The notes below the pieces were generated by a model that was given only the letters and a program-made list of their open reading frames with translations, searched no databases and was not told the DNA's origin. DNA of 62,152 bases from IMG/VR virus record IMGVR_UViG_3300033153_008214, positions 1 to 62,152 of that record; one strand, written 5' to 3'. Source of the DNA: a virus. Its lineage: Duplodnaviria; Caudoviricetes. Positions 1 to 62,152 of this stretch are shown here, one piece after another (positions within the stretch are counted from its first letter, which is position 1; each line of letters starts with the position of its first letter). Both the position numbers and the translations under genes were made by a program.

Positions 1-1
1 C

Positions 2-691
2 GGAGCTATTGTAGCCACAGGTATTGCCACAGGATATGACCCTGGGCCTGAATTGATCGGATTAATGAAAGAATTGCTCCCAAGTAAAAGGAATCTTATA
101 GATTACTCTTTGATCTCCCTGTTGTTCAGATGGGGTTTTGTAAAAGGTGATAAGATTACAGAGTTATTTAAAGAATATGCTCCAGAGTCTTTTTCAAAAA
201 CAATTATACCGTTACATGTAGTAACTACTAACTTGAACCGTAGAGCGGTTAGGGTTTTTAGTACTAAGGATACTCCAGATGCCTGCGTGGCATCTGCTGT
301 ACGTGCAAGTATGTCTATACCAGGCGTGTTTGCTCCATTGAAAATAGATGGCGAATTGTATGTAGATGGTGGAGTTACTGGTAACTACATGCTTGATATC
401 TTCGGAACTGGGGAGAATGTATTTGGTTTAAGGTTTGGTGAGAGTAATCGCTTTGCCAAATGGGAAGAGGCCCCGCATACTGAGATTAAAAGTGTGGCCA
501 AGTATATTGATGCTAATATTGATGCAATGATGAATGCTACGACCCGAGAGCATATTGATGATGCTATGTTTGCAAGAACTATAACTCTTGACACTAAACA
601 TAGTGGTCTTAACTTCAAAATGACTGAAAAAGATGTAGATGAGATGGTAGAGGATGGTTGGAATAGTGTAGACAGATGGCTTAAAAAGTAA
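2..691 (+). CDS. Patatin-like phospholipase (5' truncated by window edge)
   Basis: Frame is open from the window start (GAIVATGIATG..., the segment that normally follows GxSxG). It contains the patatin motifs AVRASMSIPGVFAP and LYVDGG (catalytic Asp). Confidence 0.85.
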   Translation, partial: GAIVATGIATGYDPGPELIGLMKELLPSKRNLIDYSLISLLFRWGFVKGDKITELFKEYAPESFSKTIIPLHVVTTNLNRRAVRVFSTKDTPDACVASAVRASMSIPGVFAPLKIDGELYVDGGVTGNYMLDIFGTGENVFGLRFGESNRFAKWEEAPHTEIKSVAKYIDANIDAMMNATTREHIDDAMFARTITLDTKHSGLNFKMTEKDVDEMVEDGWNSVDRWLKK

Positions 692-726
692 GAGCTTAAG
701 ATGAAGGATATTTCTAAGAGGTAGAT

Positions 727-1020
727 ATGGTTAGAAATAAAAATGAATGTGAGATTTGTGAATGCGACATAAGTAAGATAAGACATTCACACCATATTGT
801 TCCACGCGTAGACTCACGTTCTACCAATGGTACTTCAAACCTTGCTTATATTTGCCCCAGTTGTCATGCTAAAGTACACAAGCATCTAATCATTCTTGAA
901 GGAGTTTATAATACCAGTGCTGGTCAAAAGTTATTCTGGTATAAGGAAGGGGAATCTTGGACTATTCGTCCAGGAATATTTATACAACGTAATGGTACAG
1001 CGAAAATAGTAGAGGCGTAA
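727..1020 (+). CDS. Small HNH endonuclease-family protein
   Basis: CEIC...HSHHIVPR...NGTSNLAYICPSCHAKVH is a Zn-binding HNH signature. RBS gaggt lies upstream. Confidence 0.8.
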   Translation: MVRNKNECEICECDISKIRHSHHIVPRVDSRSTNGTSNLAYICPSCHAKVHKHLIILEGVYNTSAGQKLFWYKEGESWTIRPGIFIQRNGTAKIVEA

Positions 1021-1021
1021 G

Positions 1022-1276
1022 ATGGAAGAAGTTAAAAATATGGATGAAAAGCTTAATAGGATCATAGAGTTACTTGAGGAGCAAAATAAGTTATTGCGTA
1101 TGGGCTCTACTGTAGGGTCTGTCAAGTCTGAACCTGCAATTGGTTACCAGGGTGGTAATAGTGCCAAGTTCCCAGATATTAAGTCAATGATTGAACAGGC
1201 TAAACGGGATGCTAGATCAAAAGTTAGTACGGCAAAAGCGTCAGCAGATATGAATTTTAATGCATCTGCTGCATAG
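1022..1276 (+). CDS. Hypothetical protein with N-terminal coiled coil
   Basis: ORF fills the gap between its neighbours. Heptad-like segment LNRIIELLEEQNKLL. Confidence 0.55.
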   Translation: MEEVKNMDEKLNRIIELLEEQNKLLRMGSTVGSVKSEPAIGYQGGNSAKFPDIKSMIEQAKRDARSKVSTAKASADMNFNASAA

Positions 1277-1286
1277 GGAGAACTAA

Positions 1287-3410
1287 ATGGGCATCAAGGC
1301 ATTTCAGGCAAATCTTACACCGGTAGGTCATTTTGATATATTGGATACAGACCTTGCAGGTTTGAAGGGAGGGGAAATCCTTGTCTTTGATCGTCTTGAT
1401 GAATCTGTAGGTGATACGGCAGCACCAGATGTTTTTAGAGGAGACGGGTATAATTCAGTATTGAGGCTTGCTAGCTCACTGGATAATGGTCCTTTCTTCC
1501 TCGCAGCTAATGAGGAAGAAGCCAGGTATAATACTCCAGGCTTTGAAGTAAGTAGCATGTATGCTCAGAACCAACCCTTTGGACAAATGCTTGATTCCTC
1601 TAATAAGGTCTCTATTTATGCTGAAGAAGGTTTTTACAGTATAAGTTCTGACGTAGTTGATGACACAACTGTAAATGCTAATACAGATGTATATGCTAGA
1701 CTGTATGCTGATCCGTCCGGACTGCTTACCACTACTCCGAGTGCAGGTGGATCTCTAGTAGGGTTCTTTATTGAACATAGAGATGGAGATGCATTGCGAG
1801 GGTATCCTAATAAATTTAGGTATCTTGGAACTCATCGGATTGGCGATTCAATCACATTTTATAAAACAGTTGGAGATGGCTATTTTAACCTTAATTTGGT
1901 ATCCGAGATGGTTGGCCAGATGGGACAGCTTGGTACTCCTACGGATGGATACTTTAGTGATGGACTATTAGCGTTAGCATCTACTACGACTATAGCAGAT
2001 GCTGTAGACTCTATAAATGAAAATCTGTTTGTTCTTTCAGTAGCGACTATTGTTGACAGGAATGCAATACTGTCTACGCATCGTTATGAAGGCATGTCGG
2101 TTTATGTAGAGCAAACAGAATGTAGATTTATATTGAAGGTTGGAATTGCAAACTCTAACTGGGTACTGGATGATGACTTTGTAGGTAAACAGGCTTACTT
2201 GGGGTTTGTCGATGAAGATGATTCAGCAACCATCTATGTATCTGCAACTGGTAGTGATATAGATGGTTATGGCAGTATAGATGTTCCTTATCGACAAATT
2301 CAGAGAGCTATGAAGGATATACCTCAGGGAGCTTCTGGAGATTTTTATATTCAGTTGGGGGCGGGTTCATTCAAGCCGTTTATATTCGACAGAACCATTA
2401 TTGGTAGAATTTATGTAATTGGAAATAGAAGCAATCCTTTAATCAGCTCTGGCATATCTTCAAATTCTTCACTTGCTTCTGGAAAGCATGCCCGAAGAGA
2501 GCTTTCTACAGGCGGTTGGGCTGGGGCAATTACAGATGGCAGTCATTGGATGATTAATGACAAGGGTGTTGCTGATATTTATGCAGTACCTTTGGAGGCA
2601 TCAACATCGCCAACACTGGAACTTGTTGGATATATAAGTTCCGGTACAGGAAAAGAAGTTCATCCCTTTGAAAGTGTAATCACAGAACCTGATGAATACT
2701 ATACAGGGGGTGTGATTACTGCACTAGAAAGAACTACACCAGATCAAGGAAAGTATGTGATTCTTGGCGTTGAGCTTCAGGATATAGTCAACCTTGAAAA
2801 TATATATACTTTGGCCTGCAAATTTACTATGAATAATCATTATTATATGAACCTTAGCGGGTCTGTGTGGTTGGGCGGAACAGTGATGGGCTCGTTAAGT
2901 TATATAGTTGCATTGAATGGATCTACTGTAAATACAGAAGTTGGATTATATCTTTTGGGCGGGGCAGATTTAAGAGTAGAAGGTGGTCATGTAACTTTCA
3001 ACTCAAGCATAATTAAAGACAGCAGTGTTATTAAGTTAACTGATAATAGCTCGCTAGCAATTGGCCAAGCAGATATTGAGACAAGCGGGCCTATAGCATT
3101 AACGGCTGAAAACCGAAGTACGATAAGGCAAGCCGGAGCTATATCTGTAAGCTCAACACTTACAACACTTGTAAGTTTAAATGACTCCTCATTTGTTAGG
3201 AACTCACTTATTGAAGGTAGCACTACAGGAACATGCATGATCTTATCGAATAGTTCAAATGTTTCATTTATGTCTGGGACCACCCTGACTAATTCTGTTA
3301 CAAGTGGGGAAGAGATTAAAGTAGGTGGAAACGCACCAGTTGCGTTCAGTGATTTGCCAAGAACAGATTTAGTCCTAGGTAATACATCGGAAATGTGCAA
3401 GGCAAGTTAA
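1287..3410 (+). CDS. Putative capsid-decoration-anchored fibre/spike protein with C-terminal beta-helix
   Basis: RBS ggag. The N-terminal ~190 aa resemble head decoration proteins (FDILD...GGE; LYADPSGLLTTTP). TIYVSATGSD..GS...PYRQIQRA is a typical beta-helix cap, followed by a Ser/Thr/Asn-rich solenoid. 4 DGY. Confidence 0.5.
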   Translation: MGIKAFQANLTPVGHFDILDTDLAGLKGGEILVFDRLDESVGDTAAPDVFRGDGYNSVLRLASSLDNGPFFLAANEEEARYNTPGFEVSSMYAQNQPFGQMLDSSNKVSIYAEEGFYSISSDVVDDTTVNANTDVYARLYADPSGLLTTTPSAGGSLVGFFIEHRDGDALRGYPNKFRYLGTHRIGDSITFYKTVGDGYFNLNLVSEMVGQMGQLGTPTDGYFSDGLLALASTTTIADAVDSINENLFVLSVATIVDRNAILSTHRYEGMSVYVEQTECRFILKVGIANSNWVLDDDFVGKQAYLGFVDEDDSATIYVSATGSDIDGYGSIDVPYRQIQRAMKDIPQGASGDFYIQLGAGSFKPFIFDRTIIGRIYVIGNRSNPLISSGISSNSSLASGKHARRELSTGGWAGAITDGSHWMINDKGVADIYAVPLEASTSPTLELVGYISSGTGKEVHPFESVITEPDEYYTGGVITALERTTPDQGKYVILGVELQDIVNLENIYTLACKFTMNNHYYMNLSGSVWLGGTVMGSLSYIVALNGSTVNTEVGLYLLGGADLRVEGGHVTFNSSIIKDSSVIKLTDNSSLAIGQADIETSGPIALTAENRSTIRQAGAISVSSTLTTLVSLNDSSFVRNSLIEGSTTGTCMILSNSSNVSFMSGTTLTNSVTSGEEIKVGGNAPVAFSDLPRTDLVLGNTSEMCKAS

Positions 3411-3437
3411 TGCAAGAGTTTAAAATAGGAGAACATC

Positions 3438-3980
3438 ATGGCATTAGAAGTATCTAATTTTAGCAGTGCGTTCGGTCTTTCGGCCCAAAATTCGTATCAT
3501 AGAATCCGCAGCATTAGTGGGTCAGCAGACGGCGGAATATCATATATTATAGAAATCTATTATGATAAAGAAGCAAGAGATTCAGGAAAAGCCCCTCTAT
3601 CAATTCTTTCCAAAGTGGTTCCGGAAAGTCTCGCTTCACGCATAGGTGTAATTTACGAGCTTTACGGAATTCTGAAGCAAGAGTCTGAATATACCTCTGC
3701 GGTAGATGTAATTGATCCGGGTAACTTTGTAACACTTTCAGCAGAGGATGTATCGGGTTCTTACATACTTAGCGGTGCATTAGAGGATGGTTATTCTCTG
3801 AGTGGAGATACCGCGACTGACGTGATGTTTACTGGAAAGTTTGTACTTGCAGGTAATGTTGTAGCTGGCACTGTAGTTGGTGCTGACATGTCTGACGTGG
3901 TTGGTACAGCGGGTGCATTAACTCAGGGTTATATTACTGCGGGTGTTTGCACTGGTCTAATTATACAAAATTTAGTATAG
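3438..3980 (+). CDS. Putative fibre-associated/assembly protein
   Basis: RBS aggag. The N-terminal half (SYHRI...IEIYYDKEAR..GKAP...LYGILK..EY..AVDV) resembles small phage fibre-adjacent proteins. 1 DGY. Confidence 0.4.
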   Translation: MALEVSNFSSAFGLSAQNSYHRIRSISGSADGGISYIIEIYYDKEARDSGKAPLSILSKVVPESLASRIGVIYELYGILKQESEYTSAVDVIDPGNFVTLSAEDVSGSYILSGALEDGYSLSGDTATDVMFTGKFVLAGNVVAGTVVGADMSDVVGTAGALTQGYITAGVCTGLIIQNLV

Positions 3981-3985
3981 CGTAG

Positions 3986-6598
3986 ATGAGTTATTATTCC
4001 TCAGTAGGGTTATCAAATCCTGTATCGGTACATAAGGCGCAGCACAGTGAAGACCCTGGGCTAACGTTTGATTTGCCTATGGATATGAGTGGCCCTAGCC
4101 AGTTACCTACTAACATGACGGTAGATGGCTATGAGGTGGCTCCTACTTTCAGGTATACATCTACGGGGGTAAGAGAGAATCTATTAAGCTATACTGAAGA
4201 TTTCGAAAATGCAGCATGGATTAAAGTAGCTGGTGTTACGGTAAGTGACGGCTACACAAGCCCTTTTGGTAGTGGTACAGCCACATTAATATCCAGTTCA
4301 GCATCAGGACATCAGGCGATTACTACAAATGGGATGGTAATACCTATCCATGCTGGTGAGATATACACTGTATCTATGTACTTAAAGGCAGAAAATATAG
4401 ACTGGGTATTCCTACATCTTGCTAATGGAATAAATGGAGGAGTATATTTTAACTTATCAGATGGATTAGTTGGAAGTACATCAGCGGCTGGAATAGTTAG
4501 TTCAAGAATTGAGGCTATTGGACCGGATTGGTTTCGTGTGTCCATGTCAGTGAACATTACGAGTGGGTATATTGGGTTCTCACTTTATCTCGCCGAGAGT
4601 GATGGCGATTACAATTTAGCTAGTGCTCCCGGTGATGCTATTTATATATATGCTCCTCAGATTAATAGTGGCCCGCTTATCCCATACTATGATGCGGGCA
4701 AAACGTCTGCTGGACCTAATAGAAAGTGGTTCTCTGATGTAGGCCCAGATTTAGATTATGCTGGAAGTGGCAATGATATTTTAATTAAGCCCAGCCCATT
4801 TACTGATGGGGCTCCGGTAATCAAATTTAATTCTGGAAAATGTTTCTCTGCTGTATTAGGTGCCGGTCCAGGAACTAATGATGTTGCAATCGAATATGTA
4901 GGTTTCAATGATTCTTCTGGAGGGGGAGTGTTGTTGGAGTGGTCAGAAGGTGCTGCTGGCACTCCTCGAATAGAGATAAATACCACTCGCAGCGCGACCC
5001 AAGTTTATATAAGAGGGTTCTTGGGTAGTCCTGGAGGAAGTGCATCGACATATGGGTGCAGAGGGAGTAATGGAGATAACCTGTATCACTTCATCGAGTT
5101 TTATGATAATAGTCAGCTTACATCTCAAACAACTGGCCTTATTCAATACGCCAATGGAGCGGCAGATAGCTATTCATTACCAGGAGCAACTAATGATATA
5201 GATGTCAACATGAACACTTCCTCCAGAATAACTATTAGCGGAAGATATAACTATACTTCTACAGATGATTCTGGGGTTGTAGCTATTGCAATACATTCAA
5301 GTGCTAACTGGTATCCTGGTGGCACGGATAATACAACTGTTTGGAAGGAAACTATAAAACGTCGTTCTGCTCAAGTCATGGGCGTATATCCTGCTACTGC
5401 AGTAGGAGATAAGACTCCACTTGTTGCAACCAGAACATCAAATAATTCATTCTTAGATATCCAAGATGATTCTGGTTATAGGACCTTGCATCAGGTGGCC
5501 AAAGGGTGGATGAGAATTTGTAAGAGGCCTGACAATAATGACAAACTTATAAGCGGCTTGCTATCTGAAAAATACGCAACACAGAAACTTCCCTATACAG
5601 ACGATATGATAAATGATTGGGGTGGTCACGCAACAATCTCAAAGCAAGATGGTTATGAAACATTTCAACCCCATCTTGAAGCTCAGGTATGCACCCTTAT
5701 TAGCACAGGTAACACCAATGCAGAGTGCGCCGTTTACTACCCAAACATCACCCCCTCTGGAGATGGATGGACAAGTTGCTGGGCGAAAAAAGGCAATGGA
5801 GAAGCAGATTGGTTTGCACTTAGATTATCTACTGTAACATCAGGGATTGTGGTTCAATATTTTGATCTAGTTAATGGTGTAATTGGTACAGGGACTACGG
5901 ATGTGCTTGATGCATTTATTGAAGATTGGGGAAGTGGCTGGTATAGATGCTGCATGAAACATGAGAATGCAAAAACTGGATATATATACTTGCACCCATG
6001 CGCAGCAGATAACTCTGTCTGGATTACGCCAAGCTCTATAGGGGTAGAGCTAATATCACTTGTTTTCCCCCAGGTTATAAATAATAGTGATGGGCCTACA
6101 AGCTTTATTTTAAACACGGGAACGGGAGGTGTAACGAGGGCGGTTGATATTTTAGAATACACCCCTATAGATAATTATGCTCCCATTACTGGGTACACCA
6201 TCGATGCAGACATACTTAAATATCCAGCAGCACACGCGAATAGCATTGCAGGACCATGGGGTTTAAGCAGGACGACCTCTTATCATGGTATACGGGTATA
6301 CTGTAACGGGCCAGATGGAGAATTAATATTCAGGGTCGAGAATGAATCGGATACTACACTTTGGGCAGCGCATACAAGTTCGGATGTATCAGATGGGTAT
6401 GTTCATAATATAAGAGGATCTTGGGAGGCGAATAGCCAAGAAATGTATATTGACGGTAATTTAGATGCTTCCAATACTTTGTCAGATGGGCCACACTCTG
6501 ATATTAATTACCTAAGTGTCGGTAAGGATCGATCGCCATCTGCTATTGAGTTTGACGGTCTGGTATCTAATTTTAAAATATATAACAAGGTGAAATAA
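3986..6598 (+). CDS. Virion spike/fibre protein with lectin-like (CBM/LamG) domains, paralog 1
   Basis: NLLSYTEDF..AAW...WFRVS..IYAPQIN and a second copy (WYRCC...PTSFI...VTRAVD) resemble phage spike/fibre beta-sandwich repeats. The C-terminus is LamG-like (MYIDG...FDGLVSNFKIYNK). 4 DGY. Confidence 0.6.
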   Translation: MSYYSSVGLSNPVSVHKAQHSEDPGLTFDLPMDMSGPSQLPTNMTVDGYEVAPTFRYTSTGVRENLLSYTEDFENAAWIKVAGVTVSDGYTSPFGSGTATLISSSASGHQAITTNGMVIPIHAGEIYTVSMYLKAENIDWVFLHLANGINGGVYFNLSDGLVGSTSAAGIVSSRIEAIGPDWFRVSMSVNITSGYIGFSLYLAESDGDYNLASAPGDAIYIYAPQINSGPLIPYYDAGKTSAGPNRKWFSDVGPDLDYAGSGNDILIKPSPFTDGAPVIKFNSGKCFSAVLGAGPGTNDVAIEYVGFNDSSGGGVLLEWSEGAAGTPRIEINTTRSATQVYIRGFLGSPGGSASTYGCRGSNGDNLYHFIEFYDNSQLTSQTTGLIQYANGAADSYSLPGATNDIDVNMNTSSRITISGRYNYTSTDDSGVVAIAIHSSANWYPGGTDNTTVWKETIKRRSAQVMGVYPATAVGDKTPLVATRTSNNSFLDIQDDSGYRTLHQVAKGWMRICKRPDNNDKLISGLLSEKYATQKLPYTDDMINDWGGHATISKQDGYETFQPHLEAQVCTLISTGNTNAECAVYYPNITPSGDGWTSCWAKKGNGEADWFALRLSTVTSGIVVQYFDLVNGVIGTGTTDVLDAFIEDWGSGWYRCCMKHENAKTGYIYLHPCAADNSVWITPSSIGVELISLVFPQVINNSDGPTSFILNTGTGGVTRAVDILEYTPIDNYAPITGYTIDADILKYPAAHANSIAGPWGLSRTTSYHGIRVYCNGPDGELIFRVENESDTTLWAAHTSSDVSDGYVHNIRGSWEANSQEMYIDGNLDASNTLSDGPHSDINYLSVGKDRSPSAIEFDGLVSNFKIYNKVK

Positions 6599-7092
6599 TG
6601 TCAAGAAAAAATTTAACAGCCAATGAGCATGCCAAGGTAGCAAGTGCTTTCGCTAATAAGCATGCGGCACCTTTGCAGATGGATGGATATCAGGCGGAGT
6701 CAGTTACGCTTATAATAGACCTGGCTATGGGGAATGAGGCGGAGATATTTGATATTTTGGATACACTAGCTCTGAAAGGATGGGTTGAAGGCTCAATTAT
6801 CATGGACAAGCTTGATGGATATGGTTTACCTATTAATCCAGGTGTAGATAGATACGTCTCTGTTTTAAGTAATGCCCGTAATATTAGAGATGCTGATGGA
6901 GTACACGGCATGTTATCAGCCAAGGTTTTCTCAGCATTCCATTGGAATGATTATCCATTATGGGCATCAATCGATGGATACCCTGCTCATCATTACTGCG
7001 GTGTTCCAGTAGCGGGGACAACTATTAGACCAATGCGGAGACGTAGTAAGCCTATTGAGGTCATCATCGAGCCGCCCGACCCACCTGAATAA
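6598..7092 (+). CDS. Hypothetical protein, translationally coupled to the upstream spike gene
   Basis: TAATG stop/start overlap. 3 DGY in 164 aa. Pro-rich tail. Confidence 0.55.
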   Translation: MSRKNLTANEHAKVASAFANKHAAPLQMDGYQAESVTLIIDLAMGNEAEIFDILDTLALKGWVEGSIIMDKLDGYGLPINPGVDRYVSVLSNARNIRDADGVHGMLSAKVFSAFHWNDYPLWASIDGYPAHHYCGVPVAGTTIRPMRRRSKPIEVIIEPPDPPE

Positions 7093-7115
7093 AGATACAG
7101 AAATGCGACAAAACT

Positions 7116-7133
7116 CTACTAATATATTGGCAT
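7116..7133 (+). promoter_or_regulatory. Candidate phage late-promoter motif CTACTAATA
   Basis: ctactaatatattggcat. The same 9-mer occurs in the intergenic gap at 30335. Confidence 0.35.
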
Positions 7134-7160
7134 TTGGTAGCTATCCAAGGGCAGGACTGT

Positions 7161-8756
7161 ATGAATAAAGATGTATCAGAAGGGGTTATTTATAAGATCT
7201 TCAACACGGTAAATGAAAAATTTTACATCGGGCAAACTCGCAATTTTGAAAAACGAATTAATGAGCATGTATGGAGTCTTAAAAAGAATAAGCACTATAA
7301 TAAAAAATTGCAGCGAGCTTGGAATAAGCATGGACAAGAGAATTTCCGATTTAGTATAGTTGAGCAAGTTCCAGCAGATGACTTAAATAAAGTGGAGCAG
7401 AGCTATTTAGACATAGGGGCTCCATATAATATAGCAAAATCTGTTCTAAATCCTTTTATGGGAGTGAGGTATGAGCGCAAGCAGTCAGGTTGGAAAAAGC
7501 TTGCACTTGTATCAGTATGCTTTAATACTGGAGAGATTAAAGAATTTGGTTCTAAGGTAGAGGCATTAAAGGAAAACTCATTGGAGGGACGTAGGATACA
7601 TTTGATTTCAAATAAATTGCCTAACAAGACAGTCCTATTAGCACATGAGAGGGCGTGGTTTATTCGCTCAGATGTAGGTGAAGATTTTATTCAAGGACTG
7701 AAAAACTCAAAGGACCGTATTATTTTTTTACTTAAGGCTTTAAATGAAGAAAAAATAGTGTTAGAGAAACGTTTTGCCCTTAACTCACCTGTCAGGAGGA
7801 CCTGTGTAAAGACGGGAAAGGTCTGTATATTTAAAAAAATTACTGCAACTGGAAGCAAAAAATCAAATATTTGTGGAGTGAAAAGATCATGCCTGAACCC
7901 AGACATTAGTTATAAAGGATTTTTTTGGGAATATGTCTTCTCGCCATCACTCAGGTATGAAGCTCGTATTAGATTAAAGCAAGAAAGCTATAATAAGAAC
8001 CAGACTAGGCAGTCCATAGTGATGTCTAACCGAAAAGTCAAATTTACAGAAGTAGTCCGGACAGATATAGTAACAGGGGACCGGTATACGTATGATGGAT
8101 TACAGTCTGTTAAGAAAGATGGTTTCTGCTCGAAGTCAGTTTGGCAATTTTTAGATAGGGCGGTACCACACCGAGGATTTTTATGGAAGAGAGGGAAGAT
8201 GGCATGCTCAACTAAGTGTTCGGTGACACATGTTGTAATTGCAACTTGCGTAAAGACTGGGGAAGTGATCGAATATCCGAGTGCTACTATAGCATCAAAC
8301 AAATTTAATTGCAAGGTAGACGCTATTAGAGGGGCATGTATTTACAGCAGAATTAAATTTGGATGTACGTGGCATTATAGAAAGGGAAGTCTTAAGAGAA
8401 GTAAGCACATAAAGGGAAGAAGTGTGTTGAAGATTAATTTGGAAACAGGTCAGGCTCATAAGTATAAATCATTAAAGGATGCAAAAAAAGACGGGTTTCG
8501 AGCAGAGTATATAAAGCCATGTTGCTATGGGGAAGTTGAGTCATACAAAGGATTTGCGTGGAAATTTGGAGACCTAATTGAAAAGAAGGGGCACTCTAAA
8601 CCCATATTGGCAAAGTCACTGGAAGATGGTGCAGTCACAGAGTATGCTGGTTCAGCAGTGGTAGCTAAAGAGTTTGAATGCAATCGCAACTCAGTTAATT
8701 ATATGTGTCGCAATAAAAATGAGAAATTTGGATTTGCTTGGAGCTATAAGGATTAA
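7161..8756 (+). mobile_element. Free-standing GIY-YIG homing endonuclease with multiple NUMOD1-like DNA-binding repeats
   Basis: GVIYKIFN...FYIGQT..FEKR...H...HYNKKLQRAWNKHG..NF is a GIY-YIG domain. Repeats end in YKGFFWEY, HRGFLWK, KFGCTWHY, YKGFAWK and KFGFAWSY. The protein is Lys-rich. ATG 7161 follows RBS agga. Confidence 0.85.
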
Positions 8757-8758
8757 TT

Positions 8759-11700
8759 ATGACTTTTACTACTGATACACTATCCAAAGCTGCTTTCAAG
8801 ATTCTCAATGGGTTTACTCACAGTTCGAACTCAAAAGATCTGAGCAATGAGGCTGATAGCTCAAGCCCTGTAGTTGCATCATCAGAGATATTTGCAGATA
8901 AATTACTTTCAGTTTCTCAAATTTTAGCTGACGGGTATGGGGTATATGTCTCAGGGCTTACTCTCGTAGAAGATTTGAGTTCGGATGGAAAGTCATACGA
9001 ATTTACAATAGGGGCTGTTTCTGGTTCAGCCTTAGATGGATATATAAATCCTAAGACAGGGAGTTTATATGTAGACGATGACCGTGTTGGCTATTTGCTT
9101 CATCCAAAGTATGATCCAGATTTACGTGCAATCATTCTTGATAACGGAATTGAACGAGCACCCCTGGACTCGACAGATTTTTTCGTGGATTATTATAATG
9201 GTAGAGTAACCAGCGAAGATGATATGCTTCTTGGAGTTACCGGGACAGCAAATGCTTACGTATTTACTGGTAATTTCCTTTCGGATACACTAGACAACAT
9301 CATATCCTCTACACCTACGATTACTGGTGGCAAAGATGGCTATTTGGCTGTTTGGGATAGTGGAAGTACTTTAAATTACGACGAGTCTCTATATTTCGAT
9401 ACGACTAATGACCGATTAGGTATTGGTACTGCTGCACCGAGTTATGAGATTGATGTAGTTGGAGCGGCAAATGTTACTGACCGATATCGTATAGGCAGTG
9501 TTGATGCATTACGAGTTGAGAGTAATGATGTATTTGTTGGAAATACTGGAACGAATGCGAGTGGTGGAAATAATCTTCTTTTGGGTTATTTTGCAGGGCG
9601 CACACTTGGGGCTGGGGATAGAAATACATTTATAGGTTCATTGTCTGGCGAACTTGCTACAGGCTCATCTCAAGGTGTTGCGATAGGTTATGTGGCAGGA
9701 GCAAGAGCGACCGGTTCAGGTTATGTGGCGATAGGATCAAATGCAGGGGCTTTCCAGGATGGAGCAATAGGGCCCGTTTACATAGGCCAGGCCGCAGGTA
9801 AATATGCAGAGGGTAATTATAACACCGCGCTCGGGCATAATGCATTATCTGGTAGTGATGGATATACTACTGGAACATACAATGTCGCTATAGGTAAATC
9901 TGCTGGTTATAGCATCACTACGGCAAATGATAGTGTTCTTATAGGGCAAGAAGCCGGAGTAAATTTATCTACTGGCATCACAAATGTACTTATTGGTAAG
10001 AAGCCAGGTTCTGCAATAACTACGGCTCGTGGTACAGTAATTATTGGTGAAGAGGCTGGGCAGGAAACTAATGCAAGTTATGGAATATTTATAGGCGCGT
10101 TTGCTGGCCGTTACGCAACGGGTGTTGACAATATTGCAATTGGGCAGGTTGCAGGAGAAGGAGTTTCTGGGACAAATACTGGTACATCTAATATATTTAT
10201 TGGAGTGAAGGCTGGACAGAAAATTACATCTGGAGATTCAAATCTTGCTATTGGTAAAGAGGCCGGAGATGCCATAACCACTGGTGGTGGTAATATGTTG
10301 CTAGGTGCTGGTGCTGGCGGATCAATTATAGATGGTGGCAGCAATATCGGTATTGGATTTGGAAGTATTGCAGGCCTTACATCAAGTTATGGAGTGGTTG
10401 GGATCGGCCAAGCGGCGGGGCATATTGGCGGATCATATTCAGTCCACATAGGTTATACTGCAGGTAATACTGATTCAAGCGCATATAATGTTAATATTGG
10501 CTGGTCGGCAGGCAATAATGCTGGTGCATCGGCAACACATTCTGTACGGATAGGTTATCAGGCTGGTCGATATGGTACTGGGCCTGATAATACCATCATT
10601 GGGTATGGTGCAGGAGAGGGAGCGACAGGTCTCAGTACATTTAGCGCTACAACCCTGATTGGCGTCCACGCTGGTAACAATTTAACTACAGGTATACAGA
10701 ATACATTTATTGGTTTTTATTCCGGTCTGGGTGCAACAACAGCTAGTTATAATGTAGTGTCGGGAGTATATGCAGGTTATCGTCTTGACGGCTATAGCAA
10801 TAATGTGTTCTCCGGCTATCAGGCTGGTAGGTATTTGCGTTCGAATGACAATGTCGCTATCGGTTATAATGCTGGGTTAGGTGTAGATGGTATATCTACG
10901 GGCACAGATAATACATTTGTAGGATATGAGTCTGGCCTTGCGATAACTACAGGGTACTTAAATACTTTCGTTGGACATCAGTCAGGAACAAGTAATACCA
11001 CTGGATATGCATCCATATTCATAGGGCCGTATTCTGGTTTAAACTCTCTCGCAAGTGATTATGCTGTAGCCATTGGCTATGAGGCAATGAAGAACGTTGT
11101 TAACTCTGACAACAGTATCGCTATTGGTAGAGGCTCACTTCAGTCGACTACTGTAGGAAGTCAGGTTGCGATTGGGGCCTTTGCGGGAGAGAAAATTGTT
11201 TCCAATGTGGCATTAACTGCTATAGGATATAAGGCCGCACAATTTCTTACAGGAAGTTATAATCTTGCTGTAGGTTATGAGTCCGGCCTTGGCATAGATG
11301 GACAATCTACCGGTGAGTCAAATGTGCTTTTGGGTCACAACTCTGGTAAAAATCTCACTACTGGGAACTATAATGTAGCTATTGGAAAAAGTGCGGGAGA
11401 AAGCTTAGATGGATATAGCAATGTAGTCCATATTGGCTATGAGGCAGGTTTATATTCAAGAGTGAACAGTACCGTGGCAATCGGTTATCAGGCAGGTAGG
11501 GGAGTTGATGGGATTTCGACGGGGGCTTCAAATGTATTTGTGGGTTCAGTGTCTGGGGTTAGCATTACTACTGGCGAAAGAAATGTTGGATTAGGCGCGG
11601 GAGCAATTAATAGCCTAACAGACGGCGATAAGAATATAGGTATAGGTTATTCTGCTGGCGGAGCAGTAACTACCGGTGATGCAAATATCCTTATGGGGTC

Positions 11701-14700
11701 TCAAACTGGTCAAGGAATTACTACCGGATCATTTAACGTTGCTATAGGCAATGGATCATACTTAGAAGGTACTGGCGATTCAAATACTTTTGTTGGAGAT
11801 GATGCAGCCCATGGTGCAGTAGGGCTAGCTACAGGTTCTGGGAATGTGATGATGGGCAGGTTTGCCGGATATGTTATGAAGGGCACATCCTACTCTGTCG
11901 GCATTGGTTACAATGCACTGAAAGCTATTGAAGCAACTTACACTGTCGGGATTGGTACTAATACTTTAGGCAATTTAACAACGGGAGTTGCAAACACTGC
12001 AGTGGGATCTCTAGGACTTCGTGATTTAACAACTGAATCAAACAACACATCTTTAGGATTTCACTCTGGCGAGAATACTACTTCCGCAAATAATACACTT
12101 GTTGGAGCCTATTCTGGTGCTGGTGTAGATGGATACTCAACTGGCAGTGATAATACATTCTTGGGATATAATTCCGGTTTTTCTATAACATCCGGTGCTT
12201 ATAATACTCTACTCGGTGCGAATGCTGGAGATACGATCACTACTGGCAGTAACAATGTTGCTGTTGGTTACCAGGTCATGGATACGGCAGCGAATGGGTC
12301 AACCAATATTGGTATTGGGTATAACGTATTAAGATCAGCAACGGGCACAAATAATATCGCTATCGGTGGGGGCGCAGGTCAGTCAGTATCTACTGGTGGG
12401 TCTAACATATATATTGGAGAGTCTACTGGCACGTCGCTTACCACAACGGCAAATACTGTTGCAATCGGGCGCAGGGCACTTGTCGGCTCAGGTGGGGATA
12501 TGGATGAGTCCATATTTATGGGGCACCTCGCCGGAGAAAACTTTACTGGATCTGGAAACCATATAGCTATCGGCTCCCGTGCTATACGCAATAGTGGTGC
12601 AACTTCTACAATCATTGCAATTGGCAGGCAGGCAGGATATTATAATAGTGGAGCCAATATATTAATCGGCGGTGATGCAGGTTATGGAGTTAGTGGGTTA
12701 ACTACAGGGAGCGGAACTACCGCAATAGGAACTTCTGCTGCATTTAAGCTTACTACAGGGTATGAGAATGTACTTGTCGGAAATCGATCTGGATATAATC
12801 TATCAACTGGAGTATCAAATGTATCCATTGGTAATGATTCAGGGCATAGTTTGGATGGCTACAATTTCAATGTATTTGTTGGAAAATCAGCCGCTCAGTA
12901 TAATCGCACCAACAATAACGTAGCTATAGGTCATGAAGCCGGTATGGGTGCTGATGGAACTACAGTAGGAAATGGGGCGAATGTATTTATTGGATATCTG
13001 GCCGCTAAGTTAATTACGACTGGCTATTCAAATGTTACAATCGGAAGTACTGCTGGAACTGGATTTACGACTGCTCGAAATAATGTAGCAATAGGGTCAG
13101 GCTCATTAGCTAACAATGCTGGTGGTTTTGAGAATGTAGGGGTTGGTGACGCCGCAGGTATTAACTCTACCGGATATAATAATACATTTGTTGGTAGTAG
13201 AGCGGGATATACTGGTGGTGCAGGAACTGGCTCTACTATGATAGGAATGACTGCTGGATTTTATAGTACTGGTAGTAGCAATGTAGCTATCGGCCAAGCT
13301 GCAATGTATGGTCAGTCAGGATTAACTACGGGAGCTAGTAATGTACTTGTTGGTACAGCATCAGGATATAAAATAACTACTGGAGCGTCTAACGTATTGA
13401 TAGGCTATGGGACAGGTCATGAGCTTGAAAGTGGCAGTTCGAATACATTCCTTGGTAGAAATGCTGGATATTACTCTATCGCATCAGATAATACTCTTAT
13501 AGGTTCTTACTCTGGAGAGTCTGCAGATACTGGAACGTCTTTAACTTATGCTGGTTATGAATCAGGCCGCTATCTTGAAGGCAGTAGCAATACGGTATTC
13601 GGGTATCAGGCAGCTAAAGGAGTTGATGGATACTCTACTGGTATCAGTAATACATTCGTAGGTTATTATTCTGGTCAGGCAATTACAACAGGTAGTGGAA
13701 ATGTAAGCTCAGGCTATCAGACATTACTTGCCCTAGACACTGGATCATACAACCTTGCACAGGGTTGGTCTGCCGGTACAGCAATTACCTCTTCCAGTAA
13801 CAATGTTGCACTTGGTAGAGAAACATTAGAGACTCTTTCTACTGGCTCTGGCGCAAATGTTGCCATTGGTTACCAGGCTGGAAATACAAACATTTCTGGA
13901 AATAACAACCTTTATATAGGAGCATCTGCAGGATTCTTGAGTACTGGAAATGCAAATGTATTCCTTGGCACCTCTGCAGGTTATAATGAGACTGGCTCAA
14001 ACCTACTTTACATAGACAACTCTAATACTGCTGACCCACTTATTTACGGAAACTTCTCTGCTAATAGGCTCGGTATTAATACAGGTACGGTAGCCACAGC
14101 AACATTAACTCTTGATAACCTTGCAGCTACTGATGACATCTTCGTAGCCAGAGATAATGGTAGCGTAGTATTTACCATTGCAGACGGTGGCAATGTTACT
14201 ATAGAAAATGATTTAATTGTTAATGGTACAACCACTACAATTAATTCTGAAAATGTTCTTATAGCTGATAATCATCTATACTTAAACCATGGTTATACTG
14301 CAGGCACTGCTCAGTCAGGTGGTATCGTAGTTAACTATGATCCTACAGCTACCACTGATACGGTAAATGGAGTTTATGTTGCAGGTATTGCAGCCACTTC
14401 AAATCCAACCGTAGTAACTACGGGCTCAGCAACCTTTGCACAGTATGATTTAATTCAGATTGGTAGCAGTACTGAGAACAATGGACTATTTGAGGTAGAG
14501 AGCCACTCAGGTACAACTCTTACGGTTCGTGGTGTAGGTACTGCGTCAACCATTGAAAGCTTTACTGAGAACCAACTTGTTGCAGGGGCTTCGGATTCAG
14601 CATCAATCACCAAGATTGGTGTGGCTGTATTAAGAGCTGGTACAAATGGCTTATTTGAGATAACTAGAGGTGAAGTAACTTCAGCGACTGGAATGGTATT

Positions 14701-16072
14701 TAAGGATATTTTCCCGAATGAAGTTGAAACGATTACATATGCGGCCAGTATTGATTTGGACATGGACCCTTCAGTCTTGTCTATCAAGAGTGTAACGCTT
14801 ACTGGAAATATTACGTTTACCACATCTAATCGTGGAGCTGGCAGAGTAGCCAGTATACGCATTGTAGGGGATACTTCAGACAGGAACCTTACATTCCCGG
14901 CAGGCTGGAAATTCCTTGGCGGTCCGACACCTGCAGCTATTCCAGCCAATCAGGTGGGCATCCTTAGTATCACTGCATTTGGCGGAACGGATGCGGATAT
15001 CATTGCTGGATTTAGTTTTGATACCAGTGAGACTGGTTTGGGTGGGACAGGTACTGCGACTGAGCTTGCATATTTCACTGACTCAGATTCATTAGCTTCA
15101 ATGACAAGTATTACCTGGAATGGCTCTTCAAGATTTGACATTGGAATTGCAGGAACTACGACATTTCCAGCACTTACATTTACGGATTCTGGGCTAGGCT
15201 TCTTCAGAGTAGCGGCAAATACTTTAGGAATATGTGCCTCTGGTTCTGAAAAAATGAGGATTGTTGGAACGGGCGTCGTGTTCAATGAGCCTGGTGGTGG
15301 AAATGGTAATGTTAGAATTGAGGGTGCAGGTGATATAAACCTATTTAAAACAGATGCTACGACCAATTCTGTTGGAATTGGCATAGCTACTGCAACCTCT
15401 AAGTTAGATATAGGAGGGACATTTGACCCTCTAGCAGGGGCTATTGGTTCAGTTGTATCCATTGGAGGTACACTTACTGAAGCAGCTTCTGGTACACATG
15501 CATTACTCGCAGGCTTAGAAATCAATATCCCTGTTATTACAGGTGGTTCAGCAACTGTTACTAATACAGCTTCTCTTTATGTTGCTGGAGTAGCTTCTGC
15601 AACTGTGACTGGTGACAACTATGCGATGTGGGTTGATACAGGCACATCAAGATTTGATGGTGACTTGTTATTAGAAGAAATAGCAGCCCCATCTACTCCA
15701 GCGTCAGGTTTTGGAACAATTTACGCCAAAACAGACGGTCTCCCTTATTGGCAAGATTCTGATGGTTATGAATACAGTATGACTCCTGGAACTACTGCAA
15801 TAGGTTCAGTGTCAGGAACAACATATCTTGATGGTTCAGACCACGTAGTATTCGTAGATGCATCTTCAGGTGCAGTATCAGTAATACTTCCAACAGCTTC
15901 AGTATATTCAGGTCAAGAGTATAAGATTAAGAAAACTGATTCATCTGGCAATAATGTAATTGTTACCAGGTCTGGCTCAGATACGATAGATGGACAGACG
16001 ACATACATATTTGGCACTCAATATGATGCATTTGTATTTATAAGTGATGGCACAAATTGGTATGTATTCTAA
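8759..16072 (+). CDS. Giant tail fibre/adhesin with long YadA-head-like (Hep/Hag-type) beta-roll repeats
   Basis: 2437 aa. About 1500 aa of N-x-x-(I/V)-G-x-x-(A/S)-G repeats of ~14 aa, plus RLGIGT fibre motifs. The C-terminus (VFVDASSGAVSVILPTA...IKKTD...IDG...SDGTNWYVF) is typical of phage fibre tips. 10 DGY. Confidence 0.8.
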   Translation: MTFTTDTLSKAAFKILNGFTHSSNSKDLSNEADSSSPVVASSEIFADKLLSVSQILADGYGVYVSGLTLVEDLSSDGKSYEFTIGAVSGSALDGYINPKTGSLYVDDDRVGYLLHPKYDPDLRAIILDNGIERAPLDSTDFFVDYYNGRVTSEDDMLLGVTGTANAYVFTGNFLSDTLDNIISSTPTITGGKDGYLAVWDSGSTLNYDESLYFDTTNDRLGIGTAAPSYEIDVVGAANVTDRYRIGSVDALRVESNDVFVGNTGTNASGGNNLLLGYFAGRTLGAGDRNTFIGSLSGELATGSSQGVAIGYVAGARATGSGYVAIGSNAGAFQDGAIGPVYIGQAAGKYAEGNYNTALGHNALSGSDGYTTGTYNVAIGKSAGYSITTANDSVLIGQEAGVNLSTGITNVLIGKKPGSAITTARGTVIIGEEAGQETNASYGIFIGAFAGRYATGVDNIAIGQVAGEGVSGTNTGTSNIFIGVKAGQKITSGDSNLAIGKEAGDAITTGGGNMLLGAGAGGSIIDGGSNIGIGFGSIAGLTSSYGVVGIGQAAGHIGGSYSVHIGYTAGNTDSSAYNVNIGWSAGNNAGASATHSVRIGYQAGRYGTGPDNTIIGYGAGEGATGLSTFSATTLIGVHAGNNLTTGIQNTFIGFYSGLGATTASYNVVSGVYAGYRLDGYSNNVFSGYQAGRYLRSNDNVAIGYNAGLGVDGISTGTDNTFVGYESGLAITTGYLNTFVGHQSGTSNTTGYASIFIGPYSGLNSLASDYAVAIGYEAMKNVVNSDNSIAIGRGSLQSTTVGSQVAIGAFAGEKIVSNVALTAIGYKAAQFLTGSYNLAVGYESGLGIDGQSTGESNVLLGHNSGKNLTTGNYNVAIGKSAGESLDGYSNVVHIGYEAGLYSRVNSTVAIGYQAGRGVDGISTGASNVFVGSVSGVSITTGERNVGLGAGAINSLTDGDKNIGIGYSAGGAVTTGDANILMGSQTGQGITTGSFNVAIGNGSYLEGTGDSNTFVGDDAAHGAVGLATGSGNVMMGRFAGYVMKGTSYSVGIGYNALKAIEATYTVGIGTNTLGNLTTGVANTAVGSLGLRDLTTESNNTSLGFHSGENTTSANNTLVGAYSGAGVDGYSTGSDNTFLGYNSGFSITSGAYNTLLGANAGDTITTGSNNVAVGYQVMDTAANGSTNIGIGYNVLRSATGTNNIAIGGGAGQSVSTGGSNIYIGESTGTSLTTTANTVAIGRRALVGSGGDMDESIFMGHLAGENFTGSGNHIAIGSRAIRNSGATSTIIAIGRQAGYYNSGANILIGGDAGYGVSGLTTGSGTTAIGTSAAFKLTTGYENVLVGNRSGYNLSTGVSNVSIGNDSGHSLDGYNFNVFVGKSAAQYNRTNNNVAIGHEAGMGADGTTVGNGANVFIGYLAAKLITTGYSNVTIGSTAGTGFTTARNNVAIGSGSLANNAGGFENVGVGDAAGINSTGYNNTFVGSRAGYTGGAGTGSTMIGMTAGFYSTGSSNVAIGQAAMYGQSGLTTGASNVLVGTASGYKITTGASNVLIGYGTGHELESGSSNTFLGRNAGYYSIASDNTLIGSYSGESADTGTSLTYAGYESGRYLEGSSNTVFGYQAAKGVDGYSTGISNTFVGYYSGQAITTGSGNVSSGYQTLLALDTGSYNLAQGWSAGTAITSSSNNVALGRETLETLSTGSGANVAIGYQAGNTNISGNNNLYIGASAGFLSTGNANVFLGTSAGYNETGSNLLYIDNSNTADPLIYGNFSANRLGINTGTVATATLTLDNLAATDDIFVARDNGSVVFTIADGGNVTIENDLIVNGTTTTINSENVLIADNHLYLNHGYTAGTAQSGGIVVNYDPTATTDTVNGVYVAGIAATSNPTVVTTGSATFAQYDLIQIGSSTENNGLFEVESHSGTTLTVRGVGTASTIESFTENQLVAGASDSASITKIGVAVLRAGTNGLFEITRGEVTSATGMVFKDIFPNEVETITYAASIDLDMDPSVLSIKSVTLTGNITFTTSNRGAGRVASIRIVGDTSDRNLTFPAGWKFLGGPTPAAIPANQVGILSITAFGGTDADIIAGFSFDTSETGLGGTGTATELAYFTDSDSLASMTSITWNGSSRFDIGIAGTTTFPALTFTDSGLGFFRVAANTLGICASGSEKMRIVGTGVVFNEPGGGNGNVRIEGAGDINLFKTDATTNSVGIGIATATSKLDIGGTFDPLAGAIGSVVSIGGTLTEAASGTHALLAGLEINIPVITGGSATVTNTASLYVAGVASATVTGDNYAMWVDTGTSRFDGDLLLEEIAAPSTPASGFGTIYAKTDGLPYWQDSDGYEYSMTPGTTAIGSVSGTTYLDGSDHVVFVDASSGAVSVILPTASVYSGQEYKIKKTDSSGNNVIVTRSGSDTIDGQTTYIFGTQYDAFVFISDGTNWYVF
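9510..14010 (+). repeat. Degenerate ~14-aa (42-nt) coding repeat array, NxxIGxxAG
   Basis: Visible in translation, e.g. NVAIGKSAG, NIAIGQVAG, NTFVGYESG, NVAIGYQAG. Boundaries approximate. Confidence 0.85.
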
Positions 16073-16107
16073 GAATTCTGATATTAATAATTAAGTAGAA
16101 GGTCACT

Positions 16108-17490
16108 ATGTCATATAAAAATATACACCCATTTCAGCCTGGATTAAGGACCATATATGTAAACCACACCACTGGTGGTGATGGGTATGCTGGTACGATT
16201 TCAGAGCCTTGTGCGACCATACAGCAAGCTGTGAATAGGTTCAAGCCACTTGATAGGGGGGCTCAGAACTGGGCATTAAATGATGATAGAACCATATTAG
16301 TTCAGGACCCTGGTGGAGATTCTATATTTGATGAAGAAATAGTTATCCCTCCACACGCAGGAGACGGGGCACTTATAATTAGAGCAGAATATCAGGTAGA
16401 ATTCTCTGGCTTGGTCGAGTCTGGGAGTCCATTTTCTACAATTGCTGGATTTGAAGTAAGGCAACGCCTTAGCTTTACAACGTCTCCTATGACTGCTTCA
16501 ACTTTAGGAGATGGGTATTTTGTAGTACCTCAGACGAATACTTTGGGAAATCCATTTGAGTTTGGATGGGAGATACTCCCAATAGTTGACAATGCAACTG
16601 GAACATGTGATGTTGTCGCTTATGATCCAGGTTCATATACAGCATTTACTCATCTTGCTGCAGTAGCAGTGGATATTGTAAAGCCTCAGGTTATTTGGCG
16701 TCCAGGATTGACAGATGCTTCTGGAGACTATCCGGTTCCATGCATTAGAAATATGGGAGGTTCCTTAATTGTAGAGGGTTTCAGATTCCAGAACTCTACA
16801 GCAGGCCAATCGAATGTAGTATTGATGAACACAGGACCCTCTGGCGACACTTGGTTTGGCGGCAGAGTATATATAAGAGGATGTGTTGTCGAAAATAATG
16901 GAAGTGGAACAGGTTTTAGAGGGGTCGTTCATGGTGATAGTTGCGCACTATCAGGTGTATTACTTCAGGGAAGAAATGGAATAACTATGAGTTCTTCAGA
17001 TCTTATAGGCGTAAATATTCGCCAGGCACTCTCTGCAGGTTTTACACCAGCTAATGGTTTATATGGAGTAGCTAACGCATATTTGTATGGAGTGGATACA
17101 GAACTATCAGCAAGCGATTCAAAGATCTTTAATATACATATGTCTTCGAATATTATGATTGCTATAGATCTTAGGGGCGGCGGTTTACATTTCTGGCAAG
17201 GCGCTGCACAGATTGACGCAATGTCATGTGAAGATAGTGCAAAGACATGTATAGTGCTCTCAACTGACTCTACAGCATTTATACTTTCGGCGTCAAGAGC
17301 AGTTGGATCTTCTGGAAATACAGATTACGGGGTAAGGATGTTCGGCTACAATGCTGTACTCGAAGGTTATAGCCCGCCATCATTAAGTGGCTCATTAGGA
17401 GATCTTAAGGTAGGGGATAACCCGATAACATCTTGGGGTGTCGGCGATTATATAGATATGACTAAATCATGCAAAGCTTATAATGTATAG
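16108..17490 (+). CDS. Beta-helix spike-like protein, paralog of the C-terminal part of ORF 1287-3410
   Basis: TIYVNHTTGGDGYAGTISEPCATIQQA matches TIYVSATGSDIDGYGSIDVPYRQIQRA. The C-termini are also similar (LKVGDN...SCKA vs IKVGGN...MCKA). 2 DGY. Confidence 0.55.
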   Translation: MSYKNIHPFQPGLRTIYVNHTTGGDGYAGTISEPCATIQQAVNRFKPLDRGAQNWALNDDRTILVQDPGGDSIFDEEIVIPPHAGDGALIIRAEYQVEFSGLVESGSPFSTIAGFEVRQRLSFTTSPMTASTLGDGYFVVPQTNTLGNPFEFGWEILPIVDNATGTCDVVAYDPGSYTAFTHLAAVAVDIVKPQVIWRPGLTDASGDYPVPCIRNMGGSLIVEGFRFQNSTAGQSNVVLMNTGPSGDTWFGGRVYIRGCVVENNGSGTGFRGVVHGDSCALSGVLLQGRNGITMSSSDLIGVNIRQALSAGFTPANGLYGVANAYLYGVDTELSASDSKIFNIHMSSNIMIAIDLRGGGLHFWQGAAQIDAMSCEDSAKTCIVLSTDSTAFILSASRAVGSSGNTDYGVRMFGYNAVLEGYSPPSLSGSLGDLKVGDNPITSWGVGDYIDMTKSCKAYNV

Positions 17491-17499
17491 GAGTTATTA

Positions 17500-17688
17500 A
17501 TGCCATCAAGACGTAGAAAATATGCAAAAGAAGAGTCAGTAGTTACTGCTGGTGATGCGGCCTACGATGCCGTTAAAGATACATGGGCTAATAAAGCTAA
17601 TCCTACCCCTGAAGAAGAAGTGGCAGCTAAAAATGCAAGGCTTAAAGCTAAAATAGATGCAGCACAAGCCTTAGTGGATGCGGAGTAA
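17500..17688 (+). CDS. Small hypothetical protein
   Basis: RBS aggag. Fills the intergenic gap exactly. Confidence 0.55.
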   Translation: MPSRRRKYAKEESVVTAGDAAYDAVKDTWANKANPTPEEEVAAKNARLKAKIDAAQALVDAE

Positions 17689-17691
17689 TAA

Positions 17692-20600
17692 ATGACTTCT
17701 TATGTAAATGATGACCTGATTGTTACAGGTAATGTGGCAGTCCAGGGAAAGACTGAATTATCAAGTAACTACATATATATGAATAATGGGTACACGACTG
17801 CAGTTGCGCAAACTGGAGGTCTCTCATTTAATTATAGCCCTACGGGATTAACTGATACAGTTAACGGAGTCTATGTAGCTGGTGTTGCATCTACTTCAAA
17901 TCCTACTGTAGTTACAACTGGTTCTGCCACTTTTGCAGCAGGCGATTTTGTTCAATTTAACGGTGCTTCAAAAAACAATGGGCTTTTTGAAGTACTTACT
18001 CATACTACCACAACTTTAACTATTCGTGGAATTGGTACAACTGCAGCTATTGAAGATTTTACAGATACCCAATTTATTGCTGGTAGTTCTGATTCCGCAA
18101 CTATTGCTAAGGTTAATGTAGCTATAATTAGAACTGGAATAGATGGGGTATTTGAAACAGCTCGGGGAAGTTCCACTACTGGTTCAGGCTTGGTATTTAA
18201 AGATGTATTTCCAAATCAACTTGATACCCTTGCTTACAGCGCAACTGTTGACTTGGACATGGATCCTCTTGGCCTTTCTTATAAGACAGTGACACTTACG
18301 GGTAATATTACGTTTACGACATCTAGTCGTGGAGCTGGCAGAATAACTGTAATTAGGATAGTAGGTGACACTTCTGATAGGACACTTACATTTCCGGCTG
18401 GATGGAAATTCCTTGGTGGACCTACACCTGCATCAATACCTGCTAACCAGGTTGGCATCCTTAGTATCACTGGCTTTGGAACTGCAGATGCAGACATTGT
18501 AGCTGGATTTAGCTTTGACACTAGTGAGACTAGTTTAGGTGGCAGTGGTACGGTCAATGAACTCGCCTACTTTACTGATCCTGACTCGCTAACTTCAAGT
18601 TCAGCTTTAACTTGGGATGGCATAGATTTAGGTGTTGACGGATATATATCAATTACAGAGGAAGATTCACCACCAACCCCTACGTCTGGAACAGGGTATA
18701 TATTTGCAAAAACTGATGGTATTTTATATTGGAAAGATGATTCTGGTACAGAAACATCGGTAGTTGGTTTCGGGGATGTAGTTAAAGTCGGAACACCAGC
18801 AAATAATCAACTAGGCATTTGGACTGGCGATGGAACAATTGAAGGTGATTCTAACTTTACCTGGACCGGAACTGTTCTTGATATGAAAACTACCAGTAAT
18901 GCGGGTACATACTTTACTAATACTGCAGCTAGTGGGAGTACAGGCGGTTCTGGGATCATCTCGGGAAGTAATGATGGTGCAGCAATGGCCAACAATGATC
19001 GCCTTGGATATTTGGTATTTAGAGGCGCAAGAGATGCCTCATCAACCTTCACTAATTCTGCTGCCGTTGCAGCCTATGCTTCAGAGACATGGACAGGTTC
19101 CTCTTCACCTTCACGTCTAATATTTCAGACTACTCCAAGTGGCAGTAATTCTCGCGTTGAAGGAATGAGGCTAGATAAAAATGGTAACATTGGTGTTGGC
19201 CAATCGACGATTACTTCCAAGTTAGAAGTTGGCGGAACATTTGCTCCAGCAGTTTCTGCAATCGGTTCAGTTGTATCTATTGGGGGCACACTTACTGAAG
19301 CAGCTTCTGGCACACATGCGTTGCTTGCAGGTTTAGAAATTAACATACCTGTCATAACAGGTGGTTCAGCAACAGTTACGAATACAGCCTCTCTTTATGT
19401 AGCTGGTGTTGCTTCTGCAACTGTGACTGGTGATAACTATGCTATGTGGATTGACGCGGGTACATCAAGATTTGATGGCTCATTATTACTTGCTGAAGCA
19501 GCAGCACCTGGAACACCAGCAAGTGGGTTTGGTTCATTGTACGCTAAAACTGATGGCTACTTATATTGGAAGAATGATGCAGCCGAAGAATATAATGTAT
19601 CTACTTCAGCCGGTGGTGGTGGCGGGGGCAGCTTAACTGGCTCTGGTGCTACCAATCAGATTACTTACTGGAACGGTACAACCAGTTTAACTGGCAGTTC
19701 AAGTTTTACATTTGATGGTACAACATTTGCGGTAGATACAGCAGCGATATTCAATGAAACTGGAGCAGCAATAGATTTCAGGATAGAAGGTGATAATGAG
19801 CAAAATCTGTTCTTCGTCGATGGCTCTACTGATAGGATTGGCATAGGAACGAATACTCCGGCTGAGAGGCTTCATATTGAGGGAACTGTTGATGGAGGAG
19901 TTAAGCTACGAATTCATAATTTGAATGATGGAGGCACAAGTCATCAATCCAGATTAGATGTAGTTGCTGGGCCGACAATGTCTGTTGGAGGTTCAGGAGA
20001 CCCTTATTTTTCATTTATTGTTTTAGGTGATGGGCATGCTTCAGTTCCAAGTATTGTAAATTCAGTAGCGACGAATTGTAATGAGTATCGCATGTCCACA
20101 TCTTATAAGTCTGGTGGAAAGATAACATTCTATACTGACCCTGGGACGGCTGGTGCAACCATTGAACGAATTGCAATAACTGCAAGTACTGAAACTGTAT
20201 TCAATGATCCTGGTAGTGACTATGATTTCCGCGTCGAGGGTGATACAAGAGCAAACCTACTTTTCATTGACGCAGGTCAAGATCGAGTTGGTATAAATAG
20301 AACTACTGGAAATCTTGGAGCAACTCTTGATATAGATAATCTTGCAGTTGCTGAATCTGTATTCATCGCAAGGGATAATGGTACTGCCAAGTTTACTATT
20401 GCAAATGGTGGAGCGTTAACTCAAGAAGGTGGAGCTGTCTTCAATGAGACTGGAGCAGATGTTGATTTCCGTGTAGAAGGTTTAACCGATCCGAATCTTC
20501 TTACTGTTAATGCAGGTGTGAATGCTATAGGTATTGGGCAATCAACGCCAACCTCCAAGCTAGAAATTGGTGGGACGTTTGCCCCAGCAGCTTCCGCTAT

Positions 20601-21195
20601 TGGTTCTATGTTTTCTATTGGGGGAACTCTTACTGAAGCAGGCTCTGGAACACACGGATTACTTGCTGGATTGGAAGTAAATGCTCCTACCGTTACTGGA
20701 GCAGCAGCTACCGTAACAAATACAGCATCTCTCTATGTAGCTGGTGCAATGTCGGCTACGGTAGCTGGTGTTAATTACGGATTATGGGTAGATGGAGGAG
20801 AGACAAGACTTGATGGAAGCGTACTTCACTTAGGGGATAATGACTATCAGATAGAGACTACTGCAGTATCTACTACGAATGCAACCGTAACGACTATTAT
20901 GACACTTGGTACATCTTCAAATACCACTTATATGTTAAAGACTGAAATTGTTGGTAAGCGTACTGGTGGTGCATCAGGTGCCGCTAACGATGGAGCAGTT
21001 TACGTTAGATCGGCAAGGATTAAAAATAATGCTGGCACGGTAACTATTAATGACCTGCAAACCGACTTCACAAGTGAGGATCAGGATTGGGATGGAACCA
21101 TTACTTTTTCTGGAACGAATGTATTAGTAAGGGTGACTGGAGCTGCGAGTAATAATATTGATTGGGTAGCAACCACTACTGTGCAGGCTGTTTAG
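17692..21195 (+). CDS. Tail fibre protein sharing modules with the C-terminal third of ORF 8759-16072
   Basis: Long near-identical protein blocks (VTLTGNITFTTS.RGAGR..., IGGTLTEAASGTHALLAGLEINIP...). Repeated FNETGA..DFR.EG and RIGIGT fibre motifs. 2 DGY. Confidence 0.75.
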   Translation: MTSYVNDDLIVTGNVAVQGKTELSSNYIYMNNGYTTAVAQTGGLSFNYSPTGLTDTVNGVYVAGVASTSNPTVVTTGSATFAAGDFVQFNGASKNNGLFEVLTHTTTTLTIRGIGTTAAIEDFTDTQFIAGSSDSATIAKVNVAIIRTGIDGVFETARGSSTTGSGLVFKDVFPNQLDTLAYSATVDLDMDPLGLSYKTVTLTGNITFTTSSRGAGRITVIRIVGDTSDRTLTFPAGWKFLGGPTPASIPANQVGILSITGFGTADADIVAGFSFDTSETSLGGSGTVNELAYFTDPDSLTSSSALTWDGIDLGVDGYISITEEDSPPTPTSGTGYIFAKTDGILYWKDDSGTETSVVGFGDVVKVGTPANNQLGIWTGDGTIEGDSNFTWTGTVLDMKTTSNAGTYFTNTAASGSTGGSGIISGSNDGAAMANNDRLGYLVFRGARDASSTFTNSAAVAAYASETWTGSSSPSRLIFQTTPSGSNSRVEGMRLDKNGNIGVGQSTITSKLEVGGTFAPAVSAIGSVVSIGGTLTEAASGTHALLAGLEINIPVITGGSATVTNTASLYVAGVASATVTGDNYAMWIDAGTSRFDGSLLLAEAAAPGTPASGFGSLYAKTDGYLYWKNDAAEEYNVSTSAGGGGGGSLTGSGATNQITYWNGTTSLTGSSSFTFDGTTFAVDTAAIFNETGAAIDFRIEGDNEQNLFFVDGSTDRIGIGTNTPAERLHIEGTVDGGVKLRIHNLNDGGTSHQSRLDVVAGPTMSVGGSGDPYFSFIVLGDGHASVPSIVNSVATNCNEYRMSTSYKSGGKITFYTDPGTAGATIERIAITASTETVFNDPGSDYDFRVEGDTRANLLFIDAGQDRVGINRTTGNLGATLDIDNLAVAESVFIARDNGTAKFTIANGGALTQEGGAVFNETGADVDFRVEGLTDPNLLTVNAGVNAIGIGQSTPTSKLEIGGTFAPAASAIGSMFSIGGTLTEAGSGTHGLLAGLEVNAPTVTGAAATVTNTASLYVAGAMSATVAGVNYGLWVDGGETRLDGSVLHLGDNDYQIETTAVSTTNATVTTIMTLGTSSNTTYMLKTEIVGKRTGGASGAANDGAVYVRSARIKNNAGTVTINDLQTDFTSEDQDWDGTITFSGTNVLVRVTGAASNNIDWVATTTVQAV

Positions 21196-21203
21196 GAAGT
21201 AAT

Positions 21204-23786
21204 ATGAGTTATTATTCTACATTTGGACCTAATCTAATTGCTAAAGCTAGTCATAGTGAAGACCTTGGGTTGACGTTTGACTTACCTTTAAGTAAAGGTG
21301 GTCCAAGCCAACTACCTACAAATATGACGGTAGATGGATATGAAGTTGCTCCTACTTTTAGGTATAGTTCCTTAGGGGTTAGAGAAAATCTCTTAGGTTA
21401 TACTGAAGACTTTAGTAATGGAGCATGGAACAAGACGAATGTATCTGTTGATTCAAATGTTGTGATAGACCCTCTTGGTACTACACTTGGAGATGGTATT
21501 AGTGCCACTACTTCTGGGTTAAGGTATGTTAATGATGCAGGTGTTGGCGTAGTTGGGGAAGTTTATACTGCTTCAGTGCATTTAAAAGCTGGGGCGAGTG
21601 ATTGGGTATATCTGTATATAAGTTCAGGCCTTAGTATAGGATTGTCATTCAATCTTTCGAATGGCACAGTTGGTTCAACGGTGCCTCAGGAGATACTTGG
21701 CCATACTATGACCGAGGCAGGTAACGGTTGGTATAGATGTTCAGTTACATTTGTAACGAATAGTACGACTATCGATCCAAGATACTATGTAAGTGAGTTA
21801 GAGGATGATTATACCACTACAACCATATACAACACCCCTGGATTTTACATATGGGGGGCCCAGCTTAATAGCGGCCCACTAATTCCTTATTATGATGCAG
21901 GTAAAGCATCTACTGGACCTAATCGTATCTGGTTGGCAGATGTTGGCCCAGATTTAGATTATTCTGGTTCTGGTGATGATATGCTTATAAGGCCAGGACC
22001 TTTTACTGATGGGGCTCCGATAATAAAGCTAAATGGAGGGAAGCACTTTATTTCTCCAACTGGCGTTGCAGGTCCTGGAACAAAAGATACGGCAATAGAG
22101 ATCGTAATTATGAATGAGTTTTCTAATGCAGGAGTCCCATTTGAGTGGGCAGATTCAGCAGCTTCATCTCCTCGCGTAGAGTGCTATACTTATAGCCCTA
22201 GTTTTAATGCGCCACAATTCGGCGGACTTACAAGTACTGGGAACTCTCTTGGGGGAGTAAGAGGTTCTAATCGTGATGGGATGTTGCACCAGATCTCTTT
22301 TGCGGATAATTCTGAGCTTACAACTACTGGCACTCGTGCCGTTTCAAATGGAGCGGGAGACACCTATACGAGTATTGGGGGAGCTAATAATATAAACGTT
22401 AATATGACAAGCTCTGCAAAGATCTCGATCGGAGCACGAATAAGTGGTGCTGGCCCAGCAGATGAAGCTTACATATTAATATCTTTTTATAGTTCGGCAG
22501 ATTGGTTTCCTGGAGGTGCAAGTGCTGATGATGCAGCATATAAAGAAACTACTAAGCGCCGCTCAGCTCAAGTTATGGGAGTCTATCCATTTATGGCACT
22601 GGGGGATAAGACTCCTACTACAGCGACTCGCACATCAAATAATAGTTTTATGGATATTCAAGATGCTTCTGGCTATAGAACAATGCATCAAGTAGCTAAG
22701 GGCTGGATGCGGGTTTGTACTCGCCCAAATGCTGATGGGTCCGATACGATGACCGGATACCTTTCTGAAGAAGCAGCTACACAGCAAGTAGACTATACGG
22801 ATGACATTACTCTGTGGACTACCACAAGGTGCTCTGCCATAGACGGGTACGAGGTATTTACTCCGTATACTGATGCTGCCGCTTGGGGAATGATTCCAGA
22901 TGATACGACGACAGATGAAAGGTATTTTGGAAATGGAGCTGTACCATCTTCTGGTACAGGGTGGATGTCTGTTTGGGTAAAAGCAGGAGCTGTTGACTGG
23001 TGTGCATTACGCATTTCAACATCTGTGAGTCTTGCTATTAAATACTTTGATTTATCCGGCTCAGGAGCTGTAGGCTCAAGCGTTGGCACAGAAGTTTTAG
23101 ATGCTTTTATTGAGGACTGGGGGGCTGGGTGGTTCCGATGTTGCATGAAGTATACAAATGGAACTACAGGAACTTCAACCGTATATGCTGCCGAAGCAGA
23201 CCTTGATGCCCAAATATCACCTGCCAATATTACTGATCCTCTCATACACGTAGCTTTTCCGCAGATTGAAAATGGTTCTGAAATCCCATCCAGTTATATT
23301 AACAATCCTTCTACAGGAACTGTGACTAGGATAAAAGATTACTTGATGTTTGATGCAGCCGGAGATAATGTAGACATTTCTACCGCAGGTACAATGGAAA
23401 TAAGTGTAATGTATAATGATGCGTTGGAAGGTCATACATCATACAACATGACGCTATGTAAGGATGGTGCTTCGCCACAAATTCTATTATATGGACATGC
23501 GTCTAACTATGCTGGTTCAGAAGGTTACTCACCATCTATCCAATGGGTGCATGGCGCTGGAGGTTCTGATATCACTGATGGGTATAGACATGATAGTAAG
23601 GTTTCATTCACTACTAATGAGACCAAATTATATGTAGATAATTCTCAAGTAGGGGCTACGGATACTTCTGTAGATATGGGAACGTTTGATGAAGTAAATG
23701 AAATTAGAATAGGTGTAGCAACCAATGGTTTAGGTCAGTCAAATGCATTACTTTCTAGAGTTAAAGTTTACAATAAGGTAAAATAA
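21204..23786 (+). CDS. Virion spike/fibre protein with lectin-like domains, paralog 2
   Basis: Start corrected to MSYYS at 21204 (agga upstream; matches the paralog start). Colinear with 3986-6598 from N-terminus to the final YNKVK. 3 DGY. Confidence 0.65.
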   Translation: MSYYSTFGPNLIAKASHSEDLGLTFDLPLSKGGPSQLPTNMTVDGYEVAPTFRYSSLGVRENLLGYTEDFSNGAWNKTNVSVDSNVVIDPLGTTLGDGISATTSGLRYVNDAGVGVVGEVYTASVHLKAGASDWVYLYISSGLSIGLSFNLSNGTVGSTVPQEILGHTMTEAGNGWYRCSVTFVTNSTTIDPRYYVSELEDDYTTTTIYNTPGFYIWGAQLNSGPLIPYYDAGKASTGPNRIWLADVGPDLDYSGSGDDMLIRPGPFTDGAPIIKLNGGKHFISPTGVAGPGTKDTAIEIVIMNEFSNAGVPFEWADSAASSPRVECYTYSPSFNAPQFGGLTSTGNSLGGVRGSNRDGMLHQISFADNSELTTTGTRAVSNGAGDTYTSIGGANNINVNMTSSAKISIGARISGAGPADEAYILISFYSSADWFPGGASADDAAYKETTKRRSAQVMGVYPFMALGDKTPTTATRTSNNSFMDIQDASGYRTMHQVAKGWMRVCTRPNADGSDTMTGYLSEEAATQQVDYTDDITLWTTTRCSAIDGYEVFTPYTDAAAWGMIPDDTTTDERYFGNGAVPSSGTGWMSVWVKAGAVDWCALRISTSVSLAIKYFDLSGSGAVGSSVGTEVLDAFIEDWGAGWFRCCMKYTNGTTGTSTVYAAEADLDAQISPANITDPLIHVAFPQIENGSEIPSSYINNPSTGTVTRIKDYLMFDAAGDNVDISTAGTMEISVMYNDALEGHTSYNMTLCKDGASPQILLYGHASNYAGSEGYSPSIQWVHGAGGSDITDGYRHDSKVSFTTNETKLYVDNSQVGATDTSVDMGTFDEVNEIRIGVATNGLGQSNALLSRVKVYNKVK

Positions 23787-23816
23787 GATAATCTTGTACA
23801 AGTTAAGGTGTAAAAT

Positions 23817-26648
23817 ATGGCAGCAATAACAGGTAGACTTACAATTAATGGTTCTCACTACTTAGAAGTAGCAGCAAATCCTTCTGATGGTACAGTTGCG
23901 GCTGTAGGCTCACTGGCTACTGTAAGCGATGGCAGTGGATTGTATTTGAAAACAGGGGCAGGCGATACTGCCTGGACTGTTATGGCTTCAGGGAGTCTCT
24001 CAGGTAGTGGTGCCACGAATAAGGTAGCTTATTGGTCTGGTGCTAGTACGCTTACTTCTGATACTGATTTACACTGGGATAATACTAATAATCGGCTTGG
24101 AGTGGGAACATCACCTTCTTACGCAGTGCATGTTACTTCCCCGCCTACTTCTAATATTGGTATAGCTTATGAGCCAAGCTCTATTGCCGCCAATGATAGA
24201 CTATATTATGGTGCAGTAGCTGGCGGAGCTAATCAGGTTTATCCATTTTATTTTGATACTTCGTCAACCGGCGGCGCTCAAGGTCATATATTTAATAGTA
24301 CTGGTGCAGCTATACTTGGTTTGCAGACTTCAGAAGCAGCTTCCTATGTGTATACTTTGTATGACCAGAATTCTAACTACTGGACTACAGGGGTAGATGG
24401 GGGAGATAGTAATAAGTTTAAGATATCAGCGAGTAGTTATCCTGGTGCAAATGATTATTTCGTAGTAGGGTCTGACGGTTATTTCTTTTTAGGTACAACA
24501 GCTTCTATTTCTGACACAATTAGTCAAGTTACAATTGCAAACACTGATAATGATATTCCGACGCTAAACTTAACAAGCAACACTGCTGTTACAGGCAACT
24601 CAAGTTTATGGCTAACTACTGGTACAACAAACCCTGGGTCAAAGTTTGGATTCTTTTTAAAGAATGATGGTACAGATGATGAACTATCAATTGGTAGAAA
24701 TAATGATGGTGCTACTGATATTGAAGTTTTCAAAATAAAGAGAAGTAATAGCAAGATTGTAATGGGCACATCTCAAGATGCAGGAACAGGAGATATAGAG
24801 ACAGACTCAACTTATAATTTTAGAATTGGGTATAGTGATACATATGCTGCAAATACGACTTTAGGAGTCATGCAAAGTACTTCTTCTGTAAATGATCCAC
24901 ACTCTTTATTAGCTTTACAGTTAGATCGAGATGGGACTACTTTTGGAAATCCAGGTTGGGGCCCAAGATTGGATTTCAGAGTGTCAAATGATACTGTTGG
25001 GAGACCAGGATACAGAATTGCAAGTATTGATGCAGTTATTCCATATTCCCACTCAGGACAACAATGGGGAAGGTTAAATTTTTACACTGCTGATGAAGCT
25101 GAGCCGACATTAAAAATGTCAATAAATCCAGACGGTTATGTTGGCATAGGTGTAGAGGATGCGACTAGAAAACTTTTAGAGATTAGCACTCCAAATACGC
25201 AAGGGGCTGGAATCGCCTTAGTGAATAGTTCCACCTCAATAGTAGCAAATGATATAGTTGGGTCAGTAGATTTTTACAGTGATGACCTAGCTTTAAGTGG
25301 AGATGGTCAGAATCGAGCATCAATATGGGCTGAGTCTACGGATGCTGCTGCAACGACATTGCTAAAGTTGGAGGTAAATTCATCTGTCTCTATAGATACC
25401 AAGAGAGGGGTCTCTATAAATGAAAATGGGTATTTCGGAATTGGAACGATAGAAGATCCCCAGGAACATCTACATATTCAAGGTAGAACTGGACTAGCTT
25501 CAAATATTCTCTTAGAAGCAACCACCATTAGTCAGTTCGCACAAGTAGGAGATATTAAGTTTACTGCTTCATCAGGGACAAATAGCCCGGCCAATATAAC
25601 AGGCTTTTATAGAGATGTCTCAGGTAATATCGATTTAAGATTTTCATCTGGTACTGGCGGGACTGCGGACAGCACTTTGGTAGTAGGGCCTAATAAGGTT
25701 TTTGCAGGAGATGTAACGTATTCCACAGCATCTACTGGTACAGAGATGAATGTTGTAAAGGTTGATGCGCCACCTATCTTAACTATTATGCGAGATGATA
25801 GTTCTATATCTGCTGGAAATGACTTAGGAGGTATAAAAGTCGGTACGGATACAGATATAGGTGGGTTAATTGCCTTTGGAGCACAAAATGATTGGAGTAC
25901 GGGCAACTTACAATCGACATTCATGTATATAAACCTTCAAGACAATACATCTACAGACACTCTTCTAGAATACTCTTTAACTTTATCTAAGGATAAAATC
26001 GCTACAGGGACTGTAACTACGACAGGTGACACTTATTTGCATTTACATGCAGATGGGTACGTTGGCCTTATACTTGATGCTGATACAGTTAATAACAGTC
26101 CTACTGGTGAGCCAAGTCCCTTTATAGAAATGCTATCTGACGGAGGAGCTGTTAGCTATTATCTTGGTGGCGTTAGTGGTGGTGGAGATACTGCCGTTGG
26201 TGGCGTTACAAGTGCGACTCAAAATGCATTATTAGTTGGAACCACAAGCGCCTATAAAACACAGCTTTTTACGGACTCTGTAGTTAGAATGGACATTGAT
26301 GCTAATGGTAGAGTAACGTGGCCTAATGCTGGGGGCCAAGTACCAGTTGCCTGGGCCATGTTAAGCATAAGCAGTGGTTCTGTAACAGTAAGTGAGGATA
26401 TTTATATTGGAAGTGTCTCAACCAGTGGTGTTGATATGACAGTTAACTTCTCAGTAACTAGAGCAAATTCGAATTATGTTGTATTAAGTGGTACAGACAA
26501 TAATACAAACTCTATTGCTCAAACAATGACTTCTACTGAAGGCACTGGAAGTTTTTTACTACATTGGTATAATTTTTCAGGAACTATACAGAACTGGTCA
26601 AGTTACTCTGGCAGAATTTATATAACTGTGTTTGACATGGAGCCATAG
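23817..26648 (+). CDS. Tail fibre protein
   Basis: GSGATNKVAYW...LHWDNTNNRLGVGT shaft motif and repeated G.VGIG..P...L motifs. C-terminal VAWA...VNFS..RANSNYVV receptor-binding-like tip. 3 DGY. Confidence 0.7.
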   Translation: MAAITGRLTINGSHYLEVAANPSDGTVAAVGSLATVSDGSGLYLKTGAGDTAWTVMASGSLSGSGATNKVAYWSGASTLTSDTDLHWDNTNNRLGVGTSPSYAVHVTSPPTSNIGIAYEPSSIAANDRLYYGAVAGGANQVYPFYFDTSSTGGAQGHIFNSTGAAILGLQTSEAASYVYTLYDQNSNYWTTGVDGGDSNKFKISASSYPGANDYFVVGSDGYFFLGTTASISDTISQVTIANTDNDIPTLNLTSNTAVTGNSSLWLTTGTTNPGSKFGFFLKNDGTDDELSIGRNNDGATDIEVFKIKRSNSKIVMGTSQDAGTGDIETDSTYNFRIGYSDTYAANTTLGVMQSTSSVNDPHSLLALQLDRDGTTFGNPGWGPRLDFRVSNDTVGRPGYRIASIDAVIPYSHSGQQWGRLNFYTADEAEPTLKMSINPDGYVGIGVEDATRKLLEISTPNTQGAGIALVNSSTSIVANDIVGSVDFYSDDLALSGDGQNRASIWAESTDAAATTLLKLEVNSSVSIDTKRGVSINENGYFGIGTIEDPQEHLHIQGRTGLASNILLEATTISQFAQVGDIKFTASSGTNSPANITGFYRDVSGNIDLRFSSGTGGTADSTLVVGPNKVFAGDVTYSTASTGTEMNVVKVDAPPILTIMRDDSSISAGNDLGGIKVGTDTDIGGLIAFGAQNDWSTGNLQSTFMYINLQDNTSTDTLLEYSLTLSKDKIATGTVTTTGDTYLHLHADGYVGLILDADTVNNSPTGEPSPFIEMLSDGGAVSYYLGGVSGGGDTAVGGVTSATQNALLVGTTSAYKTQLFTDSVVRMDIDANGRVTWPNAGGQVPVAWAMLSISSGSVTVSEDIYIGSVSTSGVDMTVNFSVTRANSNYVVLSGTDNNTNSIAQTMTSTEGTGSFLLHWYNFSGTIQNWSSYSGRIYITVFDMEP

Positions 26649-26656
26649 GAGATATT

Positions 26657-27304
26657 ATGAATAGAATCCTTTTTTTCTTAAGCGGGTCTGATTATAGTTC
26701 CTACCATACATCTGACCAAAATTATGAAAAGTTTTTCTCAGCTTACTTCTCTAAAAACGGTGTAGTTCCGGACGGATATTGCTTTGCTGATGTGGCAAAT
26801 TTGCCATCCATTTGGGACATTAATCGGGACTTTACTTTCTTGACAGATGGTTACGAAGGATATTACAGATTTGGAGAGTTTACAGGTCATAATTTCTACG
26901 CATCTGTGAACCTATTAAGCTCTGAGAAAAATATAGTTCGATTGGACGTAGAGAGAACAGTTGGGGAAAAAATTGGTACTGGTTTTGCATTTGCAGGACA
27001 ACAATTCAGCCTCAGTCAAAACGCACAATTAAAGTGGAGTGGTTTATTTGCATCAAAGGATTTTCTAACTTATCCTATAAACGTATCTAATATCGATGAT
27101 ACTGATGGATATGATATTCTAGATGCAAGTGCTGTGACTGCTATGTATCTGGCTGGAGTTACGGTGGTTCGTCAAGCTTTAGATAATGGAAATTCTGTAA
27201 AAGTTCAGATTAGGAACTGTGACAGCTTGCAAAATCTGGATGATATAATTGACGCAAATTTTAATAGTAGTGATGCCATTAGGTTAAAGTACCGGATTTC
27301 TTAA
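26657..27304 (+). CDS. Putative tail fibre assembly protein (DUF4376-like C-terminal domain)
   Basis: Follows a fibre gene. GFAFAGQQFSLSQNAQLKW...KVQIRNCDSLQNLDDI resembles DUF4376-type chaperones. 3 DGY. Confidence 0.5.
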   Translation: MNRILFFLSGSDYSSYHTSDQNYEKFFSAYFSKNGVVPDGYCFADVANLPSIWDINRDFTFLTDGYEGYYRFGEFTGHNFYASVNLLSSEKNIVRLDVERTVGEKIGTGFAFAGQQFSLSQNAQLKWSGLFASKDFLTYPINVSNIDDTDGYDILDASAVTAMYLAGVTVVRQALDNGNSVKVQIRNCDSLQNLDDIIDANFNSSDAIRLKYRIS

Positions 27305-27378
27305 TTAGTCAGAGAAGAATCTGAAAAAATGTATATATCAACTGGGGAAACATTCCCCTTCATGAAGGAGAATTTAAA

Positions 27379-27648
27379 ATGGAAGAGTTAAACGTAGAAG
27401 CAATCAATGAATTTTTACAGGCTGAGCATGATGACCAGTTTAAGACGGCCTTGAAGACCAAGTGTCTTGCGGCAGATGCAGCCCTTAAGGAGGCCGTAGC
27501 GTCTCGTGAGGAGGCCGTAGAGGAGGCTAACAAGCTGCAGGAGAAGCTCAATACCCTCGGGTCTGAGATTGTACGCCTTAATGGTGTAATGCAGGGCCAG
27601 GTTGAGCTTATCGATGAGCTGGTAGGAACAGCCACCTCAGAGGGCTAA
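27379..27648 (+). CDS. Small coiled-coil protein, paralog of 29292-29591
   Basis: RBS aaggag. Heptad pattern. FL..E......LKTK and ELI motifs are shared with the paralog. Confidence 0.65.
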   Translation: MEELNVEAINEFLQAEHDDQFKTALKTKCLAADAALKEAVASREEAVEEANKLQEKLNTLGSEIVRLNGVMQGQVELIDELVGTATSEG

Positions 27649-27668
27649 TATAAAAGTTTAAAATTTAC

Positions 27669-27712
27669 GGCCCCTCTATTAAAAATTATGGATTAATAGA
27701 GGGGCCTTTTTT
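27669..27712 (+). terminator. Rho-independent terminator
   Basis: Perfect 14-bp inverted repeat ggcccctctattaa / ttaatagaggggcc followed by T6. Confidence 0.8.
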
Positions 27713-28255
27713 ATGAGTACAGTTTATCCAAATGCTATCGATGGCAATACACAGCTGCCATTAATCGTAGATAATGTTAATGCATTGCAGGCAAATGACG
27801 TTAATCGCATCCGAAATGCTGTAATTGCTGTAGAGGCTGAACTTGGGATTAACCCAAGTAGTACAAGTGGTACTGTCAAAGATAGAATGGATGTATTAGA
27901 AGGTCTGGTAGAAGGGCTTACGGGAGTCAGTGTAGTAGATATTACGGTTGATTTCATTTCAGGCATGATTGAAACCCCTGTAGATAAAACGTATTACATA
28001 GTTAGTAATATACCATATGCGGGGTATATAGATTCTATAGTGACTCAGTCTACTTCTGGAACATGTACGCTGACCGTAGAATTAAATGGTACTCCGCTTG
28101 GTGGAACTGCAAATTCAGTAAGTAGCACGGAAGAGATCCAGGTACACACCAGTGCGAATACATTTTCATCTGGTGACTCAGTAACTCTGGTCATTTCTGC
28201 AAATAATTCTACAGAGGACATGCGGTTCACAGCTAATATAATTAGGACTTCTTAG
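27713..28255 (+). CDS. Short virion fibre/adaptor with conserved YP..ID...LP N-terminal anchor
   Basis: MSTVYPNAIDGNTQLP...NAVIAVEAELGINP is shared with ORFs 36162, 40004 and 44640. Small beta-sandwich C-terminus. Confidence 0.6.
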   Translation: MSTVYPNAIDGNTQLPLIVDNVNALQANDVNRIRNAVIAVEAELGINPSSTSGTVKDRMDVLEGLVEGLTGVSVVDITVDFISGMIETPVDKTYYIVSNIPYAGYIDSIVTQSTSGTCTLTVELNGTPLGGTANSVSSTEEIQVHTSANTFSSGDSVTLVISANNSTEDMRFTANIIRTS

Positions 28256-28307
28256 CACTAGTTATGAGTAAGGTCTCTTAAAATAATCAATGAGAGCGAG
28301 TTAAAAT

Positions 28308-28469
28308 ATGCCAACATGGTTCTTCTTCACTAATCCACCACCAGCTCCAGCAGATTATGATGAAACATTCGATGTAGATTGGGATGACGCCATTCCAGTA
28401 CCAACACCATCATTTGCGACACCTGATTATAATGAAACATTTGACACTAGTTGGGATGGAACCCCTTAA
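28308..28469 (+). CDS. 53-aa small protein with two internal DY.ETFD..WD repeats (not in ORF track)
   Basis: Translated by hand: MPTWFFFTNPPPAPADYDETFDVDWDDAIPVPTPSFATPDYNETFDTSWDGTP. Its stop overlaps the RBS (taaggag) of the next gene. Confidence 0.65.
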   Translation: MPTWFFFTNPPPAPADYDETFDVDWDDAIPVPTPSFATPDYNETFDTSWDGTP

Positions 28470-28480
28470 GGAGACTAATT

Positions 28481-29197
28481 ATGGCACAAGCAGATTTTGA
28501 TTTTGAGTCTGGCGGCTTGGCTGGCGGCGCTTGGGTTGGTGGCGATGATGGCACTGCAAGATTACATGCTGGGTTATCAAGTCCGTTAACCGGAGAAGGG
28601 GACTATTGTAGAGATTTTTCAACCGTTAACACAACTCTGTATATTACAAAAGCGTCTATTAAGGCATCTGTAAGCGCAGGATTATTTGACGAAATCCCTT
28701 CAACTCAAGCCATTTCGGTTCGAGCATGGATAAGAGCGGAAGGATATACTAATGGCATTTCTATAGGAATTATTGCTAAATTGCATCCTACGTCTAATGG
28801 AAATGGTAGAGAAAATCCAGTGGGATATAACTTATTTGTCGGCGGAGCAGCTGATACGGCAAATAACAGTAATCTAAAACTTCATTTGCGAAAAGATAAC
28901 TCAACATATAAAAATGTATATTTAAACGCACTAACTATAAATACATGGTATAAAATACGACTAGATGTTATTCCAGTAGGCTCTTCTCAGGATATAGTAA
29001 AAGTCTACACTGGAGTAGGCGCAACTGGTTCTGAGACTTGGACCCTAGAACATACTGAAGTTATATTAAATACAGATCCTCATTATGTTCCATGGGCGCA
29101 GTCTGGCGGCGGCAAAATTGGATTTACTGCCAGGAATGAAGCTTCTACAGATTCAGTATATATTGACCGTTTTCAGGCTTTTGTTGAGACAGTATAA
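28481..29197 (+). CDS. Lectin/jelly-roll-like virion accessory protein
   Basis: Start corrected to 28481 (aaggag RBS). Beta-strand pattern with NTWYKIRLDV and VYIDRFQ, as in concanavalin-like folds. Confidence 0.5.
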   Translation: MAQADFDFESGGLAGGAWVGGDDGTARLHAGLSSPLTGEGDYCRDFSTVNTTLYITKASIKASVSAGLFDEIPSTQAISVRAWIRAEGYTNGISIGIIAKLHPTSNGNGRENPVGYNLFVGGAADTANNSNLKLHLRKDNSTYKNVYLNALTINTWYKIRLDVIPVGSSQDIVKVYTGVGATGSETWTLEHTEVILNTDPHYVPWAQSGGGKIGFTARNEASTDSVYIDRFQAFVETV

Positions 29198-29291
29198 CTC
29201 TATATGCCAATAAATAAAACTAAAGTAAACTTAGCTATCTAGCTGTAATTATACAGGTAGGTAGGATAACACAGTCTAGCAAGGAGTAAGA

Positions 29292-29591
29292 ATGACTGAA
29301 CAGGAAAGATTAGAAAACATTAGAAACTTTCTAAATAGAGAAGACCTTGAGGGTACAAACCTTAAGCTTAAAACCAAAGTAATCGATTTAGATAAGGAGC
29401 TGGCCCAAGCAAGACTTGATAATGAACAGCTTAAACAGAATCTTAAAGAAGCTCAATCTGCTATAAATAACAAAGGTATGCAGATAATGGGCCTCGCAGA
29501 ACGACTAGATGGACTATGTGAACTCATTGTAGATATAGAAAGTACCTTTCCAGTTGAAGAGTTAGAAGATACAGAGGATGATGATGAATGA
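29292..29591 (+). CDS. Small coiled-coil protein, paralog of 27379-27648
   Basis: RBS aaggag. Heptads and an acidic tail. Confidence 0.65.
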   Translation: MTEQERLENIRNFLNREDLEGTNLKLKTKVIDLDKELAQARLDNEQLKQNLKEAQSAINNKGMQIMGLAERLDGLCELIVDIESTFPVEELEDTEDDDE

Positions 29592-29835
29592 AAGAAAGCA
29601 AGGCACCGTTAGCGGTTGGAAGAAAACTTATGGATTTATCCGGGTTGATGGCAGTAATGAGCAAGATAAAGAGCTATTCGTTTATCATGAATGTATCAAG
29701 ATGACTGGATTTCGTGTTCTAAATCCTGGAGATAGAGTGTCCTTCCTACTTGGTGAAAATCATATGGGGCCTATGGCCATTGATGTAGAACTAGAACCAG
29801 ACGGACTGTCAGATGCAACTGGGCAGAATGATTAA
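29578..29835 (+). CDS. Cold-shock domain (OB-fold) nucleic-acid-binding protein
   Basis: GTVSGWKKTYGFI (RNP1-like), ELFVYH (RNP2-like), GFRVLNPGDRVSF...GPMAIDV. Confidence 0.85.
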   Translation: MMMNERKQGTVSGWKKTYGFIRVDGSNEQDKELFVYHECIKMTGFRVLNPGDRVSFLLGENHMGPMAIDVELEPDGLSDATGQND

Positions 29836-30329
29836 TGAAGTTAAAGAAAGCTAGTGCTTGGTATTATAACAAAGGTACTACCAATGTTGTTATAGATGAA
29901 CTAGGCATTATGCTTCACAAAGGTAAGGTAGTTGACTTATTCAAGATTAAGCCTGATTTAACTTGGGCCGCTTATCAAAAATCTGTAACTCTTGGTGTGT
30001 TAGCTCAAAAGCAAGATAAACTAATACACCTCCCAGGCCCTCCAGTTCCAAATCCAACCATTGCTACTACTGAATCTCAAGTAGTAATGGTTCCTATGCA
30101 GTCAAGAGCAAGAACAGCTCTAGTTATAGGTAACGATGAAGATGATTATATGGCCACTATTGAAGCTGAATTCCCAGCAAGTGACCAGCCAGTGCCACAA
30201 GAAGAGCTTTGGAATTCAGAAAGAGATAAGTATCTTAAAACATTGGATGCGTCAGAACAAGGAGAGGATGGAGAAGTCTTCTCAGATAACTTGTTCGATG
30301 AAGAATATCTAGCAGACCTTTCCGACTAA
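29835..30329 (+). CDS. Hypothetical protein with acidic C-terminus
   Basis: TAATG coupling to the cold-shock gene. Confidence 0.55.
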   Translation: MKLKKASAWYYNKGTTNVVIDELGIMLHKGKVVDLFKIKPDLTWAAYQKSVTLGVLAQKQDKLIHLPGPPVPNPTIATTESQVVMVPMQSRARTALVIGNDEDDYMATIEAEFPASDQPVPQEELWNSERDKYLKTLDASEQGEDGEVFSDNLFDEEYLADLSD

Positions 30330-30334
30330 ACTCC

Positions 30335-30352
30335 CTACTAATAATTATCATT
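30335..30352 (+). promoter_or_regulatory. Candidate phage late-promoter motif CTACTAATA
   Basis: ctactaataattatcatt in the gap before the neck gene. Confidence 0.35.
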
Positions 30353-30396
30353 TAAACTGCAACCTAATAGACGATAGTAACTTGCAGAGGACAGTT

Positions 30397-31287
30397 GTGG
30401 CTATTCCATATGATCGTAGTGCTGTTCCAGTAGGCTCTTCTGTACGCCTTGAAGTCCAGTTTAAAGACTCCGCAGGGAACTCTAAGGATGCTCAAGCTAC
30501 ACCCACGTTTGAGGTACAGGATGCCTCTAACGCAGTTGTACTTGCCGCATCAGCTACTGGAGTAACCCGTACTGCTAAAGGGCGGTATCGTTACGAATAT
30601 ACTATACCCACCGGTTATGTCTCAGGTATATGGAATGATATCTGGGTAGGTACCGTAGATGGATATCAACTCACTGAAGTATTTAATTTCACAGTAAATA
30701 GTGTAGGAAGTATAGAATCTACCGGCTCTAGTATTCCAGAAGATGATTATACTCTAGATGATGATGATCTGGAGTATGATTACACTCAGGAAGAAATCCA
30801 AGGTATTTTGCTACTTAGGGGAATGTTGAAAAAACGTTTGAGAAGTACCATCTATAATACCGAAGGATCCTCTTGCCCCATCTTCTCTAATGATTTGCTA
30901 TTAAGCTTCCTATGTGCCTCTCTATCTGAACTAAATGCAACTCCCGCATTTACAACTTACTCCTTTGCTGATAATGTCATTCAAACTCTAGCTGTAGACC
31001 TTATGACACAGGGTGCCTTGCTAGTTGCCTGGTCAAGCCAAGCTATCATAGAAGCCGGATTCGAACTAACTGTGAATGACAATGGAGTTACTGTTAACCC
31101 TCCACCCGTCAGCACTACGATGACAGGATTATATACTACGCAACTCACGGAGTATAGGGCTAAGTTGAAGGAATTTAAGAGGAATCATCGCGCCTCAGCT
31201 CGTGGCCTAAGTGCAGGTAACCTACTTAACGGTAGGAATTTCAGAGTTCGAAGATTACGACACCGAAAAGAATTAAGATTGATCTGA
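30397..31287 (+). CDS. Putative neck/head-completion (adaptor) protein with N-terminal Ig-like domain
   Basis: GTG start after gagga. Ig-like N-domain (GRYRYEYTIP...WNDIW), then a helical domain (SLSELNATP...VNDNGVTVNPP) and a basic C-terminus. Position upstream of the tail module fits. 1 DGY. Confidence 0.5.
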   Translation: MAIPYDRSAVPVGSSVRLEVQFKDSAGNSKDAQATPTFEVQDASNAVVLAASATGVTRTAKGRYRYEYTIPTGYVSGIWNDIWVGTVDGYQLTEVFNFTVNSVGSIESTGSSIPEDDYTLDDDDLEYDYTQEEIQGILLLRGMLKKRLRSTIYNTEGSSCPIFSNDLLLSFLCASLSELNATPAFTTYSFADNVIQTLAVDLMTQGALLVAWSSQAIIEAGFELTVNDNGVTVNPPPVSTTMTGLYTTQLTEYRAKLKEFKRNHRASARGLSAGNLLNGRNFRVRRLRHRKELRLI

Positions 31288-31441
31288 ATTTCTAGGGACT
31301 TGTAAGCATTGTGCAAATTGCTAAATAGTAGCGAATTAGGTTAAGATAGGATAGACTCAAAGCCGGACTTTCTTTAAAAGATACGATCTTTAATTAGGGC
31401 TCGCGACGATTAAGATGTATTTATGTCTTAAGGAGGGTCTT

Positions 31442-32647
31442 ATGAAGGAAATTATCGAATTAACCAAGAGTGATATTGAGGATCTAGTATCCAGATATGG
31501 TTCTTTATACCGAATACAGAAAGAACTCGGTTATCGTCAAAGCTCTATGATTCGAAAATGTAAGAGGCTTGGGGTCCAATTTGGTTCGATCAGGTTGAGA
31601 AAGATGAATAGTGCATCACAAAGTGAAGTGGTCTCAAAGATTAGAGAGCTAAAGAATCTTAATAAGGTGGCAGACTTCTATGGTATTGAGCATAAAGCTA
31701 TACGTGTTCGTATAGAAAGAATGCCTGAGGTTTTGCGGACTGAGATGCGTGATATATTGAAAAAAGATGCAAGAGTTCACCCAGTTGATGAAAGGTTCTT
31801 TGGAAGAGGTTATAATCAAGATAACATGTATTTGGCCGGGTTTATAGCTGCAGACGGATGTATTCTTGAAGAGGGTGCAGCAGCTTATTCATTATTTATA
31901 GGACTTGCTATAAAAGATTTGGAATTTCTTAAATCCATATCTTCTGTAATGAGATATGACAATGTCGTAGAATTTAAAACTAATCGTGAGTTCTCGGCAT
32001 GTAAGGCTCACATAAGATGTACAGAGCTGTGTCACGATCTTATGAATAATTTCGGATTATATCCTCGCAAGACCTACGATATTACAATTCCTGACATTCT
32101 ACTGAATTCAGATTTAATACGACATTATATACGTGGTGTATTTGATGGTGATGGCACGGTTGGATTATATCATAAGAAATTAAATAGTTATGACGCTTCC
32201 TTTGGAATTTGCTCTGCCTCAAGACGTTTCCTAGAACAAATTAAAAGTGTGCTAGATAAGGAGCTAGATAAAGATGTTGGAATAATTCGACAAGACTTAA
32301 GAGATATATATTCTTGTGACTTTTATAATTATAGCGTATCAAGTAAAAAGGATCTTGTGAGAATTCGTGATTTCTTTTACGCTGATGCGAGTTTGTATCT
32401 GAAACGAAAGAAGGATATCTTTTTCGACCCTCACATGACTTATGCTCGTGACATTCCTGTCATAGCAACTTCTCCTGACGGCCAAGAAACCTATTATGAG
32501 AACTATTCTGCAGGAACTGTTGATGGTTTTACAATTGAAGGGATTGGAAAGTGTGTAAGGGGTGTTCAGAAGCATCACAGGAATTATACTTTCAGAAGGG
32601 CTATTTCGCCACCAAGGCCACTTCTTAAAATTTCTCCTATAAACTGA
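31442..32647 (+). mobile_element. Free-standing LAGLIDADG homing endonuclease
   Basis: Two motifs, YLAGFIAADGC and YIRGVFDGDG, plus LYLKRKK. N-terminal HTH-like repeats and a C-terminal NUMOD1-like domain. RBS aggagg. Confidence 0.9.
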
Positions 32648-32722
32648 CTCGACCAGCTAATAAATCCCCTACATGGTAGAACTACCTGGGTGTATTACTT
32701 TGTGTAAGGAGAGGGTTTATAT

Positions 32723-32977
32723 ATGACTATAAAATTAGAGCCATTAGCTTACCAGCATTTTTCAGGCAGTGGCACTGATGATGTCCATTTTGGTGGTACT
32801 GATCTGGTAGGCAGAAGTATTCGATATTTGATACTTGATACTACTGGTAATGTATCTATGAGCTTTAATGGCACAGACTTTATGACTCTTTCAAATGCAA
32901 CTCATACCTTCCAGGTTCCTTTAAAGCAAGTGTGGTTCCAAGGTGGTACTTGGTCTGGCATTGGCGTAAGTGTTTAA
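32723..32977 (+). CDS. Small beta-rich hypothetical protein
   Basis: RBS aaggag. 84 aa. Confidence 0.55.
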   Translation: MTIKLEPLAYQHFSGSGTDDVHFGGTDLVGRSIRYLILDTTGNVSMSFNGTDFMTLSNATHTFQVPLKQVWFQGGTWSGIGVSV

Positions 32978-33003
32978 AACTAGTAAGCATTTAGGGGGCC
33001 GAG

Positions 33004-33351
33004 GTGGACAAAGTATTTATGTCAGTGGCTAAGATAATTGAGTTATATGGCTCTACTCTTGTTGAGTATGGAGCTTTTGGCCTACTTACGCTTGCAGGTT
33101 GGGGCCTTACTGGTTGGTTCCTGTACAGAGATTACAAGAAGAAGATTGAAGAGAATTCAATAATTCTTGCGAAAGATCTTGAGCTTAAGGAAGCAAATAT
33201 TAAGCTTGTTGATGTTACTAAAGAGATTTCCGAGGCTCGTATCAAAGATTTGAAGGAGACCACTGATGAATATAACGAAGCAATTACCAATGTTAACCAT
33301 ACTTTGGACAAGCTAACTGTTGCGCTTAAAGTTAAATCAAGCGTAGAATAA
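33004..33351 (+). CDS. Putative holin-like membrane protein
   Basis: Single TM segment (YGAFGLLTLAGWGLTGWFLY) followed by a coiled coil. Confidence 0.45.
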   Translation: MDKVFMSVAKIIELYGSTLVEYGAFGLLTLAGWGLTGWFLYRDYKKKIEENSIILAKDLELKEANIKLVDVTKEISEARIKDLKETTDEYNEAITNVNHTLDKLTVALKVKSSVE

Positions 33352-33364
33352 GCAGGAGTATAAT

Positions 33365-33565
33365 ATGGACTCAGTAGATGATATTAAGCAATCCCGACGT
33401 ACTAAAACAGCAGCTCTTCGCAGAAAAGCCAAAGAGGCTCAAGATAAAATAGAGCAGCTTAAAGAAGAGCATAGATTTGTATATGTTAATGGCGAAGCTA
33501 AAGAGATTCGAGAACACTGCGAAGTTACTAAGAAAAAACTAAAGATGAAAGGGCCGCATGAGTGA
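33365..33565 (+). CDS. Small basic hypothetical protein
   Basis: RBS aggag. Overlaps the next gene. Confidence 0.55.
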   Translation: MDSVDDIKQSRRTKTAALRRKAKEAQDKIEQLKEEHRFVYVNGEAKEIREHCEVTKKKLKMKGPHE

Positions 33566-34034
33566 AGATCAATCTAAAAAAGTTCTGGTAGATGCTATAA
33601 CAACATTATTGAAAGATAATAAGACTGTTAAGCTAATGTTTGAGAACTTTAAGGTTGATATCAATGAGCTAGATAATATGCCCATTGACTTTGCTCCACT
33701 GGAAGTTTCGGCAAAAACTCGTAATGGTAAGGTCTACCTGAATGATAAGTTGTTAGAGGATGATGATTTCAAGGATGATATCCATTATATAGTTCATGAA
33801 GCGGTGCACTGGTTGCAACAAACTTATGGAGATGCTCGAAATTATAAGAAAGGTCCGGATGATGAATACTTGGATCTTCCTTCAGAGATAGAGGCTTTTA
33901 GGTATCAGGTTCAATTTATGAAGGATTTTCAAAGTCCTGAACGAGCTGAGCAATATGTAGATGATTTGATTGATTTTCATGATCTTGAGGATGATGAGCG
34001 TCATAGTAAGAAGGAAGAATTGATGGGGCGTTAA
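33558..34034 (+). CDS. Zincin-like (HExxH) metallopeptidase-fold protein
   Basis: IVHEAVHWLQ motif with a downstream third ligand in YLDLPSEIEAF. Confidence 0.7.
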   Translation: MSEDQSKKVLVDAITTLLKDNKTVKLMFENFKVDINELDNMPIDFAPLEVSAKTRNGKVYLNDKLLEDDDFKDDIHYIVHEAVHWLQQTYGDARNYKKGPDDEYLDLPSEIEAFRYQVQFMKDFQSPERAEQYVDDLIDFHDLEDDERHSKKEELMGR

Positions 34035-34037
34035 TGC

Positions 34038-36158
34038 ATGGTTTGTCAATTACAAACACCACTGTGGACTGGCAGACAAGTAGGATTAAAGTCAGCCGTT
34101 GAGAATGTAACTGATGGTTACATTGTATTAAATATTGCAGATGCAATCCCTACAATTGGTGATACAAACTATTATAACATTTACTACTCTCTAAATGTTG
34201 ATACTCTGTTTGATTTTCCTCAACTAGTTACTTTAGAGAACCAGGTATCTATACCGGCTACTCTACTCAGTCTAAATTATTATATCGCTGTACGTACTGC
34301 TCAACTGGGCATCTCTGATGATATAAGCTCTACAAATATGACCAGTGCTGGAGCAGACCTGGTTGTATATCCATCTAGTACAGAGCTTACAGAAGACTTG
34401 GATCCAGCTGATGGCTACATAGTAGTTGAAGATGCAACTGGTTATCCTAAGCAAGATGGGTATGTACTGGTTGGTAACGAGGTTATCCTTTATTCTGACC
34501 GAGTAGATGATTACACGGGTGACGGATATGACGGACTTCTAATTTCAAATAGAGATCCGTATAGTTGCAACGATGTTGTTAGTCATACAGATGGTTACTC
34601 AGTAGAGTTGTTTAAAGGGTTTGAGGATGACAACTCTACTCGCTTTAAAGCATCTCCTTCTTGCATGCTCACTAAGCCAGATTGGCCTGGTAATATAGGT
34701 CTGGAAAGAGTTTCTGACCTTGGCATTGGAACGAGTGTTAAGCTGGAGTGGAAGGATGCAAGATTCCCTGCAGGCTTCAGCATACCCTATTATAATATTT
34801 ATAGGACTGATACTCTGTCCAGACTATTAAAGTTTGGTACAATGCCTGTAGCCATTAGTACTGGTACAGAGGGAATTATACCAGGGCTGGTTCCTGGAAG
34901 TACAAACTATTTTGCTGTTAAAGCTTCCTACCAATTGCAAAATTTAAGTCTTAGTGGATTTGATCTACTTAGTGCGAACACTTATGCGTTCCCTCCAGTA
35001 ACTACAGTCCAAGAGGGAGATGGGTATTGGACTACAGGTGAGACTGGTACACTTACAGTGGCAAGTACGGAGGGTTACCCATTACGTGGTTTCTTGCATA
35101 TAGGTTCTGAGATAATGGAGTACAACTCTATTACCAGCGTTAGTTTTAATATTGTAGAGCGTGATGTATTTGCGATGGAGCTAATTAGTAATCATCCTAA
35201 TGATACTCAAATATATTTCTTCAGAGGTATTGAGGATACTAATCGAAATTATTATAGGACTTCTCCAACTTGGGATGCAGGGCAAGATATACCTTTGATG
35301 CCATTACCTGATGGATATAATTATCCTGCAGATGGTTATGGAGGAGCAGCTTATAACCAGGACCTGGATGGTTATCGGGCAAATATAGATAATGACCTTA
35401 CAGAGGATCATTCTGCCTTTGAAGCTGATAAGATAGATGATATTCTTACAGGTTCTTGTGGATATCATAGAGAGAACTGGGACAAGTTTTATACTCGTAG
35501 TCAGTGTGGCACCTATAGTGGTGGCAGACGCTACCAGGTTATACCTGGGGTAAATGGTGGTCAGCCGGTACCTGTAGGTGGTGGCCATGATGTATGGGAG
35601 CATGCTACTCGAACTGAGGAAGACCTGCTTGGAAAAGTTGGAAATTACTTTGTACTTCTTCGTCGAAAATGGACAGGGAAAAGATGTGCGGTATTATCTT
35701 CCAGAACTGAGCATCCTGGAGCTAGGTGTCTTAGTTGCTTTGGGACTACGTTCCAGGGTGGTTATGACAGATACGTTAACTCTAGAGATGTTATATATGG
35801 TCAAACAAATCCCAATGGCTTCATTATGGCTCACTTGGATCCATATGATGATGATTTGGAACTGAGCCAATATGAGGGTCTTAAGCAGAGCAATATCATG
35901 AATGGTTGGACTATTTCCATTCCTACTTTGAAAGACAGAGACATACTAATTAAGTACATATTTGATATAGGGACTGGAATGTTCCTGGAAGAATTCAGAT
36001 ATGAAGTTTTAAAGGTTAATCGAAATAAGCTATTATATCAAAAGAATGGTAAACAGACGCTAACTATTAAACGTCTAGATAGAACTAAGGAGATTTATAA
36101 ATTTTCTAACCCCGCTTCAGGCCCTCTACTTGGGGTGCCGGTACCACCAGGATCATAA
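34038..36158 (+). CDS. Putative neck/head-closure protein with N-terminal FN3-like domains
   Basis: Duplicated FN3-like unit (YYNIY...NY..AV). The C-terminal domain LLRRKWTGKRC...CLSCFGTTFQGGY...WTI..P.LKDRD...RYEV..V.R resembles phage neck proteins. 9 DGY. Confidence 0.55.
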   Translation: MVCQLQTPLWTGRQVGLKSAVENVTDGYIVLNIADAIPTIGDTNYYNIYYSLNVDTLFDFPQLVTLENQVSIPATLLSLNYYIAVRTAQLGISDDISSTNMTSAGADLVVYPSSTELTEDLDPADGYIVVEDATGYPKQDGYVLVGNEVILYSDRVDDYTGDGYDGLLISNRDPYSCNDVVSHTDGYSVELFKGFEDDNSTRFKASPSCMLTKPDWPGNIGLERVSDLGIGTSVKLEWKDARFPAGFSIPYYNIYRTDTLSRLLKFGTMPVAISTGTEGIIPGLVPGSTNYFAVKASYQLQNLSLSGFDLLSANTYAFPPVTTVQEGDGYWTTGETGTLTVASTEGYPLRGFLHIGSEIMEYNSITSVSFNIVERDVFAMELISNHPNDTQIYFFRGIEDTNRNYYRTSPTWDAGQDIPLMPLPDGYNYPADGYGGAAYNQDLDGYRANIDNDLTEDHSAFEADKIDDILTGSCGYHRENWDKFYTRSQCGTYSGGRRYQVIPGVNGGQPVPVGGGHDVWEHATRTEEDLLGKVGNYFVLLRRKWTGKRCAVLSSRTEHPGARCLSCFGTTFQGGYDRYVNSRDVIYGQTNPNGFIMAHLDPYDDDLELSQYEGLKQSNIMNGWTISIPTLKDRDILIKYIFDIGTGMFLEEFRYEVLKVNRNKLLYQKNGKQTLTIKRLDRTKEIYKFSNPASGPLLGVPVPPGS

Positions 36159-36161
36159 ACT

Positions 36162-38219
36162 ATGTCTACACTTTATCCAAATAATATAGATTCGAATCTA
36201 AGCCTTCCCAAGGTAATTGATAATGTTAGCCCTATTATAGCTAGGGATGTTAATCAGTTGCAGGAAGCAATTATTGCTATTGAGACTGAGCTTGGAATTA
36301 ACCCTAAGGGCACTTATAGTACGGTAGATGATAGGCTTGATAATATACTGGATGTTATCGGAGGCCCTGGCTTTATCAATGCTGCAAGTGTAAGTCTAGC
36401 AGACGCTGATGGATATTATGACTCCGCCAATGTAGAAGGTGCTTTACAAGAGATTGGCGCTGAGTTGGCAGATGGAGTTGGGCTTATAGGTGAGGCAGAG
36501 GATGGCACTTATACGGATGGACTCTTTATAGACTTCGTAGCCACTACTGAGATTGGTGTAGCTGTGGATAGATTTAATGAAATCCTTGGTGAATTGGCCC
36601 CTCCCCCAGCTCCAGCCTTAAGTGACATGAGTTTTACTAGTACGCTTGGAACTGCTTCTAAAGTATCCTTTGGGACATCTAATGCGATTGCGGGTTACTC
36701 TGATGTAGGTACTGCAGGTGGTGGTTCAGCCCTTGATATCAATGGTAGCTTTACAAGTGGTAGCGGTGCAGCATTACGCAAGGGAACTTATGCAGCATCC
36801 TCTACGCATACTGGTATAGTAGCTGATGCAGTAATTGCTGACAATGGAGTGCCTACAGCATCTTATCCAGCGAATTCTTTCGGAGATGGGTATAATGGTG
36901 CGTTAGAGCTAGAGGTAAATGGTGCTGTAGTGCACACCCTTGATCTTACAAGCTTTGTATCTGGGACAAGTGTGAATGGTAATGGTTCTGGGTTTACAAG
37001 TGTTAGTGAAGGGACTCCTGTGAAATTCCCTAATGGTACTGATTTAAATCTATTCCATTATCGTACTGCAAACTGGACTGTAGATCCTTCAGACCAAAGA
37101 AATGGTTGGAATTACATGAGAGTCATTCATGATGATGCCCCAACATTTACCAGGGTAACGAATTATTATGAATGGGTTGTTGATGCTAATGCAACTGCGA
37201 CTACGTTTGCATCTGAAAGCCTTGCTGCCCCCTCTATGACAGGTTCGAAGCATATCTCTGGTGTAGAGTATCATACTGGTGGTACTGCAAACTATGGGGT
37301 AACTGTAAGTAATCTACATCGAAACACTTATAGTAGTAGTGGTTCGGCAGTAAGCCATCCCGGTGTTTCAAATGTTAGTATATCTTCCGCTTCACTTGGA
37401 ACTATTTCTGCAGAATCTGATACTGAAGTGATTGCAAGTAAAACTGCAACGATAAATGCAAGCCGAGTTTTGGATGGTTCGTTAACTGTGGACACTCGAA
37501 TTGATCGAACTGTTCAGAGTGACTTAACTTCTACAGGAGTTAGTCAGACAGGTATACTTGTTGATAATGTAACTGATAGCTCTGCAGATACCAATGAACC
37601 TTTGAATGGTGAGAAGTATCGTACTCCCAGCAATAGGTCTTTAACTGATACGACAGGTTTGAATACTGGTGGCAATGGTGCTCTTTGGGATGAAACAATT
37701 TCTTTAGTTGCAGCTACCGCTGGATATACGGATGGGTTGCAGTTATATAACGATACTTTGATTTACCCAGTAACTAATTTTAGCACAGTATCTCAGGGTC
37801 CTGCAGGCAATGTAGATTATAGCAGTGCTGCTGGCACGAGAACATATTGGAGATACTTTTATGTTGGCGGAAGTGCTCAAAACTTTAACATCAATGTTTC
37901 TCAAAGTGGTGTAAGTTTCATAACAGTTGCGACTAGCCTTGGTACTGGAAATGGTAATGCGCATATGGAACTACTCGCAAGCAATACTACGGTAAATGGT
38001 GGTGCAACTGTAGAATTTAAAGATTGCGTGGTATCCTATACTTCAGATACGGCAATAGGTTGCTTCGCCTCCACTTACGGTGCGACGATACCAGGAAATT
38101 GGGGGACGACGCTCGGCACAAAGTCCTCGGCAACTTCAGGCTCATCAATTATACTAAGAGTTACCGTAGGTCAGGGATGGACAGGATCAATTTCAAACAT
38201 ATCTCTTTCTGTAGTTTAG
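36162..38219 (+). CDS. Virion fibre/collar protein with YP..ID...LP anchor
   Basis: Shared N-terminal anchor, NVEGALQEI fibre motif, Ser/Thr/Gly-rich body. 2 DGY. Confidence 0.6.
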   Translation: MSTLYPNNIDSNLSLPKVIDNVSPIIARDVNQLQEAIIAIETELGINPKGTYSTVDDRLDNILDVIGGPGFINAASVSLADADGYYDSANVEGALQEIGAELADGVGLIGEAEDGTYTDGLFIDFVATTEIGVAVDRFNEILGELAPPPAPALSDMSFTSTLGTASKVSFGTSNAIAGYSDVGTAGGGSALDINGSFTSGSGAALRKGTYAASSTHTGIVADAVIADNGVPTASYPANSFGDGYNGALELEVNGAVVHTLDLTSFVSGTSVNGNGSGFTSVSEGTPVKFPNGTDLNLFHYRTANWTVDPSDQRNGWNYMRVIHDDAPTFTRVTNYYEWVVDANATATTFASESLAAPSMTGSKHISGVEYHTGGTANYGVTVSNLHRNTYSSSGSAVSHPGVSNVSISSASLGTISAESDTEVIASKTATINASRVLDGSLTVDTRIDRTVQSDLTSTGVSQTGILVDNVTDSSADTNEPLNGEKYRTPSNRSLTDTTGLNTGGNGALWDETISLVAATAGYTDGLQLYNDTLIYPVTNFSTVSQGPAGNVDYSSAAGTRTYWRYFYVGGSAQNFNINVSQSGVSFITVATSLGTGNGNAHMELLASNTTVNGGATVEFKDCVVSYTSDTAIGCFASTYGATIPGNWGTTLGTKSSATSGSSIILRVTVGQGWTGSISNISLSVV

Positions 38220-38264
38220 AGAAACAATTAGATTTATCATGGTTGTAGAGGTATATTAAAGAAA

Positions 38265-38867
38265 GTGGAGAGAACAATGAAGACTATAATGGAAAAGATT
38301 GCAAAGCTGTCAACATACTTGGATAAGCGGGGATATCGTAAGGAGTCTCATAAGCTTGATCATGCTATGTATTCTCTGGCACAAGGTGAACAGCCTGGCT
38401 GGACTAGTCCGATTGAACGTATAAGATGGGAAATTGAAAACTCTGGTGGAAGAAGTCGAGATACTCTTTCTCAGGAAGGTCAGAAAATGTTTGACCAGTT
38501 AAACGAAGAGGATAAGAAGGAGCTTGGGCTACCAGAGCATGACGTAGCTGTCACTCATAAAGAGCCTCAGCCTCACACTGGTGAGGATGCCTCAGGTTAT
38601 GAAGAAGGAGAGGCAGCAAGTGCTAATTTCGTAGTTATTGAGATGCAAGGATATGAGCCAATTAAAGTCAATCTTGTCAGCCAGATTGCTAAGCTTGTTG
38701 AGCATCCTAATGTGTCAGAGGCAGCACTTATTAAATCTATCTATGACTCAGTTTATCAAGATAGTGGTGAGATACAACTAGGTAGGGGAGCTACATTGCA
38801 AGATGCCATAAAGATGGGCATTCAGGCTAAGGTATTGGTAGATGACAGACATTTCTGGCAAAAATAA
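38265..38867 (+). CDS. Hypothetical protein (possible internal head protein)
   Basis: KIAKLSTYLDKRGY.KE...LD N-terminal helix motif. The true start may be ATG 38277. Confidence 0.45.
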   Translation: MERTMKTIMEKIAKLSTYLDKRGYRKESHKLDHAMYSLAQGEQPGWTSPIERIRWEIENSGGRSRDTLSQEGQKMFDQLNEEDKKELGLPEHDVAVTHKEPQPHTGEDASGYEEGEAASANFVVIEMQGYEPIKVNLVSQIAKLVEHPNVSEAALIKSIYDSVYQDSGEIQLGRGATLQDAIKMGIQAKVLVDDRHFWQK

Positions 38868-38881
38868 GATAGGGTAGGAAG

Positions 38882-39994
38882 ATGACAATCAAGAAAGTAC
38901 TTTCTCATATAATTGATAATTGGAAGTCCTATGGTGTAGGACTTCTCATAGTATTGAATGTTGTGTTTGCAGGCACTGCATTTCAGATGTTCAATGCTTA
39001 TAGCTCAACTAAGTTTGAATTGAGCCAGGCAAACACGGTTATCAATTCTAGGATTGCCGAGATTCAAGAATTCAGTTCTAAGCTTGGAAGAGCAGAGTCG
39101 GATCTTGTTCGTCAAACAGACTTATCTGAGCAGTATGAAGGTGAGATTAAAAGTTTTCGTAAAGAGATTGCAAAGCAGACTGATAAGATTCGTGTAAAGG
39201 ATCTTAAGATTAGAAGCCGGGATGAGACTATCGCTGGACTTCAAGGTCAGATCAGTGGTGGTAACTCAAGCGTAATTATAGTTGATGTAAGTACTGGGGA
39301 ATCAGGAAGTACCTTTGAGACAGTCGTAGATGTTAATGAGGTCTGTGGTTCAGACAAGGTCTTGGCTTATAGATGGTCTGACAAACACCAGAGATTTGAA
39401 TTATTTGACCCAGATATATCTAAGTCTGGAGATGAGCAGTTTAAGTATAGTCAGTTGATTAGAATAAAGGGAATTGTTCTTACTGATAGCTCTGGCAATG
39501 TTCAAGTTAAACGGGTTAGTGCTGAGGAAGTAATTGAGGTTGAGCAAGAAGGAAAGGTATCTTACGAAGCTATAGAGGGTGGTAAAGTAGTTCTAGTAGA
39601 TAGTAAATTTGAATATACTAACGAGCCTGATAAGCCGGAAGGATTTAATTGGCTCGACCCTTTGACATTACGCCCTATGGTAGGCTTTGACTTTCCTTAT
39701 ATGACACCTAGTATTGGATTAGAGATTGTAAATTTTGGAAGATGGGTACCATATTTAAATATAGGACTCGGTCCAAAATTATCATTTGATGTATCTGGTT
39801 TACCTGATGGTGATTTTAGTAGCTTAGAGAATAGCCGAGTAGGCGTTGCTGCAATATATCATATAGCGCCCCCATGGCTTGATACAAATTTTGGGCTGGG
39901 AGTGTCACTCTCAACTCCTATGAATGACTTGGATCAGTTGATGCTATCTGTAGATCTTACCTTTTACCTTACCCAGGATCTTTTCCCCTTCTAG
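38882..39994 (+). CDS. Membrane-anchored coiled-coil protein, spanin-like
   Basis: N-terminal TM (YGVGLLIVLNVVFAGTAF), a ~90-aa coiled coil, and C-terminal amphipathic beta strands ending in Phe. Confidence 0.45.
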   Translation: MTIKKVLSHIIDNWKSYGVGLLIVLNVVFAGTAFQMFNAYSSTKFELSQANTVINSRIAEIQEFSSKLGRAESDLVRQTDLSEQYEGEIKSFRKEIAKQTDKIRVKDLKIRSRDETIAGLQGQISGGNSSVIIVDVSTGESGSTFETVVDVNEVCGSDKVLAYRWSDKHQRFELFDPDISKSGDEQFKYSQLIRIKGIVLTDSSGNVQVKRVSAEEVIEVEQEGKVSYEAIEGGKVVLVDSKFEYTNEPDKPEGFNWLDPLTLRPMVGFDFPYMTPSIGLEIVNFGRWVPYLNIGLGPKLSFDVSGLPDGDFSSLENSRVGVAAIYHIAPPWLDTNFGLGVSLSTPMNDLDQLMLSVDLTFYLTQDLFPF

Positions 39995-40003
39995 AGAGAC
40001 GAT

Positions 40004-43000
40004 ATGACAAACTATCCTTCTAAGTTAGATACTGATGCTGAGCTTCCTGGAATTATCGATGGAGTTACTGAGAACTCTGCAGAGATAATTAACTCTATAC
40101 GTGAAGCTGTTGTTGCTATTGAAACTGCACTGGGTGCAGACCCTCAAGGCTCAGCTACTGATCTAACTACTAGGATAGCTAATGCGTTAAATACTGATGG
40201 AACGATCAAGTCATCAGCGCTTCCTTCCACACTTGTAGACTTACCTCTGACTAACTCTCAAATTGGTGCTAGTGCTTCCATTCAAGAATCTAAGCTAGAC
40301 TTAGACTTTACCACTCAAGTATTGCAGGATCAAATCACTAGTAATGATACTGATATCGCTAGCCTTCAAGATACTTTGGCCGAACTATTGAGCAGGTATT
40401 TGAGACACATTAGCGGATTGGGTGATAGGCATGAGTCTAATCATATTGATCATAGTTTGACAGATGGATATTCATTTGGAATTGGTGCAAATGTTGAGAC
40501 GGCATTAGATTATCTGTCTGGGCAGATGGATGCTCATAGAACTGCTACGGTTATTCGAGAACACCATGCTTCTGCAATTGAATATGATCCAGGAGTTACA
40601 GTTCCAGGAGAAATTGATTTCACTACTTCTACAAATGTACAAGGTGCGATTGATGAAGTCGCAGTAGCCATTCTTGAGCAGGTTAGACAGCATAATGATC
40701 AGTCACACAACAACTGTGTAACTAATGATGGGTACAGCATACTGTTAGGTCAGGGTGCAGTTAATGATTCAAGTCTGAAGCTTGCTAGATATCAACCTAA
40801 CTCAGGCAACGATGTTATTAAAGTGGGGATGTGTAATGCTCCAGTAGTAAAAACAAAGGGCTTTAGAGCATCTGCAATCTCATCTTCTGCAGCAGAGTTT
40901 GACATTCAGATCACTATTGGTTCTATTAGTCGGACGATTAGTATTACTGGCTTACATAACTCTGAATACCCTGTCAGTAATGGTCGCGTAACTCTATTAG
41001 GAGTCGTAGATTATTTGAACGCAGCTTTTGCAAATACTTCTACACCTGCACATTTCCCAGTCACAGCATTTGATTCAGAGGATGGAGAACTTGTTCTTCA
41101 GATGAATGTGGCTAGAGATGATGCAAGTATTACGATTAAAGATCCTGGTGGTAGCACGGCGATTACAGCTTTGGGATTTACTGATATTGTAGATGTGCCG
41201 GTTGGCCATATTGAGAATTACGAATTTGTAATTGATGGCACCAGATATACTGAGCTTGAAACAGTAGCAGATGGGTATTCAATTCAAGCATCTCTAAGTA
41301 GTATTGTTGAGCTTGGAATGACTGTAGACTCTGGAGGATTAGATCTTCAGGCCAATAGCTTCATACATGTTTATAATCACGATACTGGTAGCTCTGTAGG
41401 AACTTACAAGGTTATAGGAGTTCCTTCTTCTACATCAGTCCAGCTATCTGAGAATTTAGTATCAGGTGGATTTAGTTTCATAATTTACAAAGATTCGATG
41501 AACACTAATGCAATTACATCTAATCGCAGAGTGGTTGATTTTTACATGGATGGTAGGGAACCGGTTGTATCTGAAAGAGCTACAATCGTATATGGTGGTG
41601 TACAGGGAGTGAGGATTATAACAGTGTCTCAAAACTTTGAGGCTTTTACAGGAACCTTTGAGCTTGCAGACTCTGGTGCTCGTAAAGGGTTGACGGTTAT
41701 AAATGGAGATGGTTATAGTGGTACCCAGGTAGTATTTGACCCTGGGTTTATAGGATACTTGGATGTTTATAGTCCAGATGATGATTCGTTTTTAACATGC
41801 TTTGTTTTTGATACAGCTCCATCTAATGGAACAGATACTTTAACTATTATTGATACGGAATCTACGGACAATCGTTTATTGCTTGGCTCTTCACATCATA
41901 ATGGGTTATCAGTAATTGAGATGCCTGTAGATGCAAGAAATCTTGGCTCTGTTGGAACTACTTCAGTTGGAAGTGAGTTTAAGCGAGATACAATAGAACA
42001 GGATATCAGCAACCTGCATCTTACTGGTATATCACGAGGGTATGACCTAGTAGGGATTACTTCCTCAGAAGTCCGTTTACGGGGTGGGATCGCATACATA
42101 TCTGGTCGTAAGGTGCAGCGTCCAAGCCAAACGATTGAGGTCACAAATGTTGCAACCTCAGATGGAGTATGGAACCTTGTCTTAAATCGCAGTGGCGGAG
42201 TAGACTTATTTAAGGATGGTGACTCGCCAGTAACTACTGAGTATTCTGTTGCTGATATTCTTCGACATGATGAGGTAGCATTACTTTCCCAGATTACTAT
42301 TTCTGGTGGAAATATAACTGGTACGGTTGATGCCAGATTCTTTATAAATGATATTGAATCAAGGTTACAGCTTACAGTTGATGATAGGGATCTGGGTGCG
42401 GGACAATTTAGGTCATTAGAGGCTGCAGTATTGTATTCTCAGAATGCTCCTAATGATACTAAGCCTGAGATTACGATATTATCTGATTTGACATTTTCTA
42501 CTGCTCAATCAATTAGTTCAGGGTCTAGAATTATATCATTTGGCGATCTTGTATATGATAGCAGCTTAGCTCTTTCTAACAATTCTGAATTAGTGGTTTA
42601 TGGCTCTCTTACTGTAACTGGGGCAATTACAGTTGATAGCGGAGCTAAGATAAAGATACTTGGTGGCGGGGCATTTAGTAGCACTACAACTTTGGGTGAT
42701 AGTGTGTTATTTGAAGTTGATGGCTATCTAACCCTTCCAAGCCTCTCTCTTACCAACTCAGACAATACTACTGTTACAGGTGTTAACTATTCAGAGATGT
42801 CTACTCTGCAATTTACAGGGACCGGGATGTCTCTAACAAATTGCACCAACTCTCTTGTAAAAGAATTGGATCTTCGAATTGATGGGTTAAATAGTGTATT
42901 TACTACTACTGGAGTGACAGACCTTACAGTAGAAGGATGCAGGTTCTCACAATCAACTACATTAAGCGTAGCACAAATAACTCAGAATGCTCGTAAGGGT

Positions 43001-44632
43001 ATCCATCTAAATGGGATTGAGACAAATGTTCAGATTAGAGATTGCGTATTTAACAATCTTTCCAGAGGAATAGATGTTGAGAATGAATGCTATAACCTAC
43101 TTGTAGATGATTGCAAGATGATTAGCATAGATGTAGGGATATATTCAGATATACTTGAGGACTTTATTATTAGAGGCTGTACTCTATCATCTGTTCACAC
43201 TAATGGAATTTATCTTGGAGGCTCTACACTCAGAGGGATTGTATCCTACTGTAACTTTAGTGATAACTTTGATGTGACTTCTACCCCAATAGTTCTTAGA
43301 AGTAGTGGTAAAAAAGTAACTCTCTCAGACAACTTGTTTGATAACCTGACAGGTGTTAACATGTTGCTTGTAAGTAGTGTGAGTAAGGAATCTGTAATAC
43401 ATGGAAATGTAATTGAGAGCTGTACTACTACAGGGTTTGCAATTGATATCACTGGTTCTTTTGAGAAAGGTGTAGCTTCAGATAATATTGTCACAGAGCA
43501 CTCTGGCCCATGTTTTAGAGGTATAGGTAATTTATCAGTAGTTGGTAATACTTTACTTAGTAATGCAGGAGGAGTTGGTACCAGATGGGACTTTACATCA
43601 TGTCAGGTATCTAATAATTTAATATCTAACTTGGAAACTACTGACGGGGATTTGGAAATTACAGACACTATCTTTACCGCAAATAAGGTAATTGTAGCTA
43701 CTGCAACTATTGATGCTGGTACCAATCAAGTCTCAGACAATTCTTTTGACTTTAGAAATACTTCAGCGGTAGATTCTCTTGTAGTAGGAAGTACTTGGTA
43801 TCATACCTTGCTGTCAGGTAATTATTTTGGTCTCAGAGGCTCTACTAACGGGGTGAAAATTCCTGCAGGAAATATTACTGTCAAAGGTAATGTATTTGTA
43901 GATGCTGGGGGAAGCTTCCTTCAATCTTTGAGGGTGGACCCGATTGCGTCATCCGAGTATGTACTTATAGCTGACAATTTTATTGAGAATGGCTCTAACT
44001 TTGGAATCTATGTCAATAGTGATAATGTTTCATTAACTGGAAATTCTATTCATGGAGCTACTTCCTCTGGCGATATAGTTGTTGCGACAACTAGGCAAAA
44101 TGTACTAGTTTCAAATAATCATGCGAATGGTACTGGTGGAGATTCAAGGAGAGTGTTTCATAATGATTCTACTCAAACGAATGTATTTATGCATTCTAAT
44201 AAGGGTGCCGTTGAATATAAGACGTTCTCTCCATACTCTGGAGTGATTCAAGATAATTGGGCGACTGAGCTATCTGGTATAGCGAATGAGGTTGCATCGG
44301 GCTCAACTCAAAGGTTGATGATTCCTATGTACCTTGATCAGGGTATTGAGCTTGAAAGTATCAATATTCAGATTAGCAATAGTAGTGCCTCGGGCTCAGC
44401 TACAGTTACCCTCTATAGGCGGGATACTAATACGGTAGCTGCATCTGCTATATCTACCATTACTTCTGCAACTAATACGGCAGCGGGTGTATTTGCTAGT
44501 TTAAATGTACCAGTGAGTAGTACAGAATATGTTCAAAGAGGATATGAATATTTCACAGTGGTTAACATTCCCTCCAGCTTAGCTGATGGAACGATTATTG
44601 TTGGACAGGTTAGAGCTAATATAAGAATTTGA
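40004..44632 (+). CDS. Large tailspike-like protein with right-handed beta-helix, paralog A
   Basis: YP..D...LP anchor, H-rich HxAxxI fibre motifs, and a long Asn-ladder beta-helix (V.DN.., I.GN..). 5 DGY. Confidence 0.7.
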   Translation: MTNYPSKLDTDAELPGIIDGVTENSAEIINSIREAVVAIETALGADPQGSATDLTTRIANALNTDGTIKSSALPSTLVDLPLTNSQIGASASIQESKLDLDFTTQVLQDQITSNDTDIASLQDTLAELLSRYLRHISGLGDRHESNHIDHSLTDGYSFGIGANVETALDYLSGQMDAHRTATVIREHHASAIEYDPGVTVPGEIDFTTSTNVQGAIDEVAVAILEQVRQHNDQSHNNCVTNDGYSILLGQGAVNDSSLKLARYQPNSGNDVIKVGMCNAPVVKTKGFRASAISSSAAEFDIQITIGSISRTISITGLHNSEYPVSNGRVTLLGVVDYLNAAFANTSTPAHFPVTAFDSEDGELVLQMNVARDDASITIKDPGGSTAITALGFTDIVDVPVGHIENYEFVIDGTRYTELETVADGYSIQASLSSIVELGMTVDSGGLDLQANSFIHVYNHDTGSSVGTYKVIGVPSSTSVQLSENLVSGGFSFIIYKDSMNTNAITSNRRVVDFYMDGREPVVSERATIVYGGVQGVRIITVSQNFEAFTGTFELADSGARKGLTVINGDGYSGTQVVFDPGFIGYLDVYSPDDDSFLTCFVFDTAPSNGTDTLTIIDTESTDNRLLLGSSHHNGLSVIEMPVDARNLGSVGTTSVGSEFKRDTIEQDISNLHLTGISRGYDLVGITSSEVRLRGGIAYISGRKVQRPSQTIEVTNVATSDGVWNLVLNRSGGVDLFKDGDSPVTTEYSVADILRHDEVALLSQITISGGNITGTVDARFFINDIESRLQLTVDDRDLGAGQFRSLEAAVLYSQNAPNDTKPEITILSDLTFSTAQSISSGSRIISFGDLVYDSSLALSNNSELVVYGSLTVTGAITVDSGAKIKILGGGAFSSTTTLGDSVLFEVDGYLTLPSLSLTNSDNTTVTGVNYSEMSTLQFTGTGMSLTNCTNSLVKELDLRIDGLNSVFTTTGVTDLTVEGCRFSQSTTLSVAQITQNARKGIHLNGIETNVQIRDCVFNNLSRGIDVENECYNLLVDDCKMISIDVGIYSDILEDFIIRGCTLSSVHTNGIYLGGSTLRGIVSYCNFSDNFDVTSTPIVLRSSGKKVTLSDNLFDNLTGVNMLLVSSVSKESVIHGNVIESCTTTGFAIDITGSFEKGVASDNIVTEHSGPCFRGIGNLSVVGNTLLSNAGGVGTRWDFTSCQVSNNLISNLETTDGDLEITDTIFTANKVIVATATIDAGTNQVSDNSFDFRNTSAVDSLVVGSTWYHTLLSGNYFGLRGSTNGVKIPAGNITVKGNVFVDAGGSFLQSLRVDPIASSEYVLIADNFIENGSNFGIYVNSDNVSLTGNSIHGATSSGDIVVATTRQNVLVSNNHANGTGGDSRRVFHNDSTQTNVFMHSNKGAVEYKTFSPYSGVIQDNWATELSGIANEVASGSTQRLMIPMYLDQGIELESINIQISNSSASGSATVTLYRRDTNTVAASAISTITSATNTAAGVFASLNVPVSSTEYVQRGYEYFTVVNIPSSLADGTIIVGQVRANIRI

Positions 44633-44639
44633 GGATAAA

Positions 44640-47600
44640 ATGAGTAATTACCCAGCAAAAATAGATACTGATGTTGAGCTTCCTCGTGTTGATGACAATG
44701 TTAGTGAGATAGCCTCAGAAGTTATAAACTCATTAAGGGAAGCGGTAGTTGCCGTTCAAACAACCCTAGGTAAAGATCCTCAGGGTTCTGCAGTTGATCT
44801 TGTCACTAGACTTTCTCAGTCAATTAATGATGATGGTACGTTAAAGCTTGCTGCTTTGACTATTGGCTCAATTACTAATGCTCAGATTGCTTCTGGCGCA
44901 GCAATACTAGAGTCTAAGCTTGACTTAGATTTCACTACTCAAAATCTTCAAGACCAGATTACCAGCAATGATATAGATATTGCTGCATTACAAAAAGCGA
45001 TTGCAAAGGTGATTAGCGATCTTGCTATGCATGTTGCAGGTACAGGATTGCGACATGATACATTTGACATTGATCTGAATACTGCTTACGTTGGAACTAC
45101 TCCTCCGGAGTTTGCTGGACTTACTAGCTCAGAATTGCATGGTGTCTTAGTCGAGATGAATGATCGTTATCTGGATCATACAAGTGACTCCAAGGTAGAA
45201 GCTCATAAGGCTTCAACAGTTTCAGTAGATGGGGCAAACTTTAAGGTTATTCCTGTGGAAGTGGATGATGTTCAGGAAGCCTTGGAAAGCCTTGATGTGG
45301 CCAGAGCTGAGGAATTCATTAAGCATAGGGACCATCTTCATGCAAACGGGTTTGATAACTGGGCGAATAACATTCAAGGTTACAATGAAAATCTTCAATT
45401 AGTTCCAGCTATATTTGGTCAAACTGTCGTAGCTACCATAATTTCAGGAACTAGAAACCAGATTAGATTTCCAACTATTGATCTTGCTGCTCAGGGAGTT
45501 GAGCAGGGTAGTGTAATCGTAATAGCTGATGGTTATGCTGCAGGAAGTTATGTTGTAGATGATGTAGGGCCGCGTACAGCCATGGGTGGGAAATCCTTAC
45601 TTGATTCGACTGACGTAGAGATACAAAGTGTATTCCCAGACTCTCTTATCACTGATGGTTATGTAGATGCTTCAGTATTTGGAGAAAGCAGCCTGTTTAC
45701 ATTCAAGGGTAATGTTGCAAGTGTAATTCGTACAAGTTCTTCAACGCTTGACAGTGTTCAACTTGCTCGGCCAAATGCAGCAAAAGTATTAACACTGGGG
45801 ATTAAGCCAAATCTAATCTCTGGTGGAGAGACTCTGAATCTTGAAGTAGGTTTGGATGATAACAATATTCGAACTACTAGTATTGCGCTAAGCGGTTCTG
45901 CAACTATTGACTCACTGGTAGCAGAGATCAATACTTCTCTGCATGGTTCTGATGCATTCCCTGCGGCAGCATATAGGGTTGGAGATGAGTTGCTACTCTC
46001 TCATAACTGGGATGGCTATGTTGGCAATTATATAAAGGTTCTTACAACTGGTACTGCCAATACCATTCTAGGGTTTGATGGATATGGTGCAGATGTAGTG
46101 AGTCTTGAAGTGCCCCCTACCAAGCATTCCAAGTATTATGTGAATGGTAGTATGCTAACAGATTTCAAGCTGATTAGTTCCACTACGGCTGACATATCTG
46201 GTACAACGATCACGTTCACTGATTTCAATCCTGAGGATTCTGAGTTAAAGCCTGGCAATATGATCCATGTTAAAGATCATGCCACTGTTGCTGAACGTGG
46301 AAGTTATGAGATAACGGCTATTTCTCCAACGACTGTAACTGTACACACTTCTATTGTTGTAGGAACAGATGTTGCCGTAGAGATGTACCATGACGTAATC
46401 CCTCTTGCTGAGCTTGCCTCGAATGGTGATGCTCAGATTATAGAGGTGTTCCTTGATAGTGTGGGTCGATCAAAGTATAACCCCCGACTTGAGTTTGACA
46501 AGACTATTTCGAACCTTAATGTAGTTGATATAAGTGACAACTTTATTCCTGGAAGCTATATCCTTAATTCCGTTATAGATGCTGGTGGATATAATCTCAA
46601 CTTTGGCACAACTGGTATAAATACGTTTGTACCTACTGGTTTCATTGGAAAGAAACGAGTCTATTCTGAGTCCAATATCGAATTCTTAGATGTTGAAGTA
46701 ATAGGTATTTTAAGTGCTGGTGCTGCAGCGATTGTTATCAATGAACATATTAATGAGGAGGAAGTTCTTGAGATTGCTACGATTCGAAGCAATGGGCTGG
46801 AATCTTTAAGTGATGTTAAAGATAAGAGGTTGTTTGGAACCATAGGGCTTGATGAAATTCGAGAAGACGTTATTCAGTCCTATATTGAAGGGCCTCTAAC
46901 TGATCTCAGATCAAATGGTATTGTTAGAGGATTTGACGTAATTACTGCTAATTACGCTGATTTCGTATATCCAACTTATAAGGCAGTGCTGGTACGTGGT
47001 GGGAGTTTGTACGTAAATGGAGTTGGCTGCAGTGTGAGAACTCAAACAGTAGTATTTCCAAATGCTGCAGGGACTTACTTCATTGTATTGAATCAGATTG
47101 GCGTGTATGAAATTATCAACATAACTACTTGGACCATGGAAGAGATTCTCGATGGAAGTGCGGGTGAGTATGCACTAATCGCAAAAGTTGTACATGATGG
47201 TGCAAATGTAACTAACACTGAAGATCTCAGGTATTTCATAAGTAATTTGGATTCTAGGGTTGATCTGGTAGTTGATGAGACTAACAATTTCACTGGAAGC
47301 TTTGCTACCTTTGAAGCAGCTATGAACTATGCAAATAGCTATCCCTCTAGTGAAAAACCTCTGATTCGAGTAGTCTCTAATGAAGCTACTGACATTACAG
47401 TTCCTGCGGGAAGTCGAGAAGTTACTATACAGGTAGATGGTTATGTGAATGATGTTACCATTCATGCTCCTTGCAGACTTGAAAGTGGTGGTTTGAACGA
47501 AAGAGCTTCTGCTCATATCTGGGGAGATATAACGGTTTCAAACACCTGTACAAGGTTAGAGTTAGATGGGGTAAAAGTATCGGGAGCTGTCTCTATAACT

Positions 47601-50600
47601 GAAACTCTATCAGTTGATATTCAAAATAGCTCCTTTGCAAGTACGTTTACCAATACTGGTACCGGGTCTAGGGAAACATTTGCAGATAATTGTGAGTTTA
47701 GTGGAAACGTATCCTTTACTAGCTCTGAGGCCAGGATTGACAACTCTATATTGAGTGGTTCAGGAACGATTTTATCAAACAGCTCTCAGACCTTCGTAAG
47801 AAGTACTATCTTTGATCAGGCTCGCATACAGACTACATTTGACGCATTCTTAACGGGTTGTACATTTGAGAATCACAGTTCGGTAAATACTATCGCTACC
47901 TCAAGTGGTGGACCGATGATGATAGATAACTGCGTATTCCAGAATATGACAAGCTCTCTTACTGGAACCATGATTTTGATCTCTGCGTCAAGTGGTACCA
48001 TAAGCAATAGTTTCTTCAAGTCTGTTACTATGACAGGTACCGCAGCATTGATTTCTGCCACTAGTGTGGTAGATAGTTTCTTCAAATCAAACACTTATAC
48101 TACCACTCAGGCTATTACGGTTCAAACTTTTTCTGATAACTTGGCTGAAAGTAATACTGGTGATATGCTGGTAGGTGCTCGCATATTTAATGGTAATGAT
48201 GGGATACCTTCTGTAGGTGGAGCTGATGTAAGATCAGTATCAGGAAATAGTTTTCCTTCTGCGAGCACTCTTGGTTACAATGTTGATATAGGAAGTGATG
48301 GGTATGCAGTAATTATTGGTAATCAGTTTACTGATATTGTAGCTAGTGCAATAGGTATAACTTGTACCTCAGTATCTACTGGCATTAACATATCTAACAA
48401 CTATTTTGCTGGGGCGGGGGCAACAAGTACTGGCATAGCTCTAACTAATGCTACAGATTTGATAGTATCTACGAACACTTTTGACAATTGTGAATCTTTA
48501 TCTACCAGTGTTGAAGCGACTAGCTTATTCATTAGTGGGAATCGATTTGGTGAGCTGGATGAATCCTTCCTAGCTGGAGATAACCTACAGTTTGTAAATA
48601 ATAAGAAAGTAAATGGTACTTTCACTATTAACACTTCTACAGCAGATGAATGGAGGGTGATTAATAATCAGATGAGTGGTGGTTTACACTTGATTGGTAC
48701 TACTTTGACGAATACCTTGATTTGTGAGAATACTTTTAGCTTGCTTACATTTGAACTTGGTTTGAATGAAGCTATTATGGCTAATAATGTAGGCCTGATG
48801 AGCACTGTTGGAACGGTAGATTTTGAACAGGTTATTTGTTCTCAGAATGACGGCCTGTTTACCGGAGCAAGTTCTGCAAATGTGGTTTGGAGTAAGAGTA
48901 CTATAAGTGAAAATATCTGGAATACTGGAGATACTTACACAACTCTGACCATGAAGAGTGATGGGTCTAATACTCCGGCGTTGGTAAACATTACTCAGAA
49001 CTTGTTCTATGAGACTGATATAGAGATTGGTGCAGCGAATCAGATTGACCAGGTGTCTTTCTCAGATAATCTGTCTGTTGGTGAAACGCTTGCCCGGTCT
49101 TTAAATATAGCAGCTCACATGAATAACAGCTATATTTCAAGGAATTTGAACTTTGATATTGGTATGATTGGTTCAAACAATATGACTATTTCGCTTAATA
49201 GTTTAAGTAGTCAGACGATTAGCTTAACCGGTCAAATTAACTCTACACTGGTTACCGGCAACTTTGTAAATAACTTGCTGGTGAGTGGTGATAGTGCTAC
49301 TGGCCTTATTATCAACAGCAACGTTGTGTTTAACAACATTGATGTCAACCGTACCTTAGCCGCTACTGCGAGTATCACCGGAGCCATGATCTCTGACAAC
49401 TTTGTAGTTGCAAATATTAGAATATCTGACACTATTTTCTCAGGCTCTCCTGCAGTAGGCAGAGATTTCAGATTTATTGATTGCACTATATCTGGAAATA
49501 GAATTGGTGGAAGTTTATTATTTGCAGATTCTGGAACACTGACATCTACCTCTGTTCAGTATCTAATAACTGGTAATACAGTAAAGGATAATGTCACTAC
49601 ATCTGACATACGATTAATTGCATTTACAGGTGTAATGTCTGATACAATAGTTATGTTTAAAGATAATATGGTTTCTGGGAATAGTGTCGGAGGGAGCTTA
49701 ACTATTGGCAGCAATGGGGACCACTCGTATATCTCAGGGTCAGAGTTTTCTGGAAATATTATTTCTGGGAATAACATTATGTCACTTTTGTCTCTACAAA
49801 CAGAGGGCATTTCTGTAATTACAGCTTCGAATAACTATGTCAATTCCAATAAAATTGGAGGCTCGTTCTCGTTCGAAGGATTTAATTTAGATACATTTAC
49901 TTTCAATGATAACTTGGTCGGTTCTTCAACAGTTGTAAGTTTTAATAATCCTAGTTCGGCGGTTCTTGACTCTGACACTTACTTTCATTCTATATACAGC
50001 AATATATCTTTCAAAGGCAATGTTTTTGAAGGAGATATAGATATGGTATTAGGTTTTACTGGTCCGGCAGATGGTTATGGTGTGGACTTGAATGGATTTA
50101 CGTTTTCTGGAAATACTGCGCCATTAAATAATTTTACAATTCGCTCAAGCAATTTATCCTTTTTTATGCTTAATCGGTGTGAGTTTAACGACAATGAGAT
50201 TCGAGGTATAAGTATTGGAGCTGATATATGGAGAGGTGGTGTAACGGGGGTTGGTATAATCAATAATACATCTGTCATAGGGAATGTTTTCCCTGGACAA
50301 TATGACAGCTCTGTTGGCATAGATTTAGCTTGGCCCGGCTTTGAAATTACCGATAAGTCAGGAAATCAGGAAGCTCGGATATATACAACTAATTTTATAT
50401 TTAATTCTAATTCTGCTGGTCACTTATACGACCCATCTGTACTTGGACTAGTTGACTTTGATACATTTTCGGATGGATTTCCTCGTGCAAAATTTGTATT
50501 TCGTCAAAAAGTGGACGGGTCCTCTTATCAATTGAATGGAATGTATTGGTCAAACTTCATTGGCAACTCTAGCATAAGTTTTGAATTCTCGAATCAAGCT

Positions 50601-51197
50601 ACAAATACAACAGTTGCCAACAGCTTGATAATGCTATATGAATGTACTTGGTCTGGCAATGTAGCAATGTCTCTACTATTAGAATCTACGACTCCTTCTC
50701 TTGGAAGCCTAAGGGGAGTTTATCTGTACAGCAGCATACTTTCTGGAAATAGTTGGGATGTCAAGAGTACAGCAAGTGGCTCAGTATCTTTGTCCGTACC
50801 TAAAGAAACAACGTTTTACTCTAGCGAGGTGGTAGCTGGAGATAATAGTATCAATGATGTTACTATTACTGGTAACTATAAATGTGAGATGTATTTTCTT
50901 GATAGCTCAGTCTCGGGCTTGAACAACATTTCCAATAATTGTGATGCGTTGTTGAATTTTGATGATGGTAATTGGAACAATGCTTATCAGACAAAAATTA
51001 TGGGGAATGCTTTTACGGATATAACTTATAATGGTGCTGGAACTTATGATCCAAAGGATGATGCTAATGAGAAAACATATTGGTGGGGAAATACAGCTCA
51101 AACTAACTCTAATTTTACAATTACTAGTACTTTGTCAGGAAATATGTCTGCCTCAAATAGCCTTAGCTCCAATAAAATACCAACTTATATTCCCTGA
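44640..51197 (+). CDS. Large tailspike-like protein with right-handed beta-helix, paralog B
   Basis: N-terminal ~900 aa colinear with paralog A (ESKLDLDFTTQ.LQDQITSND.DI; R..G..G; RYFI..L.SR). Long SGN/TGN beta-helix. 7 DGY. Confidence 0.7.
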   Translation: MSNYPAKIDTDVELPRVDDNVSEIASEVINSLREAVVAVQTTLGKDPQGSAVDLVTRLSQSINDDGTLKLAALTIGSITNAQIASGAAILESKLDLDFTTQNLQDQITSNDIDIAALQKAIAKVISDLAMHVAGTGLRHDTFDIDLNTAYVGTTPPEFAGLTSSELHGVLVEMNDRYLDHTSDSKVEAHKASTVSVDGANFKVIPVEVDDVQEALESLDVARAEEFIKHRDHLHANGFDNWANNIQGYNENLQLVPAIFGQTVVATIISGTRNQIRFPTIDLAAQGVEQGSVIVIADGYAAGSYVVDDVGPRTAMGGKSLLDSTDVEIQSVFPDSLITDGYVDASVFGESSLFTFKGNVASVIRTSSSTLDSVQLARPNAAKVLTLGIKPNLISGGETLNLEVGLDDNNIRTTSIALSGSATIDSLVAEINTSLHGSDAFPAAAYRVGDELLLSHNWDGYVGNYIKVLTTGTANTILGFDGYGADVVSLEVPPTKHSKYYVNGSMLTDFKLISSTTADISGTTITFTDFNPEDSELKPGNMIHVKDHATVAERGSYEITAISPTTVTVHTSIVVGTDVAVEMYHDVIPLAELASNGDAQIIEVFLDSVGRSKYNPRLEFDKTISNLNVVDISDNFIPGSYILNSVIDAGGYNLNFGTTGINTFVPTGFIGKKRVYSESNIEFLDVEVIGILSAGAAAIVINEHINEEEVLEIATIRSNGLESLSDVKDKRLFGTIGLDEIREDVIQSYIEGPLTDLRSNGIVRGFDVITANYADFVYPTYKAVLVRGGSLYVNGVGCSVRTQTVVFPNAAGTYFIVLNQIGVYEIINITTWTMEEILDGSAGEYALIAKVVHDGANVTNTEDLRYFISNLDSRVDLVVDETNNFTGSFATFEAAMNYANSYPSSEKPLIRVVSNEATDITVPAGSREVTIQVDGYVNDVTIHAPCRLESGGLNERASAHIWGDITVSNTCTRLELDGVKVSGAVSITETLSVDIQNSSFASTFTNTGTGSRETFADNCEFSGNVSFTSSEARIDNSILSGSGTILSNSSQTFVRSTIFDQARIQTTFDAFLTGCTFENHSSVNTIATSSGGPMMIDNCVFQNMTSSLTGTMILISASSGTISNSFFKSVTMTGTAALISATSVVDSFFKSNTYTTTQAITVQTFSDNLAESNTGDMLVGARIFNGNDGIPSVGGADVRSVSGNSFPSASTLGYNVDIGSDGYAVIIGNQFTDIVASAIGITCTSVSTGINISNNYFAGAGATSTGIALTNATDLIVSTNTFDNCESLSTSVEATSLFISGNRFGELDESFLAGDNLQFVNNKKVNGTFTINTSTADEWRVINNQMSGGLHLIGTTLTNTLICENTFSLLTFELGLNEAIMANNVGLMSTVGTVDFEQVICSQNDGLFTGASSANVVWSKSTISENIWNTGDTYTTLTMKSDGSNTPALVNITQNLFYETDIEIGAANQIDQVSFSDNLSVGETLARSLNIAAHMNNSYISRNLNFDIGMIGSNNMTISLNSLSSQTISLTGQINSTLVTGNFVNNLLVSGDSATGLIINSNVVFNNIDVNRTLAATASITGAMISDNFVVANIRISDTIFSGSPAVGRDFRFIDCTISGNRIGGSLLFADSGTLTSTSVQYLITGNTVKDNVTTSDIRLIAFTGVMSDTIVMFKDNMVSGNSVGGSLTIGSNGDHSYISGSEFSGNIISGNNIMSLLSLQTEGISVITASNNYVNSNKIGGSFSFEGFNLDTFTFNDNLVGSSTVVSFNNPSSAVLDSDTYFHSIYSNISFKGNVFEGDIDMVLGFTGPADGYGVDLNGFTFSGNTAPLNNFTIRSSNLSFFMLNRCEFNDNEIRGISIGADIWRGGVTGVGIINNTSVIGNVFPGQYDSSVGIDLAWPGFEITDKSGNQEARIYTTNFIFNSNSAGHLYDPSVLGLVDFDTFSDGFPRAKFVFRQKVDGSSYQLNGMYWSNFIGNSSISFEFSNQATNTTVANSLIMLYECTWSGNVAMSLLLESTTPSLGSLRGVYLYSSILSGNSWDVKSTASGSVSLSVPKETTFYSSEVVAGDNSINDVTITGNYKCEMYFLDSSVSGLNNISNNCDALLNFDDGNWNNAYQTKIMGNAFTDITYNGAGTYDPKDDANEKTYWWGNTAQTNSNFTITSTLSGNMSASNSLSSNKIPTYIP

Positions 51198-51209
51198 TAG
51201 GATCAAGAT

Positions 51210-51722
51210 ATGAATAAAGAAGAGAGCGCCTTAGATGTAATTTTTGAAATCCGTGAGCAGTTAAACCAGCAACAGAGGCAGATAGCTATGTTGCAGGCTA
51301 GCCTTAATACGATTGGAGCAAAAGTCAACAATACACTTTATGCTGACTTTACTAGCCCTAAAGCTATAGCTTCCGATGTACCATTAGTTCAAGAGCCTGC
51401 TATTGCTGAAGAGCCTGTATCAAAACCTGAGCTTGAACCAGCTGAGGAGCTACCTGCCCCTGTAGTCCCCAAACAAGTCAGGAATGTAAGAGTCTTTGGA
51501 CATTTTGACGATGAGGTAGGAAAAGCACTATCTGGCGTAGTTGTTCGCATCTCAGATACTAATAACAACGTAGTAAAGCAGACGAAGAGTAATCGAGCAG
51601 GACTATGGATGTCCTTTTTACCTCCAGGAAACTATATAGCTGAGTTTATCATGGATGGAATGCAATCTGAAGCAAGAGAATTCACATTGCTTGAGGGTAA
51701 AAAGGAGTTAGAAATTGGCTAA
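51210..51722 (+). CDS. Coiled-coil plus carboxypeptidase-regulatory-like (Ig/transthyretin) domain protein
   Basis: GKALSGVVVRI...QTKSNRAGLW...LPPGNY. Confidence 0.6.
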   Translation: MNKEESALDVIFEIREQLNQQQRQIAMLQASLNTIGAKVNNTLYADFTSPKAIASDVPLVQEPAIAEEPVSKPELEPAEELPAPVVPKQVRNVRVFGHFDDEVGKALSGVVVRISDTNNNVVKQTKSNRAGLWMSFLPPGNYIAEFIMDGMQSEAREFTLLEGKKELEIG

Positions 51723-51732
51723 TAGGTGAAAC

Positions 51733-52506
51733 ATGGTACTTGGCACAGGATTATTTGTCAGAAGTGATATATACGATCTTGACAATATTGTAAGACATGT
51801 TGGAATCGTCCATGGACGCAACCTATTGATCGACACCCTCAGAGAAATCTTTGCAAGGGACCGGGAATTTGGCTATAGAGCTGATATCTTTGGGTTTCCT
51901 AAGACTCCTGACCATACAGGTCTGGATATAGATGCTGGTATAGATGATGATGTTACCACTAGACTCTTTATAGGGTCTACTTTCAGGTATGATATCCAAT
52001 TCCTGCCCGCTATTACTGTAAGGCAGACCAGCTCACAGTACAAACCTATCTCGTTTAATCAAAATATGCTTAGCCTTCAGTACCAGAAACAGCGTACTGA
52101 GGATGGCTATGGAAATGTTGACTTTGTAAGAGTTCCTAGCCATTACACTTACGCTGGTTCCTGGGAACAATCGTTTGAAGTTAAGGTTACTAGCAATAGT
52201 CAGGAAGATACTGCTTCTATCGCAGATGTAGTCATGATTAGCTTGCAGAGTACATATAGACGCATCCTAGAGAGGAATGGACTATTTGTAAAGCAAGTCT
52301 CAGCAGGTGGTGAGTCATCTGAACAAGTAGGCAGTAATGACCCACTTTTCTCAGTAGTAATTACGGTAAACACTCTTAGTGAATTTAGAAGAGAGATTCC
52401 AGTAAGTAATCTTTTAGAGAGAATTCAGCTCTGTTTCCATGTAGATCTTGGTAGTGATAAAGACCCACCTGCAAATGGGCTGACAATTAAGCATACTTTC
52501 GAATAA
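51733..52506 (+). CDS. Putative tail terminator/completion protein
   Basis: Lies immediately upstream of the sheath gene. LPAITV...FEVKVTS.S.ED...IAD pattern. 1 DGY. Confidence 0.55.
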   Translation: MVLGTGLFVRSDIYDLDNIVRHVGIVHGRNLLIDTLREIFARDREFGYRADIFGFPKTPDHTGLDIDAGIDDDVTTRLFIGSTFRYDIQFLPAITVRQTSSQYKPISFNQNMLSLQYQKQRTEDGYGNVDFVRVPSHYTYAGSWEQSFEVKVTSNSQEDTASIADVVMISLQSTYRRILERNGLFVKQVSAGGESSEQVGSNDPLFSVVITVNTLSEFRREIPVSNLLERIQLCFHVDLGSDKDPPANGLTIKHTFE

Positions 52507-52584
52507 TTATGCTAATATTTCTTAATCTTTGCAGACCTATAGTTATAGGTTAAATTTGCAGGTAATAGCTGTTGGAGGATTTTA

Positions 52585-55149
52585 ATGGGCGCAGTAATTC
52601 CAAACGTTTTTGACCCGGTACAACCAGATATCTTTACCAGGGTCAGAACTCGCGAAAGAGTAAATGCTATTTCCGGCGGTTCACGTGTTCTTGCCATAGT
52701 TGGTGAGGGTGAGACTGAGGAAACCTTAGTTATTTCTGCCACTGGTGGCGGAGCTGATGGGTGGAATTCAGATTATTCTGGGACTGCTAATCCAGATGGA
52801 CGACATTTCCAAATCTCTAAGATAGGCCTGGTCAACAGTCGGAGTACTATCTTTAAGAATGGTGTTCCTCTTGCAACTCTTGAAGAGCAGATTACTTCTA
52901 AGGCATTCGATAATCGCTATGATGCCCGAGTAGATCCGCTTACTGGTAGGGTTGAGCTACAACGAGCCCATGTAGTAGACTTTGGTACCGATGTAAATGG
53001 TATTACCCTGTATTACTCCGTTAATTCAAGCAATGTTGGTACTGGCGTACCTGTTATTACTCAATCTTCCCTAGTTGATACGAACGCTCCTGCGGAAACT
53101 TGGACTGCCCGAGTTGTTGGAGTTATTAAGAACTCTGGTGGAGATATTATATCTGGAGAAGCTAGTATCTCAGTAACTGGTACTGAGTCTGGTCAGCTTC
53201 TGGATGTTAATGGTAACCCTTATGTTTGGAAATCTGGTGGGGTTGCAGTAAGCAATGGTGTTTTGAATCTTGCATTTACTGAGAGTGGAACTCCATTCAA
53301 TGTAGGTGACCGATTTACTATGCAGGTAGATAGTGGAGTTCTTTCAGTTAATGATAGCCTCTCTGCTCGCTACATTGCTAGCGAAGACCTTAATAACCCT
53401 GAGACTTTCTCTTCACCTCAAGATGCTTTCGCTATCTACGGTGACCCAAGTGTCACTAATACGCTTTCCCTTGGAATGCAGATGGCATTTGAAAATGGAG
53501 CCCCGGTGGTTACTGCTGTTATGGCCAAACCTCCAGTTCCCAGGAAAACTACTGAGTATCCTATTCTTGCAGATAATCCTCTTACCGATGCGGTAGAAGG
53601 TGCAACTGGTGGATCAGATCTTAAAGACACTGTATTCCCGCTTGCCGTAGGTGCGTTGCCTGATATTGACAGTAATGTCAATGTCTTTGTAGTCAGCTCA
53701 GATGGTACCGAGGAACAACTTCTTCTTAATAAAGATGATTTCTATGACACTGCCTTTACTACTACGGCTCTTGCTTATGCAAACTTTGTACAGGGTCCGC
53801 TTAGTGAGTCATATACTGTATTTACCTCTCCTCAAGTTGAGCAAGATGGTGATGATGGGTATGTTGAAATCCTTAGTGGTACTGAGATTTACTTCTCTGA
53901 CCCACTTGTACAGTTCTCAGCTGACCGCTTAGAGACTGGTGAGGGAGATGTTGGAAAGCAGATTGAAATCCTCTCTCCCGCCGAGGTTATTGGCACCTAT
54001 ACGATTACTAGTGTAGGCGATGGGTATGGCAATCTTAATGTAGCAACTGCTACAGGCACCCCTCCGGGCGCTACAGGAACCATTATAGATGGTTATGTTG
54101 CTTGGCAGATTGTAGATCCTAATGATACGGGTCATGCTTACTTTGCAATTACTGATGATGTTGCGGCAAATAGTCTGACTGCAGGTAAAGGGCTTCGAGT
54201 ATCTTATGTAGATACAGATGATGCAGACCATTTTGATACTAACTGGGGAGAGGCAATTCAAGCTCTTGAACTGGTAGATGTTCAGATGGTTGTTCCGCTG
54301 CCTATGCAGACAATTAGTAGCATCCAACAGGTATTTAAACGACATGTGGAAGTTGAGAGTAATATTCTCAACCAGCATGAGCGGATTCTTATTACGGGTG
54401 CTATTCCAGGGCTTGTCCCAGACAACCTTACTGGTCTAACTAGTGCGGCTGTGGAAGATATTGGTATCTTGGAAGGTATTCAGGGTGATGATCCTGAAGA
54501 AGTGCTTGCTGGTAATATCGAAGATATTACCAATTACTCAATCCCTGATGGGTTTGGAGATAGCTTCCGGGTTGTCTACATGTATCCTGATGAGATTGTA
54601 AGGAATATTGCAGGTCAAAACACTATACTTCCTGGTTATTTCTTAGCTGCTGCTCTTGGTGGGTATCTTGGCGGACAATTGAACATTGCTCTTCCTGCTA
54701 CCTTTAAGACTCTTGCTGGATTCAACATCCTTAATGACAAGCGTCTTAGGAAACGAACTAAGAATCAACTTGCTGGAGCAGGTGTGCTAGTTGTTGAGCC
54801 GATTGCTGGTGGTGGTAAAATGCTCTGGGGTAAAACGACTGTTCAGTCTGGAGCACCAGAGGAAGAAGAGATTAGCATTGTAGCTATTAGGGATCAGGTT
54901 GCTCGTACTATTCGTGCAAGCTTAAGACCCTTCATTGGTAGGATTAATAGTCCGACCATTGTTGCAGAGCTAAATGCCGGAATTGGAAAACTTCTCAGGT
55001 CACTAGTTGGGCAGGGGCTTCTAGCTGGATTCGGTTCTATTACCGTGCAGAGGAATCCGATTGAGCCTCGACAAGTTGACATTGGTGTAACCATTCATCC
55101 TGTAGGCGTGTTGGATTGGGCGTTTGTGGATGTGATCGCCGAGCTCTAG
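52585..55149 (+). CDS. Contractile tail sheath protein
   Basis: N-terminal QPDIF. C-terminal sheath domain (HER...RVVY..P...LAAAL...L..AGVLVV...WGKTT...EISIV.IRD...FIG...VTIHPV..LDW..V). RBS ggagg. 3 DGY. Confidence 0.85.
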   Translation: MGAVIPNVFDPVQPDIFTRVRTRERVNAISGGSRVLAIVGEGETEETLVISATGGGADGWNSDYSGTANPDGRHFQISKIGLVNSRSTIFKNGVPLATLEEQITSKAFDNRYDARVDPLTGRVELQRAHVVDFGTDVNGITLYYSVNSSNVGTGVPVITQSSLVDTNAPAETWTARVVGVIKNSGGDIISGEASISVTGTESGQLLDVNGNPYVWKSGGVAVSNGVLNLAFTESGTPFNVGDRFTMQVDSGVLSVNDSLSARYIASEDLNNPETFSSPQDAFAIYGDPSVTNTLSLGMQMAFENGAPVVTAVMAKPPVPRKTTEYPILADNPLTDAVEGATGGSDLKDTVFPLAVGALPDIDSNVNVFVVSSDGTEEQLLLNKDDFYDTAFTTTALAYANFVQGPLSESYTVFTSPQVEQDGDDGYVEILSGTEIYFSDPLVQFSADRLETGEGDVGKQIEILSPAEVIGTYTITSVGDGYGNLNVATATGTPPGATGTIIDGYVAWQIVDPNDTGHAYFAITDDVAANSLTAGKGLRVSYVDTDDADHFDTNWGEAIQALELVDVQMVVPLPMQTISSIQQVFKRHVEVESNILNQHERILITGAIPGLVPDNLTGLTSAAVEDIGILEGIQGDDPEEVLAGNIEDITNYSIPDGFGDSFRVVYMYPDEIVRNIAGQNTILPGYFLAAALGGYLGGQLNIALPATFKTLAGFNILNDKRLRKRTKNQLAGAGVLVVEPIAGGGKMLWGKTTVQSGAPEEEEISIVAIRDQVARTIRASLRPFIGRINSPTIVAELNAGIGKLLRSLVGQGLLAGFGSITVQRNPIEPRQVDIGVTIHPVGVLDWAFVDVIAEL

Positions 55150-55177
55150 ATCAATGTTTTCAAGGGGTTAGAAGATT

Positions 55178-55945
55178 ATGAGTATTAAAATTGGAATTTA
55201 TAGAATATTGTGCACTGTAACAGGTAACTGTTATGTTGGAAGCTCTGCGAATATAAATAAAAGATTTGGCTCACATATGACAAACCTTAGGTGCAATCGG
55301 CATAATGCCAGATATATGCAGCGTTCCTGGAATAAGTATGGTGAAGAGAGCTTCAGGTTTGAAATACTTGAAGAGGGAATTCAAAAGGATTGCCTAATCT
55401 CTAAAGAGAAAGAGTATTGTAGAAAATTTGCTATAGAAGGTAAGTTTCTTCCAGCTTTTAATACTATCGAGCCTGGAGATGTGAGTTATGGAAAACGCCA
55501 CACTCTGGAATTTAGAAAGAAGCTTTCAAAGCTTTACACTGGGCGTAAACTCACAGAGCAACATAAGGCTAACGTAAGTGCAGGCCTACTGCGAGCAGGA
55601 AGAACGATTTCTAAAGAAAATATCGCAAAGATGCAGAACGGGCGTTTGGAGAAACCTCTATCTGCAGAGTCAAGAAAGAAGATGAGCGATGCTCATAAAG
55701 GGGTCAAGCTTTCACAATCTCATAAGGATTCAATTAAAAGATCTCAGATTAATAACCCTTCTCGCAAGTGGAGACCTGTAATAGGTAAAAGTGTTAAGAC
55801 TGGAGAGATTAAAAAGTATGCAAGTATAAAAGCTGTTAAGGAAGATGGGTTTCATGCCGGTCACGTAGGCGGTGTATGTAGAGGGGTTAATAGGACTCAC
55901 AAGGGTTTCTATTGGAAGTATGCGGAAGACGTTCAAGGCAAGTAA
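55178..55945 (+). mobile_element. Free-standing GIY-YIG homing endonuclease with NUMOD3/NUMOD1 repeats, between sheath and tube
   Basis: GIYRI...CYVGSS.NI.KR. NUMOD3 repeats (KRHTLEFRKKLS, LSAESRKKMSDAHKG). C-terminal HKGFYWKY. Confidence 0.9.
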
Positions 55946-55980
55946 ACTTTTGGCAAATAGATAGAATTGGGAGTTAATAA

Positions 55981-56661
55981 ATGGTTGGATATCTTTATAC
56001 AGACACAAGTCAAGGTGCAGCTACTGCGACTGGTCTATCTACCCAAATACTTATTCAGGTGGATGGTCAGGGCGTTGGCGCTATTCAAAAGTTTGGTTCT
56101 AATCAGAATCGTGCTACTAAGCGTATTACAGAAGTGGGTACTGATGGTACAATTGAAATTGTACCAAATTCAGCTACTGAGGTTACACTTGAGGTTACAA
56201 GAATCGTCTTTGATAAAAAGAGGATGACTGAATCATTCCAGCGAGGATTCCTAAATATTCATGCTCAGCGTATACCATTTGATATACTCGTGTATGACTT
56301 CAGTGATGTTCCAAGTGATACTGCTCTGAATGCTGATCCAGCAAATTTAGATGTAGCGAGTGCATTTGATGCTCCTATTGATGCAGAAGGTGTAATTACT
56401 ACTGTGTATGAGAATTGTTGGTTTAAAAAACTTAGTACAAGCTATAATTCTGGAGACTATATAATTAGTGAGGATGCAACTATTGATGTTGAATTTGTTC
56501 ACAGCTTCAAGGATGGCAAGTCTAACATCTCTGCCAGCCGTGGCGAGCCTGCGTTTGCTGATGCTCTTGAGCGTCTTGCTGACTTGGGTCGAAGAGGCAG
56601 CTTGGATGCACGTGGTCTTGGAAGGATTGGAGATACGTTCTCTGGGTTACTTTCCCCGTAA
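55981..56661 (+). CDS. Tail tube protein
   Basis: Follows the sheath. I.VDG..VGAIQ...R...RI.EVG.DG..EIVP...PFDI...YENCW...Y...DYII.E pattern of myovirus tube proteins. Confidence 0.8.
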   Translation: MVGYLYTDTSQGAATATGLSTQILIQVDGQGVGAIQKFGSNQNRATKRITEVGTDGTIEIVPNSATEVTLEVTRIVFDKKRMTESFQRGFLNIHAQRIPFDILVYDFSDVPSDTALNADPANLDVASAFDAPIDAEGVITTVYENCWFKKLSTSYNSGDYIISEDATIDVEFVHSFKDGKSNISASRGEPAFADALERLADLGRRGSLDARGLGRIGDTFSGLLSP

Positions 56662-56740
56662 CATTCAGTAAGAAGCCATACTGAATTCTAACTTGATATT
56701 AGTTTTATCAGCTTAGAAGTTGTATGAGTTAATGAATTCT

Positions 56741-56771
56741 AAAAGCCTTGCCGTTCCTGGCAGGGCTTTTT
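56741..56771 (+). terminator. Rho-independent terminator after the tail tube gene
   Basis: aaaagccttgcc-gttcct-ggcagggcttttt stem-loop with T tract. Confidence 0.75.
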
Positions 56772-56793
56772 ACTTATAAGTGAGGTAAGAAGT

Positions 56794-57624
56794 ATGGCAA
56801 GTATAGAGCACCCGATGACCAGTCATGTTAATCAAAAAGAGCAGAATGTTGTTCCTCAGCAAATGAATGAAGCTATCATTATGTCTCCAGAAGATGAAGA
56901 GTTTGTCCGAAGGCATATGGAAGAGTTAGAAGCTGAGGTAGCTGGAGAAGCTCTGTCTCAAATGGAGACTGTAGATCCTGTAATTGAGGCAGAAGTTAAA
57001 AAGAAGAATATCTTGGAAAAGTTAGTGCTATTTAGCAAACCACATCTTAAGGATGTCAAGTGTGGGGATAATATATTTCAATTGAAGATCCTGACCTCGA
57101 ATGAGAATGATGCAGTCTTTAGCGAGATTAGGAAATTTACTGCATCTGAGCAGTTTGTAAAGACTTCTATAATGCTTTTGTCTGCAAGTCTATTGGAGGC
57201 TGATGGAGTTCCGATAGAGAGCATTTATAGTGGCCCGGAAGAAATAACTAACCCTATGCTGCAAAGGTATTATGAGTTATGCAAGTGGCCATCCCCTCTT
57301 ATTAATCAGTTGCATAAGCCTGTTAACGACGAGTCATTCAATTCTTTTACTGCTTTGGATTGGAGCTATTATGCTGCCCAGATTAGAATGGACCAAGAAG
57401 AAGAATTAGAGCAGAAAAGAGATCTGGCTGAGTATCAGGCAATGTTTTCTAATCCGGAAGGGGTTAAGAAGGTTAAGAGTTTAAGGGCTCAGGAAGATGA
57501 TAATGAATTTGAAGAACTGCGTGGGTTTGCAGAGAATGGCAAGGTAGTATCTACTGAAAATGATGAGGAATTTGCTAGGTTTATTGGTAAGGGTGGAAGC
57601 GTTCCTAAGTTTAGGAAGGGGTGA
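56794..57624 (+). CDS. Tail assembly chaperone
   Basis: Position between tube and tape measure. Acidic/helical, with an F.LK.L..E motif. Confidence 0.6.
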   Translation: MASIEHPMTSHVNQKEQNVVPQQMNEAIIMSPEDEEFVRRHMEELEAEVAGEALSQMETVDPVIEAEVKKKNILEKLVLFSKPHLKDVKCGDNIFQLKILTSNENDAVFSEIRKFTASEQFVKTSIMLLSASLLEADGVPIESIYSGPEEITNPMLQRYYELCKWPSPLINQLHKPVNDESFNSFTALDWSYYAAQIRMDQEEELEQKRDLAEYQAMFSNPEGVKKVKSLRAQEDDNEFEELRGFAENGKVVSTENDEEFARFIGKGGSVPKFRKG

Positions 57625-59852
57625 TTATGGTTGCTGAGCTAGATATATCGTTATCCGATGAAGCACTATTGAAAGCTGGTGGCACGATATCTAAAGGTGT
57701 CGCTGCCACTATTGAGAAAGAACTCAATAATTCTGACTTTAGCGCTGTTCAGGACAAGATCTATGGTAAAGGTCGAATGGATTCTGCTCGTGAAGAGATT
57801 AAGGATACAGGGGACCGGGCTCAGGATGTTTTAAAGAAGATAAAGGACTTGTCAACAAAAGTTAAAGCAGCTTTCTCAGAAAAGTTTTCAACAAACTCTC
57901 TTGAAGGATACATGAAGAGTTTGAAGGAAATGACAGAAGATGTTAATATAGAACAACTTATGATGCATGTTGGTTTAGATGAAAAAGAAATTGCTGGTAT
58001 AGAGTCTAAGGCTAAAGCTGCGGGAATTAAAGTTGGAGATTACCTGGATGCTACATTTGACATTGATACTAAGGAGGCTTTGAAAAATCTGAAAGATTTG
58101 AAGGGTGCTGCAACTGCAGCGATGAGCATTCTAGAACCTTTTATGACAGGAGCTATTGGAAAAGAGCTTGGGCTGAATATAGCTCTCACTCAAACTCAAA
58201 AGCAATTTGAAAGGGCTACTAAGTTTGCTGCAGATTTTGAGACTACAGTTACAGATGTTAGTAAAACTGCATTAGATCTGGCTTTACCATTTATGAGCCT
58301 TGAAGATAAGTCTGGGCAGGCTTTTGCTGGAGTCAGTAAAGCTCTAGGGGATTACCGAGACCAAACTGCTAGCATTGTAAAATCTACAGGATTGAGTACT
58401 CAAGAAATTGATAAGATGACTCTTGCTTTTAAAGAGGCTGGGATTGGTGTAGATAGGCTTAATTCTACGGGGCCAACATTCAGAAGTATGGCTACTGATA
58501 TAACAGGTGCCGAGTCTGCTACCCTGGGGGCTTCTGTAGCTCTAAGGTTATTCGCAGGAGCTGGTATAGACTCAGCGGTGGGTGCTGAGCTAATAGGGTT
58601 CAGTGCTCGTAATCTTGGACTCAGTATGGAAGATTCTGAGAGAAGGATTGGATTATTCTCTGAAGTGGTTGGTGCTACTGGTGAGCCAATGAGCATTGTT
58701 TCAGGAGTAATTGACAAAAGTGCTAGAGAACTCAAATACTTTGGAGATACCACTCAGGGAGTTGCAGAAATATATACTAGGTTTGTAGGAGTGCTTGGGG
58801 AGGGCAGGACTGGCCTCGCAGTAGACTTTGTCAACAGTATCGTCAAGGGCATAGGTGGTATGGATGAAGGTCTTAAAGCGTTTATAGGGATGGCTAGTGG
58901 CCTAGGAGGCGGTGGAGCTATAGGTGGCATGCTTGGTATGGAAGAGAAGCTTGCAAGTGGTGATATAGAGGGTGTTCTGAATACAGTTGTAGAACAGATT
59001 GAGTCGATTACTGGTGGTCCTATGATGGGTCGTAAAGAAGCAATCGATTCGGGTAATGAAGAACAATTCTTTATGCAACGTAAACTTTTCCAAGATTTTA
59101 TGAAAGTTGATAGTTCTGAGCAGGCCACCAGGATGATGGAAGCCATAGCTGGTGGGCAAGGAGTTGCTGGTGCAGACTTGGATGCTGCTAGAGGAATGGC
59201 AGGTGTAGTATCAAGAGGTAAAGACGTACAGGATTCTACAATCGGTACTCTTGAAAGAACTCGAAATATGATGGCTGCTACGAGAAATCTTACTCTTACA
59301 AGAGAATCATCCTTAGCTCTGAAGGACAGCTCTTCTAACTTCTTAGACGCAAGCCAAAATTTATTCCAACTGGTAGATGGTCTGGACAATTACCTTACAC
59401 GTGATACTGCTGCAGAGTATAAACCGGAGATGGTTTCAGATGTAGGTAAGTCAGTTGTAAAGTTTGAAACAGATTTCACTCAACTTAGTGACCGAATGGT
59501 TCAAAGGTCTGGGACTGAGGGAGACTATATGGGTGCTATAGCTGATGCTAACAAGTCCCAAGGTTTTTCATCTATAGCTGCTGATGCTTTAACTTCTGAA
59601 AAAAGCATGGATGCGGTAGTGGCTGCAAAAGAGAAGGAGACTCCAGACATTGAGAAAATGTTCAATGGGATTGTCACTCATGTTAGAGAAACAAATCAGG
59701 TACCTTCATTTGAATCTCCTATGATGCCTGAAGAAATTACATTAGTTGTAAACCTTGATACTAGCAAGGAGACACAGCGAGTAAAAGCGATGGTTCAAGA
59801 GAATCAGAATCGTGGTGCTGGATGGCATAATAGGACTAGGTCAGGTCGTTAG
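57621..59852 (+). CDS. Tape measure protein
   Basis: 743-aa Ala/Gly/Met-rich helical protein directly after the chaperone. The start may be ATG 57627. Confidence 0.7.
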   Translation: MIMVAELDISLSDEALLKAGGTISKGVAATIEKELNNSDFSAVQDKIYGKGRMDSAREEIKDTGDRAQDVLKKIKDLSTKVKAAFSEKFSTNSLEGYMKSLKEMTEDVNIEQLMMHVGLDEKEIAGIESKAKAAGIKVGDYLDATFDIDTKEALKNLKDLKGAATAAMSILEPFMTGAIGKELGLNIALTQTQKQFERATKFAADFETTVTDVSKTALDLALPFMSLEDKSGQAFAGVSKALGDYRDQTASIVKSTGLSTQEIDKMTLAFKEAGIGVDRLNSTGPTFRSMATDITGAESATLGASVALRLFAGAGIDSAVGAELIGFSARNLGLSMEDSERRIGLFSEVVGATGEPMSIVSGVIDKSARELKYFGDTTQGVAEIYTRFVGVLGEGRTGLAVDFVNSIVKGIGGMDEGLKAFIGMASGLGGGGAIGGMLGMEEKLASGDIEGVLNTVVEQIESITGGPMMGRKEAIDSGNEEQFFMQRKLFQDFMKVDSSEQATRMMEAIAGGQGVAGADLDAARGMAGVVSRGKDVQDSTIGTLERTRNMMAATRNLTLTRESSLALKDSSSNFLDASQNLFQLVDGLDNYLTRDTAAEYKPEMVSDVGKSVVKFETDFTQLSDRMVQRSGTEGDYMGAIADANKSQGFSSIAADALTSEKSMDAVVAAKEKETPDIEKMFNGIVTHVRETNQVPSFESPMMPEEITLVVNLDTSKETQRVKAMVQENQNRGAGWHNRTRSGR

Positions 59853-59875
59853 AACAGATAGCTTGGAGAAAATAT

Positions 59876-60808
59876 ATGGCTTTTATCGATCCGTCACCAG
59901 GATATAATAATGGAGGAGTTGCACTCCCTCCATCAGTTGTATATTCATCTGTAATTAATTCTACGAGTAACGTATCTCACATTATAGAGCGTCCATTATC
60001 AGCCGAATATACTAGGCAAATGATGAAGTGGAGAGTTCCAGGATATGGTTGGGTAACTATGTTTTTAAACCCTGACAATTTAAAAATTGTTGAAGGTAAA
60101 GATATTAAACCTACTCGTACTAAGGCTGGTTTCATTTTACAATATGCTGGGGAAAAGTTAACAAATATTACTCTTAGTGGGACTACTGGTTCTGCTGGAA
60201 TAGAAGGGATCAATATACTTCGGTCTATTTACAGAGCAGAGCAGTTAGCATTTGATAATATAGCTGATGAGTTAGAGCGTACTGGACCACTATCTGAATT
60301 CCTTCAGCTGGCTCGTGGTTCTACAGGAACTATTACAAACACTCCTGATTTTGGTTCAATTACTGAACGTACTGCAGACATAGCTTTAAATATCCTAAAT
60401 CAGCCATTCCCAACTCTATCAAGTCTAGCAGCGAATATTGAATTATACTTTCAGGGAGAACTATTTAGGGGCTACTTTACTGATTTCTCCGTAGAGGAGT
60501 CTGGTAAAGAACAGGGTCTTATTAATTATACGTTAAATTACACAGCATATGCTAGGCAGGGAGTCCGAAGGAACTTTATGCCTTGGCATCGACAACCTTT
60601 CAATCCTATTGGTGCATCGGCGGGAAAAGCTAATCCTCTTTCATATTATTCTGCTGCTGAAGTTGATAGCCAGGTGTCTACAGGTTCTATTGAGCGACGT
60701 GATGAGACTGTAGAACCTAATGCTGATGCTAGATTTGGTTCACGTAGTGTAAACAGTGCATCAGATAGAGATGGAAGTAGTTTAGCTGGATTAGATTTCA
60801 GGTTATAG
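59876..60808 (+). CDS. Baseplate tail-tube initiator-like protein
   Basis: MFLNPDNL.I...K.I...RTKAGF..QY.GE.L..I.LSGTTG...FRGYF.DFSV.ES......Y..NY. Confidence 0.65.
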   Translation: MAFIDPSPGYNNGGVALPPSVVYSSVINSTSNVSHIIERPLSAEYTRQMMKWRVPGYGWVTMFLNPDNLKIVEGKDIKPTRTKAGFILQYAGEKLTNITLSGTTGSAGIEGINILRSIYRAEQLAFDNIADELERTGPLSEFLQLARGSTGTITNTPDFGSITERTADIALNILNQPFPTLSSLAANIELYFQGELFRGYFTDFSVEESGKEQGLINYTLNYTAYARQGVRRNFMPWHRQPFNPIGASAGKANPLSYYSAAEVDSQVSTGSIERRDETVEPNADARFGSRSVNSASDRDGSSLAGLDFRL

Positions 60809-60820
60809 TAAGGAGTTAGT

Positions 60821-62152
60821 ATGGCAATATTAAGAGGAACGTCTCAATCAAGGTTTCCACCATTTGATGATCCGAATACTGGGGCTGGTATGCTTATTGA
60901 GCAGGGCCAGAAGACTGTATTAAATTTCCTAGATGGTATTAATGATGGTAAGTTTGAGAGCAAGTTTGTTGAAGATGGCGTACAGAATGTCCCAGGGTTT
61001 TCTACTATTGATCGCAGCTTTTCTCAGGTAAAGCAACCCTCCCGCAGGCAGATTATTACACAGAGGAATCAAGCAACAATTTTTCTTAAGAAGCGTATGT
61101 TCTCTACATTGAGATCAAATTATGATATCAAATTTCTTGGAAATGATGAGAAAACATTCCTAAGAGCTTCCAAATTATTATTTGAGCGTAAAGCTCAGGA
61201 ATTAAGCTTCTATGAAAGCCTGATAGCTGTAGATAATCTGTTTGATAGTAGCGGATTCATGAATATCGATAAAGTCGTAGATGGAACCGTAGCTAGTCTA
61301 TTGCAAATATTAACGGTTGCCTTTGACGGTTTCAGCATTACGGCGGGCAGGCAGTTCTCTGTTTCCGAAATTATAAACATGAGCACTTCTCTGTCACCAT
61401 ATGCAAAGGTCTTGAATGATCTTTTAAAGATTCAAGATGCTAATCTTCGTTCCAAGGGAAACAATCTGACGACTTGGATAGTTGATCCTAAGAACCCAGA
61501 TGTGTCTGGCATTGGTTCTGGTGTAGGCGTCCTAGAGCTTAATGTAGTAAGCAGTATTAATACAACTGTCTCAGTTAATCCTGGTAATTGAGGACCCTTA
61601 CAAGATATCAGTAATAACTGATAGTGATATTGAGATTGCTCTTGGTGAGGCTATTGCTCAGCATGATGTGGTAGGTGGTAGCATCAGAACTGTTGGTAAT
61701 TACTTGATGAAGCAAGCTGAAGCTTTAGACATCCAGTTGAATAATCTGAGAGCTGATAGAGGAGTTAGTCAGATTAACTTCGAGTATTCTCTTGGTGATG
61801 GGAAGGTGCTTGGAACAGTAATTATTACTAGTGAGTCTTTTGAGATTTATTCAATTGGAGCTATTTCTTCTGCTCAGGCGTTTAATGATTATGAACTAGC
61901 ATTAGCTAAAGAGATTATGGCACTTATGGCCGCCTTTCATCTTGCAGATCAAAGTAATCTTGATTTGTTCAAAATTATGAATGAAGATTATAACGAGGTA
62001 AGACAAAAGCTTCGAAATGAATTTGTTGGACATTCTATAGTACAGCAAATGGATATGATTCATGTTTTCATGAATAGTAATACTCGCAATGATACTCCTG
62101 GCAGTGAGCAGAATTTTACTGAAGGCACTATGCTCGGCAATCTTAATCTTCA
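60821..62152 (+). CDS. Putative baseplate hub protein, frameshifted at ~61587 and running off the window end
   Basis: The first frame ends at TGA 61589-61591. The +1 frame is open from 61551 to the window end (IEDPYKISVITDSDIEIAL...IVQQMDMIHVFMNS) and has no start or RBS of its own at the junction. Confidence 0.55.

What the first reader, a model, noticed from the sequence alone, without database searches (positions are those of the whole stretch)
1443..54096. Virion-wide Asp-Gly-Tyr (DGY) tag: candidate sequon for an undescribed phage particle modification or docking system
Seen in sequence (hand count, may be off by a few): DGY occurs ~63 times in 17 ORFs, many of them otherwise unrelated. 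Counts by ORF start: 1287:4, 3438:1, 3986:4, 6598:3, 8759:10, 16108:2, 17692:2, 21204:3, 23817:3, 26657:3, 30397:1, 34038:9, 36162:2, 40004:5, 44640:7, 51733:1, 52585:3. About one third of the ~180 DG dipeptides are followed by Tyr, although Tyr is only a few percent of residues; roughly 5-8 DGY would be expected by chance. The codons vary freely (gacgggtat 1443, gatggctat 1875, gatggatac 1944, gacggctac 4247, gacggatat 26771, gatggttac 26846) and the flanking residues are unconstrained, so selection appears to act on the tripeptide and not on a DNA repeat. Inference: a short, context-free motif spread over many folds behaves like a recognition sequon. Options include Tyr O-glycosylation, sulfation or phosphorylation; Asp-Gly isoaspartate chemistry or cross-linking; or a binding site for one decoration protein or ligand that coats the particle. 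Tyr O-glycosylation is established in some bacterial S-layers and virion glycosylation in some phages, but I know of no described DGY sequon. No obvious transferase is encoded in this window.
Basis: partly seen in the sequence, partly recalled or inferred. Interest (0 to 1): 0.93.

Follow-up and report, generated by a model that had tools for sequence, protein, structure and literature searches.

The report
Surface Asp-Gly-Tyr tag on huge-phage tails
The outward-facing tail, fibre and sheath proteins of this giant bacteriophage and its many uncultured relatives carry far too many Asp-Gly-Tyr tripeptides on exposed loops, which looks like a recognition tag, possibly for sugar attachment by the phage's own enzymes, though no modification has been shown.

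Summary
There are 63 in-frame DGY in 17 ORFs and 181 DG. Expectation is 7-14, and the codons vary freely. GAYGGNTAY occurs only 4 times outside the coding frame.

The window is a 62-kb tail and fibre fragment of an uncultured huge myovirus; complete relatives are 435-459 kb. The trait is clade-wide. In 56 related loci, Tyr follows DG in 359 of 1028 cases upstream of the sheath gene, in 144 of 474 in the sheath, and in 10 of 659 downstream (tube, tape measure, hub). Two complete relatives show 27-32% in structural blocks and 3% elsewhere.

The flanks carry almost no information. The sites sit on loops next to beta strands or in flexible loops. Where homologues lack DGY, the Tyr column holds small or polar residues. 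Sites are conserved, yet are also gained independently, and they occur in tandem.

Relatives place a conserved GT4 glycosyltransferase and sugar-nucleotide genes directly after the most DGY-rich giant ORFs.

My best reading (0.45) is an exposed acceptor or recognition sequon, probably for phage-encoded glycosylation. The link rests on gene adjacency only, and a DGY-poor sister clade also has the GT4. No modification has been shown.

The parts
1287..3410 (+). 707-aa tail-protein-like ORF; 4 DGY of 7 DG
   Evidence: Counts. Weak matches to phrog_4577 and phrog_25379 (tail protein).
3438..3980 (+). 180-aa ORF; 1 DGY of 2 DG
3986..6598 (+). 870-aa tail protein with a C-terminal Laminin_G_3 domain; 4 DGY of 13 DG; paralogue of the ORF at 21162
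   Evidence: (phrog_5939, E 7e-30).
6598..7092 (+). 164-aa ORF; 3 DGY of 4 DG
8759..16072 (+). 2437-aa Gly-rich repetitive fibre-like protein; 10 DGY of 24 DG. Seven of the ten (367, 677, 884, 1124, 1366, 1623 and a related one) sit in an internal repeat.
   Evidence: Four copies were dropped as redundant.
16108..17490 (+). 460-aa ORF; 2 DGY of 3 DG
17692..21195 (+). 1167-aa fibre-like ORF, partly paralogous to the C-terminal part of the ORF at 8759; 2 DGY of 17 DG
21162..23786 (+). 874-aa tail protein (phrog_5939), paralogue of the ORF at 3986; 3 DGY of 8 DG
23817..26648 (+). 943-aa ORF; 3 DGY of 11 DG
26657..27304 (+). 215-aa ORF; 3 DGY of 3 DG
30382..31287 (+). 301-aa conserved ORF, with orthologues in G001, G004 and G008; 1 DGY of 1 DG
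34038..36158 (+). 706-aa protein with an N-terminal array of FN3-like domains and a Cys-rich C-terminal domain; 9 DGY of 10 DG. Three of them lie in a low-confidence loop at residues 413-455.
   Evidence: AF2, mean pLDDT 75; Foldseek matches to FN3 arrays, lambda gpJ and T5 pb4.
36162..38219 (+). 685-aa ORF; 2 DGY of 7 DG. It shares an N-terminal module of about 60 aa with the ORFs at 27713, 40004 and 44640.
40004..44632 (+). 1542-aa fibre or tailspike-like protein with a right-handed beta-helix; 5 DGY of 15 DG. Four of the five are conserved in the 53%-identical orthologue in G002.
44640..51197 (+). 2185-aa giant structural protein; 7 DGY of 18 DG. Four are conserved in G002, three are specific to the window, and two are specific to G002.
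51733..52506 (+). 257-aa ORF immediately upstream of the sheath gene. Its single DGY (residue 124) is also present in the G002 and G001 orthologues.
52585..55149 (+). Tail sheath, 854 aa; 3 DGY of 8 DG (residues 424, 479, 502). All three lie N-terminal to the conserved C-terminal core.
   Evidence: (phrog_23).
55981..61591 (+). Contrast class: tube-like protein (phrog_985) and four further ORFs downstream of the sheath; 0 DGY of 11 DG
   Evidence: The orthologous downstream blocks in 56 loci have 10 DGY of 659 DG.

Best explanation
DGY is a positively selected short linear motif. It is displayed on solvent-exposed loops of the outward-facing virion proteins of a large clade of uncultured 300-460 kb myoviruses. 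Those proteins are the fibres, the peripheral baseplate proteins, the outer domains of the sheath and probably decoration proteins. I read it as a sequon recognised in trans: an acceptor site that a phage-encoded enzyme finds on many unrelated folds.

The leading candidate is cytoplasmic O-glycosylation of the Tyr, or of the D-G-Y turn, by the conserved retaining GT4 glycosyltransferase. In relatives this enzyme and its sugar-nucleotide genes (GNAT acetyltransferases, 4,6-dehydratase/epimerase, aminotransferase, methyltransferase, further GTs) lie directly after the most DGY-rich giant fibre genes. The result would be a glycan coat on the outside of the particle.

Shown: the enrichment, its protein-level nature, its restriction to one class of virion proteins, its presence across the clade, its exposure, its conservation and turnover, and the gene adjacency.

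Inferred: that anything recognises or modifies DGY, and that the GT4 cassette is the partner.
For: 1. Strength and specificity: as given in the observation check.

2. Clade-wide and specific to one protein class:
- In 56 loci with a sheath 39-100% identical to the window's, DGY/DG is 359/1028 upstream of the sheath, 144/474 in the sheath and 10/659 downstream.
- Pooled over 42 loci, DGY is 453 against 79.2 expected (z 42) in upstream plus sheath ORFs, and 8 against 10.9 downstream.
- In the complete genome G004, 52/194 inside the structural blocks against 20/598 outside. In G003, 69/214 against 15/481.

3. Context-free: 293 non-redundant sites carry at most 0.24 bit per flank position. K, R and P are depleted at +1.

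4. Exposure: where homologues lack DGY, the Tyr column holds D/V/T/S/A/E. The share of F/W/H/L/I/M there is 9% (sheath family) and 22% (34038 family). In other variable Tyr columns it is 60% and 71%.

5. AF2 models: of the 9 sites in ORF 34038, 6 lie at a loop/strand junction and 3 lie in a loop with pLDDT below 50. In the sheath, 2 of 3 lie in loops next to strands.

6. Sequon-like evolution:
- 12 of 16 DGY are conserved between orthologues 50-77% identical, against 25% of all tripeptides.
- Gains occur at different sheath columns in different sublineages, for example APD, NGT and DGV becoming DGY.
- Tandem DGYDGYDGY insertions occur.
- Sites cluster: 64 consecutive pairs lie 15 aa or less apart, against 33.8 simulated (maximum 46 in 200 simulations).

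7. Glycosylation genes:
- The GT4 orthologue is present in 18 of 19 clade records and 0 of 3 controls (T4, phiKZ, phage G).
- It directly follows the DGY-rich giant ORFs in G008, G003 and G001, and follows them after two further DGY-bearing ORFs in G004.
- GT2 is present in 5 of 5 and in 12 of 17 records, and in 0 of 3 controls.
- Island content is shown.

8. In the sister clade, the only DGY-enriched ORFs are the two giant ORFs directly upstream of its GT4: 57 of 262 DG over 6 genomes, against about 5% elsewhere.

9. No thymidylate-synthase or hydroxymethylase family member was found in 0 of 5 complete genomes. T4-type DNA glycosylation is therefore a less likely target for the GTs.

10. Known sequons are not enriched: D[ST][AILVMT] 83 against 79, and N-x-S/T 222 against 213.
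Against: - No modification has been observed. Everything that links DGY to a partner is gene adjacency.
- The window itself encodes no transferase.
- The sister clade has the same GT4 orthologue (7 of 10 records, 37-40% identity) and many GT1 genes. Yet its ORFs upstream of the sheath are at background, 14 of 316. GT presence therefore does not predict virion-wide DGY.
- No GT family co-varies strictly. G008 is strongly DGY-rich but has no GT2.
- Four of the 17 records searched for GT2 had none and were too short to judge. G013 lacked both GT2 and GT4; its contig ends about 32 kb past the sheath.
- The GT4 is a generic BshA/MshA/sucrose-phosphate-synthase-like enzyme with no known protein-glycosylating relative.
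- As far as I recall, Tyr O-glycosylation by a soluble GT4 has no precedent.
- The island could make a glycan for another target.
- The profiling for genes specific to the DGY-rich clade found no obvious Tyr-modifying enzyme.
Confidence: 0.45

Rival explanations
1. DGY is a non-covalent binding micro-site. An exposed Asp carboxylate plus a Tyr ring on a tight turn is repeated many times over the particle surface. It would give multivalent weak adhesion to a common ligand such as host or matrix polysaccharide, or a metal ion (Fe3+ or Ca2+). No enzyme would be involved.
For: The features fit this reading as well as they fit a sequon: exposure, restriction to outward-facing proteins, clustering and tandem runs that favour multivalency, and strict need for both Asp and Tyr. 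It also explains why GT presence does not predict the trait. Acid-plus-aromatic sugar-binding sites and Tyr/Asp iron ligation are established chemistry (recalled).
Against: Three residues with uninformative flanks are unlikely to form a defined binding pocket on dozens of different folds. The sister clade has the same fibres and the same gene order without the motif. This reading gives no explanation for why the richest ORFs always adjoin the GT4 gene.
Confidence: 0.2
2. DGY is an intrinsic structural device. It would be a lineage-specific preferred turn (an Asx or type I' turn, then a Tyr that starts the next strand) used to stabilise the beta-rich add-on domains of fibres and sheath. It would have spread by duplication and convergent stabilising selection, with no partner.
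For: In the AF2 models, D-G lies in a loop and Tyr lies at or next to the first residue of a beta strand at 6 of 9 sites in ORF 34038 and 1 of 3 sites in the sheath. Some sites are copies in internal repeats and paralogues: 5 of 63 in the window, and the NGRHTDGYWYVRG repeat in phage G. T4 shows a mild excess of 10 of 68, 3 of which are Seg paralogues.
Against: - NG, the better type I' turn former, is followed by Tyr in 2 of 103 cases, and DGF and DGW are not enriched.
- Homologues replace the Tyr by polar or small residues, not by aromatics.
- 3 of 9 sites in ORF 34038 and the tandem DGY runs lie in low-confidence loops.
- Equally beta-rich tube, hub and non-structural proteins of the same genomes are at or below background.
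- The classical tyrosine corner has Gly at Y-2, not Y-1 (recalled).
Confidence: 0.2
3. DGY is a docking site for a phage protein (a decoration, cement or fibre-bundling protein, or an assembly chaperone), or the target of a modification other than glycosylation, such as hydroxylation, cross-linking or nucleotidylation.
For: The sequon-like behaviour is the same as above. A 386-aa FAD/NAD(P) oxidoreductase is present in all four DGY-rich genomes examined (G001, G003, G004, G008) and gave no hit in the two sister genomes. Several small conserved ORFs of unknown function lie in the cassette.
Against: No candidate binder was identified. Sulfotransferases were found in 0 of 5 genomes, PCMT in 0 of 5 and protein kinase in only 2 of 5. 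The tyrosinase search was uninformative because its control was silent. The oxidoreductase match is a generic Rossmann-fold match, and the gene lies about 60 kb from the sheath.
Confidence: 0.1

Closest known systems
Mycobacteriophage virion glycosylation (Freeman et al. 2023). I saw it only as cited and summarised in a passage of PMC12619734; the paper itself is not held.
   Same: Phage-encoded glycosyltransferases lie beside the structural genes, and glycans are attached to virion proteins. The proposed role is to shield the particle.
   Different: According to that passage, the glycans sit at the C-termini of the capsid and tail-tube subunits, and no tripeptide sequon is described. Here the tube-like protein lacks the motif. 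The major capsid protein of relative G004 has no DG at all. The motif is spread over fibres, sheath and peripheral proteins. No glycan has been shown here.
Virus-encoded cytoplasmic glycosylation of chlorovirus capsid protein and mimivirus fibrils (recalled; not searched here)
   Same: A virus encodes its own sugar-nucleotide and GT cluster and decorates surface proteins or fibrils at non-canonical acceptor motifs.
   Different: Those are eukaryotic giant viruses with Asn-linked or fibril glycans. The acceptor motifs differ, and none is Tyr-based as far as I recall.
Tyrosine O-glycosylation of bacterial S-layer proteins (PMC2943079; passages read)
   Same: It shows that beta-Glc-Tyr and beta-Gal-Tyr linkages exist in bacteria and are chemically stable, on surface-exposed proteins at multiple sites.
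   Different: That route uses a lipid-linked glycan and an O-oligosaccharyltransferase outside the membrane. Wzy_C was found in 0 of 5 relatives. The words 'sequon' and 'consensus sequence' do not occur in that review.
General O-glycosylation motif D-(S/T)-(A/I/L/V/M/T) of Bacteroidota (motif recalled; PMC8698959 seen only in a search listing)
   Same: A three-residue, Asp-initiated, otherwise context-free sequon spread over hundreds of unrelated exported proteins.
   Different: The acceptor is Ser or Thr and the reaction is periplasmic. That motif is not enriched in the window (83 observed against 79 expected).
Prohead-protease cleavage motifs shared by many virion proteins (T4 gp21, phiKZ gp175; recalled)
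   Same: A very short motif recurs across many otherwise unrelated virion proteins because one enzyme reads it.
   Different: Those motifs mark head proteins for cleavage. DGY marks tail, fibre and sheath proteins, is often internal to folded domains, and is conserved in the mature-looking sheath.

Membership tests
Virus-encoded virion glycosylation system | Glycosyltransferase and sugar-nucleotide genes encoded by the virus next to structural genes | tested here: met
   This is met in relatives, not in the window, whose contig ends 7 kb after the sheath. GT4 was found in 18 of 19 clade records. GT2 was found in 5 of 5 and in 12 of 17 records. Cassette content is shown. The window ORFs show none.
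Virus-encoded virion glycosylation system | Glycan covalently attached to virion proteins | not testable with these tools
   This needs mass spectrometry or glycan staining of particles. No cultured member is known to me.
Virus-encoded virion glycosylation system | The acceptor motif co-occurs with the transferase across lineages | tested here: inconclusive
   In both clades the ORFs directly upstream of GT4 are DGY-enriched. However, the sister clade has GT4 (7 of 10 records) and shows only background DGY in its other fibres (14 of 316).
S-layer type Tyr O-glycosylation (O-OTase route) | O-oligosaccharyltransferase of the Wzy_C/PglL type | tested here: not met
   PF04932 matched in 0 of 5 genomes. 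The control rang in 9 of 14 genomes.
Tyrosine sulfation | A sulfotransferase is encoded | tested here: not met
   PF13469 matched in 0 of 5 and PF00685 in 0 of 5 genomes. The controls rang in 2 of 14. A host enzyme cannot be excluded.
Isoaspartate (Asp-Gly) chemistry with repair methyltransferase | PCMT is encoded | tested here: not met
   PF01135 matched in 0 of 5 genomes. The control rang in 14 of 14. This chemistry also would not explain the Tyr requirement.
Bacteroidota D(S/T)(A/I/L/V/M/T) or N-x-S/T sequons | Enrichment of that motif in the same proteins | tested here: not met
   83 observed against 79 expected, and 222 against 213.
DNA motif (restriction, methylation or repeat) | Equal frequency in other frames and on the other strand; fixed codons | tested here: not met
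   63 occurrences in frame against 1, 1, 1 and 1 elsewhere. All synonymous codons are used in bulk proportions.
Classical tyrosine corner or generic beta-turn motif | Gly at Y-2, Tyr interchangeable with other aromatics, NG turns behaving alike | tested here: not met
   Gly is at Y-1. NGY is 2 of 103 and DGF is 7. Replacements of the Tyr are polar or small. The definition of the tyrosine corner is recalled.

The most novel reading that the evidence does not exclude
DGY is the acceptor sequon of a previously unknown, cytoplasmic, Tyr-directed protein-glycosylation system. A whole clade of huge phages would use it to cover its fibres, baseplate periphery and sheath surface with glycans, a phage 'glycocalyx'. 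The motif would have started on two giant fibre proteins next to the GT4 gene (the state seen in the sister clade) and then spread over the whole outer surface of the particle.
Probability: 0.3. Interest if true: 0.9.

Novelty: new variant of a known kind. Interest (0 to 1): 0.8.

Why it matters
A three-residue, context-free motif under selection on dozens of unrelated folds is rare in any proteome. I found no description of one in phages. The full-text search for 'DGY motif' gave 0 papers, and 'DGY' + 'phage' + 'tail' gave 1 irrelevant paper.

If DGY is a glycosylation sequon:
- It would define a new acceptor rule, Tyr after an Asp-Gly turn.
- It would predict the modified sites of hundreds of uncultured huge phages directly from sequence.
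- It would give a portable tag for glyco-engineering.
- It would show that huge phages, like giant eukaryotic viruses, build their own sugar coat.

Even if no enzyme is involved, the clean split between outward-facing and inner virion proteins is useful. The split is 35% and 30% against 1.5% of DG sites. It offers a sequence-only marker of which unannotated giant proteins are exposed on the particle.

Tried and rejected
DNA-level motif: rejected.

Compositional artefact: rejected.

Pure paralogy: rejected. 58 of 63 window sites and 293 of 643 clade sites are non-redundant.

Hidden repeated domain around DGY: rejected. The flanks carry at most 0.24 bit and the spacings are irregular.

A general property of phage structural proteins: not supported.
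- phiKZ 0 of 60.
- Phage G 2 of 42 and 2 of 51.
- T4 10 of 68, of which 3 are Seg paralogues.
- The giant ORFs of phage G, gp420-431, show 14 of 83 over the stretch fetched (14 of 71 in the large ORFs), but 6 of the 14 are one paralogous repeat.

An alternative enriched tripeptide in the sister clade: none stood out.

Phylogenetic profiling for genes present in G003 and G004 and absent from G024 and G025 gave 40 ORFs. I scanned 8 of these 40, chosen for also having a hit in G001 or G008. They were an FAD oxidoreductase, ribonucleotide reductase, a Zn ribbon, an M24 peptidase, a sigma factor, a SLOG protein and an epimerase; one had no match. None is an obvious Tyr enzyme.

Nearest named phages:
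- DNA search: no match.
- Sheath protein search: phage G only, 31% identity over 17% of the query.
- ORF 34038: no match.

The search for related loci found nothing for ORF 34038, P0201 or P0231, and only two short contigs for P0172 (1 of 8 and 0 of 2 upstream, 1 of 13 and 2 of 14 in the sheath).

Complex prediction was not used. An enzyme-substrate pair is outside what that test resolves, and gene adjacency alone is not reason enough.

I did not attempt host identification.

The supplementary files of papers were closed and were not needed for any claim here.
Full report
**1. The observation**

All 34 + strand ORFs of at least 100 aa were translated and counted.
- There are 63 DGY in 17 ORFs, 181 DG and 155 GY in 19,380 residues.
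- A first-order Markov model expects 14.0 (z 13.1). No other frequent tripeptide comes close; AIG, 34 against 15.2, has z 4.8.
- Simpler nulls expect 6.8 or 9.2 (binomial p 1e-42 and 2e-35).
- 2000 within-protein shuffles gave a mean of 4.9 and never more than 13.
- 58 of 63 sites remain after I dropped copies in internal repeats and paralogues.

The signal lies in the protein, not the DNA.
- GAYGGNTAY is found 63 times in the coding frame, once in each of the other two + frames and twice on the minus strand.
- Synonymous codons inside DGY follow bulk usage.

The tripeptide is specific.
- Tyr follows 2 of 103 NG and 6 of 68 EG.
- DGF occurs 7 times and DGW 3 times.
- 63 of 102 DxY have Gly in the middle.

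**2. What the window is**

The assembly held for this window is the window alone. PHROG and Pfam scans show the following.
- A tail sheath at 52585-55149.
- A tube-like protein at 55981.
- Tail and fibre proteins (phrog_5939, Laminin_G_3, a right-handed beta-helix).
- Three homing endonucleases at 7134, 31415 and 55178.

No named phage is close. The only hit is the sheath C-terminus of Bacillus phage G, at 31% identity.

Relatives in IMG/VR have CheckV completeness estimates that imply genomes of roughly 400 kb. Three relatives rated complete measure 435-459 kb. The window is therefore a tail and fibre fragment of a huge myovirus.

Within the window the motif is not virion-wide. ORFs up to and including the sheath have 63 of 160 DG followed by Tyr. 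The five ORFs after the sheath plus the three endonucleases have 0 of 21.

**3. Extent in relatives**

An alignment of 29 sheath homologues retrieved 80 loci with sheaths 39-100% identical. Nearly all show DGY at 15-42% of DG. I split 56 loci by position relative to the sheath.
- ORFs in the 10 kb upstream: 359 of 1028 (35%).
- The sheath: 144 of 474 (30%).
- ORFs in the 10 kb downstream (tube, tape-measure-like, hub): 10 of 659 (1.5%).

Pooled over 42 loci, DGY is the top tripeptide by far in the upstream plus sheath ORFs, 453 against 79.2 expected (z 42). It is at expectation downstream, 8 against 10.9.

I fetched two complete relatives in full.
- In G004, DGY is 52 of 194 DG inside the structural blocks and 20 of 598 outside.
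- In G003, it is 69 of 214 inside and 15 of 481 outside.
- The outside values equal the Tyr frequency.
- Orthologues keep their class across genomes.
- The major capsid protein of G004 (phrog_2522, E 3e-75) has no DG at all.

Controls:
- phiKZ 0 of 60.
- Phage G 2 of 42 and 2 of 51.
- T4 10 of 68, of which 3 are one Seg endonuclease motif.
- The giant ORFs of phage G show 14 DGY, 6 of them in one paralogous repeat.

**4. Anatomy and evolution of the sites**

Context. Over 643 sites, 293 of them non-redundant, no flank position from -12 to +12 carries more than 0.24 bit. Lys, Arg and Pro are depleted at +1.

Structure, ORF 34038. AlphaFold2 models this protein as an FN3-like array (mean pLDDT 75; Foldseek matches to FN3 arrays, lambda gpJ and T5 pb4).
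- At residues 26, 125 and 328, D-G lies in a loop and Tyr is the first residue of a strand.
- At 162 and 185, Tyr is the last residue before a strand.
- At 140, the motif opens a strand.
- At 425, 432 and 444, it lies in a segment with pLDDT below 50.

Structure, sheath (mean pLDDT 80).
- Site 502 precedes a strand.
- Site 479 follows a strand.
- Site 424 is inside a long strand.

All DGY columns of the sheath family (reference positions 69, 153, 183, 207, 218, 424, 479 and 502) lie N-terminal to the conserved C-terminal core (matches at 647-841). That these regions are the outer domains follows from the known architecture of sheath proteins. This is recalled, not measured here.

Exposure.
- Where homologues lack DGY, the Tyr column holds D, V, T, S, A or E.
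- F/W/H/L/I/M make up 9% there in the sheath family and 22% in the 34038 family.
- Other variable Tyr columns are replaced mainly by Phe, with those residues at 60% and 71%.

Conservation. Between the window and G002, whose orthologues are 50-77% identical, 12 of 16 DGY are kept. The comparison values are 1220 of 4830 for all tripeptides and 9 of 26 for DG-non-Tyr. Four sites are specific to the window and two to G002.

Independent gains. Among 120 sheath homologues there are 242 DGY of 973 DG. Different sublineages carry DGY at different columns where others have APD, NGT or DGV. 35 sheaths have none. Loci with such DGY-free sheaths still have DGY-rich neighbours: L029 9 of 24 and L054 11 of 22.

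Clustering. Tandem forms occur, for example DGYEDGYDDGY in G001 and DGYDGYDGY insertions in the 34038 family. Consecutive sites lie within 15 aa more often than expected: 64 against 33.8 simulated, with a maximum of 46.

**5. Search for a partner**

Searches of relatives by family:

| Family | Genomes with a match |
|---|---|
| GT2 | 5 of 5 |
| GT1 | 3 of 5 over the curated cut-off |
| PCMT | 0 of 5 |
| Sulfotransferases | 0 of 5 |
| Wzy_C | 0 of 5 |
| Tyrosinase | 0 of 5 (control silent) |
| Protein kinase | 2 of 5 |

Position of the GTs. They lie in the late region, right after the second DGY-rich block.

G008 is the closest large relative of the window (sheath 54% identical, same gene order). 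Its order is as follows.
- A 2195-aa ORF (15 of 29).
- A 922-aa ORF (6 of 13).
- A 161-aa ORF.
- A 388-aa GT4.
- Two GNAT acetyltransferases.
- Two unknown ORFs.
- An NAD-dependent dehydratase/epimerase.
- TubZ and UvsW.

G004 has a larger island. It holds a fused double GT4, a 1129-aa GT2-containing protein, a methyltransferase, a GT2, a GT47-like protein and a DegT aminotransferase.

Distribution of the GTs.
- The GT4 orthologue is present in 18 of 19 clade records. The exception ends about 32 kb past its sheath.
- It is present in 0 of 3 control phages.
- GT2 was found in 12 of 17 further records and 0 of 3 controls.
- No thymidylate-synthase or hydroxymethylase family member was found in 0 of 5 complete genomes. 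This makes T4-type DNA glycosylation an unlikely purpose for these GTs.

**6. The test that weakens the link**

An exhaustive HMMER search reached more distant sheaths. One of them, P0158, led to a sister clade of 47 loci with the same gene order.

In that clade, the ORFs upstream of the sheath are at background, 14 of 316. The sheath has 22 of 254, and the downstream ORFs 3 of 262. No other tripeptide stands out.

Yet the GT4 orthologue is present in 7 of 10 sister records, at 37-40% identity and the same relative position. It sits with many GT1 genes and few GT2 genes. GT4 presence therefore does not predict virion-wide DGY.

In the sister genomes, the only DGY-enriched ORFs are the two giant ORFs (about 3200 and 1520 aa) directly upstream of GT4. 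They have 57 of 262 DG over six non-duplicate genomes, against about 5% elsewhere. The adjacency of DGY-rich giant ORFs and GT4 thus holds in both clades. What differs is how far the motif has spread.

Profiling for genes specific to the DGY-rich clade gave no clear Tyr-modifying enzyme.

**7. Interpretation**

The data exclude a DNA motif, a composition effect, simple paralogy and a hidden domain. They also argue against a purely structural turn:
- NG turns do not share the preference.
- Phe and Trp do not share it.
- Replacements of the Tyr are polar.
- Some sites are in flexible loops.
- Inner virion and non-virion proteins of the same genomes are at or below background.

What remains is an exposed tripeptide that something reads.

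Three points make phage-encoded glycosylation the leading candidate (0.45):
- The conserved glycosylation cassette at the end of the fibre module.
- The absence of the other modification enzymes I tested.
- The precedent of virus-encoded virion glycosylation: mycobacteriophages, as summarised in PMC12619734, and giant viruses, recalled.

Tyr-O-glycosides are established in S-layers (PMC2943079; passages read).

The rivals are a non-covalent adhesion or metal site (0.2), an intrinsic turn device (0.2), and another partner or modification (0.1). None of the chemistry is shown.

**8. Novelty and verdict**

Full-text searches found no paper on a DGY motif. The jumbo-phage paper PMC12619734 (abstract and three passages read) notes core glycosyltransferases in another lineage without linking them to a motif.

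The enrichment itself is real, very strong, clade-wide and restricted to one class of virion proteins. Its mechanism is open but directly testable. I rate interest at 0.8. On the best reading, the novelty class is a new variant of a known kind (virus-encoded virion modification with an unusual sequon).

Noticed in passing
window 60821-62150: The orthologue of a 1556-1658-aa ORF of relatives changes reading frame here. Residues 1-227 match in one frame (60821-61501) and residues 264-450 match in another (61590-62150), with about 36 residues missing between them. This could be a frameshift, an assembly error or a small insertion.
   Followed up: partly
window 27713-27890, 36162-36340, 40004-40180, 44640-44815: Four ORFs share a homologous N-terminal module of about 60 aa (35-57% identity). 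The module also heads three ORFs at distant places in G001. It is probably a common attachment or adaptor domain for different fibres.
   Followed up: partly
window 7134-8756, 31415-32647, 55178-55945: Three homing endonucleases (a GIY-YIG type, a LAGLIDADG type and one matching HNH and GIY-YIG homing-endonuclease families) lie between the structural genes. All three lack DGY (0 of 10 DG), as expected for mobile genes that are not part of the particle.
   Followed up: partly
L148:10795-13805 (G008) and orthologues G004 290789-293802: A TubZ-like tubulin and a UvsW-type helicase directly follow the glycosylation cassette and are conserved between G008, G004 and G003.
   Followed up: no
G020 141117-142283, G018 39620-40684, G028 19281-20387: The GT4 orthologue contains in-frame stop codons in three records: 1 TAG, 1 TAA, and 1 TAG plus 1 TAA. 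These could be pseudogenes, sequencing errors or stop-codon recoding in late genes. I did not examine them.
   Followed up: no
window 34038-36158, residues about 474-575: The C-terminal half of the FN3-array protein has invariant Cys, His and Arg positions (C474, C490, C550, E558, H559, R563, C564, C567). This looks like a metal-binding knuckle. Part of it was modelled with low confidence.
   Followed up: no
JN638751 326002-343432 (phage G gp424-gp427): A repeated NGRHTDGYWYVRG-like element recurs six times in four giant proteins of Bacillus phage G. It is a conserved repeat, unlike the context-free DGY of the window's clade.
   Followed up: partly
window, all DGY-bearing ORFs: DGY sites are skewed towards the N-terminal parts of the proteins. 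By fifths of protein length the counts are 19, 16, 14, 10 and 4. The distal, presumably receptor-binding, ends carry few.
   Followed up: no

Follow-up and report, generated by a model that had tools for sequence, protein, structure and literature searches.

The tail genes of the uncultured giant phage considered here carry the tripeptide DGY repeatedly, and the question is why it is so frequent in some tail proteins, and why it stops at the tail tube. The analysed DNA, below called the window, is the whole stretch of 62,152 nucleotides, positions 1-62,152 of the IMG/VR record IMGVR_UViG_3300033153_008214 (Caudoviricetes); these 62 kb belong to a genome whose size, going by the completeness estimates of relatives, is put at 400 kb or more. 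The clade comprises phages of roughly 300-460 kb and has no cultured member. ORFs were called naively, and the names tube, chaperone, tape measure, initiator, hub and terminator are given from gene order only. The reading favoured here, though unproven, is of DGY as a recognition tag for tyrosine modification, with glycosylation the likeliest chemistry.

Frequency and carriers of DGY in the window

In all ORFs of the window taken together, DGY makes up 63 of the 185 DGx tripeptides, and among all tripeptides it is the strongest outlier. The expectation is 4.9 copies under independence and 14.1 under a first-order model, and 2000 within-protein residue shuffles yielded 4.92 +/- 2.24 copies with a maximum of 15; the enrichment is about 13-fold. 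The five other orders of D, G and Y occur 1-8 times each, the near-variants are rare (NGY, 2; EGY, 6; DGF, 7; DGW, 3; DAY, 0; DSY, 1), DGS (n = 13) and DGT (n = 18) are near expectation, and the tripeptide count of the window gave no enrichment of DSx or DTx. The corresponding nucleotide pattern GAYGGNTAY is found 63 times in frame, twice out of frame and twice on the minus strand, and the codon use of DGY is the same as that of the genome. The signal is thus order-specific and acts at the protein level. Chance, composition or a DNA-level signal is a practically negligible source of the excess: nothing was found in its favour, and it is refuted by the shuffle maximum, by the reading-frame counts and by the recurrence of the pattern across 82 loci in relatives.

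No conserved flanking residues were found around the DGY sites of the window. Grouped by similarity, the 63 sites fall into 40 sets, of which 32 hold a single site; DGY occurs in at least 40 unrelated contexts. The carriers are listed in Table 1 together with the DGY-free ORFs from the tail block.

Table 1. DGY among DG dipeptides in the carriers and the tail-block ORFs of the window
Positions	Strand	Feature	DGY/DG	Remarks
1287..3410	+	707-aa tail/virion-like protein	4/7	weak PHROG tail and virion matches
3438..3980	+	180-aa ORF	1/2	
3986..6598	+	870-aa tail protein	4/13	phrog_5939, Laminin_G_3; paralogue of 21162-23786
6598..7092	+	164-aa ORF	3/4	
8759..16072	+	2437-aa repeat protein	10/24	tail spike/virion structural PHROGs
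16108..17490	+	460-aa ORF	2/3	
17692..21195	+	1167-aa ORF	2/17	
21162..23786	+	874-aa tail protein	3/8	phrog_5939
23817..26648	+	943-aa ORF	3/11	
26657..27304	+	215-aa ORF	3/3	
30382..31287	+	301-aa ORF	1/1	amid small non-structural genes
34038..36158	+	706-aa virion-type protein	9/10	homologues in G001, G003, G004
36162..38219	+	685-aa ORF	2/7	
40004..44632	+	1542-aa right-handed beta-helix protein	5/15	
44640..51197	+	2185-aa giant protein	7/18	
51210-51722		small Ig/prealbumin-like ORF		CarboxypepD_reg; between giant protein and neck ORF
51733..52506	+	257-aa ORF, neck/terminator position	1/1	residue 124; role from gene order
52585..55149	+	tail sheath, 854 aa	3/8	residues 424, 479, 502
55178..55945	+	GIY-YIG homing endonuclease	0/1	between sheath and tube slot
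55981..56661	+	226-aa ORF, tube position	0/3	DGQ, DGT, DGK; weak phrog_985 match
56794..57624	+	276-aa ORF, chaperone slot	0/1	DGV
57621..59852	+	743-aa ORF, tape-measure position	0/1	DGL; role from position
59876..60808	+	310-aa ORF	0/1	DGS
60821..62150	+	start of hub-position gene	0/6	1556-1658 aa in relatives

The sheath ORF matches the PHROG tail sheath family phrog_23 (E 1.5e-8), and Pfam Phage_sheath_1C gives 19.6 bits, below the curated cut-off of 26.9. Its AlphaFold2 model (mean pLDDT 83.6) matches the phi812, T4 and phiCD508 sheaths with a Foldseek probability of 1.00, and in VIA-align it is superimposed on 8q1i_I (Z 33.8, rmsd 2.6, 320 residues aligned) and on the pyocin R2 sheath 3j9q_A (Z 29.6, 321/385 residues aligned); judged by this model, the ORF carries the conserved contractile-sheath core fold. 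All three of its DGY lie within the least conserved insertion, at about residues 391-540. For the neck-position ORF, a search for evidence of its role beyond gene order gave nothing.

The original prediction had counted three DGY in the sheath and one in the terminator-position ORF, and none in the tube, chaperone, tape measure, initiator and visible hub segment; the recount returned the same numbers, the ORFs that span tube to hub giving 0/12 DG. The terminator-position ORF lies a little ahead of the positions to which that prediction refers (52585-62152). Two of these genes are altered by deletions. The chaperone-slot ORF is a fusion: in L001 and L003, which have about 111 nt more at this place, it is represented by ORFs of 195 and 108 aa. 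The hub ORFs (60821-61591 and 61668-62150; DGI, DGK, DGV, DGT, DGF, DGK) are one gene, the assembly copy of which is split by a 20-nt deletion near 61586, as compared with the sibling contig L003. DGY is likewise absent, as had been predicted, from the patatin ORF (DGE, DGG, DGW), the HNH ORF (no DG), the cold-shock protein (DGS, DGL) and the three homing endonucleases (DGL, DGF, DGF, DGA in one; DGC, DGD, DGT, DGQ, DGF in another; DGF in the remaining one).

Limits of the motif in related phages

Since the outer class of the window was picked once the counts were known, the unbiased versions of the comparison are the depletion count and the 82 sheath loci, for which the upstream, sheath and downstream classes were set by position alone. 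DGY accounts for 315 of 975 DGx tripeptides in the ORFs upstream of the sheath, 202 of 658 in the sheaths and 9 of 800 in the downstream ORFs, although such pooled counts overstate independence, the loci being phylogenetically related. In one subclade, the ORF following the tube slot does contain a DGY, which is inherited. The depletion of the inner parts is mild (DGY 8/740 vs 17.4 expected), and the absence of DGY there is mostly a lack of enrichment rather than depletion.

In relatives, DGY returns at the outer baseplate and fibres, adjoining a conserved GT4 glycosyltransferase gene. In relative G009 the stretch that runs from tube slot through sheath initiator has 0/24 and a baseplate-J-like protein with two fibres has 23/47; next comes the GT4 gene, and then 0/64. 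The complete relative G003 has 54/282 in the tail, neck and fibre block vs 18/508 in the rest of the genome, its non-virion genes (Tyr 2.7%) being at background; a similar density outside the virion, which would have spoken against the predicted selection on virion surfaces, is therefore not seen. The major capsid proteins of G003, G001 and G004 contain 0 DGY (0, 0 and 1 DG, respectively), counts elsewhere in the head block are close to zero, and inner-baseplate ORFs have none. Of the predicted restriction to solvent-exposed surfaces, the contrast between the outer tail and the tube-to-hub block stands, but the broader claim that DGY tracks every exposed surface fails at the head and inner baseplate: as the major capsid protein lacks the motif, DGY marks the outer tail. 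The counts support its confinement to the sheath, the neck-position ORF and the giant proteins of beta-helix or fibre-like type, to which the relatives add the outer baseplate and fibres. Shielding or decoration, the role suggested originally, is a plausible candidate.

Some relatives have the same proteins without the enrichment. In G004 the orthologous sheath and neck proteins are at background (sheath, 1/10), thus these folds do not require DGY; the L006 sheath has 0/10.

Site turnover and possible roles of the tyrosine

Compared with the orthologues in G002 (48-77% identical), DGY is kept at 12 of 16 sites vs 12 of 33 for other DGx, and two DGY are gained. The beta-helix protein keeps 4/5 DGY in G002, the 2185-aa giant protein keeps 4/7 and gains two others, and the DGY of the neck-position ORF is conserved in G002, G001 and G003. 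Across 69 sheaths, DGY occupies 14 alignment columns, and lineages differ in the columns used: 424, 479 and 502 in the window, 183, 190 and 207 in most relatives. Lost sites bear unrelated triplets, e.g. NTV, SAN or SYT. At eight recurrent sheath sites the residue following DG is Y in 165 cases, and F, W or H in none of the 66 non-Y cases, while at control Tyr columns Phe makes up 443 of 787 non-Y residues. Read from these alignments, DGY sites show turnover together with purifying selection and the exclusion of Phe.

These observations bear on what the tyrosine may do. One alternative is that DGY is purely a structural turn (Asx or type I') with a hydrogen-bonding, tyrosine-corner-like Tyr hydroxyl, favoured in beta-rich outer domains and spread by duplication or recombination among fibre genes. 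A hydrogen-bonded structural hydroxyl would likewise exclude Phe, and in the sheath model DGY 479 falls in an inter-strand loop and DGY 502 at the start of a strand. Besides, 31 of the 63 sites fall in the eight similarity groups that are not singletons, some of them derived from repeats or paralogues; several DGY of the 2437-aa protein lie within a repeated N..G..AG..L-DGY-SN unit, and the DGY context of the 301-aa ORF is like the N-terminal part of the two phrog_5939 tail proteins. However, the contexts of the other 32 sites are unrelated, the other classic turn, NGY, occurs only twice in the window, the G004 orthologues and the L006 sheath fold do without DGY, and sites turn over between lineages, with unrelated triplets taking over. 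DGY is also missing from the beta-rich ORFs of the inner tail (tube slot, hub), with 0/24 in G009 and 0/29 in G001, and the tail module of phage G has DGY at 4/41. We consider a purely structural role unlikely.

A role as docking site, either for a partner that is not an enzyme (a decoration or cement protein, an outer-tail assembly chaperone) or for many weak contacts to a metal ion or a host-surface polymer, would fit the outer-tail restriction and the order-specificity equally well, and the Ig/prealbumin-like ORF next to the neck ORF is in line with it. Still, three residues without conserved flanks would make a very small interface, no partner was identified, and it would be left unexplained why a conserved glycan locus adjoins the fibres. 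This role also seems improbable to us.

We propose instead that DGY is a selected tag on the outward-facing tail, read by a phage enzyme that modifies the Tyr hydroxyl, for which O-glycosylation is the best candidate; this reading has in our estimate a little under an even chance. Selection would maintain the bare three-residue tag on the outward-facing parts of the tail throughout a large phage clade. Its carriers are the insertion domains of the sheath, the protein in the neck position, the giant beta-helix and fibre-like proteins and, past the end of the window, the outer baseplate and the distal fibres. The DGY tyrosines would be exposed, and the phage enzyme would recognise DGY and modify the hydroxyl. 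A flank-free tripeptide limited to one virion layer is a hallmark of sequons.

The hydroxyl requirement suits any O-linked chemistry, and the tyrosine could be subject to another modification (phosphorylation, nucleotidylation, sulfation, DOPA oxidation or cross-linking) by a phage or host writer whose gene lies in another part of the roughly 400-kb genome, of which 62 kb are visible. Against this, Pfam scans of the window, 104 ORFs of G001 and 28 ORFs of G003, which are part of these genomes, gave no kinase, sulfotransferase, Fic or tyrosinase domain, and the glycan locus is the sole conserved enzyme block beside the carriers. Such a modification appears to us a doubtful alternative to glycosylation.

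The glycan locus and comparison with known systems

If the modification is O-glycosylation, it would be performed by the glycan locus directly after the last DGY-rich fibre gene, with GT4 as the putative writer and the adjacent genes supplying nucleotide sugars. In G001, G003, G004 and G009, no more than about 0.5 kb separates the GT4 gene from the last DGY-rich fibre gene. Of 43 records, 24 contain the gene, as do all four that are at least 90% complete, a distribution that does not discriminate, as the gene is in every sufficiently complete genome, the DGY-poor G004 included. The locus of G003 comprises genes for GT4, GT2, a GT47-like protein, FdtA, DegT, an NTP-transferase, a dehydratase, an epimerase and a methyltransferase; the FdtA-type sugar pathway gene also occurs in S-layer glycan synthesis. 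PHROG and Pfam scans detected no glycosyltransferase in the window, which stops inside the hub gene and thus before that region; by synteny with relatives whose sheaths are 37-58% identical to that of the window, the fibres and the GT4 gene would be expected about 15-30 kb beyond its end. Phage glycan loci can also serve DNA or host-surface modification, and we know of no tyrosine-specific GT4.

In its most specific form, the proposal is of a tyrosine O-glycosylation that is encoded by the phage, takes place in the cytoplasm and has DGY as its sequon; the GT4-led locus would also make the deoxy-amino sugars that coat the sheath, neck, outer baseplate and fibres, and not the capsid shell or the inner tail, throughout the clade; this version we hold only tentatively. 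No description of a DGY-type tag on phage tails was found in the literature searched. If tyrosine glycosylation does occur, it would be a new acceptor chemistry for phage virion glycosylation, with a tyrosine sequon and a glycosylated contractile tail that would each be the first known, and it would account for the large sugar loci beside the fibre genes of these huge phages. DGY density would then provide a sequence rule predicting outer tail parts among the hypothetical proteins of uncultured huge phages.

Similar short motifs are known. The tyrosine corner of Greek-key beta proteins has Gly at Y-2, Pro at Y-3 and a fixed fold position. As in DGY, the Tyr is near a strand end and its hydroxyl, not the ring alone, is conserved; unlike it, DGY is flank-free and shifts its position between orthologues. 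A fixed tyrosine corner or beta-turn would hold one position throughout a fold family, which is not seen here, with 14 columns in 69 sheaths and low counts in G004 and L006. The general O-glycosylation sequon of Bacteroidetes, D-(S/T)-(A/I/L/V/M/T), is periplasmic and host-encoded. It resembles DGY in having three residues with Asp first, a hydroxyl acceptor and many unrelated surface proteins as carriers, but its acceptor is Ser/Thr at position 2, and here it would be Tyr at position 3. The tripeptide enriched here is D-G-Y and not this sequon, with DGS and DGT near expectation.

S-layer proteins of Paenibacillus alvei and Thermoanaerobacter/Thermoanaerobacterium are, according to the consulted part of PMC2943079, O-glycosylated at tyrosine, a chemically more stable linkage, and the transfer is thought to be co-secretional, via a membrane O-oligosaccharyltransferase. 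A DGY sequon is not given for the S-layer in that part of the source, and phage tails, unlike S-layers, assemble in the cytoplasm; the likeness would be a Tyr O-linked sugar, hypothetical here, on a surface protein that is repetitive and assembles by itself. The glycan locus of G003, scanned over 17 ORFs (five without any match), has no Pfam domain of the O-oligosaccharyltransferase type.

Mycobacteriophage virions are glycosylated by phage-encoded glycosyltransferases (Freeman et al. 2023, cited in PMC12619734), with the glycans placed, in the consulted part of PMC12619734, at the C-termini of the subunits of capsid and tail tube. In the present phage, in contrast, the candidate sites are internal DGY of sheath, neck and fibre proteins, and the motif is missing from the capsid and tube-slot proteins. 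The mycobacteriophages have glycosyltransferase genes near structural genes; in the clade studied here, such genes directly follow the fibre genes in G001, G003, G004 and G009. As far as that source describes them, the location of the mycobacteriophage glycans on exposed virion proteins, with a shield-like role, has been proposed or shown.

DGY tripeptides in the window

In the window, where all 43 ORFs analysed lie on the plus strand, 63 of the 185 DG(x) tripeptides are DGY (63/185; counts of DGY among all DG(x) are given in this form below), Tyr making up 3.7% of the residues. The expected number is 4.9 under independence and 14.1 under a first-order model, and DGY is the top outlier among all tripeptides; 2000 within-protein shuffles yielded a mean of 4.92 (SD 2.24) and a maximum of 15. 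The same letters in the remaining five orders occur 1-8 times each, and the near-variants are represented by NGY (2), EGY (6), DGF (7), DGW (3) and DAY (0).

At the DNA level, GAYGGNTAY is found 63 times in frame, twice out of frame and twice on the minus strand, and the codons used within DGY match the genome-wide usage. Thus, the signal resides in the protein, and a DNA-level motif was rejected. By similarity, the 63 sites form 40 groups, of which 32 contain one site only; hence repeats and paralogues account for only a part of the count, and a single repeated domain was rejected as the carrier.

The original prediction assigned three DGY to the sheath and one to the terminator, and none to the tube-to-hub ORFs or to the patatin, HNH, homing endonuclease and cold-shock proteins. 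These observations were confirmed, the underlying enrichment being far stronger than first stated: the sheath has DGY at residues 424, 479 and 502 (3/8), the neck-position ORF has one (1/1), and none is present in the six ORFs that extend from the tube slot to the window end (0/12), nor in the patatin, HNH and cold-shock ORFs or the three homing endonucleases, which carry DGF, DGL and DGC, as predicted.

Ten fibre- or tail-like DGY-rich genes form a 26-kb block between the patatin gene and the cold-shock gene, and no counterpart of this block separates the two genes in the related genome G001. One of the ten, a 215-aa ORF (26657-27304), has three DGY. A 2437-aa protein contains 53 GY dipeptides and a repeated unit, N..G..AG..L-DGY-SN, which we take to be reminiscent of the head repeats of trimeric autotransporter adhesins.

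Tail genes of the window

Contigs related to the window, 37 kb and 124 kb long, were rated 9% and 29% complete, and relatives of 435-459 kb were rated 100% complete; thus, the window covers only part of a phage genome estimated at roughly 400 kb or more. When its downstream region was sought with a baseplate protein of the related genome G002, only the same contig and 41-45% identical relatives were retrieved, and a second query ORF retrieved no relative.

The AlphaFold2 model of the sheath ORF (mean pLDDT 83.6) matches the phi812 and T4 sheaths with a Foldseek probability of 1.00 (VIA-align Z 33.8, 320 residues aligned), and by its modelled fold the protein is a tail sheath. As only about 320 of the 854 residues match minimal sheaths, the remainder constitutes extra domains. 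The tube-, neck- and hub-slot proteins, searched by sequence against solved structures, had no match below E 0.2, hence these role names remain positional; tube, chaperone, tape measure, initiator, hub and terminator are all named by gene order only.

Compared to the 99.6% identical contig L003, the hub-position gene has a 20-nt deletion at 61580-61590 that yields two ORFs and may reflect either an assembly artefact or a genuine variant. At about 57309-57312, about 111 nt of the sibling contigs L001 and L003 are absent, and their chaperone-like pair of ORFs (195 aa and 108 aa) is fused into one 276-aa ORF. Endonuclease genes (two GIY-YIG, one LAGLIDADG, one HNH) are dispersed in the structural module; such genes also interrupt the capsid gene in G001 and the tube region in another relative, G003.

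Coordinates of features in the window and in related phage genomes
Feature	Sequence	Coordinates	Remark
Endonuclease genes, the four together	window	7134-8756, 31415-32647, 55178-55945, 727-1020	one between sheath and tube slot
Block of ten fibre- or tail-like genes	window	1287-27304	
2437-aa protein	window	8759-16072	
Second query ORF	window	34038-36158	
Neck-position ORF	window	51733-52506	
Sheath ORF	window	52585-55149	
Fused 276-aa ORF	window	56794-57624	
Hub-position gene	window	60821-62150	
337-aa ORF	L012 (G001)	15262-16272	
TubZ-type tubulin gene	G001 g1r	70896-72251	adjoins glycan block
TubZ-type tubulin gene	G003	292336-293802	adjoins glycan block
TubZ-type tubulin gene	G004	236215-238635	adjoins glycan block
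Glycan locus	G003 (L130-L131)	293.7-313.2 kb	
Small DG-dense proteins	G001 g1r	76364-81798	
Small DG-dense proteins	G009	77313-82435	

The boundary at the tube slot and its conservation in relatives

Within the window, the contrast between the outer class (62/151) and the ORFs starting from the tube slot (0/12) has a Fisher p of 0.004, the outer class having been picked after the counts were known. In an unbiased test, classes were defined by position only in 82 loci retrieved with the window sheath as the query (80 of 208 sheath relatives were included). The counts were 315/975 in the ORFs upstream of the sheath, 202/658 in the sheaths and 9/800 in the co-oriented downstream ORFs. When each protein is counted once, the downstream ORFs have 8/740, compared to 17.4 DGY predicted by the [^D]GY rate (P 0.0096, a value that ignores relatedness). 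Six of these eight represent a single inherited site, located close to the C-terminus of the ORF that follows the tube slot in one subclade. Thus, the predicted stop at the tail tube holds as a conserved boundary but not as an absolute one, the absence of DGY downstream being chiefly non-enrichment with mild depletion.

Further downstream the motif reappears in the fibres. In G009, the closest relative with downstream sequence (sheath identity 54-55%), we observed 0/24 from the tube slot to an ORF of sheath-initiator size, 2/5 in the baseplate-J-like protein, and 15/29 and 6/13 in two fibres; the glycosyltransferase gene GT4 is next, and the 31 ORFs (at least 100 aa) past it have 0/64. In G001, DGY is absent (0/29) between the tube slot and the end of the baseplate J gene, and the subsequent fibres have 3/15 and 2/7, followed by GT4, GT2, a 337-aa ORF, GT2 and an epimerase gene, with no DGY among the 94 DG of the remaining ORFs. 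In the complete genome G003, the count is 54/282 for the block of tail, neck and fibre genes vs 18/508 in the remaining genome (Tyr 2.7%), so replication and metabolic proteins do not show a similar density.

The major capsid protein, assigned by phrog_2522, lacks DGY: G003 and the G001 exon have no DG at all, and G004 has 0/1; the G003 head block is almost DGY-free, except for a 270-aa ORF immediately upstream of the capsid gene (2/3). Thus, it is the outer tail apparatus that carries the mark, and not every exposed surface, and the proposed role as a mark of exposed virion surfaces is partly supported: confinement to the outer tail agrees with it, whereas the capsid protein does not.

The relative G004 (316 kb, 94% complete) has 28/591 overall and 1/10 in the sheath, its neck and giant proteins being near background, and 7/28 and 3/16 in the two fibres adjoining GT4. 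From the fibres, DGY may have extended to the remaining outer tail. In Bacillus phage G, the nearest cultured relative, the tail module has 4/41 and enrichment is not clear. Small proteins of G001 and G009 with 7-15 DG each (weak DUF6745 matches) have no DGY; hence DG density alone does not bring DGY.

Tyrosine selection and candidate enzymes

Comparisons among relatives provide evidence that the motif itself is under selection. Between the window and its G002 orthologues (48-77% identical), DGY is kept at 12 of 16 sites and other DGx at 12 of 33; the lost DGY became NTV, DGD, SAN and SYT, and two were newly gained in G002. The 69 unique sheaths have 14 DGY columns, most relatives using those at window positions 183, 190 and 207; the three sites of the window sheath fall at 391-540, where conservation is lowest and the alignment is partly gapped, a stretch missing from the sheath of contig L006. 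At eight recurrent sheath sites, DG is followed by Y in 165 cases, V in 18, A in 10, T and E in 8 each, S in 6, K in 5, I in 4, N in 3, G in 2, Q and D in 1 each, and never by F, W or H. In the control, other sheath columns with 25-75% Tyr, Phe constitutes 443 of the 787 non-Tyr residues. It seems that the Tyr hydroxyl matters, and not the ring.

We tentatively read DGY, at somewhat under even chances, as a tag for a phage enzyme modifying tyrosine, most likely by putative glycosylation. Rival readings are a structural turn, a docking motif and a different chemistry at the tyrosine. In the sheath model, an inter-strand loop holds DGY 479, a strand begins at 502, and 424 is inside a long strand run (local pLDDT 79-85). 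The near-background sheath, neck and giant proteins of G004 show that the folds do not need DGY. No conserved flanking position was found around the DGY sites of the window.

In G001, G003, G004 and G009, no more than about 0.5 kb separates GT4 from the last DGY-rich fibre gene. GT4 occurs in 24 of 43 records, including all four that are at least 90% complete; its presence thus fails to discriminate DGY-rich from DGY-poor genomes. GT4 is a candidate writer on circumstantial grounds, and it does not separate G004 from the DGY-rich genomes. The G003 glycan locus comprises about 17 genes beside the fibres: besides GT4 it has a 1129-aa multi-transferase, further GT2 genes, a GT47-like gene and two methyltransferases, as well as sugar genes (FdtA, DegT, a nucleotidyltransferase, a 4,6-dehydratase-like gene and epimerases), of which the first four suggest a 3-amino-3,6-dideoxyhexose.

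The 337-aa ORF of the G001 glycosyltransferase block occurs in 6 of the 43 records but not in the DGY-poor G004; it is a member of an unannotated, clade-specific protein family with at least 153 representatives of about 325 aa (P0001-P0120). Its model (pLDDT 88.2) has a long N-terminal helix and an all-beta domain. Although it discriminates G004, it looks like a membrane-anchored beta protein rather than an enzyme, and it was dropped as the writer because it bears no mark of an enzyme. Pfam has no family for it, its model gave no match in the PDB at E <= 0.001, and its G003 copy is far from the glycan locus.

No description of the DGY motif was found in the literature searched, and the available portions of PMC12619734 and PMC12484599 do not mention it. 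Glycans linked to tyrosine are documented in S-layers (PMC2943079).
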